A stretch of DNA of 64,000 nucleotides. It comes from Ranitomeya imitator (taxonomy: Eukaryota). The stretch lies in contig NC_091284.1 of assembly GCF_032444005.1 (NCBI RefSeq), forward strand, positions 37,510,001-37,574,000, in the 5' to 3' direction. Each line of letters begins with the position of its first letter. The stretch's first letter is position 1. The notes under the pieces are model-generated. The model did no database searches. It was not told the origin of the DNA and worked only from the letters and a program-made list of their open reading frames with translations. Shown here one piece after another: positions 1 to 64,000 of this stretch. A program made the translations under genes and the position numbers.

Positions 1-457
1 TTCTAAAGCTGACCTCCCCTGGCTGCAGGGGCGCAATTGTCCCGAGTAAACTGGTAGACACGTATGTCACACTATAGACGAAGCGCCGGAAGTCGCGCTA
101 TTAGTGAGGCGCTGCGCTGATGTGTGCCAGAAATGTGTACCCCCTAAAAAACAATACTTAAGAACCTAAATAAAGAAAGTAGATCCCTTACCGTGGGTAA
201 TGACAATGAGCACCCTCCGCTGCTGATGGATGTAAGTGAGGCTGTGGTACAGGTCGTGCAAATGGCGATGACCGGAGGGTGGGCGTGCAGGAGCACGTGC
301 GGACGAGAGCGGTATAGAACGCCGCTACCAAGTGCAGAGCCAGGGAACGTCCCGGCCGGAGGCGTCCCTCGTTACACTGGAAAACAAAGATGGCCGACGC
401 TGACACGCAGCGTGTGACGTCACGGGCCTACGGAGCCACCCAAGGACCAAAAAGGTA

Positions 458-501
458 AACCGACGCGTTTCGAAGGGTAAACGCCCTTCTTCATCAGGGT
501 T
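458..501 (-). ncRNA. Mirror copy of the PLE hammerhead ribozyme
   Basis: Reverse complement of 4893-4936, in the left arm. Confidence 0.88.
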
Positions 502-1162
502 ATGGCCCTACAGGGGAACTCCACTTAACTATATACCTTATCTCATCCTGTGCCCCCGCCCACTGAGATACATAGCCCGCCCCAGTCCCTGAGATGACCA
601 GTGTCCTATTACAACCTATTCACATCCAGTGCTCGTCACTCTATACACTCGCCCTAAATGACAAGGTATTATTAGTCATTAGGGCCCATACCCCACAAAT
701 ATAAATGACATGTGCATGCTGCATGCTAGGAGAAATAATAAAGAAAGTATGTAAAATATCTAATAATAAATAAAAAATAAAAAATAGGTGAAGTAAATTG
801 AATGAAAGGAGGGGAAATAATCCAATTTATTGAATAAAAATTACTGCTAAAAATAAAAACTTTATTATTAAAACATCTAATAGTAAAACTTAAAACCTGT
901 AGATATTCCCCTACAATAAAATGGTGCTATCACTAATTAAACACAATAAAATCCATTAAATTAAAAACAAACGTAGGTCTGATTCTGTATTGCAGATTGT
1001 ACAACACCCTGTCACTGCACCATTGAAATGCATAAGAAAGGTGTATTCGAGCTTGTAGATGAACCCCACCTAATTACATCTAGTGAGGCTACTCATATGC
1101 ATAATAAATAATCTAAAGTGCATTGTAGTGCTACATGACGTGTCTGGCTACCACTCCCGCCA

Positions 1163-1777
1163 TTAAAATGCGTGTAATTCAAAATCATGATTGAGGCCCC
1201 TAGGGGTAAGGCAATCTAACCTGAATATCCATTCTGACTCTACTTTGGACATTTGTTTCAGGAAATTGCCCCCCCTCCTACTTTGATGGACTTTTTGAAT
1301 CCCACAAAACCGGACATCCTTCATATTGCCATTATGTTGCTCCTTGAAGTGACGGGATAGGGGATGACCTAGGAACCCCTTCTGAATATTCTTAAGGTGC
1401 TCCTTAATTCGTACCATGAGTCTCCTCTTGGTTCTACCCACATACAGTTTGTCGCACGGGCATAAAATCAAATAAATGATACCTGTTGAGTAACAAGTGA
1501 TTTTATCCCGAATATTAAATATCTCTGTTCCAGCAGCGTCTCTGAATGTGGTTTGGCACCTCCTCTCAATACCTGTTTGTGTGCAGCAATAGCAACCTCC
1601 ACAAGGCATGAAACCCCCATCAGGTTTAGATTTCTGACTTGCCAACGGGCCCTGAGCATTATAAGCCAATTTGGCTGTGGGAGCTAGCAAATTGGTCAAC
1701 GTGCGAGCTTTTCTGTACACAAATCTGGGATGCACAGGTAGATGATCCCCTATGATCCTATCCCTCTGCCCCAACAT
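1163..1777 (-). CDS. Stand-alone Cys-linker + GIY-YIG ORF created by the inversion junction (expression unproven)
   Basis: The minus-strand ORF matches the C-terminal part of ORF 3434-4231 from QRDRIIG onward. An in-frame ATG at 1777-1775 lies just outside the arm boundary (1768). Confidence 0.4.
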   Translation of the reverse strand: MLGQRDRIIGDHLPVHPRFVYRKARTLTNLLAPTAKLAYNAQGPLASQKSKPDGGFMPCGGCYCCTQTGIERRCQTTFRDAAGTEIFNIRDKITCYSTGIIYLILCPCDKLYVGRTKRRLMVRIKEHLKNIQKGFLGHPLSRHFKEQHNGNMKDVRFCGIQKVHQSRRGGNFLKQMSKVESEWIFRLDCLTPRGLNHDFELHAF

Positions 1778-1898
1778 CCAAAGGCACGAAGGGAACAGGG
1801 GGGTATACACCACTCAGTAAGGATTTTTTTCGGGCAAGACCTTCAAAACCAAAAGATGCAAAAGGGGAGGGAAATTCACCAAAAAGAAAATAGGGGGT

Positions 1899-4231
1899 GT
1901 GGTTTCTAACTCCCAAAAAATATACAACTTGAGTTCATATCAGTTAACGGACAATGACATATCCCTCCTACAAAAAGGTCTAAAATTTGCCCCATCTACC
2001 TCTGCCAAACCATTTGATTTATATATTGGAATGAAAAAATTTCTACGTAATCTGGCTCTGAAGAAGTTCTTTTTGAAAAGAGAACGTATTGCTACTGTGG
2101 CCGGCACCCTAGAAACACCCAAATTCATCCATACCAAATTATCCAATCCGTCTTCCTTTAATCCCATACAGGAATACTCGAATGTGTTTCACACTTTTGA
2201 CACCTTAGTGACTGCAGATATTAGAAAATTACAGAAAGGGAAAAGAATATATAATATACATCTAGTAATTTAAATTCTCGAGAGAGGACCTCCCTAAAAA
2301 ATCTGCAAACGAACAATGATATTATTGTCCGCCCGGCGGACAAGGGTGGCGGAATTGTGATTCTTGACAGGACGAAGTATCAAGAGGAAGCGGAACGACT
2401 TCTGGGTGACACAATTACATATAGAAAGTTATGTGGTGACCCCACGCCACAGTATGTGAGGAAATTGCACCTCTTAGGCCAAAAGGGGAAATCACTGGGC
2501 ATCCTCAATAAAAAAGAATGGATGTTTATCACCAATTCCAATCCGAATGTGGCCTTCTTCTACCACATACCCAAGGTACACAAAAGCCTGGTGGACCCTC
2601 CAGGGAGGCCCATCATCTCGGGCATTGGTAGCCTTACGGCCAATTTGTCTAAATACGTGGACACCCATTTACATAAATATATGTCCCTTATCCCGACATA
2701 TTTGAAAGATACGGGTCATACCCTGGAGATATTAGAGACAATATAGTGGAACCCCAGATACATTTTAGTAACCTTGGACATTAAATCCTTATACACTGTC
2801 ATTAATCAGGAGATGGGGTGCCAGGCGTCCGGATATTTTCTTGACCAATTGGGCATGTACTCCACAATCCAAATCGAGTATATACAGGAGTGCATTATGT
2901 TCATCGCCCAACATAATTATTTCATGTACGAGGGCCGTTTTTTTCTACAACAATGGGGCACGGCAATGGGGACGCGTTTTGCTCCTGCATTTGCTAACCT
3001 ATATGTAGCCAAGTGGGAGGAGTCAGCCATCTATGATAAAGGCCAGCTTCGTACGGGGGTGGCATTATGGCGTCGATTTATTGACGACGTCATTCTGATT
3101 TGGGAGGGGTCTAGGGCAGACTTGGACTCATTCATTTGTGGCCTGAACATTAATAACTTCGGCTTAGAGTTTACACCCACCATAAGTGACAGCACTATTA
3201 ACTTCCTGGATCTGACTATTTTTATCGAAGAGGGTCATCTTTGCACCAAATGTTACCGGAAGGAGGTGGATTCCAATAGCTTCATTCATACCAGCAGCTG
3301 CCACCTTCCGGTATGGCTCACCAACATTCCAAAGGGACAATTTACCAGAATTTGACGCAATTGCACCAATCTGGGGGATTTTGATTCAGAAGCAGAACAT
3401 CTCACTCAACAATTTCTGGAAAAAGGTTATCCTATGCCACTGGTGGAACAAGCAGCTAATAAAGTCAGAGCTATACCAAGGAGCACCTTGATACATAAAT
3501 CCGAATCTGTACCCCAGGGTATTTTACCCATTTCTGATCAAATCAAACAACTGCCCATCATAAAGCAGTTTCATGCTGGGTATAGGCAGTTCCAGGGGAT
3601 TATTCGGAAACATTGGGCAATCCTCCAGAGGGATAGGATCATAGGGGATCATCTACCTGTGCATCCCAGATTTGTGTACAGAAAAGCTCGCACGTTGACC
3701 AATTTGCTAGCTCCCACAGCCAAATTGGCTTATAATGCTCAGGGCCCGTTGGCAAGTCAGAAATCTAAACCTGATGGGGGTTTCATGCCTTGTGGAGGTT
3801 GCTATTGCTGCACACAAACAGGTATTGAGAGGAGGTGCCAAACCACATTCAGAGACGCTGCTGGAACAGAGATATTTAATATTCGGGATAAAATCACTTG
3901 TTACTCAACAGGTATCATTTATTTGATTTTATGCCCGTGCGACAAACTGTATGTGGGTAGAACCAAGAGGAGACTCATGGTACGAATTAAGGAGCACCTT
4001 AAGAATATTCAGAAGGGGTTCCTAGGTCATCCCCTATCCCGTCACTTCAAGGAGCAACATAATGGCAATATGAAGGATGTCCGGTTTTGTGGGATTCAAA
4101 AAGTCCATCAAAGTAGGAGGGGGGGCAATTTCCTGAAACAAATGTCCAAAGTAGAGTCAGAATGGATATTCAGGTTAGATTGCCTTACCCCTAGGGGCCT
4201 CAATCATGATTTTGAATTACACGCATTTTAA
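1899..4231 (+). pseudogene. PLE reverse transcriptase/GIY-YIG endonuclease ORF, disrupted
   Basis: ORF pieces 1899-2273, 2357-2746, 2774-3355 and 3434-4231. One frameshift near 2240-2260, plus in-frame TAG (2744-2746) and TGA (3353-3355). Confidence 0.92.
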
Positions 4232-4892
4232 TGGCGGGAGTGGTAGCCAGACACGTCATGTAGCACTACAATGCACTTTAGATTATTTATTATGCATATG
4301 AGTAGCCTCACTAGATGTAATTAGGTGGGGTTCATCTACAAGCTCGAATACACCTTTCTTATGCATTTCAATGGTGCAGTGACAGGGTGTTGTACAATCT
4401 GCAATACAGAAACAGGCCTACGTTTGTTTTTAATTTAATGGATTTTATTGTGTTTAATTAGTGATAGCACCATTTTATTGTAGGGGAATATCTACAGGTT
4501 TTAAGTTTTACTATTAGATGTTTTAATAATAAAGTTTTTATTTTTAGCAGTAATTTTTATTCAATAAATTGGATTATTTCCCCTCCTTTCATTCAATTTA
4601 CTTCACCTATTTTTTATTTTTTATTTATTATTAGATATTTTACATACTTTCTTTATTATTTCTCCTAGCATGCAGCATGCACATGTCATTTATATTTGTG
4701 GGGTATGGGCCCTAATGACTAATAATACCTTGTCATTTAGGGCGAGTGTATAGAGTGACGAGCACTGGATGTGAATAGGTTGTAATAGGACACTGGTCAT
4801 CTCCGGGACTGGGGCGGGCTATGTATCTCAGTGGGCGGGGGCACAGGATGAGATAAGGTATATAGTTAAGTGGAGTTCCCCTGTAGGGCCAT

Positions 4893-4936
4893 AACCCTGA
4901 TGAAGAAGGGCGTTTACCCTTCGAAACGCGTCGGTT
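4893..4936 (+). ncRNA. Type I minimal hammerhead ribozyme in the PLE pseudo-LTR
   Basis: AACC-CTGATGA-A-GAAGGG(cgttta)CCCTTC-GAAA-CGCG-TC-GGTT. Core boxes, a 6-bp stem II with an extra A after A9, palindromic stem III ACGCGT, GUC cleavage triplet at 4930-4932, stem I AACC/GGTT. Confidence 0.88.
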
Positions 4937-6062
4937 TACCTTTTTGGTCCTTGGGTGGCTCCGTAGGCCCGTGGCGTCACACGCTGCGTGTCAGCGTCGG
5001 CCATCTTTGTTTTCCAGTGTAACGAGGGACGCCTCCGGCCGGGACGTTCCCTGGCTCTGCACTTGGTAGCGGCGTTCTATACCGCTCTCGTCCGCACGTG
5101 CTCCTGCACGCCCACCCTCCGGTCATCGCCATTTGCACGACCTGTACCACAGCCTCACTTACATCCATCAGCAGCGGAGGGTGCTCATTGTCATTACCCA
5201 CGGTAAGGGATCTACTTTCTTTATTTAGGTTCTTAAGTATTGTTTTTTAGGGGGTACACATTTCTGGCACACATCAGCGCAGCGCCTCACTAATAGCGTG
5301 ACTTCCGGCGCTTCGTCTATAGTGTGACATACGTGTCTACCAGTTTACTCGGGACAATTGCGCCCCTGCAGCCAGGGGAGGTCATTTTAGTAACCCAAGC
5401 GCGGTGCCGTTTGTATATATATTGTTTTGGTCTTTACAGAAAGTGGCACATGTTCTGTGGCTACCAGCAGCTGGGTTATTGTATAGGTTATCCCCACGTC
5501 TTGTAGTGGTTTTAGGTGCTGAGCGCCGGTGATAGTCTGTTTTATAGCTTCTAAAGCTGTAAGGATGGTGTCTCCTCCTTCACCTAGCTATATAGCAGAT
5601 CCATAGAGTCCTGGAGCACATTGACTAAAATACAGCAGGATGAGACCTATCCCTTAAAGTACAAGAGGATGGTCTGGAAGGCCCTGGTTTGTGATACCAT
5701 ATTGAAGTAGATAAAAATGCCATTTATTGCCGATTTGGAGCCATTCACTTGCTTCTAAATATCAATAATGCATGAAAAAGTGAAAAAAAAAATCAAAGGT
5801 AACAGAGGGGAGCACTTCAGATAAAAAGGTAGGGTTATTAGCCCATGTATGTATCAAATTTTTGGGCAAACTCATGGTCTAACTGCACCATGTGCATCAT
5901 AGTGGAACCACCATGAGTGCAAATATGGCAGCCAAGTATACAAATATTGCAAAGAGTGTATTAGAGAAGGGTTCTGAGATGTTGGCAATACATAGATGAC
6001 GTCTTGCAAATTTAGAATACCAAGCAGGAAGAGTTGAAGGAGTTGTATACATTTCCTAACTA

Positions 6063-7687
6063 CAGTGCCTTGCGAAAGTATTTGGCTGCCTGGAACTTTC
6101 AACCTTTTCCCACATATCATGCTTCAAACATAAAGGTACCAAATGTAAATTTTTGGTGAAGAATCCACAAGCGGAACACAATTGTGAACTTGAACAAAAT
6201 TTACTGGTTATTTAAAATTTTTGTGGAAATTCAAAAACTGAAAAGTGGGGCGTGCAATATTATTTGGCCCCTTTACTTTCAGTGCAGCAAACTCACTCTA
6301 GAAGTTCATTGTGGATCTCTGAATGATCCAATGTTGTCCTAAATGCCTAATGATGATAAATATAATCCACCTGTGTGTAATCAAGTCTCCGTATAAATGC
6401 ACCTGCTCTGTGAATGTCTCAGGGTTCTGTTTAAAGCACAGAGAGCATCATGAAGACCAAGGAACACAACAGGCAGGTCCGTGATACTGTTGTGGAGAAG
6501 TTTAAAGCCGGATTTGGATACAAAATGATTTCCAAAACTTTAAACATCCCAAGGAGCACTGTGCAAGCGATCATATTGAAATGGGGGAGTATCATACCAC
6601 TGCAAATCTACCAAGACCCGGCCGTCCCTCTAAACTTTCATCTCAAACAATGAGAAGACTGATCAGAGATGCAGCCAAGAGGCCCATGATCACTCTGGAT
6701 GAACTGCAGAGATCTACAGCTGAGGTGGGACAGTCTGTCCATAGGACAACAATCAGTCGTACACTGCACAAATCTGGCCTTTATGGAAGAGTGGCAAGAA
6801 GAAAGCCATTTCTCAAAGATATCCATAAAAAGTGTTGTTTAAAATTTGCAACAAGCCACCTGGGAGACACACCAAACATGTGGAAGAAAGTTCTCTGGTC
6901 AGATGAAACCAAAATCAAACTTTTTGGCAACAATGCCAAATGATATTTTTGGCTTAAAGGCAACACAGCTCATCACCCTGAACACACCATCCCCACTGTC
7001 AAACATGGTGGTGGCAGCATCATGGTTTGGGCCTGCTTTTCTTCAGCAGGGACAGGGAAGATGGTTAAAATTGATGGGAAGATGGATGAAGCTAAATACA
7101 GGACCATTCTTGAAAAAAACATGTTGGAGTCTGCAAAAGACCTGAGACTAGGACGGAGATTTGTCTTCCAACAAGACAATGATCCCAAACATAAAGCAAA
7201 ATCTACAATGGAATGGTTCACAAATAAACGTATCCAGGTGTTAGAATGGCCAAGTCACGGTCCAGACCTCAATCCAATCGAGAATCTGTGGAAAGAGCTG
7301 AAAACTGCTGTTCACAAACGATCTCCATCAAACCTCACTGAGCTCGAGCTGTTTGCCAAGCAAGAATGGGCAAGAATTTCAGTCTCTCTATGTACAAAAC
7401 TGATAGAGACATATCCCAAGGGACTTGCAGCTGTAATCGCAGCAAAAGGTGGCGCAACAAAGTATTAAGTTAAAGGGGCCGAATAATATTGCACGCCCCA
7501 CTTTTCAGTTTTTGATTTTCCACAAAAATTTAAAATAACCAACAAATTTTGTTCAACTTCACAATTGTGTTCCACTTGTTGTTGGTTCTTCTAAAAAAAA
7601 TTACATTTGGTATCTTTATGTTTGAAGCATGATATGTGGGAAAAGGTGGAAAAGTTCCAGGGAGCCGAATACTTTCGCAAGGCACTG
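6063..7687 (+). mobile_element. Tc1/mariner DD34E transposon, Passport-like, long inverted repeats
   Basis: TA|CAGTGCCTTGCGAAAGTATT ... AATACTTTCGCAAGGCACTG|TA. IRs of about 220 bp. The transposase closely resembles Passport as recalled (MKTKE..RDxVVEK..., AAKGGATKY). Confidence 0.95.
6450..7468 (+). pseudogene. Tc1 transposase, disrupted
   Basis: WSDETK, FQQDNDPKH and PDLNPIENLW with 34 residues between D and E. Frameshift near 6585 and in-frame TGA at 6941-6943. Confidence 0.93.
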
Positions 7688-7917
7688 TATATTGACCAAG
7701 AAATACAAGTCACATTAGTGTGTTTGAGACAACACGTTCAGTTTGTAGATTTGATTATCTAAATTTAGTATTATCAGTTGGTAGCAAATCTGTATACTAA
7801 TCCCATGCATAAAAATAAATTGTTAAAATTTGCAAGTAGTCACTCTTGGAAGATGATTGATCCTTTCAATTTCAGAGAGCCAGAAGAATAGTTAGTAACA
7901 GTGATCAATTAGGTAGA

Positions 7918-8185
7918 TCATAGAATCATAGAAGGTTAGAGTTGTAAGGGACCTCCAGTGTCCTCGTGTCCAACCCCCTGCTGAATGCAGGATTCACTAA
8001 ACCATCTCAGACAGATGTCTGTCCAGCCTCTGTGTGAAGACTTCTATTGAAGGAGAACTCACCACCTCTCGTGACAGCCTGTTTCACTCATTGATCACCC
8101 TCACTGTCAAACATTTTTTTCTAATATCTAATCTGTATCTTCTCCCTTTCAGTTTCACTCCATTGCTTCTCATGTTTCCATGTGC
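7918..8185 (-). mobile_element. CR1 LINE 3' end fragment
   Basis: TCATAGAATCATAGAA is the reverse complement of the CR1 (ATTCTRTG)n tail. It is followed by typical antisense CR1 3' sequence (gaagggacctcc..tccaaccccctgct..). Confidence 0.75.
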
Positions 8186-8461
8186 AAATGAGAATAATGA
8201 TGATCTCTCGGAAGAGGTGCAGGACAAGTTCAAAGAAATTTATTACATCGTCCTAACGATAAGGAAAACAACATAGACCATTTAACATTGCTACAACAAG
8301 TAAGTAGAGTGACTAAATCCAATCGAGTCCAGTGAAAATAAGAGACCACTTAGCTAATGTCATATTTAAATACTAGCCCATTCGTAGAAAATAGTTGCGG
8401 AACATACTGGAATTTAGGAGCTCCTATATTTTCATCCAGAAGTGTTACTCACATGTCCTAT

Positions 8462-8712
8462 GGGCACTATGGTGGCTCAGTGGATAGCACAGCAGCCTTT
8501 CAGCGCTGGAGTCCTGGGTTCAAATCCCACCAAGGACAACATCTGCAAGGAGTTTGTATGTTCTCCCTATGTTTGCGTGGATTTCCTCTGGGTTCTCCGG
8601 TTTCTTCCCACATTCTAAAGACATACTGATAGGGAATTTAGATTGTGAGCCTCATTGGGGACAGCGATGATAATGTGTTCAAACTGTAAAGCGCTGCGGA
8701 ATATGTTAGCGC
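8462..8712 (+). mobile_element. tRNA-derived SINE (V-SINE-like) with L2-type tail
   Basis: A box GGTGGCTCAGTGG, B box GGTTCAAATCCC, V-domain-like GTTTGTATGTTCTCCCTATGTTTGCGTGG, and a 3' end TGTAAAGCGCTGCGGAATATGTTAGCGCT. Confidence 0.82.
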
Positions 8713-8808
8713 TCCTTTCCCAGCCACCGCCTCCCTTTATGCATCAGGTTACCATGGTAATCTAACCCGGCTCTCATGTCACAAACTTAAGCCTTATACA
8801 CTCCCTAG

Positions 8809-9103
8809 AACCAAAAACACATGGGCTACTTGCACAGTGAACAAGTCTGTAGAAACCTGTTCACACCACCAAGAAACTTGAAGACACAAAAAGAGCACAG
8901 CGAGGTCAAAAATACTCTGTTGTAAAGAAGTCACAGTAAATGAGCAAGTGCTAGTCAAAAAATGAGAAAAATACAGGGTATTTAGTTAATACTTTTTTTG
9001 CAAAAAAATGTATACTAAGCTGCTCCACCAATCGCCAAAGTATACCCATAATAGAGCAGTCCTATCTAATGTACATAATCCCTATCTGATGTATTTAAAA
9101 ACC
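8809..9103. repeat. Unclassified dispersed repeat, copy 1 (truncated)
   Basis: Aligns in the same orientation to 63605-63903. Confidence 0.85.
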
Positions 9104-9629
9104 TTGGTGGTGGGAAGATCATTGTCTGGAGTTACATTCAGTAAGGGGTGTGCGAAACATTTGCAAGGTGGAAGGCAATATCAATAGCCTAAAATATCAA
9201 GAAGTATTAGCTACCTCTTCTATTCCAAATCATAAAAGGGGTCAAATTCTGCAGCAGGATGGTGCTCCATCTCATCCATCCATCTCTACAACAAAGTTCC
9301 TGCAGGCAAAAAAGATCAAGGTGCTCAAGGACTGGCCAGCCCGGTCACCAGACATGAACATCATTGAGCATGTATGGGGTAGGATGAAAGAGGAAGCTTG
9401 GAAGACAAAACCAAATAATCTAGATGAACTCTGGGAGGCATGTAAGACGGCATTCTTTGCTATTCCTGATGACTTCATTAATAAATTGTATGAATCATTG
9501 TTGAACCGCAAGGATGCAGTCCTTCAAGCTCATGGAAGTCACACAAAACATTAAATATGACTCTAATAGCACCACAACTTCATTCACCAATGTTATGCAA
9601 CATGTATTTGTATTTTAATTTAATTATTT

Positions 9630-12600
9630 GTTTGAACCTCTCTAACCTTATACCCATTCACCCAGCCCCCTCTTCTCCAGTCCCACTAACAGGAGCTCTG
9701 TGGAACGCTCGCTCTGTCTGCAACAAGCTTTCCTACATCCATGATCTTTTGTTACTACCAAACTTTCCTTCCTCGCCATCACCGAAACCTGGCTCACCCC
9801 TTCTGACACAGCCTCTCCTGCTGCACTTTCGTATGGTGGCTCCCACCTTTCTCACACACCCCGCCCCAGCAGCAAACATGGCAGAGGAGTTGGTTTTCTC
9901 CTGTCAGATACCTGCTCCTTCACCCCAATCCCACTGCCACCCTCTGTTACCCTCCCTTCCTTTGAGGTGCACTCTGTGCACATCTACTCCCCCTCCAACC
10001 TCCAACTGGCTGTCATCTACCGCCCCCCAGGGCCAGCCACCACCTTCTTTGACCACTTCACCACCCGGCTACTTCATTTCCTTTCTGCGGACATCCCTAC
10101 TATCATCATGGATGACTTCAACATCCCTATTGACACTTCCCTCTCAGCTGCCACTAAACTTCTATCTCTCACTTCCTCCTTCGGCCTCACTCATTGGTCT
10201 TCTACAGCCACCCACAAAGATGGCCACACACTGGACCTCATCTTCACCCGCCTCTGCTCCCTATCTAACCTCTCTAACTCACCTCTTCCTCTCTCTGACC
10301 ACAACCTTCTCACATTCTCTTCCCTCTCCACTCCAAGTCTACAATCCCCACCCCACAAACTCTCACACCCTCGCAGAAATCTTAAACACCTTGACCTACA
10401 CTCATTCTCTGAATCCCTCCTCCCTCTCACAGATATAAGTTTGACGCTGCCGCTCTATATAACACCACAATAGCTGCAGCTTTGGAATCTGCTGCCCCTC
10501 TCACACATACCAAAGTTCGCACAATCAACAGACAGCCCTGGCACACCAGCCTGACCAAAGAACTGAGGTGAGCTTCCAGGGCTGCTGAGCGCAGATGGAA
10601 AAGATCCCACTCCAATGAGCACTTCATCGCATTCAAACAGTCCCTCACTACTTTCAAGACCACACTCGCCACAGCAAAACAAACCTACTTCTCATCTCTC
10701 ATATCCTCCCTGTCTCACAACCCTAAACAGTTATTCAACACCTTCAATTCTCTCCTCCGTCCCCAGCACCTCCTCCCTCCCCACTCATCTCAGCTGAAGA
10801 CTTTGCCTCATTTTTCAAGCAGAAGGTTGATAACATCAGAGACAGTTTTGGTCAACAACCCCCAGAGCCCTTCCTCCCGACTTCCCAGCCCTCCACCTCC
10901 AAAACCAACTTCTCCACCATTACAGAAGATCGACTCTCCACTCTACTCTCAAGATCACATCTCAACACCTGAGCACTTGACCCAATCCCATCCCACTTCA
11001 TCCCAAACCTCACCACAGTCTTCATCCCAACTCTAACCCATCTCTTCAACCTATCACTAACAACTGCTGTTTTCCCCTCAAGCTTTAAACATACCTCCAT
11101 CACACCTATCCTCAAAAAGCCCTCTCTTGACCCATCCTCTGTATCTAGCTATCGCCCTATATCACTTCTCCCCTATGCCTCCAAGCTACTGGAACAACAC
11201 GTCTACCTTGAACTGTCCTCCCATCTCTCTTCTTGCTCTTTCTTTGACCGCTTACAATCTGGCTTCCGGTGACATCACTCCACTGAAACTGCCCTTACTA
11301 AGGTCACTGTCATGATCCCAATGGCAGGGGATCACAAAAGGACAAGCACAAAAACAAAACAAGCTCTAGGGTGATGGAACCTGAGCTGACCGCGATCCTG
11401 AACCTAAACACACAACTAGCAGTAGCTGGGGAACGTGCCTACGATGATTCCTAGACATCTCGCGCCAGCCGAAGGATTAACTTCCCCTATAAGAAGAAAC
11501 ACAGACCTCACTTGCCTCCAGAGAAACACCCCACAGAAATAGCAGCCCCCCACATGTAATAACGGTGAAATGAGAGGAAAGCACATACGTAGTTATGAAA
11601 ATAGAATCAGCAAAAATGAGGCCCGCTAAAGCTAGATAGCAGAGGATACAAAAGTGAACTGCGCGGTCAGCGAAAAACCCTTCAAAAAACCATCCTGAAA
11701 TTACTTGAACTCATGTGCCAACTCATGGAACATGAGGAGTAATTTCAGCCCACTAGAGCAACCAGCAGCAAGGAATCACATCTCTGCAAGCTGGACTAAG
11801 ACAAAAATTAAACAAAACGTGGAACAGGAAAATCAAAACTTAGCTTGTCCTGAAGATAACAGACGCAGGGAGCAGAGGTAAAAAGACACGCTGATTACAT
11901 TGATAGCCGGCGAGGAAATGACAAAAAAGCCAGGTTAAATAGGAAACTCCCATAACCTGATGGAACAGGTGGACACCAGAGACCGCAGAGAACACAAGTC
12001 ACCCAGTACCATCAGTAACCACCAGAGGGAGCCCAAAAACAGAACTCACAACAGGTCACCAATGACCTCTCAACCGCCAAGAGCAAGCGACACTACTCTG
12101 TCCTCCTCCTCCTGGACCTGTTGGCTGCCTTTGACACAGTTGACCATTCCCTATTATTACAGACCCTCTCATCCCTTGGCATCACATACTTGGCCCTATC
12201 CTGGATCTCATCATACCTAACAGACCGGACATTCAGCGTCTCCCACTCACACACCACCTCCTCACCTCGCCTCCTATCTGTCGGAGTCCCACAAGGTTCA
12301 GTCCTTGGGCCCCTGCTCTTCTCCATTTACACCTTTGGCCTGGGACAGCTCATAGAATCTCATGGCTTTCAGTATCATCTCTATGCTGATGACACACAGA
12401 TCTACATCTCTGGACCAGATATCACCTCCCTACTAACCAGAATCCCTCAATGTCTGTCCACTATTTCATCCTTCTTCTCTGCTAGATTTCTGAAACTTAA
12501 CATGGACAAAACAGAATTCATCATCTTTCCCCCATCTCACGTGACCCCCCCAACAAATCTATCCATTACAGTAAATGGCTGCCCACTCTCCCCAGTCCCA

Positions 12601-13443
12601 CAAGCTCGCTGCCTCGGGGTAATCCTTGACGCTGATCTCTCCTTCATACAACATATCCAAGCCCTTTCCACTTGCTGCCGACTTCAACTCAAAAATATTT
12701 CATGAATCCGTTCATTCCTCAACTAAGAATCTGCAAAAACCCTAGTCCATGCCCTCATCATCTCTCGCCTTGACTACTGCAACCTCCTGCTCTGTGGCCT
12801 CCCCTCTAACACTCTTGCACCCCTCCAATTTATTCTAAACTCTGCTGCCCGACTAATCCACCTGTCCCCCCGCTATTCCCCGGCCTCTCCTCTGTCAATC
12901 CCTTCACTGGCTCCCCATTGCCCAGAGACTCCAGTACAAAACCCTAACTATGACATACAAAGCCATCCACAACCTGTCCCCTCCATACATCTGTGACCTC
13001 GTCTCCCGGTACTTTCCTGCACGCAACCTCCAATCCTCACAAGATCTCCTTCACTATTCCCCTCTTCCCACAATTGTATACAAGATTTCTCTCGCACATC
13101 ACCCCTACTCTGGAACTCTCTACCACAACATATCAGACTCTCACCTACCATCGAAACCTTCAAAAAGAGCCTGAAGACCCACCTCTTCCGGCAAGCCTAT
13201 AACCTGCAGTAATCACTGATCGACCAAACCGCTGCATGACCAGCTCTACCCTCGCCTACTGTATTCTCACTCATCCCTTGTAGATTGTGAGCCTTCGCGG
13301 GCAGGGTCCTCTCTCCTCCTGTACCAGTTATGACTTGTATTGTTTAAGATTATTGTACTTGTTTATATTATGTATACCCCTCCTCACATGTAAAGCGCCA
13401 TGGAATAAATGGCGCTAGAACAATAAATAATAATAATAATAAT
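9630..13443 (+). mobile_element. L2 LINE, 5'-truncated, frameshifted APE + RT
   Basis: APE motifs (ALWNARSVCNKL, DFNIPID, HTLDLIF, LSDHNL) and RT motifs ([25 protein letters not shown]). 3' stem-loop AGCGCCAT-ggaataa-ATGGCGCT at 13394-13416 and an (AAT)n tail. Confidence 0.95.
11308..12053. mobile_element. Solo LTR (746 bp) inserted in the L2
   Basis: TG...CA ends with a 6-bp TSD GGTCAC at 11302-11307 and 12054-12059. The L2 rejoins as ACTAAGGTCACCAATGAC. Confidence 0.88.
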
Positions 13444-14049
13444 ATAACATTACTTTCTGTGGGCAACAAAACTTTTGTCTTGCCAAAATCTGACCATTCT
13501 GTGTCCATTAAATGATCAATATTTCTGCATTGATGCCAATTTATTTTCTCAACCTAAACCACATTTCGGAGGGTTTCAGCTTTCAAAAGAATAATTTATA
13601 CAACCAATGGATGAATTTAACGTCAGGTTATAAGCTTTTATTTACATAACATGGATAAGCGACATAACTTCTGTCAGGGAGTGTAGGCTGGCTCAAGTGG
13701 CAGAGCACTTCCTGAGTATTCAGGATGTTGTGTGTGATCGCCGCTTCCATGTTCCTTGACTGCTACTGATTTGTCACAAGACGAATCTAGCTCTGTAATA
13801 CTGCTGGGCAATACTGCTGGGCTGTAGTGTAGATCTTCCAAAGCAAGTCTCCTAACAAACTAAAATCTTACGTTCTGCATACTCGGCTCTGCTGTTCCAA
13901 GGTGCCTGTTTGCATACTCAACTATATTTTTCTAAGGTGCCTTTCATCATACTGGACTGTACTGCTCCAAGGTGCCAGTCCTCACACTTGTCTCTGCTCA
14001 TGCAAGGTGTCGGGCTGCATTCTCTGCTCAGTTATTTCTTGTTCCAAGG

Positions 14050-14960
14050 GTGTAGTCCAGCTAATATAGTCCCGTTATTCCACGTTGCTTCAGGTGCTAT
14101 CCAGCCTATCCAGGTTTGTTAAGGTACCGTCACACTAGACGATATCGCTAGCGATCCGTGACGTTGCAGCGTCTTGGCTAGCGATATCGTCCAGTGTGAC
14201 AGGCAGCAGCGATCAGGCCCCTGCTGTGATATCGCTGGTCGGGGCAGAAAGTCCAGAACTTTGTTTCGTCGCTGGACTCCCCGCAGACATCGCTGAATCG
14301 GCGTGTGTGACGCCGATTCAGCGATGTCTTAGCTGGTAACCAGGGTAAACATCGGGTTACTAAGCGCAGGGCCGCGCTTAGTAACCCGATGTTTACCCTG
14401 GTTACCATCGTTAAAGTAAAAAAAACAAACGCTACATACTTACCTACCGCTGTCTGTCCTCGGCGCTCTGCTTCTTTGCTCTGGCTGTGAGCGCCGGGCA
14501 GCCGGAAAGCACAGCGGTGACGTCACAGCTCTGCTTTCCGGCCGCTGTGCTCACAGCCAGAGCAGAGAAGCAGAGCGCCGAGGACAGACAGCGGTAGGTA
14601 AGTATGTAGCGTTTGTTTTTTTTACTTTAACGATGGTAACCAGGGTAAACATCGGGTTACTAAGCGCGGCCCTGCACTTAGTAACCCGATGTTTACCCTG
14701 GTTCCCGGCACTGTTGGTCGCTGGAGAGCGATCTGTGTGACAGCTCTCCAGCGACCAAACAGCGACGCTGCAGCGATCCGGATCGTTGTCGGTATCGCTG
14801 CAGCGTCGCTTAGTGTGACGGTACCTTAAGTCCACATTGCTTCAGGTGCTGTCCAGCCTATCCAGGTCTATTAGTCTGCATTGCTTCAGGTGCTGTCCAG
14901 TCTATCCAGGTGTGTTAGTCCACATTGCTTCAGCTTCTGTCCAGCCTGTCCATTTCTGCT
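14050..14960. repeat. ~44-bp tandem repeat (GTCCACATTGCTTCAGGTGCTGTCCAGCCTATCCAGG..) split by a MITE
   Basis: Units lie before 14119 and continue from 14830. Confidence 0.75.
14123..14825. mobile_element. Multi-hairpin palindromic MITE
   Basis: TTAA|GGTACCGTCACACTA ... TAGTGTGACGGTACC|TTAA, with nested internal inverted repeats centred on GTGACGTCAC. The TIR looks Harbinger-like, but the TSD is ambiguous (TTAA or TA). Confidence 0.88.
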
Positions 14961-15888
14961 ATTCCATGTTGCTTGAGGAGCCATCCAACATAACATGCTT
15001 GGCTGTTTTCTGCTGCTACAACGCCTCCAGTCCGTGCTGCTCTTCCAATGGCTTAGAAACTTCACCTCACATTTTGAACCATAAAAAAATCAAGTAATTT
15101 AAGGTGTAGTAGGTTTGTATCATCAGATATAGATGGTCAATAAAAACTAGTTCTCCGAAAAGAGTGTTGGGGAAACTAACCCGCTCATCTTCTCTTTTTG
15201 TCTCAGATTAGGGATGTGTTGGTGTAATCCAGGGCCATGAATGGAGCTCAGTTTTTTTTTTACAGTGAAGCCCACCTCTACTAATGACCATTGTTCTGGT
15301 TAACTAAGGTAACGAAGAAACGTTTATTGTCTAGGAACGTCCATGAATCCATTTCTTGGTCAAATACGAGACCAGAAGATCACAAGAAACTACAATAATA
15401 ATTTGGCCTACTCACCATTGACGATCCAAAATGAGGGCATTGTACTTACTATGAAAAGCCCGATGTAAAGGATTTTTACTGATGATTAAGCCCTAAAGCT
15501 GCTCGATAAACATTACGTTGAAGGACGGCAGATCCCATGATACATAATATACTTTGATGTGTACAGATAAAGAACTTGCCTTTCATGGTGGATTTACTAT
15601 CTTAAAATTCCTATGATTTTGTTTTTTTGAATGGATCTTCTGCTTTTATTTACTACTGTGTCTTCTATGGAGCATTGAGTAGATGCATCTTCTAATCCTT
15701 CCCTGAAGATAGATATGGATTAGTATATTATGAGTAACCACATCTGTAATGATGGAACAATGCCTCTCGCCAGACGTACGGAGTAAAGCTCTCACAATGA
15801 GGACTGCTTCATCACCGACGTGACACCTCTAACATTGGACCATCGTTTTCCCATAAGTTCTACCAAGACTAGTCAGTTATGAATTTAA

Positions 15889-16657
15889 GGCTGTGAGCAC
15901 ACGTTCCAGATTTTTCAATTTTTTTTATAGGAAAAAAAGTGATAAAACCGTGAAAAAAAACCACACCCATTAAGCACCCTATTAATAGAATGCAATGCGA
16001 AATTGTTGTGCACATGTTGCGTTTTCTTCTGCGAAAAAAACGCATCGCGGTAAAAAACGCAGCATGTTCATTAATTCTTCGGATTTTTCGTGTTTTTGGC
16101 GCTATATATTGCATTGGGGAAGCTCCGGAATAAAACGCGAAAAATCTGCCAAAAAATTAAAAAAACGCTGATAGAAACACACTAAGGGTATGTGCACACG
16201 TCAGGATTTTTTCCTGACAAAATCCTGAGAATTCTGCCAGAAATCCGCGTTTTTTTTTTGCTCGGATTTCTCGCGGAATTTGCACGTTTTTTGCGCGGAT
16301 TTTGCGCGGATTTTTTGCGGATTTTTTTTTTCCGGAATGTCCTTTTGGCTTAGAAATCCGCAAAAAATCCGCAAAAAGATAGAGCATGTCCGGATTTTTT
16401 GCGGGATGCGTTTTTTTTGCGGAAAAAAACGCATACATCTGCACAAAAAATGCAGAATGCATTCTAAATGATAGGATGCATAATTTTAGCGTTTTTTATG
16501 CGGATTTATAGCGTTTTTATAGCGAAATTCCGCAAAAAAAAACGCTAAAAATCCTAACATGTGCACATACCCTAAAAACGCATGCAGATTTCCTGCGGAA
16601 AAAGTCCGGTTTGGGTCAGGAAATTTCTGCAAAGATTCCTGACGTGTGCACATAGCC
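15889..16657. mobile_element. PIF/Harbinger-type MITE (host of a nested MITE)
   Basis: TAA|GGCTGTGAGCACACGT ... ACGTGTGCACATAGCC|TAA. Confidence 0.85.
16186..16572. mobile_element. PIF/Harbinger-type MITE nested in a related MITE
   Basis: TAA|GGGTATGTGCACA ... TGTGCACATACCC|TAA. Confidence 0.88.
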
Positions 16658-17501
16658 TAAAAGGTACTATCAGAAAATGAGAAAAGATTTAATGCAAGTT
16701 TATTTTTACTTTAATTAAATATGATTTACTATGATTTTTACTATTTCTGGCTTAGTTTACACCGAACCTGTTGGTCATTTTTTTTTTTGTATTTTCAGGC
16801 ATTTTTTTTTTTTTACTCCTCCTTAGACTCAAAACTGTCTAAAAAGACTCTTAAAGGGAATATGAAATCAGAAAAAAAAATAGTGTTCAAATCAGGTTTT
16901 TATGTTAACTGTATTTTTAACAATTTTTTAAAACTTCTTTTATAATTTGTATTTTTTATGTCACGATAAGTGTTAAAAAAACAAAGAAAAAAAAAAGAAT
17001 TGAAGTCTTGCAGTTTCTGGTCGCTGGGGCTGTTTGTTTTAGATTCTCACTTCCTGTTATTTCAGGTAATGCACATGTACATTAGCAGCAATAGACTGAC
17101 TCAGACCCTTTCTTGTGTATAGGTAATTTTTTGATGGTAGCTTCCCTTTAATATGATTCTGATTTGTTAAAAAGGATTGTCTAATACTATTAATAGGCTA
17201 TCCTTAGGATAGGCCAGCAATATCTGATTGGTGGGGGTCTGACACTCACCATCCCCACCAGTCAGCTGTTTGCTGGATGTACAAAGTGCACTGAGCCAGA
17301 CCAACACAGCGCCATACACTGTGTAGTGGCCATTCCTGGGTACTGCAGCTCCACTCCCATTCATTTAGGTGAGCTGCAGTAACTGAAATCGACCACTACA
17401 CAGTGAATGGCGCGGTGCTGTTCCAGCTCTGTACACTGCGGACTCCTCAAACAGCTGATCGGTGGCAGTGCTGGTTTTCGGACTTTGATGACCTGGATAT
17501 T

Positions 17502-20500
17502 CAGTTGCATAACGATAGCGGTCGCAGAGGGTGCGACCATGACCGGGCCAGTGTGGGATGGGGACCTCCGACACCAGTAGCTATTTCAGCGCTTGATATG
17601 TGTGAGAGGACGCACATTCAACTGATATGCATTGAGGTGCAGAGATCTCCCAGTCCCTGCACTGCCAATCAGGGGCGTGTAAGTCACCCCGTCACATGCA
17701 TCGGGGGCATACTGTATATTACCAGAAGGGGCCCAGGATAGGGGGACATTATACCAGGATGGGAGACATATTCTACTGGAAGGAGCCCTGGATGGGGGAC
17801 ATTATACCAGGATGGGGGGCATATATTGGTGGAGAGGGCTCATAATGGGGAGCATTATACCAGGATGGGGGACATTATACCAGGATGGGAGACATATTCT
17901 ACTAGATGGGGCCCTGGATGGGGACATTATACCAGGATGGGGGGCATATTGTACTGGAAAGGGCCCTGGATGGGGGACATTATACCAGGATGGGGGCATA
18001 TTCTACTGGAAGGAGCCCTGGATGGGGGACATTATACCAGGATGGGGGGCATATATTGGTGGAGAGGGCTCATAATGGGGAGCATTATACCAGGATGGGG
18101 GACATTATACCAGGATGGGAGACATATTCTACTAGATGGGGCCCTGGATGGGGACATTATACCAGGATGGGGGGCATATTGTACTGGAAAGGGCCCTGGA
18201 TGGGGGACATTATACCAGGATGGGGGCATATATTGGTGGAGAGGGCTCATAATGGGGAGCATTATACCAGGATGGGGGACATTATACCAGGATGGGAGAC
18301 ATATTCTACTGGAAGGAGCCCTGGATGGGGGACATTATACCAGGATGGGGGGCATATATTGGTGGAGAGGGCTCATAATGGGGAGCATTATACCAGGATG
18401 GGGGACATTATACCAGGATGGGAGACATATTCTACAAGAAGGGGCCCTGGATGGGGACATTATACCAGGATGGGGGGCATATTGTACTGGAAAGGGCCCT
18501 GGATGGGGGACATTATACCAGGATGGGGGCATATATTGGTGGAGAGGGCTCATAATGGGGAGCATTATACCAGGATTGGGGACATTATACCAGGATGGGA
18601 GACATATTCTACTGGAAGGAGCCCTGGATGGGGGACATTATACCAGGATGGGGGGCATATATTGGTGGAGAGGGCTCATAATGGGGAGCATTATACCAGG
18701 ATGGGGGACATTATACCAGGATGGGAGACATATTCTACAAGAAGGGGCCCTGGATGGGGACATTATACCAGGATGGGGGGCATATTGTACTGGAAGGGGC
18801 CCTGGATGGGGGACATTATACCAGGATGGGGGGCATATATTGGTGGAGAGGGCTCATAATGGGGAGCATTATACCAGGATGGGGGACATTATACCAGGAT
18901 GGGAGACATATTCTACTAGATGGGGCCCTGGATGGGGACATTATACCAGGATGGGGGGCATATTGTACTGGAAGGGGCCCTGGATGGGGGGCATTATACC
19001 AGGATGGGGGCATATATTGGTGGAGAGGGCTCATAATGGGGAGCATTATACCAGGATGGGGGACATTATACCAGGATGGGAGACATATTCTACTGGAAGG
19101 AGCCCTGGATGGGGGACATTATACCAGGATGGGGGGCATATATTGGTGGAGAGGGCTCATAATGGGGAGCATTATACCAGGATGGGGGACATTATACCAG
19201 GATGGGAGACATATTCTACTGGAAGGAGCCCTGGATGGGGGACATTATACCAGGATGGGGGGCATATATTGGTGGAGAGGGCTCATAATGGGGAGCATTA
19301 TACCAGGATGGGGGACATTATACCAGGATGGGAGGCATATTGTACTGGAAGGGGCCCTGGATGGGGGACATTATACCAGGATGGGGGGCATATATTGGTG
19401 GAGAGAGCTCATAATGGGGAGCATTATACCAGGATGGGGGACATTATACCAGGATGGGAGACATATTCTACTAGAAGGGGCCCTGGATGGGGACATTATA
19501 CCAGGATGGGGGGCATATTGTACTGGAAGGGGCCCTGGATGGGGGACATTATACCAGGATGGGGGGCATATTGTACTGGAAGGGGCCCTGGATGGGGGAC
19601 ATTATACCAGGATGGGGGCATATTGTACTGGAAGGGGCCCTGGATGGGGGACATTATACCAGGATGGGGGGCATATATTGGTGGAGAGAGCTCATAATGG
19701 GGAGCATTATACCAGGATGGGGGACATTATACCAGGATGGGAGACATATTCTATTGGAAGGAGCCCTGGATGGGGGACATTATACCAGGATGGAGGGCAT
19801 ATTGTACTGGAAGGGGCCCTGGATGGGGGACATTATACCAGGATGGGGGCATATATTGGTGGAGAGGGCTCATAATGGGGAGCATTATACCAGGATGGGG
19901 GACATTATACCAGGAGGGGAGACATATTCTACTGGAAGGAGCCCTGGATGGGGGACATTATACCAGGATGGGGGGCATATATTGGTGGAGAGGGCTCATA
20001 ATGGGGAGCATTTTACCAGGATGGGGGACATTATACCAGGATGGGAGACATATTCTACAAGAAGGGGCCCTGGATGGGGACATTATACCAGGATGGGGGG
20101 CATATTGTACTGGAAAGGGCCCTGGATGGGGGACATTATACCAGGATGGGGGCATATATTGGTGGAGAGGGCTCATAATGGGGAGCATTATACCAGGATG
20201 GGGGACATTATACCAGGATGGGAGACATATTCTACTGGAAGGAGCCCTGGATGGGGGACATTATACCAGGATGGGGGGCATATATTGGTGGAGAGGGCTC
20301 ATAATGGGGAGCATTATACCAGGATGGGGGACATTATACCAGGATGGGAGACATATTCTACAAGAAGGGGCCCTGGATGGGGACATTATACCAGGATGGG
20401 GGGCATATTGTACTGGAAGGGGCCCTGGATGGGGGACATTATACCAGGATGGGGGGCATATATTGGTGGAGAGGGCTCATAATGGGGAGCATTATACCAG

Positions 20501-23500
20501 GATGGGGGACATTATACCAGGATGGGAGACATATTCTACTAGATGGGGCCCTGGATGGGGACATTATACCAGGATGGGGGGCATATTGTACTGGAAGGGG
20601 CCCTGGATGGGGGGCATTATACCAGGATGGGGGCATATATTGGTGGAGAGGGCTCATAATGGGGAGCATTATACCAGGATGGGGGACATTATACCAGGAT
20701 GGGAGACATATTCTACTGGAAGGAGCCCTGGATGGGGGACATTATACCAGGATGGGGGGCATATATTGGTGGAGAGGGCTCATAATGGGGAGCATTATAC
20801 CAGGATGGGGGACATTATACCAGGATGGGAGACATATTCTACTGGAAGGAGCCCTGGATGGGGGACATTATACCAGGATGGGGGGCATATATTGGTGGAG
20901 AGGGCTCATAATGGGGAGCATTATACCAGGATGGGGGACATTATACCAGGATGGGAGACATATTCTACTGGAAGGAGCCCTGGATGGGGGACATTATACC
21001 AGGATGGGGGGCATATATTGGTGGAGAGGGCTCATAATGGGGAGCATTATACCAGGATGGGGGACATTATACCAGGATGGGAGACATATTCTACTAGAAG
21101 GGGCCCTGGATGGGGACATTATACCAGGATGGGGGGCATATTGTACTGGAAGGGGCCCTGGATGGGGGACATTATACCAGGATGGGGGGCATATTGTACT
21201 GGAAGGGGCCCTGGATGGGGGACATTATACCAGGATGGGGGCATATTGTACTGGAAGGGGCCCTGGATGGGGGACATTATACCAGGATGGGGGGCATATA
21301 TTGGTGGAGAGAGCTCATAATGGGGAGCATTATACCAGGATGGGGGACATTATACCAGGATGGGAGACATATTCTATTGGAAGGAGCCCTGGATGGGGGA
21401 CATTATACCAGGATGGAGGGCATATTGTACTGGAAGGGGCCCTGGATGGGGGACATTATACCAGGATGGGGGCATATATTGGTGGAGAGGGCTCATAATG
21501 GGGAGCATTATACCAGGATGGGGGACATTATACCAGGAGGGGAGACATATTCTACTGGAAGGAGCCCTGGATGGGGGACATTATACCAGGATGGGGGGCA
21601 TATATTGGTGGAGAGGGCTCATAATGGGGAGCATTTTACCAGGATGGGGGACATTATACCAGGATGGGAGACATATTCTACTAGATGGGGCCCTGGATGG
21701 GGACATTATACCAGGATGGGGGGCATATTGTACTGGAAAGGGCCCTGGATGGGGGACATTATACCAGGATGGGGGCATATATTGGTGGAGAGGGCTCATA
21801 ATGGGGAGCATTATACCAGGATGGGGGACATTATACCAGGATGGGAGACATATTCTACTGGAAGGAGCCCTGGATGGGGGACATTATACCAGGATGGGGG
21901 GCATATATTGGTGGAGAGGGCTCATAATGGGGAGCATTATACCAGGATGGGGGACATTATACCAGGATGGGAGACATATTCTACTAGATGGGGCCCTGGA
22001 TGGGGACATTATACCAGGATGGGGGGCATATTGTACTGGAAGGGGCCCTGGATGGGGGACATTATACCAGGATGAGGGCATATATTGGTGGAGAGGGCTC
22101 ATAATGGGGAGCATTATACCAGGATGGGAGACATTATACCAGGATGGGAGACATATTCTACTGGAAGGAGCCCTGGATGGGGGACATTATACCAGGATGG
22201 GGGGCATATATTGGTGGAGAGGGCTCATAATGGGGAGCATTATACCAGGATGGGGGACATTATACCAGGATGGGAGACATATTCTACTAGAAGGGGCCCT
22301 GGATGGGGACATTATACCAGGATGGGGGCATATTGTACTGGAAGGGGCCCTGGATGGGGGACATTATACCAGGATGAAGGGCATATATTGGTGGAGAGGG
22401 CTCATAATGGGGAGCATTATACCAGGATGGGAGACATTATACCAGGATGGGAGACATATTCTACTGGAAGGAGCCCTGGATGGGGGACATTATACCAGGA
22501 TGGGGGGCATATATTGGTGGAGAGGGCTCATAATGGGGAGCATTATACCAGGATGGGGGACATTATACCAGGATGGGAGACATATTCTACTAGAAGGGGC
22601 CCTGGATGGGGACATTATACCAGGATGGGGGCATATTGTACTGGAAGGGGCCCTGGATGGGGGACATTATACCAGGATGAAGGGCATATATTGGTGGAGA
22701 GGGCTCATAATGGGGAGCATTATACCAGAATGGGGGACATTATACCAGGATGGGAGACATATTCTACTAGATGGGGCCCTGGATGGGGACATTATACCAG
22801 GATGGGGGCATATTGTACTGGAAGGGGCCCTGGATGGGGGACATTATACCAGGATGGGGGCATATATTGGTGGAGAGGGCTCATAATGGGGAGCATTATA
22901 CCAGGATGGGGGACATTATACCAGGATGGGAGACATATTCTACTGGAAGGAGCCCTGGATGGGGGACATTATACCAGGATGGGGGGCATATATTGGTGGA
23001 GAGGGCTCATAATGGGGAGCATTATACCAGGATGGGGGACATTATACCAGGATGGGAGACATATTCTACTAGAAGGGGCCCTGGATGGGGACATTCTACC
23101 AGGATGGGGGGCATATTGTACTGGAAGGGGCCCTGGATGGGGGACATTATACCAGGATGGGGGGTATATTGTACTGGAAGGGGCCCTGGATGGGGGACAT
23201 TATACCAGGATGGGGGGCATATTGTACTGGAAGGGGCCCTGGATGGGGGACATTATACCAGGATGGGGGGCATATATTGGTGGAGAGAGCTCATAATGGG
23301 GAGCATTATACCAGGATGGGGGACATTATACCAGGATGGGAGACATATTCTACTGGAAGGAGCCCTGGATGGGGGACATTATACCACGATGGGGGGCATA
23401 TTGTACTGGAAGGGGCCCTGGATGGGGGACATTATACCAGGATGGGGGGCATATAATGGTGGAGAGGGCTCATAATGGGGAGCATTATACCAGGATGGGG

Positions 23501-24630
23501 GACATTATACCAGGATGGGAGACATATTCTACTGGAAGGGGCCCTGGATGGGGACATTATACCAGGATGGGGTGCATATATTAATGGAAAAGGCCCAGCA
23601 TGGGAGTATTATACCAAGATGGGGGACATATTTTACTGGAAGGGGCTCAGGATGGGGGCATTATACCAGAATGGGGGACATTATACCAGGATAGGGGACA
23701 TATATTACTGGAAGCACCCAGGACAGGGGGCGTCATACCAGGGGGACATATTTTACTGGAAGGGGCCCAGGAAGAGGGTATTATATCAGGATGGGGGACA
23801 TATTTTATTGGAATGGGGCCAGGATGGGGAAATTATACCAGAATGGGGGACATATTTTATTGGAATGTGGCCAGGATGGGGGACATTATAACAGGATGGC
23901 GGACATATATTACTGGAAGGGGCCCAGAATGGAGGGCATTATACCAGGATGAAGTACATATATTACTGGAAGGGGCCATAGGGGCTTATATTACTGGAAG
24001 GGGCACATGATGGAAGGCATTATACCAGGATGGGGGACATATATTATTGGAAAGGGCTCAGGATGAGAGTATTATGCCAGGCTGGGGGACATATTTTACA
24101 GGAAGGGGCCCAGGATGGGGGACATGTATTACTGGAAGGGGCGCAGGATGGGGGGCATTGAACTATGATGGGGGAAATATATTACTGGAAGAGGCCCATG
24201 ATAGGGTACTTTATACCAGGATGGGGACACATATAGTATTACTGGAAAGGGACCAAGATGGGGGTCATTATACCAGGATGTGGAAAATATATAGTATAAT
24301 GGAAAAGGACCAGAATGGGGGGGCATTATACCTGGATGGGGAACATATATTACTGGGTGGGGTCTAGAATGGGGGGCATTAAACCAGGAAATGCCAAGGA
24401 TGGGGTACATTATACATGGAAGGGGCCCAGGATGGGGTACATTAATACAGGAAGGGGCCAGGATGGAGGACATTATTACAAAAAGCTAGCATGGAGGATA
24501 TTGTTACATGAGAGGGTGCATATGTATGTCTTCAAATGATCTGGAATACTACAAGGGTCCATACATCTGATGAACACACAGGAAGGGGCCTAGGCCCAAA
24601 TTTTGCATCGGGACCCATTGGACTCTAGTG
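17502..24630. mobile_element. Degenerate hAT-like non-autonomous element hosting the large minisatellite
   Basis: The left end CAGTTGCATAAC.. resembles a CAGTGGCGTAACT-type hAT terminus, and the right end GGCCCAAATTTTGCATCGGGACCCATTGGACTCTAGT resembles a subterminal motif. The last ~10 bp and a TSD were not found. Confidence 0.4.
17700..24480. repeat. Modular G-rich minisatellite with higher-order repeats
   Basis: A constant CATTATACCAGGATGGG(G)n module alternates with 3-4 variant modules. ORF-track offsets show 303-bp and 1623-bp periods. The array degenerates after about 23580. Confidence 0.97.
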
Positions 24631-24670
24631 AATAGGTCATCAAAATTCAAGGCCTGTACAACTACTTTAA

Positions 24671-24992
24671 GGCTATGTGCACACGTTCAGGATTTCTTGC
24701 AGAAATTTCCTGAGCAAAACCAGACATTTTCTGCAAGAAATCTGCATGCGTTTTTCTCGCGTTTTTTGCCCTTTTTTTGTGGATTTTTCTGGAGATTTCC
24801 CAATACAATGATATAGTGGCAAACATGCTGCGTTTTTTTTACCGCAATGCCTTTTTTTTCTCAGAAAAAAACGCATCATGTACACAAAAATTGTGGAATA
24901 CATTCTAAATGATGGGATGAGTTTTTTATGCATTTTTATAACTAAAAAAACACGAAAAAAATGTGAAAAATCCACAAAGTGTGCACACAGCT
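24671..24992. mobile_element. PIF/Harbinger-type MITE (same family as 15889-16657, opposite orientation)
   Basis: TAA|GGCTATGTGCACAC ... GTGTGCACACAGCT|TAA. Confidence 0.82.
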
Positions 24993-25204
24993 TAATACTC
25001 AATATTGAGAGTGCAAAAATATTGGTGTCAGTCAGCCAAGAAGCGGCATAAGGACCAGTCTGTTAAGATGTGCCAAAGTCATACGAAAGAGTGCAGCATG
25101 GAGATGGTCTTGGCTCATCTTCTGCCTGCTCTATTTGTAGGCTTTCTCCAGTTTAAATAAATGTCACAAATCTCATGTTTGCCTTGGGTATGTACTGGGC
25201 TTTA

Positions 25205-26114
25205 GGCCTGTCCCACACGTCCAGATAATTCCGATACCGGAAAAATAGGTACCGGAATTATCCGTGTCCGTGTGCTCACATTGCACATCAGTGTGGCACA
25301 CATGGGGCAGCCGTGTGCCGCCCGTGTGCCAACTGGGTACCACACGGACCATGCAGGAGACAGTAAGCGCTGTCCCCTGCTTTGGGTGCTGAAGCCCCAT
25401 TCATTTCTTCTCTCCAGCAGCGTTCGCTGGAGCGAAGGAATGAAAAATCTTTTTTTTTTTTTTTTTTTTGCGGTGTAAATAAAGTTCCCTGTAACCAACC
25501 CCCTCCCACCTCCTGTGCGCCCACCCGCTGGAAAGAAAATACTCACCTAGCTCCCTCGATGCTTCCTCTCAGCGTCACAGCTCTTCCTGCGACAGAGGGG
25601 AGGAGCCGCATATTCATCACTGTAATAAGCGGCACCACGTGACCGCTCATACAGGAAGAGCTGCGACGCTGAGAGGAAGCATCGAGGGAGCTAGGTGAGT
25701 ATTTTCTTTCCAGCGGGTGGGCGCACAGGGGGTGGGAGGGGGTTGGTTACAGCAAACTTTATTTACACCGCAAAAAAAAAAGATTTTTCATTCCTTCGCT
25801 CCAGCGAATGCTGCTGGAGAGAAGAAATGAATGGGGCTTCAGCACCACAAGCTGGGGGGACAGCGCTTACTGTAGCGCTGTCTCCTGCATGGCACACGGA
25901 CTGCACACGGACAGCATCCGTATGCGGTACGTGTTTTACACTCCCTCGAACACTGACATGTCTCCGTGTTTTTCAAACGGACACACGGTCCGTGAAAACA
26001 TGCTGACATGTGCAGAGACACATTGATTTTAATGTGTCTATGTGAGTCAGTGACTCCGGTACGTGAGGAAACTGTCTCCACACGTACCGGAGCCACTGAC
26101 GTGTGAAACCGGCC
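25205..26114. mobile_element. Palindromic PIF/Harbinger-type MITE
   Basis: TTA|GGCCTGTCCCACAC ... GTGTGAAACCGGCC|TAA, with long internal inverted arms at about 25363-25600 and 25655-25875. Confidence 0.82.
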
Positions 26115-28334
26115 TAAGTGATATTATATCCATGCAAGTGATAGAATGTGACACAGCTAATAAATTAGTGATTGGCGATCCATTCCATGGATTTATTTTA
26201 TTTTTTTAAATAAAGTAAATAAACTGCAGCCGGGTGGACAGTGGCTTTCTGAAGCTGGAAACCCCTTTTAAGTGCCTCAATGAAGTAGCGTCTGGTTGAT
26301 CAATCTGATGTCGATCATACGCCATGAACTAAACTGGTGGATCACGGAGGTCGTTTTAGGAATAAAATGGTAAACGTCAGAACGAGCTTGTGCAAAGTGG
26401 AAAAGCCAAACTATTGTAACGTACACTTGTAGTTTGAGCCCAAGAACAACTGAATAATATAACTGACAGATGACTTTTATGGCAGGCAGTAGGAGCCGCC
26501 GTGAATGGTCTTTTGATTTTAAAATCCACTTGATAATCAGCCAAAATGGTCTAAATTGCCTGTATCGCCCAACTTTTATGTCATCAGAGTTGATCATGGA
26601 AGGTTCCAAGAGTAGACTTATGGAGGTAAAGGATTTAATTTAGGTGGGACCCGAACGGAGAGTCTAAGAAATGATCTGTTCTTCACAATTAATCATCTGA
26701 TGATGGTTTGTGCTTTCCTGGAACAAATCTTGTTTTCGCTCTCCTAGAATAGTCAACATAAGTAAGGAGATCCCGAGAGTCATAGCGCGGTGCCTACTTT
26801 AGTTGAGAGAATGGGTCATAATTTTGAGTCAATGCAGAATTTGGTCAGTGGAGGGGCAAGAGAAGACAGAATCCGAGATACAGAAACGTAATTAATGGAC
26901 TCAATGAACCTACTGCCCCACTATCAAAGAGTTCTTACGTAGGATATCTAAGTTATAGCTATAGGTTGAGCCTATAAAAGGCCAGGTAAGTAGCCCAAGG
27001 GTAAGTAAAATACTGTCATATGCTGAGGAGTCCTGACGATCTCCATGTTCCTACAATTAGTGATGAGGAGACTGCTGTTAACGTCTTTGTTTCCTCGCTG
27101 TCCTCTTTAGTCATTTTACCCATTGTTGAATCCATACCTTGAGGCTAAAACCAGTGGGAAACATAAAACATATGTAGTATGAAAAGAAAGACTTCAAGTG
27201 ACACTTCAGTGAGTAGACGGGAAAAGCCAGAGTCTGTGCACAACAGAAGGGGCTGGATTTACCTTGACCCAACATGTCTGCTCCGGAGTGGGATGTACTG
27301 GTTCGGTTGGGCGGCACCTCTCCCTGTCATCCAGCTGTTTAGTAGTGAACATATCACTCAAGAATTGGCAGCTGACAGACACGTGCAAACTGACACGATG
27401 GAGACGATAGCTAGGAGATACCGTCCGTGCTACTCTGCATTTTTGGAAATCCTTCGGGGTTTCATTTTTGACTAGTCGAATAATTGAACCAATAAGTAGG
27501 GGCGCGAGACATAAATGCAGTGGGCACTTGGGGGGAGACATCTTTACATTAGGCACATAAGCAAGAGAAAGTGTCCATAAAAAGTGCCAACCAGTGAAAT
27601 ACAATGACAATACCAATACCACTCTCTGCCCCGCCACTTGCCCTTGTGGCTAAGGACATAAGTACAACAAGTTGAGAAATTGGCCCAAGAATCATGAATA
27701 GGATGTGGATTGGCCAACTATAGCCTCCCTGCTTCAATTATGTTGAACCTGCCCAGGGGTCGTCCAAAGGGAAAATATTGTGCACGTACCTAACTTATCT
27801 CAAATTTTTATTTCCGTCATTTTCCTGGCTGTCAGAGGAGTTGTCTCATTTTTGTTCTTCAGGAGCACATCGCTCTCCCGCCTCCTCCTTTCTGGTTGCT
27901 GGTGAGGAGAAAAGGGCTGATGAGCTCCTGAAAATTGACCATTCGGACCGGTTTCATGTCTAGTGTGCACTAATGCTGCTATATGAGGCATCAGAGAAGC
28001 GAAGGGACGAGCCACCAAGTCGTCTTTGGAGCAGCACTTACAATGCAGGCGATTAGTTTCTCCATACAGGAGGCATCTTTATCGCCATCAAAGGCTTTTG
28101 TACCAAGTATTAAATACATTTCAGTAAACATGTTCAATACTTCTTCCCTGTGTCATTTCACATTATTCCACATAACGTATGGAAATTTATGGTTTTATTT
28201 CTTTACCTATGTGGTTTGGATGAGTTGTTACTGACATCTGGTGAGAACTTCATGTCAGTAGCACCTTTAGAAATATATTTACTTCGTACATTGGTGACGT
28301 GTTCCATCTGGCTAAACAAGTCTACTTCACCACC

Positions 28335-30170
28335 CACTTCATCACATCACTAGCCAACAAGCCAACTCTTTGAAACTTTTAGCTCCCTGCTAACGTACAG
28401 GCCCCATTACCAACCTCAGCGCTGATGATCTGGTCAATTATTCCCAACAAAAAATATCAATCATATTCGTGAAGACATTTTTAGACATTACTGTCAGAGC
28501 CTAAATCCCCTTCCCACCTGCACCTCAAATTCACTATCCATCTTCGAGCCTGTCACAGAAGAAGACGTTACCAGGTTCTTTGCTTCTTCTTGCCCTGCAC
28601 CAGTGACCCTATTACCTCACATCTCCTTCAGTCCCACTTACCCTGTTTAACCTCTCTATTTCTTCGGCTATCTTTACCTCTTTATTCAAACACGACATCA
28701 TAAACCGTTTACTTAAAAAGCCATCCCTGGACCAGAACTGTGCTGCTAACTACAGACCGGTCTCTAATCATCCCTGTATCTCCAAACTCCTGGAACGCTC
28801 GGTCCCCTTCCATCTCATCTGCTGTCTCTCAGATAACTCTCTTCTCGACCCCTTACAATCTGGTTTCCGCTCTCCACGTTCTACTGAAACTGCCCTCAAT
28901 AAAGTCTCTAATGACCTATTAACAGCAAAATCCATTGGTCATTGCTCCCTGCTGATTCTGCTGGATATCTCTGCAGCATTCGACACTGTGGATCATGAGC
29001 TCCATCTGACTATACTCTGCTCTATCGGGCTCAAGGATTCCGTTCTCTCCTTCCACCTCTCTGACTGCTCCTTCACTGTGTTTTTTGTCAACTCTTCTTC
29101 CTCGATTCTTACCCGTACTATCAGTGTTTCTTAAGGCTCAATACTAGGCCCCTCCTCTTCTCTCTATACCCTGCACCTATTGGTCAAGCCTATAGTAGAT
29201 TTTGTTTCCAGTATCACCTCTATGCCGATGACACCAATTATACACATTGTGTCCACGCCTGACATCACCCCCACCTTATTACAACATACCAGTGATTGCC
29301 TGTCTGCTGTCTCTAACATCATGTCCTCCTTCTTTCTGAAACTGAATCTTTTACCATTGTTCCCTATATCCAATCATTCGCTCATGTCACCTGCACCTTA
29401 AAAGTATCTCCAGATTCTGACCTTTTCTCACCTTTGAATCTCAAAAAAGTCTTACTATTGCTCTTAGTCACTGATCAGTCTCCCTCTAACCAAACTTTCT
29501 CCTCTACAATCCATCCTGAATTCAGCAGCCAGTGTCGTATTTTTGTCCAGCCGCTTCACCGATGCCTCTACCCTGTGCCAGGCATTGCACTGGTTATCCA
29601 TTCCCTAGATAATCCATTATAAACTCATCCCTCTCACTCACAGAGCTCTCCACAGTTCCGCATCACCCTTTATCGCCTCCCTCTTCTCTGTCTATTGCTC
29701 TGTGCTCTCCATTCTGCAACTGATCTAAGACTAAGATCCCCCATAATGAGAACCTTGCACCTCCGTCTACAAGACTTCTCCCATGCTGCGCCAGTCTACT
29801 GGAATGCACTACCCCAAAAGAACCGACAAATATCTCGCTCCCATGTTTTTAAGAAAGCTTTAAAAACACATCTGTTTAGACAAGCCTATCCCCTCAACTC
29901 ACTAACCTAACTCTCCCCTCTTCCCTCCTTCTAAATGTTATTCATAACGTGCTCCTTCTGCCTCCACATCCTCCATGCACCATATAGCAGACGGTAACTG
30001 CACTCAGATCCTGGCTGACGACCGGATCGTGCAGCTTAATATGAAAACCCATATTATAATAATGATGGTGTTACATTTTATTCTTTTTATTGTCTGCACA
30101 TGTCCCTACTTAATTGTAAAGTGCTGCGGAATATGTTAGCGCTATATAATAAAAAATTATTATTATTTTA
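28335..30170 (+). mobile_element. Old degraded L2 LINE (RT region and 3' tail)
   Basis: Remnants of [24 protein letters not shown] (tctgcagcattcgacactgtggatcat) and LYADDT (ctctatgccgatgacacc). The tail TGTAAAGTGCTGCGGAATATGTTAGCGCT is followed by (ATT)n. Confidence 0.85.
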
Positions 30171-30501
30171 ATATTTATTTCACCCGCTGTGTAATTATTA
30201 TTATTTTATATTATTATATTTTTTATTATGTTATATAATGATATTATAAGTATTTTTATAACACTATTTTGTACACTGTCCACCATGGTAGAGATGCTAA
30301 CAAAAGGTACAGAACAAGTATACTCAAATTATGCGATACTGACCACCAAAAACACCTAATCCCTAATGATGCGCAAATACCACGTAAAGGGCTTTTCCTT
30401 GAGGTCAAAGGACACCTTGGGGTAAAGAGAGCACAAGATCATTGATACGGACACGTTACATAAATCGTTTTGCTGAACTATAACCTCTGCGGAAGAATAA
30501 G

Positions 30502-30535
30502 CTGCAGTGCTGTAAATGACCAGTAGATGTCACTA
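30502..30535 (+). promoter_or_regulatory. Candidate CTCF site with upstream motif
   Basis: CTGCAGTGCT-gtaaa-TGACCAGTAGATGTCACTA. The core matches CCASYAGRKGGCRS with one mismatch and is preceded by a TGCAG upstream element. Motif match only. Confidence 0.45.
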
Positions 30536-31764
30536 GTTCTCCACTGTCTCCACTTTCACACTGCTGCAAAAAACGCAGCGCTGCACCTGATCTTACACTT
30601 TTCAGTGATTTATTTCTAGTTTTATTGTTCTCTGGAACTAAAAGATGTCATTTCCTCCTTTTTTTGTAAATATTAAGATACTCTTAGCTCAGAAGGATCG
30701 TTTATATTTCATGAGCACTTCATGGCACAAGGTTTCAGTTCTGTCATTTTTGCCCTTTAACAAGTCCCTGTTACATACAAAGAATATTTTTCCTTAAAAT
30801 AAAACAAAAAATAATACATCATACACTGCTACAGTTTAAGAAACTCTGTAAGTGGAAAGAAGTATTCAAAAGTTATCCCCTATGTGAGGGACTGGGGACA
30901 ATTTGCAGATAGTTGGGGGTCTCACCGCGGCCCCTGGTTCATTCTGATGGGGCATTGGAGAGTCTTTTTCATTTAACACTAAACCACAAGTTAGCACCCA
31001 CACTTTAGAGAAGGGGTTAACTTTAAATGTTGGGAATGACCTAAAAGGGGGGCAGATTACCATGTGTAGACATTTTTAAAGTCACTTTCGCTTGTGGTTG
31101 CGTTTTGTACTTTGCCCCAAATTTATCAAAGAGTTGCAAAAAGTTTTCTAAATTCGGACCACCTTCATATATAATATTCTGTCCAGAGCTGTTTTCCCGC
31201 TTTCTACTCCTCCCATACTAGAGTGAGACTTGTTGACATTTTGTGCAACTTTTTTTTTTGCATAAATCCATCCTAGCATCAGAGGTGTATCTAGGTTTTC
31301 TGGCACATGGGGCAAGAGAAAGAAAAGCTCATTGACACGTGACAGTCAGTATGAAAATCGCATATGAATGACGCGTCCATGTGATGGCTGCTGCCACCTG
31401 CAAGCAGAGCTGAATCCTGACAGTGAGGATATTACACGCTGTTAGGATTGGTTACAGGTCTTCGTTTTATAATTAAAGGGTGCGTCCATGTTTGAGATCA
31501 AAGTCTGCAGTCACTATAGGTGGCTGCAGGCTCCTGAATTCTCACAGTGCATGCACTGCACACTTTTAGGATTCTCCCTTGCCGGTGGCAAGAGTGGACG
31601 TTCATGTCAGCACAAGCATGCCATTTGTATACTTCTGACCACATTCCGACTAGACGTGCCCGAACCTCGCTCAGTTCATTTTCAATTAGTGAGGCCGCGC
31701 ATGTCTAGTCAGCACATGACCGCATGTATGCAAATCGCCAACACCAGAGAATCCTGACAGCGTG

Positions 31765-32888
31765 TGTGACGCCCCAGGGTCTTGCTTGTCGCAGTGACAT
31801 TGCTCTCCTCACGGGGAGGGTGATGTTACGTTTGGAAGCGATGAAGGATCTCTATTATCAGGTAATCACAATGCATACAACATGTTTACACTCCAGGCCA
31901 GAAGGGGGAGCTCTAAGCCTAGTATAGGGTGTACTCCCCTATAAATACATTCTGATCTGGAGGGAAAAGGTTCAGAGAGTTAGACACAGAAGAGAGCAGA
32001 CCGACATAGAGTGTCAGAAGGTCTGAAGGGGCCTGTAGTCAGACGTACTACAGCCCCAGGAGAGAGATATATAGAAGGAAGGAACATCGTTTACTGAGTG
32101 TGCAGGAGAGCGAAGCACAGGAGAGACATCAGGGGAGACCGGCTGTGAATGAACTATCTCCATCTGAACCACAGATCACCGGTAGCCGGGACTCGGATGC
32201 TTTTGTGGGACTCTAAGACACATAGCAGAGACCGGCAGGACAACTGAATTTCAAGTTACCTGTCCACCACACACCTGAAGACACAGTAACACATAGAGCC
32301 CGGGGCGTGATAGAGTCCCTGTAAAAAGGCTCGAGTTACCTGTCATACAGGTATTGTCCTATCCTATATGGGGGACAGAGAGAAGAACTGTGAGGACCTT
32401 ATCTGCAGCCATAGGCAGTAAGGGACTACAACACCACCGTTCTAGAGGAAGGCTTTTAACTCCACCTGGTAAAGGGGACTCTGGATTCGCTTACAAGCCG
32501 GCCGGACCCTGCCTGCCCTGTGATCTGGTACCCTGGACTGTGCCTGCCTGAAGTCTTCAGTAAATCAGGTAAAGAGACTGTAAACCTGTGTCCTCGTTCT
32601 TTACTGCCACCCTTCATGATCTTGCATCTACACACCGGGAGCCCTGGGGATATACTTCACCTGTGGGAAGTTGTACCATCTAGCTGCCATAACATCACCC
32701 CAGAGGACCCCTTAAAGCAACGTCGGTCACCACTGACCGAACAGCACAGGTGGCGACAAGAACATAAACTTCATTCAATTCACCTTTTACATGGGCGCCC
32801 AGGGCCACGGACCAGGTCACCACCGTGACATCCCCCTGTGAACACCGGAGCCGGTACTGGGTACCCCACTGCCCTGGCGGGCGACTCA
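31765..32888 (+). repeat. 5' LTR
   Basis: TGTGACGCCCC...GGCGACTCA. Direct repeat of 43352-44470, roughly 8% different in the first ~170 nt by eye. Confidence 0.95.
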
Positions 32889-33255
32889 TCTTGGCTGACC
32901 CTGAGAATTGGGTCATGTGCTCCTAAAATACTGTGTTGTGCTAAGAAACTGTGCATTGTGAATTGCTGCCAAAACTGCCGCCATTGTAGCGCCACGCGGA
33001 GCGCGAGGGAAGTAGGGACATACAGTACCTTCGTGGGCAGAGCCAGCCGAAAAGAGCGCGAAGCAGTAGGAACGGGTGCCGTGCTGCGTGAGGAACACCG
33101 GAAGTGAAGACGCTGTGCAGCAGGGCCAGAAGGAAAGATGCCGCAAAGTGCTGGATGGAGGACCGGGAACAGCTGCAGACTGCGCAGCGGAGGAATCGCT
33201 ACAAACTCCGGAGGAGAGACGCCGGCCCCTATAAGGTTAGCAAGGGGGAGAAGCT

Positions 33256-34401
33256 ATGTCAGACCAGGGGGGAGAAATGGCGGTGGACGCAGCCGCAGCC
33301 CCTGTGATTCCCCAAGACCTCGGGATGGATGCAGCCGCAGCCCCTGTGATACCCCAAGACCCTGTGGGGGACTCAGCCGCCAGACTCCTGGCACCCCCGG
33401 GCCCCGCCACAGATGCACCTGCAGGCCCAATATTGTCACCAGGCCTCGCAGCTTCTACTCACAGGCCGGACCCCACTGCAGCTACAGCACCCATCATGCC
33501 GCTGTCCATGCCCTATATTCCTGGATCGGCCTGGCTTCCACAATATTCTGGGGAGTCCCATACATTAAGTGACTTTAAAGAAAGGCTATGTAGCCTGTTT
33601 GAAGACTATCCTTTGACCGAGCATCAAAAGGTCAGCATCTTAATTGGACAATTGATAGGCGCAGCCCTAAGAGAAGTGAAATCCTGGCCAAATATGGAAA
33701 AAGGAACTGTGCAGCAGATATTTTCTAAACTTAAAACCACCTTTGACACCCGCACCGCTGCAGAACTCAAAATGAAGTTTTTTGGGTGCAAGCAGAGAGC
33801 ACAGGATAGCATACAGAACTATGCCCTTAATCTCCAGGAGGCACTGTGGGCCGTCAGACAGGTTGACCCTAACAGCAGGCAGGATGGAGACAAGCTCTTA
33901 AAGGTGCAGTTCATTGAGGATCTCCTTGCCAGCACCCACCGGACACAACTGCACATCCTGGCCCTGCAAAACCCTGACCTGGACTTTGCGCAATTTAAGG
34001 ACAGAGCCATCCGGGTGCTGCATGAACCTTAGCCCAGCCACACAGTGCCCCATAGGTGTCCAGCTCTCACGTACCACCAGGAGATGGCATATCATCAGGT
34101 CCCAGTTGAGGTCGACACACAGATCCTGGATGATGACTCTTCCACAGGACTACGCATCCAGGTCCAGGAACTGACTAAAAGCATAGCTGCACTAGCTAAA
34201 ACCATGCAGTCCCTGCAGGAGTCGCCGAAAGAAAAGATCAAGCTGGCTTTCAGACCGGAGGACATACCCTGGCGACGACAGAAGAGGATCCTACCGACCA
34301 GAGGGAGAGACGACGATCGCTATTATTAGGACGGACGACCCATCTGCCGCCTCTGCGACCAGGCAGGACACATTGCAAGGTTCTGTCATTTAAACGAGTG
34401 A
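33256..34401 (+). pseudogene. gag (PNMA-like capsid + CCHC zinc knuckle) with premature stops
   Basis: ORFs 33256-34032 and 34045-34329 are in the same frame, separated by TAG. The knuckle CRLCDQAGHIARFC lies at about 34345-34386. Confidence 0.88.
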
Positions 34402-34447
34402 CCCCTGGGGCAGAGGGCCAACCCCCAGGAATAGGACGACCAGGCCC
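34389..34447 (+). promoter_or_regulatory. -1 programmed ribosomal frameshift signal (slippery site + predicted pseudoknot)
   Basis: T TTA AAC at 34389-34395 is in the gag frame. After an 8-nt spacer comes stem CCTGGGG/CCCCAGG (34404-34410/34423-34429), and loop GGGCC can pair with GGCCC at 34443-34447. pol is in the -1 frame. Confidence 0.78.
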
Positions 34448-35869
34448 ACAAAACTGGCGAGCCAAGTACGTCGGAGGACGTCCAGTCCTCCCAATTGTGA
34501 TCAACGGCATCCCGATGAAAGCTTTATTGGACACCTGTTCTCAGGTGACAACTATATCTTACATTCTATATAAACGGTACTGGGCTGAAACAGACATTAA
34601 TCGTGGCCCAGATGATGATTTGACAATAGTAGCCAGTAACAGTCAGCCGTTGCCACAGGTGGGGCACAAAGAGGTTACCATTAAGGTGGGGCGGGTAGAA
34701 TTGAAGGCCCAAGGAATGGTGATTGTTGATATTGACTGACGCGAACGTAACCCCATGATGACCATTGGTCTGTCTTGCAGAGGTTATTGTCTTATTGCAA
34801 CAGGTGGCCGAAACTGCTGGTTCCAGTGAACAACATGTCCTGCAGAAAGAAATCAGAGCTCTGGTGCAGAGACAGCAGGTAGAACTATCTGGTGGAGAAA
34901 TTGGCCGTGCCACAGTGAGTGATGCAATCCCCATCGCAATACCCCCCAGGAGTGAAATGTTAATATGGTGTCAGGCAACAATAGGCCTCAGAGGTAAAGA
35001 CTACCAGGCTCTGGTAGAACCTCTGTATTCAGATAGTAGGCCCACAATCCTGACAGAGGGGTGGTTGAAGTCCACAAGGGGAGGGTGCCAGTACATGTCC
35101 TTAACTGTGGAGAGAAGGAGGTCCACCTAACCAGATATGCCACAATTGCCAAACTGTTTACTGTTGATAATAATGTGATACAGGCAACAGAACCCTTGGT
35201 CCCATCCAACCAGTCGGAGGACAATGGCTCTGCAGGACAAATGGAAGATTGGTGTCAGAAATTACATGTGGGCACTGATTCTACACCTTCACACCAGAAA
35301 CAAGGGGCTTATCGGGTGGTCCATGAGTATGAGCAAGTATTCAGCGAGCACCCACTAGATTTTGGGCAGGTAAAAGGGATTCAACATCATATCCCCACGG
35401 GAGATCATCCGCCCATTAACCCCTTTACCCCCAAGGGTGGTTTGCACGTTAATGACCGGGCCAATTTTTACAATTCTGACCACTGTCCCTTGGTGAGGTT
35501 ATAACCCTGGAACGCTTCAACGGATCCCAGTGATTCTGACATTGTTTTCTCGTGACATATTGTACTTCATGACAATGGTAAAAATTATTTGATAGTACCT
35601 GCGTTTATTTGTAAAAAAAACGGAAATGTGGCGAAAATTATGAAAATTTTGCAATTTTCCAAATTTGAATTTTTATGCAATTAAATCACAGAGATATGTC
35701 ACACAAAATACTTAATAAGTAACATTTCCCACATGTCTACTTTACATCAGCACAATTTTGGAACCAAAATTTTTTTTTGTTAGGGAGTTATAAGGGTTAA
35801 AAGTTGACCAGCAATTTCTCATTTCTACAACACCATTTTTTTTTAGGGACCACATCTCATTTGAAGTCA

Positions 35870-37860
35870 TTTTGAGGGGTCTATATGATAGAAAATACCC
35901 AAGTGTGACACCATTCTAAAAACTACACCCCTCAAGGTGCTCAAAACCATATTCAAGAAGTTTATTAACCATTCTGGTGCTTCACAGGAATTTTTTGAAT
36001 ATTTAAATAAAAATGAACATTTAACTTTTTTTCACAAAAAATTTAATTCAGCTCCAATTTGTTTTATTTTACCAAGGGTAACAGGAGAAAATGGACCCCA
36101 ATCATTGTTGTACAATTTGTCCTGAGTACGCCAATACCCCACATGTGGGGGTAAACCACTGTTTGGATGCATGGCAGAGCTCGGAAGCGAAGGAGCGCCA
36201 TTTGACTTTTCAATGCAAAATTGACTGGAATTGAGATGGGACGCCATGTTTCGTTTGGAGAGCCCCTGATGTGCCTAAACATTGAAACCCCCCACAAGTG
36301 ACACCATTTTGGAAAGTAGACACCCTAAGGAACTTATCTAGAGGTGTGGTGAGCACTTTGACCCACCAAGTGCTTCACAGAAGTTTATAATGTAGAACCG
36401 TAAAAATAAAAAATCATATTCTTTCACAAAAATTATCTTTTCGCCCCCAATTTTTTATTTTCCCAAGGGTAAGAGAAGAAATTGGACCCCAAAAGTTGTT
36501 GTACAATTTGTCCTGAGTACGCTGATACCCCATATGTGCGGGTAAACCACTGTTTGGGTGGATGGGAGAGCTCGGAAGGGAAGGAGCGCCGTTTGACTTT
36601 TCAATGCAAAATTGACAGGAATTGAGATGGGATGCCACGTTGCGTTTGGAGAGCCACTGATGTGCCCAAACATTGAAACCCCCCCACAAGTGACACCATT
36701 TTGGAAAGTAGACCCCCTAAGGAACTTATCTAGAGGTGTGGTGAGCACTTTGACCCACCAAGTGCTTCACAGAAGTTTATAATGCAGAGCCGTAAAAATA
36801 AAACAAAAAATTTTTCCCACAAAAATTATTTTTTTAGCCCCCAGTTTTGTATTTTCCCGAGGGTAACAGGAGAAAGTGGACCCCAAAATTTGTTGCCCAA
36901 TTTGTCCTGAGTGCGATAATACACCATATGTGGGGGGAACCACTGTTTGGGCGCATGGGAGGGTTCGGAAGGGAAGGAGTGCCATTTGAATGCAGACTTA
37001 GATGGAATGGTCTGCAGGTGTCACATTGCGTTTGCAGAGCCCCTAATGTACCTAAAAAGTAGAAACCCCCCACAAGTGACACCATTTTGGAAAGTAGACC
37101 CCCTAAGGAACTTATCTACATATGTCGTGAGCACTTTGACCCACCAAGGGCTTCACAGAAGTTTATAATGGAGAGCCGTAAAAATAAAACAAACATTTTT
37201 TCCCACAAAAATTATTTTTTAGCCCCCAGTTTTGTATTTTCCCGAGGGTAACAGGAGAAATTGGACCCCAAAATTTGTTGACCAATTTGTCCTGAGTGCG
37301 CTGATACCCCATATGTGGGGGAACCACTGTTTGGGCGCATGGGAGGGCTCGGAAGGGAAGGAGCTCCATTTGGAATGCAGACTTAGATGGAATGGTCTGC
37401 AGGTGTCACATTGCATTTGCAGAGCCCCTAATGTACCGAAACAGTAGAAACCCCCCACAAGTGACACCATTTTGGAAACTAGACCCCCTAAGGAACTCAT
37501 CTAGATGTGTTGTGAGAACTTTGAACCCCCAAGTGTTTCACTACAGTTTATAACGCAGAGCCGTGAAAATAAAAAATCTTTTTTTTTTCCCACAAAAATT
37601 ATATTTTAGCCCCCAGTTTTGTATTTTCCCAAGGGTAACAGGAGAAATTGGACCCCAAAAGTTATTGTCCTATTTGTCCTGAGTACACTGATACCCCATA
37701 TGTTGGGGTAAACCCCTGTTTGGGCACACGGGAGAGCTCGGAAGGGAAGAAGCACTGTTTTACTTTTTCAACGCAGAATTGGCTGGAATTGAGATCGGAC
37801 GCCATGTCGCGTTTGGAGAGCCCCTGATGTGCCTAAGCAGTGGAAACCCCCCAATTATAG
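35870..37860. repeat. ~385-392-bp tandem repeat, about 5 units
   Basis: The anchor GTGACACCATTTTGG occurs at 36298, 36690, 37076 and 37461. Confidence 0.92.
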
Positions 37861-37863
37861 CTG

Positions 37864-38039
37864 AAACCCTAATCCAAACACACCCCTAACCTAACCCTAA
37901 TCCCAACAGTAACCCTAACCACACCTCTAACCCTGACACACCCCTAACCCTAATCCCAACCCTATTCCCAACTGTAAATGTAATCTAAACCCTAACTGTA
38001 ACTTTAGCCCCAACCCTAACCCTAACTTTAGCCCCAACC
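37864..38039. repeat. Degenerate (CCCTAA)n-like tract
   Basis: CCCTAACCCTAA motifs mixed with CTTTAGCCCCAA, running into the assembly gap. Confidence 0.85.
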
Positions 38040-38286
38040 NNNNNNNNNNNNNNNNNNNNNNNNNNNNNNNNNNNNNNNNNNNNNNNNNNNNNNNNNNNNN
38101 NNNNNNNNNNNNNNNNNNNNNNNNNNNNNNNNNNNNNNNNNNNNNNNNNNNNNNNNNNNNNNNNNNNNNNNNNNNNNNNNNNNNNNNNNNNNNNNNNNNN
38201 NNNNNNNNNNNNNNNNNNNNNNNNNNNNNNNNNNNNNNNNNNNNNNNNNNNNNNNNNNNNNNNNNNNNNNNNNNNNNNNNNNNNNN
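38040..38286. other. Assembly gap (247 N)
   Basis: N run. Confidence 1.
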
Positions 38287-41200
38287 GGAAATAAATACAT
38301 TTTTTTAATTTTTCCCTAACTAAGGGGGTGATGAAGGGGGGTTTAATTTACTTTTATAGCGGGTTTTTAGCGGATTTTTATGATTGGCAGCCGTCACACA
38401 CTGAAAGACGCTTTTTATTGCAAAAAATATTTTTTGCGTTACCACATTTTGAGAGCTATAATTTTTCCATATTTGAGTCCACAGAGTCATGCGAGGTCTT
38501 GTTTTTTGCGGGATGAGTTGACGTTTTTATTGGTAACATTTTCGGGCACGTTACATTTTTTGATCGCTTTTTATTCCGATTTTTGTGAGGCAGAATGACC
38601 AAAAACCAGCTATTCATGAATTTCTTTTGGGGGAGGCGTTTATACCATTCCGCGTTTGGTAAAATTGATAAAGCAGTTTTATTCTTCGGGTCAGTACGAT
38701 TACAGCGATACCTCATTTATATTATTTTTTTATGTTTTGGCGCTTTTATACGATAAAAACTATTTTATAGAAAAAATAATTATTTTTGCATCGCTTTATT
38801 CTCAGGACTATAACTTTTTTATTTTTTTGCTGATGATGCTGTATGGCAGCTTGTTTTTTGTGGGACAAGATGACGCTTTCAGCGGTACCATGGTTATTTA
38901 TATCTGTCTTTTTGATCGCGTGTTATTCCACTTTTTGTTCGGCGGTATGATAATAAAGCGTCGTTTTTTGCCTCGTTTTTTATTTTTTTTCTTACGGTGT
39001 TTACTGAAGGGGTTAACTAGTGGGCCAGTTTTATAGGTTGGGCCGTTACGGACGCAGCGATACTAAATATGTGTACTTTTATTGTTTTTTTTTTTATTTA
39101 GATAAAGAAATGTATTTATGGGAATAATATATATATTTTTTTTCCATTATTTAGGAATATTTTATTTAATTATTTTTTTTACACATTTTGAAATTTTTTT
39201 TAAAACTTTTTTACATTGTCCCAGGGGGGGACATCACAGATCGGTGATCTGACAGTTTGCACAGCACTCTGTCAGATCACCGATCTGAGAGCAGTGCAGG
39301 CTGCTTCACAGTGCCTGCTCTGAGCAGGCACTGTGAAGCCACCTCCCTCCCTGCAGGACCCGGATCCGCGGCCATCTTGGATCCGGGTCTGGAGCAGGCA
39401 GGGAGGGAGGTAAGACCCTCGCAGCAACACGATCACATCGCGTTGCTGCGGGGGGCTCAGGGAAGCACGCAGGGAGCCCCCTCCCTGCACCGCCGGCACA
39501 TCGCGATCATGTTTGATCGCGGTGTGCCGGGGGTTAATGTGCCGGGAGCGGTCCGTGACCGCTCCTGGCACATAGTGCCGGATGTCAGCTGCGATAGACA
39601 GCTGACACCCGGCCGCGATCGGCCGCGCTCCCCCCGTGAGCGCCACCGATCGCGCTGGACGTACTGTCCCGTCCGTGGTCATAGGGGCCCACCCCACCTC
39701 GACGGGATAGTACGTCCGATGTCAGAAAGGGGTTAAGGAGAGATACCGGCCTGTACCTCCAGCTCACTATCAGTGTGCCAAAGACATGTTACGATAGATG
39801 AAAGAGGCTGGGGTAATCAGAGATAGTTGTAGCCTCTTGGCAGCTCCATTAGTCCTCGTCAGGAAAAAGGATGGCACAATGAGAATGTGTGTTGATTATA
39901 GGCAGATAAACAGTATAACACACAAAGATGCATACCCATTGCCTAGAATAGAGTCCTTAGCTGCTTTAAAATATGCTAACTACTTCTTTACCTTGGATCT
40001 CATCAGTCGGTACTGGCAGGTTCCTGTGGCAGAGGCGGATAAGGAAAAGATGGCCTTCATCACACCGATGGGTCTCTGTGAATTCAACTACATGCCGTTC
40101 GGACTGTGCAACGCACCAGGAACATTTCAGAGGATGATGGAGTGCTGTCTTGGGCACAAGAATTTCGAAACCGTCTTGCTGTATCTGGACGATGTCATCG
40201 TCTTCTCCAAGACTTATAAGGACCATCTGAAGCACCTGACAAAGGTGTTTGAAGCCCTGTCCAACTTTGACTTGAAGGTAAAACCATCTAAATGTCACCT
40301 GTTGAAACCCAAAGTGCAGTACCTGGGCCGTGTGGTAAGCCCCGAAGGAGTGGCACCAGACCCTGACAAGGTCACCGTGATCAAGAACTGGCCAAAGCCC
40401 CGCAACCTCCATGAAGTCCGGCAGTTCCTCGGGTTGGTAGGCTACTACAGAAGATTTATCAAAGACTTCACCAAGATAGCCACACCACTACAAGGCCTGT
40501 TAGTGTGCCAATCCAAGAAAACCAAGGGTAAGAATACCCCTTTTGACTGGGACGACGGGCTGGAGAGAACCTTCACTCGATTGAAGTTGACTCTCACGGG
40601 AGATGAGGTACTCGCTTGCCTTGAATATAACCAACTGTTTGTGCTGTACACGGATGCCAGCAACATGGGACTGGGAGCTGTGTTGTTCCTGGTACAGAAA
40701 GGCAAGGAAAGGGTAATTGCTTACGCCAGCAGGAAGCTTCGCCCTACAGAATGGAACCCTGAAAATTATAGTTCCTTTAAGCTGGAGTTCCTCGCCATCG
40801 TCTGGGCAGTAGCAGAGAGGTTCAAGCAGTACCTGGCAAAATTCACAGTCTACACCGCTGACTCACCTGGAGACGGCAAAACGCAAAACTAGGTGCTTTG
40901 GAGCAGCGTTGGATGGCCCGCTTGTCCAACTATGAATTCACCATCAAGTACTGTGCAGGGCACAAGAATGCCAATGCCAATGCGATGTCCAGGATGCCCA
41001 ACCTACCAGATGTGGAAGAGGATTCAGAGGAACCTGAACAGGTAGAGTTACGAGCTTTCCATCGCCCTAAGGCAACTCAGTATTCCCATTATGTGAGGAA
41101 CAGGCACAGAAACAAGCAAGAATGCACGCTGAACCCATTGCCCCACCATGGGCGGGCAGAGACACAGGACAGTGACCCCGCGGTCCATCTGGTCAAGGAG

Positions 41201-43351
41201 CTGCTGACGCAAGCCAATTCGCACCCTGGTTCAGATGCTCCACAAGAGACTCAACAGCTGTGGAAAGAGAAAGGCAAACTGTTTATGTACGATGGTAAGC
41301 TGTGTCGGAGGAGTATTGACCCACGCGCTCACGAGCTGGTCTGGCAGATAGTGGTCCCAAAACAAGATGAGCCAATGGTTCTGGAAGCGTACCATGATGG
41401 AGCAGGACACTTTGGATGGAAGAATTTAGAGACCCTACTTCGTGGAAGGTTCTCCTGGATTGGCATAAGGAAAGCCATCAAAAAGTGGTGCCTAGAGTAT
41501 GGCCCATGTAGCTTGTGCAGAAAGGACCATAACAGCCAGAGGGCTCCCCTGCAGGCCATAGTTACCAAACATTCGCTTGAACTGGTTGCCTTAGACCATG
41601 TGAAGCTAACTCCAAGCCGGTCAGGCTATGTCTAAGCTTTGACTATTCTGTACCATTACTCCAGATTCCTGGTAGCCGTACCTATCAAGGACCAGACAGT
41701 AAAGACGGCAGCCAAAGCCTTTCAACAGCACTTCTGTAGACCACATGGATATCCTGAAAAAGTGCTTACTGACCAAGGACCAGCCTTTGAAGCGGAAGTA
41801 TTTCAAGAATTCTGCAACCTATATGGATGCAAAAAGATCAGAACAACTCTGTACCACCCACAAACCAACGGTATGTGCGAATAGATGAACCAAGTAGTGA
41901 TTTACTTACTGAAGACCTTGCCTTTACATGAAAGGAACTTATAGCCAGACATGTTGCCAGACTTGGTAGACTTGTATAACCACATCCCAGTGAATTCCAC
42001 CAACTGCACTCCAGCTTACCTGATGAGAGGAAGATCTTGTAAACTGCCAGTTGATCTAGACATGGGAGTCCTGACCCCAGAAAATACCTCACCAGATGCA
42101 GATTGGGATACTGAGAGATGACAAAAGTACCGCCAAGTACAAGAGTGCATTGAAAGAAGTCTATCACAAGCGAGACAAAAGCAAGAAAGAGACTATAACC
42201 AATGTGCCCCTGCAATCCCCTTGTCACCAGGTGAACAAGTACTAAAAAGTAAGAGAAGACTACACAAACTTGATGACCAGTGGGAAGCAGAACCGTATAC
42301 TATCCTACGTTCAAACTGTGACAACACGAAAGTCTGCGTTATCAGCAAAGATCGAGGAGAAACTTCAACTGCAGTATCCAGAGACCATCTCAAAGTATGC
42401 CCTGATAAACTGAGGAACAAAGAAACAGACCCAGAAACATCTCCACCCATGGAAGAAGAAGAAAAGAGAATTCACACCGTTCTTGAAGATTTTCCCCAGT
42501 CTTGGACTCAAGTACATCAGGCCACAGTGATACCTGTCTTGACTTTTCGCCAGCTGGAAATACCAGAACAAAATGTGATTTCAGACCATCCTGAACCAAA
42601 AGAGACTTTACACCAGCAGGCTCCAGCAGTAAACGTCACCCCAGCAGTGGAACCAGAGAATCCACCCTCTGCTATTGGTGAATCTGTCAGACCTATGGTG
42701 AATCTAAGAAGACGTAGACTCTTCCCCAGTTTACCAATACAATGCAGGCCTACAAGTAGTACACACACTAGTGGGTCCACTAAAGTAACAGCAGACATGT
42801 TAGATTAGGAACTACGCAGGTCTACCCATAGTACCAAAGGTCAAATCCCAGCTCGTTACAGGGACTAAAAATGTCAATAATTCCTGTTACCGGTTTGAAT
42901 TGCTTGCTTACATTTGTTACAAGTTTAAAATGGACAATAGGGTAATGGACAGTGAATTACCCAAAAACTGTATTTGTACATAGTTGGCACCCTCAAGGTG
43001 CACCCTGGTTCTAACCACTTACCGGTGTGGGTAGGTCCTTGTTTGCTTGTTTCTTCACAGACCCGAAGCAAAACCATCTGGCGTGGCGAACCCTGGCTCT
43101 GGATACGCCTGGTAGCCCACCCAAGCCTACATTGGGGGTTATGATGGGTCCCTCGCATTGGTACTTTCATTTATAAACAAGGACACGCTGGTATAAGACC
43201 AGATGTACTTTTATAAACTTGTTTTTGCAATGTTTAAGCATCAATACCTCCCATAAAGGGAAGCCAAAGTTTTATAATTGTTTCAATGTGTTTTTCAAAA
43301 ATGTTTTTCAAAATGTTCCCATTATTTAACTGGATTTAACGCGGGGGGGAG

Positions 43352-44470
43352 TGTGACGCCCCAGGGTCCTGGTTGTCTCAGTGACATTGCTCTCCTCACG
43401 GGGAGAGTGATGTTACATTTAGAAGCGATGAAGGATATATTTTATCAGGTAATCACAATGCATACATGTTTACACTCCAGGCCAGACAGGGGAGCTCTAA
43501 GCCTAGTTTAGGGTGTACTCCCCTATAAATATATTCTGATCTGGAGGGAAAAGGTTCAGAGAGTTAGACACAGAAGAGAGCAGACCGACAGAGTGTCAGA
43601 AGGTCTGAAGGGGCCGTGTAGTCAGGAGTACTACAGCCCCAGGAGAGAGATATATAGAAGGAAGGAACATCGTTTACTGAGCGTGCAGGAGAGCGAAGCA
43701 CAGGAGAGACATCAGGGGAGACCGGCTGTGAATGAACTATCTCCCTCTGAAGCACAGATCACCTATAGCCGGGACTCGGATGCTTTTGTGGGACTCTAAG
43801 ACACACAGCAGAGACCGGCAGGACAGCTGAATTGCAAATTACCTGTCCACCACACACCTGAAGATACAGTAACACATAGAGCCCGGGGCGTGATAGAGTC
43901 CCTGTAAAAAGGCTCGAGTTACCTGTCATACAGGTATTGCCCTATCCTATATGGGGGACGGAGAGAAGAACTGTGAGGACCTTATCTGAAGCCATAGGCA
44001 GTAAGGGACTACAACACCACCATGCTAGGGGAAGGCTTTTAACTCCACTTGGTAAAGGGGACTCTGGATTCGCTTTCTAGCCGGCAGGACCCTGCCTGCC
44101 CTGTGATCTGGTGCCCTGGACTGTGGCTGCCTGACGTCTTCAGTAAACTATATAAAGAGACTTCAAACCTGTGTCCTCATTCTTTACTGCACCATTCACC
44201 ATCTTCCATCTAGACACTGGGAGCCCTCGGGATACACTTCACCTGTGGGAAGTTATACCATCTACCTGCCATAACATCACCCCAGAGGACCCCTTAAAGC
44301 AGCGTCGGTCACCACTGACTGAATATCACAGGTGGCGTCAAGAACATAAACTTTATTCAATTCCCCTTTTACATGGGCGCCCAGGGCCACAGACCGGGTC
44401 GCCACCATGACATCCCCCTGTGAACACCGAACCCGGTACCGGGTACCCCACGGCCCTGGCAGGCGACTCA
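43352..44470 (+). repeat. 3' LTR
   Basis: Follows the polypurine tract and ends GGCGACTCA|CGTG. Confidence 0.95.
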
Positions 44471-45671
44471 CGTGCAGTGCGCACTGTGATAATTCAGAGG
44501 TCTGCAGTCACATAGAATGACTCCAGACTCATCACAAACTTGGACCCTACAAATGCTCCTAACATAAATAAAAATATGAAAATTAGCAAGTATCACAAAA
44601 AACATTTACACCCATATGTTGTCTTTGGGTTTGTTCTCTTTGTTTTCTTCTTCATGTTGTCCAGCTCTTCTCTGTAGATGTCCGTCTTCTCCGGTCTTCT
44701 GCAGCACATCTCCACACTACCTTCACTCCTTTCCATACTGGGCCCTCCCTTCAAACTGTCCCCCTATAGGGCCCAGTCTCTATACTGTACCCTTTTATCA
44801 CACTCCTCCTCCTTGGCATACTGTCTCCTCCTAGCTGTGCCCTTACACTGTTCCCCACACACACTACTCAGTCTCTACTCTGTGTCCACTCACACTTTCC
44901 TCCCCCCATACTGTCTCCTCATATTTCCCTTTCCCTCCTCATGTACGTTTCCCCGCTAACCATACTGTCGCCTCACATATTTATCCCCTCGCTCTCCATA
45001 TTTCCTCCTCACACATCCTCCCCGACAAACCATATTGTGTCTGCACACATCCAATCAAGCTCGCTCTCCATACTGTGTCCGCACACATTTTTCTCCTCGC
45101 AACTCATACTGTGCCACACTCATATCCCCACTCACCTCCAACAGAATAAATCCACCTCCTTCCAGACAGAATAAATCTGTCTCCCTCCACTCAGAATAAA
45201 TCCATCCACCTCCACACAGAATAAATGCACCCCCCCATACACACACTGAATAAATCCCACAAACACACTAAATAAATCCCCCTCACACACTGAATAAATC
45301 CCCAAACACACACTGAATAAATCCCCAAACACACACTGAATAAATCCCCCTACTCACACTGAATAAATCCCCCCACATACACTAAAAAAATTCCCCACAC
45401 ACATACTGAATAAATTCCCCACACACGCACTGAATAAATTCTCCACACACACTGAATAAATCCCCCCACACACACTGGATACATTCCCCACACTGAATAA
45501 ATCCCCCACACACTGAACAAATTTCCCACACACACTGAATAAATCCCCCCCCACACACGGAATACAGTGGGTACGGAAAGTATTCAGACCCCTTTAAATT
45601 TTTACTCTGTTTCATTGCAGCCATTTGGTAAATTCAAAAAAGTTCATTTTTTCTCATTAATGTACACTCTG

Positions 45672-45961
45672 GGTCTAAGAGTTAACGTTTCTCCTTATGG
45701 AGAGTGACATACCAGCTCTGGCTTGTCAAGGTAAGGAGGCTTATTCGCCGTGCAATGCTCCTCTGGGAAATTTAATATGCAAATTGCCTCTTCAGAGAAA
45801 AAGAGGACTTAAACTCTATAGCGCCACCTGTTGGAAGTAGTGATCTTACAAGTCACAATCAACCCTTTGCAATATGACTTAGGATAAAAGCCAAATCAGT
45901 ATCTCAATTCGCAGACACATTGTTTCGGCTGTTGGCCCTCATCAGTGCAAAGCATGAGAAC
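45672..45961 (-). mobile_element. Retrozyme / satellite-2-like non-coding module (hammerhead + octamer + CTCF motif), copy 1
   Basis: Hammerhead at 45908-45951, ATGCAAAT at 45777-45784, CCAACAGGTGGCGCTA (minus strand) at 45819-45834. No ORF. Confidence 0.72.
45908..45951 (-). ncRNA. Type I minimal hammerhead ribozyme
   Basis: Minus strand TTTGCA-CTGATGA-G-GGC(caaca)GCC-GAAA-CA(atg)TG-TC-TGCGAA. 6-bp stem I, short stems II and III, GUC cleavage between 45914 and 45913. Confidence 0.82.
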
Positions 45962-45989
45962 CGTGTCTGTGAATTAAGATACTGAGATA

Positions 45990-46246
45990 GACTGTAATGC
46001 GTTGTTTTGACGCACTCCTTCCGCAAGCGTCCGCATGCGTATGGCGGCGGAAATTTGACACCTCAAAACTTGCAACATGGTGCGTTAGCTGCGCCCAGCC
46101 GCACACCGCGAAAATACGCATGTGTAAGCAAACGTGGGCGAATGCATGCAAACCTGCATCTACAATGTTAAAGATATGAAATCAAGACGCATGCGGATGT
46201 ATGCATCAGAAACGTTGCGGACACAACCGCAAATGTGAAACCAGCC
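45990..46246. mobile_element. Right half of a Harbinger-type MITE inside the Tc1 (copy 2 at about 52238-52494)
   Basis: Ends GTGAAACCAGCC|TAA. No matching left end. Confidence 0.6.
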
Positions 46247-49200
46247 TAAGTCACATATTGTCCATTTCCTTGTGATCCTCGTTGAGATGGTTCTGCTCCT
46301 TCATTGAAGTCCAGCTGTGTTTAATTAAACTGATAGAACTTGATTTGGAAAGGCGCACACCTGTCTATATAAGACCTCACAGCTCACAGTGCATGTCAGA
46401 CCAAATGAGAATCATGAGGTCAAAAGAACTGGCCGAGGAGCTCAGAGACAGAATTGTGGCAAGGCACAAATCTGACCAAGATTACAACAGAATTTCAGCA
46501 GTACTCAAGGTTCCTAAGAGCACAGTGGCCTCCATATTCCTTAAACGATAAAAGTTTGGGACCACCAGAAGTCTTCCTAGACCTGGCTGTCCAGCCATAC
46601 TGAGCAATGGTGGGAGAAGAGCCTTGGTGAGAGAGGTAAAGAAGAACCCCAAGATCACTGTGGCTGAGCTCCAGAGATGCAGTAGGGAGATGGGACAAAG
46701 TTCCACAAAGACAATTATCACTGCAGCCTCCACCAGTCGGGCCTTTATGGCCGACGGAAGCCTCTCCTCAGTGCAAGACGTATGAAAGCCTTCATAGAGT
46801 TTGCTAAAAAAAACACATGAAGGACTCCCAGACTATGAGAAATAAGATTCTTTGGTCTGATGACATGAAGATAGACCTTTTTGGTGATAATTCTAAGCGG
46901 TATGTGTGGAGAAAACAGGCACTGCTCATCACCTGCCCAATACAATCCCAGCAGTGAAACATGGTGGTGGCAGCATCATGCTATGGGGGTGTTTTTCAGC
47001 TGCAGGGACTGGAGGACTGGTTGTCATTGAAGGAAACATGAACGTGGCCAAGTACAAAGATGTCCTGGATGAAAACCTCTTCCAGAGTGCTCTGGACCTC
47101 AGACTTGGCCTTCCAACAAGACAATGGCCCTAAGCACACAGCTAAAATAACAAAGGAGTGGCTTCAGAACAACTCTGTGACCATTCTTGACTTGCCCAGC
47201 CAGAGCCCTGACCTAAACCCAATTGAGCATCTCTGGAGAGACCTGAAAATGGCGTCCACCAAGTTCACCATCCAACCTGATGGAACTGGAGAGGATTCGC
47301 AAGGAAGAATAGCAGAGGATCCCCAAATCCAGGGGTGAAAAACTTGTTGCATCATTCCCAAGAGGACTCATGGCTGTACTAGCTCAAAAGGGGCTTCTAC
47401 CCAATACTGAGCTAAGGGTCTGAATACTTATGACCATGGGATATTTCAATTTTTCTTTTTTAATAAAATTGGAAAAATGACTACATTTCTGTTTTTTTTC
47501 TGTCAAGATGGGGTGCAGAGTGTACATTAATGAGAAAAAAATGAACTTTTTTGAATTTACCAAATGGCTGCAATGAAACAAAGAGTGAAAATTTTACAGG
47601 GGTCTGAATACTTTCCGTACCCACTGTAAATCCCACCCCCAGTCTATCCCACATTGAATAAATTCCCACCACACACTTAATAAATCCCCCCCGCACGCTG
47701 AAAAAAATACCCCCCACACACTGAATAAATCCCCCCACACACTGAATAAATCCCCTCACATACACTGAATAAATCCCCTCACACACACTGAATAAATCCC
47801 CTCACATACACTGAATAAATCCCCCCACACACTGAATAAATCCCCTCACATACACTGAATAAATCCCCTCACACACACTGAATAAATCCCCTCACACACT
47901 GAATAAATCCCCCCCACTCACTGAATAAATCCCCCCCCTACTCACTGAATAAATCCCCCCCACTCACTGAATAAATCCCCTCACACACACTGAATAAATC
48001 CCCCCACACACTGAATAAATCCCCCCCTGACTCACTGAATAAATCCCCTCACACACACTGAATAAATCCCCCCCACTCACTGAATAAATCCCCCCACTCA
48101 CTGAATAAATCCCCTCACACACACAGAATAAATCCCCCCACTCACTGAATAAATCCCCCCACTCACTGAATAAATCCCCTCACACACACTGAATAAATCC
48201 CCCCCACTCACTGAATAAATCCCCCCACTCACTGAATAAATCCCCTCACACACACTGAATAAATCCCCTCACACACACTGAATAAATCCCCTCACACACA
48301 CTGAATAAATCCCCCCCACTCACTGAATAAATCCCCCCCACTCACTGAATAAATCCCCCCCAACTCACTAAATAAATCCCTTCACACACACTGAATAAAT
48401 CCCCCCCCACTCACTGAATAAATCCCCCCACTCACTGAATAAATCCCCCCTCAATCACTGAATAAATCCTCTCCACACACACTGAATAAATCCCCTCACA
48501 CACACTGAACAAATTCCCCCACACACACTGAATAAATCCCCCCACACACTGAATAAATCCCCTCACACACACTGAATAAATCCTCCCCACACACACTGAA
48601 TATATCCCCCCCACACACTGAATAAATCCCCCCCACACACTGAATAAATCCCCCCACACACACTGAATAAATCCTCCCCAAACACTGAATAAATCCCCCC
48701 CACACACACTGAATAAATCCCCCCCACACACACTGAATAAGCCCTCCCCACACACACTGAATAAATCCCCCCACACACACTGAATAAATCCTCCCCACAC
48801 ACACACTGAATAAATTCCCCCCAACTCACTGAATAAATTCCCCCACATACACTAAATAAATCCTCTCCACACACACTGAATAAATCCCCACACACTCACT
48901 GAATAAATTCCCCCCCACACACTGAATAAATCCCCTCACACACTGAATACATTCCCACCCACTCACTGAATAAATTCCCCCACACACTGAATAAATTCCC
49001 CCACACACTGAATAAATTCCCCCACACACACTGAATATATTCCCCCCACACACTGAATAAATCCCCCACACACACTGAATAAATCTCCCCACACACTGAA
49101 TAAATCCCCCTCACACACTGAATAAATCCCCCCACACACACTGAATAAATCCTGCCCAAACACTGAATAAATCCCCCCCACACACACTGAATAAATCCTC

Positions 49201-51919
49201 CCCACACACACTGAATAAATCCCCCCCCACACACTGAATAAATCCTCCCCACACACACTGAATAAATCCCCCACACACACTGAATAAATCCTAGCCACAC
49301 ACACTGAATAAATCTCCCCACACACACTGAATATATCCCCCCCACACACTGAATAAATCCCCCCACACACACTGAATAAATCTCCCCACACACTGAATAA
49401 ATCCCCCCCCACACACACTGAATAAATCCCCCCACACACACTGAATAAATCCACCCCAAACACTGAATAAATCCCCCACACACACACTGAATAAATCCCC
49501 CCCCACACACTGAATAAATCCTCCCCAAACACTGAATAAATCCCCCCACACACACTGAATAAATCCTCCCCACACACACTGAATAAATCCTCCCCACACA
49601 CACTGAATAAATCCCCCCACACACACTGAATAAATCCTCCCCACACACACTGAATAAATCCCCCCACACACACTGAATAAATCCTCCCCACACACACTGA
49701 ATAAATTCCCCCCCAACTCACTGAATAAATTCCCCCACAGACACTGAATAAATTTCCCCACACACACTGAATAAATCCCCACACAAACTGAATAAATCCC
49801 CCCACACATACACTGAATAAATCCTCCCAACACACATTGAATAAATCCCCACACACTCACTGAATAAATTCCCCCACACACACTGAATAAATCCCCTCAC
49901 ACACTGAATAAATTTCCACCCACTCACTGAATAAATTCCCCCCCACACTCTGAATAAATTCCCCTACACACACTGAATAAATTCCCCCACACACACTGAA
50001 TAAATTCCCCCACACACACTGAATAAATCCCCCCACACACTGAATAAATCCCCCCACACACGCACTGAATAAATCCCCACACACACTGAATAAATCCCCT
50101 CACACACACTGAATAAATCCCCTCACACACACTGAATAAATCCCCCCCCACACACTGAATAAATCCCCCCACTCACTGAATAAATTCCCCCACACACACT
50201 GAATAAATTCCCCCACACACACTGAATAAATCCCCCCACACACTGAATAAATCCCCTCACACACACTGAATAAATCCCCCTACACACACTGAATAAATCC
50301 CCACACACACTGAATAAATCCCCTCACACACACTGAATAAATCCCCTCACACACACTGAATAAATCCCCCCCACTCACTGAATAAATCCCCTCACACACA
50401 CTGAATAAATCCCCTCACACACACTGAATAAATTCCCTCACACACACTGAATAAATCCCCTCACACACACTGAATAAATCCCCCCCACTCACTGAATAAA
50501 TCCCCACACACACTGAATAAATCCCCTCACACACACTGAATAAATCCCCTCACACACTGAATAAATCCCCCCACTCACTGAATAAATCCCCCCCACTCAC
50601 TGAATAAATCCCCTCACACACACTGAATAAATCCCCTCACACACAATGAAAAAAATTCCCCCTCACACACTGAATAAATCCCCCCTCACACACTGAATAA
50701 ATCCCCCCTCACACACTGACCAGATCCTCCTCCACACACATTGAATAATCATCCCCCCTACACTAAGGCTAATTCCACAACTCTTGCCCCGGGTATATCG
50801 CATGCGGAATTGGCATGCATTTTCCCGCTAAACATTAGCGTTTTGCAAGCGTAATTAGCTTACAGAATGCCAGCGTTTTCCAAGCGATCTGAAGCATCGC
50901 TTGGAAAGGTGATTGACAGGTTGGTCACACTTGTCAAACAGAGTGTTTGACAAGTGTGACCAAATTTTTACTATTGATGCTGCCTATGCAGGATTAATAG
51001 TAAAAAGATCTAATGTTAAAAATAATAAAAAAAATAAAAAAAATGGTTATTCTCACCTTCCAACGGCCCCCGATCTCCTCAGCGGTGCATGCGGCGGCTT
51101 CCGTTCCCAGAGATGCTGTGTGCGAAGGACCTGGGATGACGTCATGTGACCGCGATGTCATCGCAGGTCCTTCGCATACAGCATCCCTGGGAACGGAAGG
51201 CCACAATTCTGCAAATTAATGAACATGCGTTTTTTTCTGGAATGCGTTTCCGCTCAGCAAAAAAAAGGCAACATGTGCACAAAATTTGCGGATTGCATTC
51301 TAATAATGGAATGCTTAATGTATGCGTTTTTTTGCGGTTTTATCGCGTTTTTATAGCAAAAAAAAAAGCCATCACCCCACTCACCTCCAACAGAATACAT
51401 CCACCTCCTTCCAGACAGAATAAATCTGTCTCCCTCCACTCAGAATAAATCCATCCACCTCCACACAGAATAAATGCACCCCCCCATACACACACTGAAT
51501 AAATCCCACAAACACATTAAATAAATCCCTCTCACACACTGAATAAATCCCCAAACACACACTGAATAAATCCCCCACACCCACTGAATAAATCCCCCTA
51601 CTCACACTGAATAAATCCCCCCAGATACACTGAAAAAATCCCCCACACACATACTGAATAAATTCCCCACACACGCACTGAATAAATTCTCCACACACAC
51701 TGAATAAATCCCCCCACACACACTGGATACATTCCCCACACTGAATAAATCCCCCACACACTGAACAAATTTCCCACACACACTGAATAAATCCCCCCCC
51801 ACACACGGAATACAGTGGGTACGGAAAGTATTCAGGCCCCTTTAAATTTTTACTCTGTTTCATTGCAGCCATTTGGTAAATTCAAAAAAGTTCATTTTTT
51901 CTCATTAATGTACACTCTG

Positions 51920-52209
51920 GGTCTAAGAGTTAACGTTTCTCCTTATGGAGAGTGACATACCAGCTCTGGCTTGTCAAGGTAAGGAGGCTTATTCGCCGTG
52001 CAATGCTCCTCTGGGAAATTTAATATGCAAATTGCCTCTTCAGAGAAAAAGAGGACTTAAACTCTATAGCGCCACCTGTTGGAAGTAGTGATCTTACAAG
52101 TCACAATCAACCCTTTGCAATATGACTTAGGATAAAAGCCAAATCAGTATCTCAATTCGCAGACACGTTGTTTCGGCTGTTGGCCCTCATCAGTGCAAAG
52201 CATGAGAAC
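51920..52209 (-). mobile_element. Retrozyme-like module, copy 2
   Basis: Near-identical to 45672-45961. Confidence 0.72.
52156..52199 (-). ncRNA. Type I minimal hammerhead ribozyme, copy 2
   Basis: As above, with stem III loop ACG. Confidence 0.82.
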
Positions 52210-55200
52210 CGTGTCTGTGAATTAAGATACTGAGATAGACTGTAATGCGTTGTTTTGACGCACTCCTTCCGCAAGTGTCCGCATGTGTATGGCGGCGGAA
52301 ATTTGACACCTCAAAACTTGCAACATGGTGCGTTAGCTGCGCCCAGCCGCACACCGCGAAAATACGCATGTGTAAGCAAACGTGGGCGAATGCATGCAAA
52401 CCTGTATCTACAATGTTAAAGATATGAAATCAAGACGCATGCGGATGTATGCATCAGAAACGTTGCGGACACAACCGCAAATGTGAAACCAGCCTAAGTC
52501 ACATATTGTCCATTTCCTTGTGATCCTCCTTGAGATGGTTCTGCTCCTTCATTGAAGTCCAGCTGTGTTTAATTAAACTGATAGAACTTGATTTGGAAAG
52601 GCATCTGTCTATATAATACCGCACAGATCACAGTGCATGTCAGCCCAAATGAGAATCATGAGGTCAAAAGAACTGGCCGAGGAGCTCAGAGACAGAATTG
52701 TGGCAAGGCACAAATCTGACCAAGGTTACAACAGAATTTCAGCAGTACTCAAGGTTCCTAAGAGCACAGTGGCCTCCATATTCCTTAAACGATAAAAGTT
52801 TGGGACCACCAGAAGTCTTCCTAGACCTGGCTGTCCAGCCATACTGAGCAATGGTGGGAGAAGAGCCTTGGTGAGAGAGGTAAAGAAGAACCCCAAGATC
52901 ACTGTGGCTGAGCTCCAGAGATGCAGTAGGGAGATGGCACAAAGTTCCACAAAGACAATTATCACTGCAGCCTCCACCAGTCGGGCCTTTATGGCCGACG
53001 GAAGCCTCTCCTCAGTGCAAGACGTATGAAAGCCTTCATAGAGTTTGCTAAAAAAAACACATGAAGGACTCCCAGACTATGAGAAATAAGATTCTTTGGT
53101 CTGATGACATGAAGATAGACCTTTTTGGTGATAATTCTAAGCGGTATGTGTGGAGAAAACAGGCACTGCTCATCACCTGCCCAATACAATCCCAGCAGTG
53201 AAACATGGTGGTGGCAGCATCATGCTATGGGGGTGTTTTTCAGCTGCAGGGACTGGAGGACTGGTTGTCATTGAAGGAAACATGAACGTGGCCAAGTACA
53301 AAGATATCCTGGATGAAAACCTCTTCCAGAGTGCTCTGGACCTCAGACTTGGCCTTCCAACAAGACAATGGCCCTAAGCACACAGCTAAAATAACAAAGG
53401 AGTGGCTTCAGAACAACTCTGTGACCATTCTTGACTTGCCCAGCCAGAGCCCTGACCTAAACCCAATTGAGCATCTCTGGAGAGACCTGAAAATGGCGTC
53501 CACCAAGTTCACCATCCAACCTGATGGAACTGGAGAGGATCCGCAAGGAAGAATAGCAGAGGATCCCCAAATCCAGGGGTGAAAAACTTGTTGCATCATT
53601 CCCAAGAAGACTCATGGCTGTACTAGCTCAAAAGGGGCTTCTACCCAATACTGAGCAAAGGTCTGAATACTTATGACCATGGGATATTTCAATTTTTCTT
53701 TTTTAATAAAATTGGAAAAATGACTACATTTCTGTTTTTTTTCTGTCAAGATGGGGTGCAGAGTGTACATTAATGAGAAAAAAATGAACTTTTTTGAATT
53801 TACCAAATGGCTGCAATGAAACAAAGAGTGAAAATTTTACAGGGGTCTGAATACTTTCCGTACCCACTGTAAATCCCACCCCCAGTCTATCCCACATTGA
53901 ATAAATTCCCACCACACACTTAATAAATCCCCCCCGCACGCTGAAAAAAATACCCCCCACACACTGAATAAATCCCCCCACACACTGAATAAATCCCCTC
54001 ACATACACTGAATAAATCCCCTCACACACACTGAATAAATCCCCTCACATACACTGAATAAATCCCCCCACACACTGAATAAATCCCCTCACATACACTG
54101 AATAAATCCCCTCACACACACTGAATAAATCCCCTCACACACACTGAATAAATCCCCTCACACACTGAATAAATCCCCCCCACTCACTGAATAAATCCCC
54201 CCCACACTCACTGAATAAATCCCCCCCACTCACTGAATAAATCCCCTCACACACACTGAATAAATCCCCCCACACACTGAATAAATCCCCCCCCGACTCA
54301 CTGAATAAATCCCCTCACACACACTGAATAAATCCCCCCCACTCACTGAATAAATCCCCCCACTCACTGAATAAATCCCCTCACACACACTGAATAAATC
54401 CCCCCACTCACTGAATAAATCCCCCCACTCACTGAATAAATCCCCTCACACACACTGAATAAATCCCCCCCACTCACTGAATAAATCCCCCCCCAACTCA
54501 CTGAATAAATTCCCTCACACACACTGAATAAATCCCCCCCACTCACTGAATAAATCCCCCCACTCACTGAATAAATCCCCCCACACACACTGAATAAATC
54601 CCCCCCACACACTGAATAAATCCTCCCCAAACACTGAATAAATCCCCCCCACACACACTGAATAAATCCCCCCCACACACACTGAATAAACCCTCCCCAC
54701 ACACACTGAATAAATCCCCCACACATACACTGAATAAATCCCCACACACACACTGAATAAATCCTCCCCACACACACTGAATAAATTCCCCCACACACTG
54801 AATAAATTCCCCCACACACACTGAATAAATCTCCCCACACACTGAATAAATCCCCCACACCCTGAATAAATCCCCCCACACACACTGAATAAATCCTCCC
54901 CAAACACTGAATAAATCTCCCACACACACACTGAATAAATCCCCCCACACACTGAATAAATCCTCCCCACACACACACTGAATAAATCCCCCCACAGACA
55001 CTGAATAAATCCCCCCCACACACACTGAATAAATCCCCCCACACACACTGAATAAATCCCCCCACACACACTGAATAAATCGCCTCACACACACTGAATA
55101 AATCTCCCCACACACACTGAATAAATCCTAGCCACACACACTGAATAAATCTCCCCACACACACTGAATATATCCCCCCCACACACTGAATAAATCTCCC

Positions 55201-55795
55201 CACACACTGAATAAATCCCCTCCACACACTGAATAAATCCCCCCACACACACTGAATAAATCCTCCCCAAACACTGAATAAATCCCCCACACACATACTG
55301 AATAAATCCCCCCACACACACTGAATAAATCCTCCCCACACACACTGAATAAATTCCCCCCCAACTCACTGAATAAATTCCCCCACAGACACTGAATAAA
55401 TTCCCCCACACACACTGAATAAATCCCCCCACACACACTGAATAAATTCCCACCCACTCACTGAATAAATTCCCCCACACACTGAATAAATTCCCTCACA
55501 CACACTGAATAAATTCCCCCACACACACTGAATAAATTCCCCCACACACACTGAATAAATCCCCTCACACACACTGAATAAATCCCCCCCACTCACTGAA
55601 TAAATCCCCCCACTCACTGAATAAATCCCCCCACTCACTGAATAAATCCCCCCACACTGAATAAATCCCCTCACACTGAATAAATCCCCTCACACACACT
55701 GAATAAATCCCCCCTCACACACTGAATAAATCCCCCCTCACACACTGACCAGATCCTCCTCCACACACTTTGAATAATCATCCCCCCTACACTAA

Positions 55796-56418
55796 GGCTA
55801 ATTCCACAACTCTTGCCCCGGGTATATCACATGCGGAATTGGCATGCGTTTTCCCGCTAAACACTAGCGTTTTGCAAGCGTAATTAGCTTACAGAATGCC
55901 AGCGTTTTCCAAGCGATCTGAGGCATCGCTTGGAAAGGTGATTGACAGGTTGGTCACACTTGTCAAACAGAGTGTTTGACAAGTGTGACCAAATTTTTAC
56001 TATGTAGCATCAATAGTAAAAAGATCTAATGTTAAAAATAATAAAAAAATTAAAAAATGGTTATTCTCACCTTCCAACGGCCCCCGATCTCCTCACGTGA
56101 CCGTGATGTCATCGCCGGTCCTTCGCTCACAGCATCCCTGGGAACGGAAGACGCCGCGTGCACCGCTGAGAGGTGGGAGGATCAATGCATTCCTATATGT
56201 GCGGAATCCCCACGATTCCGCAAATTAATGAACATGCTGCGTTTTTTTCCGGAATGCGTTTCCGCTCAGGAAAAAAATGCAACATGTGCACAAAACTTGC
56301 AGATTGGATTCTAATAATGGAATCCTTAATGTATGCCTTTTTTCCGATGGTTTTATCTCTTTTTTATAGCGAAAAAACGCAAAAAAATGCGAAAAATCCG
56401 GAACATGAGCACACACCC
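55796..56418. mobile_element. Harbinger-type MITE, probably chimeric (truncated duplicate at 50767-51370)
   Basis: TAA on both sides. The left end GGCTAATTCCACA and right end GAGCACACACCC come from different families. Contains a 20-bp perfect hairpin TTGGTCACACTTGTCAAACA-gag-TGTTTGACAAGTGTGACCAA. Confidence 0.65.
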
Positions 56419-57562
56419 TAAATCTTCAGCTCCTCACCAACATGAGCACTTATCACCGACTCTCTTCTGCGCCTCGGGGAGTGACGTCAGCAGCTGCTGG
56501 TGTCACTCTGACCTGGCGGTCAGAGCTTCAATTGTACTCGCGTTTGTAAGATGTGAGGACAATTGATCTCTGGGAGCCGGCACTGTGCAGCTTCTCTGTT
56601 TCTGCTGTCAGCTTCACAGCCGGCTCAGAGAACTGTAGACTCCCAGTCTGGGGGGCGGCAGAATGGAGCCGCTGGGGCAGACACTTCTGACTGCCGCATT
56701 AAACGGCCCTACTGCGCCCCCTATCAGCTGCCCTCTCCTACCCTAGACACACCTCTGCCTAGCATAGCTAACCATACCCACTGGAAAATGCTGGCTTTGG
56801 CACAAAATAAATGTTGTTGCAAAAATGACGAAAGAAAATTTGCAACTTTTTAATGCCGAAGACTGGTGTAAAATACTTTATATTTTTATAGTTCACATTC
56901 TTAAAACCCTTGGTCTGGATGAGCAGTGGTTTAATTGGAGGCTGTTATTGCTGAATGGCAACTAGCGTAGCAGAGTTATGCAGAACAAATTCAGTGGCAA
57001 GGAACTGGTGTCGAAAAATTGAGTTACATAGGAGGTTCTAAGGTATAGCTAGTCTGGTGAAGTGGCAGAGAAGTTTGCAGCAGAACTGAGTTTGCAGCTA
57101 AGTACAATGCAGAGCTTGCAAATTGGTACCATGAAGTTGACACAATATAGTTGTCATACCAGTGACTCGCACGGTTTATAGCCATTGTCCTACTCACTGT
57201 GTGCAACGCTCTGCTCCTCACAGTGTCAAGCCATCTTGCTGAGCACTGCTGTATTTTGGTGTTGCTCTAGAATCTCCACCCAGCTATAGGGAGGTGCAGC
57301 CAGACTCTGCAGGAATTTAAAACCACTATGTTTTTCAGAGTTTTGCTTCCCTGGCCTATACTCTGCTAGCAGGCAGGTCCTACCTTCACACGTTGCCAAA
57401 GCTTAGGTCCTAGTTACAGTTTGAATCTACATCCCTGATAAGGTGCTTTATTGTTTCATCTCTCCTGTTACCGACCCGGCTTCCTTACTCATTTTGTCTG
57501 ACCTCTTCACTCCTTTCTATTCTGAACCTGTGCCAACCACCCCAACCTCAGACTTCCTGACA

Positions 57563-58745
57563 ACATCTCTCTGGTGGTGATGAACTATGATACCGCCCTT
57601 TCCCCTCCAAAATTTTTTAATCCGGGCATTAAATTTCCTCCTTGTGCGCTTGATGGCTTTTTTATCTCTTGCGCGACGCCAGACGGCCCGTGGTATCATC
57701 TTCGACCACACCAGTTTCATATTCGTAAATAAACAGCTGAGCCATTCCATATCCATTATCATCCATTTGTACAGATTGGCCACCCTTTGCTTGCCTAGAT
57801 CATTGCCACCCACATGCAACACCATTATCACCGGGCATTTAGCCCTCCTTGCTATGCCAACCATCTCTTTGAACACCTGTTTCCATAGATGGCCTCTGAT
57901 ACCCCTCCAGTTAACTTTTAGGCCCGGGAGATCATGACTTGTTCCTCCCGGCCACAGTCTGACCCTTTTTTCAGCCCAGTAGACATATTAATGTCCTACA
58001 ACCCAAACTTCTACTCCTGTAAGAGATAACATATGTTAATTCAGCAAATCAGGTCTTATGTATCTGGTGAAGCAAGCGGACTTCCAACGACCCATTCTCT
58101 GCACCTCGGCCTCTGACCCTCCTCTGACGAATGTGTTCCGTACTCCTTTGGATTTGTCCCGTTTTTTTCCAAGTGTAAATTGAACATTGCCTGGAATTGG
58201 TACTTGGTCAGAAGGGCCCCCTCTGTATGAGTGAAGAAAAATCTACTTGCGTGTCTTATTCCGGTGTATCTATGAATGATTTTTAGCGGGCATACTGGGC
58301 CATCTGAAGAGTTAACCAGGACTCATGTGCCCCTACCGGTGGGATCGCACTTGGATTTTCTCACCCGAATGTGCAGAGCATCGCTGCATATAACTATGTC
58401 CTCATTAATTAGGCCTCCTTCCGATGCATTTTTTGACCGTGGTAGTAATTCGCTAATGCGCAGTGCTCCGAAAAAGGCAATCGCAAAAGCTGCTGCTATG
58501 AGGACCGCCTCGTATTGTGATGTGCAGACTGATGGGGATATCACAATCATGTCATGTAGTAGCCTCACTGAAATGGGGTGGCGACATTCTAGGCTTGGCT
58601 GAAGCCTTTTCCATCCTTTGATGGCTTGCTTAATGAAGAAGAACTTAGTTACGTCTGCCCATTTGTTGGACTCAAAGTAAGAATTAAATATGGATTTTCT
58701 TTTATCCTGCCACCACATAAATATAATGTCATCAATTAAACACTA
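57563..58745 (-). mobile_element. Ngaro-type tyrosine-recombinase retrotransposon remnant (YR + SGNH hydrolase)
   Basis: YR: FFGALRISEL, RKSKCD, GTHS, GRWKSACFTRYIRPDLL. Downstream ORF with WRGIRG and LHVGGNDL (SGNH block III). Confidence 0.85.
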
Positions 58746-59599
58746 GAAGACCAGGTTCACACGCATGAAGTTTCTGGAAAAAAGGGTGCTATCCTGTCAC
58801 ACTCACTATGGAGATGAATGTATTTGGGATGAAAACTGACCCCATGGCAGGACCACATATCAGAACTTACACCACCTAATGGTACATAAACAATCATTGT
58901 AAGATCATTTATATAATTTATCTTTTGACAGATTCCTGAAAGTTTCTTGTGGCATATACATGTTCTTAGCAGAAATTAATTTGAAAATATAGAAAGGCTC
59001 TGAAATGCATGACTTTTGGATATATTTTAGAACCCAGAACCTTAAAGTCACCTTAGAAGCATCTGCAGGAATGACTGCAAGGCTTGCCTCCTGTAAAACC
59101 TCACATTCCTTTGCTGTGAAATGTACCTTCTTAAAGTGCACACCTATGGCACCCTACATAATTTTTCTCCTCCAAGCTGTGTACATGACATATACTTCAA
59201 ACTATTCTGATATTTCACACATCTGCTGCTGGAGGAAATGTCTGTCACTGCCAAGGATATTTAGCTGGTCATTAGCAAATATGCTTTTCAAAGCTTCTTG
59301 TATTGTAGATGTAAACTGTAAGGAATGCACAAAGGATGCAAGTTCAGGTGAGAACAGGTCAATGTGAAGGTTAATATTAAATTGTTAATATAATTGTTAA
59401 TATAGAAGTGTTAAGCACAACATTTCTATGAATGATATTAACTTTAATTATTTTCAACACTATTTATATTATTGGGATATCTTGAAAGTTAGATGAAGAT
59501 TGGTGGAACTCACCGATTTAGGTTCCATGTACCAACTATAATTTCCTATAGATTGTAAGATATAGCAGGGACCTCACTGCTATAACTGTTGAAATGTCT

Positions 59600-59705
59600 T
59601 ACATTGTATTGTTTTTATTGTCTGTACATGTCCCTACTTAATTGTAAAGTGCCGTGGATTGTGTTGGCGTTATATAAATAAAAATTATTATTATTATTTT
59701 TAATA
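59600..59705 (+). mobile_element. L2/SINE 3' tail fragment
   Basis: TTGTAAAGTGCCGTGG..GGCGTTATATAAATAAAAATTATTATT, similar to 30075-30170. Confidence 0.65.
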
Positions 59706-60589
59706 TTATTATCTGAGGCTGTCCAGACTCTTCCCTGGTAGTACATGTTGGGGAAAAGAATTGCCAAGGAGACTGGATTTTAATATGCTTTGTCCTTTTG
59801 TTCACACTGGTGAGAAGCTACCACCAGAGGCTTCTGACTGCAGCTTACTCCTCTCTACCCATTGACAACACATGCATGCTCATCCAAAGTGAGTGTGCAT
59901 GTGTGGATTGAGCCTAATGGACATTGAGTCAGCAAATATCTAAGGTGCTTAAGATTTGTAATATGTAAGATGTAATATGAGGCAGGGCCATAACTAGATG
60001 TACAGTGCTGTGCCAGCTAACAATAAAATGTGGCATAGTATCCCAGTGCCCTTCATTTATCTCATCAGCAGAATTGACAAGAGTTAAACTGACAACAATC
60101 AGCTAGTAATCACCTCTTCTATCCATTAATGTATTTTTTTCCACTTTAAGAAAAATAGTTGCCTAATGCTTTTCTTCTAGTAAAATAACAAATTAAGCAG
60201 GAGCTCATCCAGTTCCGCTCTCGGCGTGTTTTCTACCCATCACCGCTGCAGTCAATCACTGAGCTCAGCAGTTTGTGCTGTCAACATTGGAAGAGCTGCT
60301 GAGCTCTGTGATTGACTGCACCAGTGACGAGCTGTGTCGAAGTGACATCATAGCTGCCAAGGTTGCTCCAGGTTTCTGTGGGCCCCGGGTGAAAGAGTCT
60401 CAGTGGGCCCCTTTACCACAAATCACGATTCATGATGCACAGATAAGGCAGAGAAATGTAGGTATAGTACAATGCCAAAGATTTTATTTCTTACATTACA
60501 TGAGTGATATCTATTGTAAATTCTACAATAGCTCAGAAACCGGTGAATCCTCACAGAACACAATGTGACTGCAGACATCATTTTAGACC

Positions 60590-61385
60590 TCATGGTCCCA
60601 TAGTCTTCCATACAGTATTATGGGCACCACATAGCCCTCCATACAGTATTATGGGCACCATATAGTTCTCCATACAGTATAATGGACACCACATAGTCCT
60701 CCATACAGTGTAATGTACCCTATATATTGCTCCATACAGTATAATAGAGCCCATAAATTGCTCCATACAGTATAATGAGCCCCATATATTGCTCCATACA
60801 GAATAATGGGCCCTATGTAATGCTCCATGCAGAATAATGGACCCCACATAGTGCTCCATACTGAATAATGGGCACGATATAATGCTCCATAAAGAATAAT
60901 GGAGCCCATATATTGCTCCATACAGAATAATTGCCCCATATAATGCTCCATACAAAATAACTGGCCCATATGCTGCTCCATACAGTATAATGAGCCCCAT
61001 ATAGTGTTCCATACAGTATAATGAGCCCCATATATTGCTCCATACACAATGGACCCTAAATAATGCTCCATACAGAATATTGGGCCCCATATAATGCTCC
61101 ATACAGAATGGGCCCCATATAATGCTCCATACAGAATATTGGGCTCCATTTAGTGCTCCATACAGAATGGGCCCCATATAATGCTCCATACAAAATAATT
61201 GGCCCCATATATTGCTATATACAGAATAATGAGCCCCATATATTGCTCCATACAGAATGGGCCTCATATAATGCTTCATACAGAATGGGCCCCAAATAAT
61301 GCTCCATACAGTATAATGAATAATAATAAAGAATAACGGACCCCAAATATAGCTTTATGCAGTATAATGAGCCCCATATATTGCT
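60590..61385. repeat. ~30-33-bp minisatellite (CCCCATATATTGCTCCATACAGTATAATGAG)n with hAT-MITE-like flanks
   Basis: Direct reading. The flanks at 60360-60412 and 61650-61722 are GGGCCCC-rich subterminal-like sequence. Confidence 0.9.
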
Positions 61386-62056
61386 CCATGCATGAAAAAT
61401 AAATAACAAAATACCTCTCCTGTTGGTGGCTGTTGCTCCGGTCTCCTCAGCGTCTTCTGACTCTGTGCACTGCTCAGCACAGAGGACGCGCTGTAGTGAT
61501 GTCATCACGCCCTCTTTTGTGAGACGTCACAGAGTCAGAAGATGTGGAAGAGACTGGAGCTGCAGAGGAACAGGGAGAGGTAAGTATTTCAAAGAGTTTA
61601 AAGCACAATTGCTGGCACTGGGCCCCATAGCATGCCGGAGTCAATGACGGTGAGTGGGCCCCCTCCACTGGCTCAGGGCCCCAGCACTTGCCCGGCTGCT
61701 CCAGGTGGTGATGCCAGGCCTAACCGCTGCAACCAAAACAGATCCTGAAGCAGCGGTGTACAGCCTGCACTAGCCCTGTTTACGGCAGTACCCAATGTCC
61801 ATACTGATGACATATATATCATTATTTCAATTCTTTTTTGCGTTCCTCATTGCCAATTTTACTTTTTCATTTTCCTCGTATTATGATCAGGTCTTAGCTG
61901 TGTGTTGACAACAAAAGGTGTCACTGGCATTACTCAACACTGTGATGTTGACACATGGAAAAGGGGAGACCTCCTACCTAGATTCCGATAAGGGCCAATC
62001 TCCTGGGCACCCACAGAAGCCTCTCATTTTCAAATACCACGGTGCTCCGTCATTAA

Positions 62057-62536
62057 AGTGAACCTGTCACGTGAAAGAACCCGCTATAAACCTGTAGATA
62101 TAGAGTTAATCTGCAGGTTAATAGCATTTTGAACCTGCCTGGCGCCCGCACCTAGGGCCCCGCTGCCGGAAGGAGATACATTTTTTCCTCCCGGTAGCGT
62201 TCGTGTCTCAGACATAGGGGTGGTACCGGTGCGGGTTCAGTCATAGCTCTGTGTATAGAGAGTGGTGACAGTAACCACAGCCTTGGGACTGACTGACATC
62301 CAGCCCTAATGCTGAGCTGCTGACAGTCAGTGCCGGGGTCGCTGTTATAGCTGCCGCTCTTTACACACAGAGCGATGACTGAACCAACGCCATCCCCAAC
62401 CCGGGACTGAATCCTGAGCGCTACCGAGAGGAATAAAGTTCTAAATGCCTGGGCTGCGTAGCTTCAGAACGCTATTAACTTGCAGATTTACCCATAACTG
62501 CAGGTTAATAGCGTTTTTTCTTGTTACAGGTTCCCT
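62057..62536. mobile_element. T2/Kolobok-type MITE
   Basis: TTAA|AGTGAACCTGTCAC ... TTACAGGTTCCCT|TTAA, with internal inverted symmetry. Confidence 0.82.
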
Positions 62537-63604
62537 TTAAACTAAGCCTGCATTTACACTGGCGCACTGGCAGTAGTTTTTAGCCTATTTACGCAGGCTG
62601 ACTGCACTTCCCTGCACACAGCGCGATCAGCAATACTAGATCCTTCTGTGCACATAAACTGTCATTGTTCTCAACAGCACAATGTGCTGGCGATAAAGAT
62701 GGTTTTTAAGCTTAACTAGTTCAATACCAGGCCATTTCACGATCAAGCACATTTGTCGAGTCCTTTCATAAGTGTGGTTTTAAGAGCTGTACAAAATTTT
62801 CTAGCTCAGGTATTCAAACAATTTTTGCCTTTTTTCGTGTTACATGAGGCTTAATTTTATGTAATTTTGATTTACAGTATTTATTTATTATTAGACAAGA
62901 TGAGCAAAAATGTAAAAAAAAAAGAAACTTGCTTGTCTTTCAAATTTTTTTTATTCCCAAAAAGTACCACTAATATTCATCTCAAATTGTGCTGCCCTAT
63001 CCCGTAATAATATCTTTTATGGCGGGGCTAGAAACAGCAATGCAGACTGGCAGGGTCTTTTTTTATTTTATTTTTTCAGTTTTTTTTTTTTTTTTAATCT
63101 TTCCCTGTTTTTTTTTTTTAAATTATCTTACTTGTCATTTTGTTTCACACATTGTGCCCTCCCCCATAAGGTTCATAAGACCTTTGGGGGCATTGCAAAA
63201 TGTAAAAAATGCTATATCTGGTTTTCTCTGTAAATGGGGCTGGTATATTGGACCCAGTTACAGGGTAAATTCAGATTCCTGTCTGTACCGAAGAGCTGAT
63301 GTGGGTCGATCTTGTAGTACTGTTGTAGCTGTTTGCGTTCTGACCCAATGTCAGACATGACAGATCACCAGTGAGGCCAAATCAGGAGGTTACGCCCGTC
63401 ATTTTACAAGCGCGCTTAGAGACAAAGGACACCTCACACATATTCTGTGAGCAAGTCACTTTTATCTGATATAATGCAGCAAAAGGGAGTATTTTTTTTT
63501 ACCATTTACAACAAATGTAACTCTCAATGTAATTAATGTAGCCCCCACCATCACCCAGGGTCATACTGACCTTTATTCCTCACCACGTACAAAGAACATT
63601 TATA

Positions 63605-64000
63605 AAACCAAAAACACATGGGCCACCTGCATAGCGAACAAGTCTGTAGGAACCTGTTCACACCACCAAAGAACTTGAAAACACAAAAGCGCACAGAGAG
63701 GTAAAAAAATACTCTGTTGTAAAAAAAGTCACAGTAAATAAGCAAGTGCTAGTCAAAAAATGAAAAAATACAGGGTATTTAGTTAATACGTTTTTTTGCA
63801 AAAAAAAAGTATGTTAAGCTGCTCCACCAATCGCCAAGGTATACCCATAATAGAGCAGTCCTGTCTAATGTATATAATCCCTATCTGATGTATTTAAAAA
63901 CCTGATCATCTGTATAGTACCTGTATGAACAGGGCTGAGAGAGAAAATATCCACGTTGAACATGCGAGATGGAACAGCTACATGCATGCTGTTCCATCTC
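63605..64000. repeat. Unclassified dispersed repeat, copy 2 (runs off the window)
   Basis: Aligns to 8809-9103 and continues into a 13-bp hairpin at 63966-64000. Confidence 0.8.

Follow-up and report, generated by a model that had tools for sequence, protein, structure and literature searches.

An old non-autonomous hAT copy, likely enlarged in situ to 25.5 kb by nested insertions, an expanding satellite and a tandem duplication

Maize Ds1 elements reach up to 24 kb and Ds2 elements up to 12.7 kb, with LTR elements found within 7 Ds-l3 and 35 Ds-l4 (PMC3260210). The same account reports that Ds-l elements having little in common past the TIR are not excised by Ac and that some Ds1 are mobile without canonical subterminal repeats; it also cites an Ac/Ds macrotransposon that relocated ~100 kb of nested retrotransposons. 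In view of the mobile Ds1 elements and the macrotransposon, a large size or lost motifs do not strictly rule out movement. The 100-200 bp past the TIR are described as needed in hAT ends (PMC10368747).

The window (the 64-kb stretch of DNA that was analysed) holds a 25,478-bp element, 31280-56757, enclosed by a perfect 8/8 TSD, CCTAGCAT (31272..31279 and 56758..56765, + strand), and a 16-bp TIR at 15/16. The initial annotation had proposed exactly this span, 31272-56765, and family copies confirm its boundaries. It is best explained, with a probability of about 0.9, as an old 2-3-kb non-autonomous hAT copy, likely the product of one insertion, that lost subterminal end motifs, likely expanded in situ to 25.5 kb, has no copy elsewhere as a unit and is likely immobile now. 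Growth in place of a small hAT element, already suggested in the initial annotation, is supported by the host family, the boundaries, the empty Gypsy site and the order of events.

By sequence comparison, the host is one old copy of an abundant non-autonomous hAT family. Genome DNA searches, in which the best 40 candidates are scored, gave 4,200 and 1,678 first-look candidates (best match scored 87%), so that a nearer subfamily could be overlooked. Both TIRs and an own 8-bp TSD (<=1 mismatch) are present in 23 of 40 fetched family loci (15/20 and 8/20), while the other 17, without a TIR pair with TSD, were excluded from the motif counts. The same 16-bp TIR is found throughout the family. Complete copies measure 2,021-6,861 bp, TRF detects a 23-bp satellite in 15 of 15 complete copies compared, and family copies are colinear with window positions 31280-31766, 44474-45564 and 56423-56757. 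The left host segment (31280..31764, + strand; family nt 1-38 and ~155-605) starts with a TIR (31280..31295, +) identical to that of the family. The middle segment (44471..45564, +) is colinear with family nt ~595-1850, has several private deletions and runs into the native satellite. The right segment (56422..56757, +) includes the right TIR (56742-56757), which differs at 3 sites from the common family TIR and at 2 from an older variant. A strict MITE is short (under ~1 kb), uniform, present in high copy and non-coding. The host family is high-copy and non-coding, but at 2.0-6.9 kb, with a length made variable by the internal satellite, it is better named a non-autonomous hAT. No publication on this locus or hAT family was found in the literature searched; the family may already be catalogued in repeat libraries such as Repbase or Dfam.

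The window copy itself carries no transposase sequence. The genome has 142 DUF4371 matches, and since 20 of them were fetched wide and 30 narrow, a closer partner than the following may exist. One locus (L192) is 6,067 bp long, with TSD 8/8 and an 830-aa frame featuring DUF4371, Dimer_Tnp_hAT and the D, D, E, CxxH and RW motifs; L169/L191 measure 6,243 bp, also with TSD 8/8. These elements share their ends with the host family: their first ~65 bp match it at 84-86% and their last ~80 bp at 82-84%, and the match to family nt 148-561 is 74%. This suggests that the host family arose by internal deletion from a DUF4371-type (Tip-like) hAT lineage, of which transposase-bearing members persist in the genome. 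Two candidate-transposase copies are ~99% alike, which counts against a fossil reading. In a generic TIR/TSD scan of the 20 wide loci, 2 had pairs, which belong to other families. Also considered as partner was a young 892-aa hAT family, 99.1% alike over the 13 copies compared. The L169/L192 family is preferred to it, since the end of the young family is only ~75% like that of the host and its copies have upstream flank in common. A useful side result is that an abundant non-autonomous family now has a candidate autonomous partner.

Between the left and middle host segments lies a decayed Gypsy-type LTR retrotransposon (31765..44470, + strand). Its TG...CA LTRs (31765-32888 and 43352-44470) differ at 71 of 1116 sites (6.4%), the 4-bp TSD is CGTG (31761-31764 and 44471-44474), and gag-like, protease, RT, RNase H and integrase zinc-binding fragments follow the PR-RT-RH-IN order of Ty3/Gypsy elements. 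Every frame is broken, gag and pol being interrupted by stops and by a piggyBac-type insert. The rejoining of host sequence across the Gypsy TSD is borne out by a paralogue (L020) that has the unoccupied form, GACAG-CGTG-CAGTG with a single CGTG. PiggyBac-type elements have a TTAA TSD and CCC...GGG ends. Both features delimit the non-coding insert in Gypsy pol (35420..39732, no strand assigned), whose exact TIR is just 7 bp and which is devoid of transposase. The same element, with both ends, is found at another site in L110 as an independent copy. Within the insert, a 385-bp tandem array occupies 36065-37853, and there are AACCCT-like repeats.

A decayed Tc1 (45565..47626, + strand) sits in the satellite. 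It has a TA TSD, ~107-bp TIRs that are 98% alike and a broken transposase in which 3 of 5 fragments match HTH_SB, HTH_Tnp_Tc3_2 or DDE_3, features that identify it as a Tc1. It encloses a ~290-bp piece (45671..45961, - strand) of a high-copy ~332-bp tandem family (90-92% match) with a type I hammerhead core at 45923-45945 (- strand). The match of the hammerhead to Rfam HH9 is weak (16.4 bits vs a gathering score of 52), Rfam at gathering thresholds gives 0 matches over the whole window, and the predicted MFE fold of the piece differs from a hammerhead (z -1.28); the piece looks like a retrozyme-like passenger. Next come the 23-bp satellite (47650..50763, +; 137 copies), a native part of the host family that has expanded in this copy, and a 3'-truncated copy of a TAA-flanked MITE (50767..51374, no strand assigned) which ends at a duplication junction. 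The second unit of the duplication (51375..56380, +), derived from 45126-51374, repeats the Tc1 (51813-53869), the hammerhead core (52171-52193, - strand) and the satellite (53893-55792). A TAA-flanked MITE-like insert (55796..56418, no strand assigned) has degenerate TIRs, no convincing alignment being obtained between the MITE ends, and host sequence continues beyond it. The tandem units are 0.8-1.9% apart and the Tc1 copies differ by a K2P of 0.008. The two Tc1s and two hammerheads counted at first are therefore a single insertion each, present twice because of a tandem duplication whose units are ~1% diverged. The duplication and the TAA-flanked MITE are real parts of the cargo, whereas the satellite belongs to the host; the cargo had been over-counted.

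The unit difference of 0.8-1.9%, across a long satellite, resembles allelic divergence, and the 6.2-kb duplication might be an assembly artefact of two haplotypes, in which case the true element would be ~19-20 kb long. This is unlikely: the junction lies within the MITE and leads back to pre-satellite host sequence, and the MITE copies have distinct internal deletions and 3' parts several per cent apart.

The events may be ordered as follows. The host hAT would have inserted before the split from a related organism, B (~10% divergence), and the Gypsy would have landed in it afterwards, to be entered later in its pol by the piggyBac-type insert. The Tc1 (TIRs ~2% apart), which encloses the retrozyme piece, and likewise the MITE probably arrived before the tandem duplication (~1%), the presumed last step. 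Satellite expansion would have added to this growth in place; the host copy also lost subterminal end motifs.

Cut-and-paste movement of the 25.5-kb composite in one piece, past or present, by a hAT transposase acting in trans is very unlikely. The initial annotation had envisaged that the whole multi-superfamily cargo could be moved in this way if the ends are still recognised. The perfect TSD and the 15/16 TIR speak for it, as do the elements that bear a transposase, whose ends are 82-86% similar, whose TSDs are intact and which include an 830-aa frame, and large hAT cargo has precedents in the literature (PMC3260210, PMC8151067). The candidate transposase with matching ends means that the idea of action in trans is not empty, its premise being present in the genome, yet movement is unlikely. 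Each of four junction patterns has 1 match in 5.96 Gb with 2-3 mismatches allowed. No second locus joins the internal junctions to other flanks or TSDs, the very outcome that was to refute mobility as a unit. Contigs from each of three runs of organism B (one sample, one study) cross the right TSD (56595-57559, 107 differences); runs X7-X10, with next to no matching words, were left out. B differs from the window at 142 of 1344 positions, compared with 71 of 1116 between the LTRs (Fisher p = 2e-4). The right junction common to B is ~11% diverged in this one sample, above the 6.4% between the Gypsy LTRs, which makes it likely that the host was there before the Gypsy and grew in place rather than arriving with its cargo, although gene conversion between the LTRs could lower the apparent age of the Gypsy. 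Past movement of the composite as a unit is largely refuted.

An empty site with a single CCTAGCAT, sought in relatives, was not found, organism B already having the insertion. As to whether B lacks the Gypsy, its left contig reaches 20 nt into the element, under the 31-letter threshold, and none of the listed B contigs spans 31764/31765 with unique flank. The right flank is single-copy in the genome and the left one has no near-identical sequence among 14 matches. Paralogues of the old repeat around the site were also searched for an empty form: 13 other loci resemble the left flank at 70-91%, but the right flank continues clearly in just 1 of the 13 (L084, z 5.9), with hints in L082 and L088, a weak result.

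Contrary to the initial annotation, the ends are not near-intact: the 16-bp tips alone survive, next to deletions of ~120 bp on the left (at 31317, unique in the genome) and ~25 bp on the right relative to family copies, the latter taking out a GGGGCA(T/G)TGCCCC-type palindrome. Three of four conserved subterminal motifs are missing: CCCGGGGC and AGTTYGGCGCC, each present in 21/23 family copies, and GGGGCATKTGCCCC, present in 22/23, all three also being found in 3/3 transposase-bearing relatives. The fourth is retained. The lost motifs are putative transposase-binding sites. The indels listed for the right-junction contigs of organism B relative to the window do not include the 25-bp motif. 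The window copy is 84.7, 80.3 and 81.0% identical to 15 family copies over the three segments, against 95.9, 96.0 and 94.4% within the family (K2P 0.159 and 0.034, respectively); by sequence it is 15-20% diverged from a family of ~96% uniformity. The perfect TSD and intact left TIR at this divergence count against a fossil reading; survival of the 16 unchanged left bases by chance is plausible, if not expected. There is a faint chance that a recently active hAT transposase might still use the 16-bp TIRs and remaining motif to excise or relocate the 25-kb nest whole, for instance in rare germline or somatic events unfixed in the assembly, but the evidence on functional ends points against it. 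That the TIR/TSD pair is coincidental, joining two fragments or neighbouring copies, is hardly credible even given the abundance of the family and 25 kb of mostly unrelated DNA, as all three segments follow the order of single family copies, resume exactly over the Gypsy TSD and the MITE and are similarly diverged (80-85% identity), the CCTAGCAT 8-mer occurs just 3 times on the window + strand and both flanks join as one old repeat in L084.

Nesting is routine in this genome: older family copies (L109, L110) hold their own, different inserts and a related nested hAT at C4:88,255,705-88,307,307 spans 51.6 kb. A 25-kb element is ordinary for such a repeat-rich genome. The locus is a well-dated case of large repeat-rich genome growth: nested insertions, an expanding satellite and a duplication took a probably immobile 2-3-kb element to 25 kb. 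Its use lies in TE annotation and dating rather than in new biology. Functional ends would matter, since the documented cases of a hAT naturally moving tens of kb of foreign TE DNA are mainly maize macrotransposons.

Like the maize Ds and Ds-like elements described in PMC3260210, the window copy is a non-autonomous hAT with an 8-bp TSD, enlarged by later insertions. Unlike Ds as characterized there, it lies in an animal genome and has a 16-bp TIR, an internal satellite native to its family, a tandem duplication and cargo from several superfamilies. The Ac/Ds macrotransposon resembles the movement first proposed here, of nested retrotransposon DNA by hAT ends, but its ends came from two functional elements and its movement was seen, whereas the window has one decayed element and no moved copy. 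Amphibian non-LTR retrozymes, as reported in PMC7229834, have a type I hammerhead with a very short helix III in a ~330-bp tandem family; the window piece, with its putative type I hammerhead, resembles them but is sub-monomer, inside a Tc1 and under the Rfam threshold. The short TIR, 8-bp TSD and non-autonomous derivatives with both ends recall the hAT Tip group (BuT2/Tip100) as outlined in PMC3942097, from whose elements the window copy differs by having no transposase sequence. The candidate parent is like BuT2 (PMC3942097) in combining DUF4371 and Dimer_Tnp_hAT, and this domain content is the basis of its putative Tip membership.

The structure at window positions 31272-56765, which the initial annotation had proposed to be a hAT nest, is a real, accurately bounded nest within a decayed non-autonomous hAT element (hereafter the host). 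The TSD CCTAGCAT is found at 31272-31279 and again at 56758-56765, the 16 terminal bases inside it match as inverted repeats at 15/16 positions, and the bracketed 25,478 bp hold all the announced contents: Gypsy element, TTAA insert, Tc1, hammerhead core, MITE, satellite and duplication. Searches of the 5.96-Gb assembly (the window being G000:C3:37,510,001-37,574,000) with left and right host segments gave numerous matches, pairing at 2-3.5 kb spacing. Both TIRs and an own 8-bp TSD (at most 1 mismatch) were present in 15/20 and 8/20 of the 40 family loci fetched, in copies of 2,021-6,861 bp. Family copies align colinearly with window 31280-31766, 44474-45564 and 56423-56757, which fixes the host boundaries without an orthologue. 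The paralogue L020 displays the empty Gypsy site, GACAG-CGTG-CAGTG with one CGTG only, bearing out that host sequence rejoins across the Gypsy TSD. Note that an old family copy (L107, G000:C4:642,702.6 kb) lies directly after a putative KRAB-type exon recognised by eye.

The cargo is smaller than had been counted. The 23-bp satellite, detected by TRF in 15/15 family copies examined, accounts by its length for their size range; it is thus native to the host rather than foreign cargo. The second Tc1 and second hammerhead are present but belong to a tandemly duplicated stretch (45126-51374); with the satellite left out, its two units are K2P 0.008-0.019 apart, so that Tc1 and hammerhead each represent a single insertion. 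The duplicated MITE copies (51078-51364 and 56076-56380) are ~98% alike over their first 240 bp and have lost different arms of an internal hairpin; downstream they are several per cent apart, exceeding the rest of the duplication, for which gene conversion or template switch may be the explanation.

The host ends are not near-intact as had been described. Identity of the host to 15 family copies is 84.7, 80.3 and 81.0% over three segments, against 95.9, 96.0 and 94.4% among the copies themselves, and the host carries many private deletions, including ~120 bp gone after nt 38 at the left end and ~25 bp next to the right TIR on its inner side. Of four conserved subterminal motifs, the host retains one and lacks three, which are found in 21, 21 and 22 of the 23 family copies and in 3/3 transposase-bearing relatives; the lost motifs are presumably transposase-binding sites. 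Elements of the hAT superfamily are described as requiring 100-200 bp at either terminus, and Tol2 excision is affected by its subterminal repeats (PMC10368747); as a counterexample, some maize Ds1 elements are mobile without canonical repeats (PMC3260210).

The composite likely never transposed, because the host likely predates the Gypsy and the remainder is nested or younger. The relevant comparison uses public DNA runs of a related organism (B; one sample, one study). A 1,054-nt contig, seen in 3/3 B runs compared, extends across the right TSD and covers 163 nt of the element plus ~800 nt of flanking sequence; it has 107 differences from the window, and the 25-bp right-end motif is not among its listed indels. 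A left contig (3/4 runs) joining flank to 20 nt of the element, with 35 differences/384, is only suggestive of a common left junction. Divergence between B and the window (142/1344, 10.6%; right-side aligned length approximate) exceeds that between the Gypsy LTRs (71/1116, 6.4%; p = 2e-4), which places the host before the Gypsy assuming similar rates and absence of LTR conversion. Tc1 TIRs are ~2% and duplication units ~1% apart. The host would have inserted first and the Gypsy later, all other cargo being nested in the host or younger. This insertion site, common to B and older than the LTR divergence, supports the growth in place first put forward. Mobility as a unit is not supported: the left deletion junction, the left and right Gypsy/host junctions and the right deletion-plus-TIR pattern each match the genome once (2-3 mismatches allowed), the host is likely older than the Gypsy, and end motifs are lost. 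A DNA search with the left Gypsy junction gave 1 spanning match among the best 40 scored, and genome searches found no close duplicate of either flank.

The premise of a hAT transposase available in trans fares better, as a candidate partner with similar ends exists; movement of the host is nonetheless unlikely, its three conserved subterminal motifs being lost. A PF14291 (DUF4371) search gave 142 genome matches; among the 20 fetched wide, L169 and L192 (99% alike) have ends 82-86% similar to those of the family and share its nt 148-561 at 74%. L192 (G000:C7:98,217,579-98,223,645; 6,067 bp) and L169/L191 (C1:424,990,099-424,996,341; 6,243 bp) are hAT elements with perfect 8-bp TSDs and an internal 23-bp satellite. 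Their reading frames (829-830 aa) have 823 identical residues; that of L192 carries DUF4371 and Dimer_Tnp_hAT domains and what we take to be the D/D/E, CxxH and RW motifs. From the similar ends and common segment, the family probably arose from this lineage by deletion; judged by sequence, a transposase acting in trans plausibly exists in the genome, and these elements are candidates for a recently active partner of the abundant family. A separate, young multi-copy hAT (L135-L156, e.g. G000:C1:204.38 Mb and C1:642.82 Mb) has an 892-911-aa frame and 13 copies 99.1% alike; since at least 3 have a common upstream flank past the apparent left TIR, the unit that spread seems larger than the apparent element.

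Outside the host, a Penelope-like element of very young appearance lies at 10-5384; it has inverted repeats of 1,759 nt with 100% identity, a match to GIY-YIG at 1166-1813 (-) and two hammerhead-like cores, 468-497 (-) and 4897-4926 (+). A second Tc1 family (6061-7689; HTH and DDE_3 fragments) has 67% nucleotide identity to the nested Tc1. Satellite arrays at 17617-24476 (52/53/73/125-bp higher-order units) and 60600-61318 (31-bp unit) are possibly internal to other non-autonomous elements. LTRs of the window's Gypsy family occupy one common insertion site in 8/9 loci checked, in arrays of ~16-60 kb spacing on several chromosomes (G000:C4:348.20-348.54 Mb, C6:326.51-326.61 Mb, C9:67.28 Mb), with similar clusters of matches at C6:255.5 and C5:237.3; the C4 region is rich in LTR elements and includes one gag-like frame with a Macro domain and zinc knuckle.

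The 25-kb size is not unusual. Two older family copies have different inserts of their own, among them an LTR from the Gypsy family seen in the window (L109) and the window's TTAA element, inserted elsewhere in the copy (L110). A partner-family copy at C4:88,255,705-88,307,307 (L212, L214, L215), measuring 51.6 kb from TIR to TIR and flanked by a TSD that matches at 7/8 positions, is a four-level nest: it holds a TTAA-flanked 44.5-kb piggyBac (16/17 TIR, 558-aa DDE_Tnp_1_7 frame; 20 kb of the 44.5 kb were read). Within this piggyBac sits a Gypsy that is itself split by a further large insert, whose inverted arms of ~3.6 kb consist of 535-bp tandem repeats (98% alike). In maize, LTR insertions have enlarged Ds1 elements to as much as 24 kb (PMC3260210). 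Passages of a review of giant eukaryotic transposons, in which "hAT" and "nested elements" do not occur as whole words, state that efficiency falls beyond ~6 kb of cargo and that artificial movement of 100-200 kb has been achieved (PMC6431247); Tol2 cargo capacity is ~200 kb (PMC8151067). Size by itself is no bar to movement; history and ends speak against it. Regarding the passengers, the Gypsy and Tc1 reading frames are broken. The hammerhead, whose Rfam score is under threshold and whose predicted fold differs from a hammerhead, is part of a ~290-bp fragment from a high-copy family whose tandem period is ~332 bp, which is consistent with the amphibian non-LTR retrozymes, described as having a short helix III (PMC7229834).
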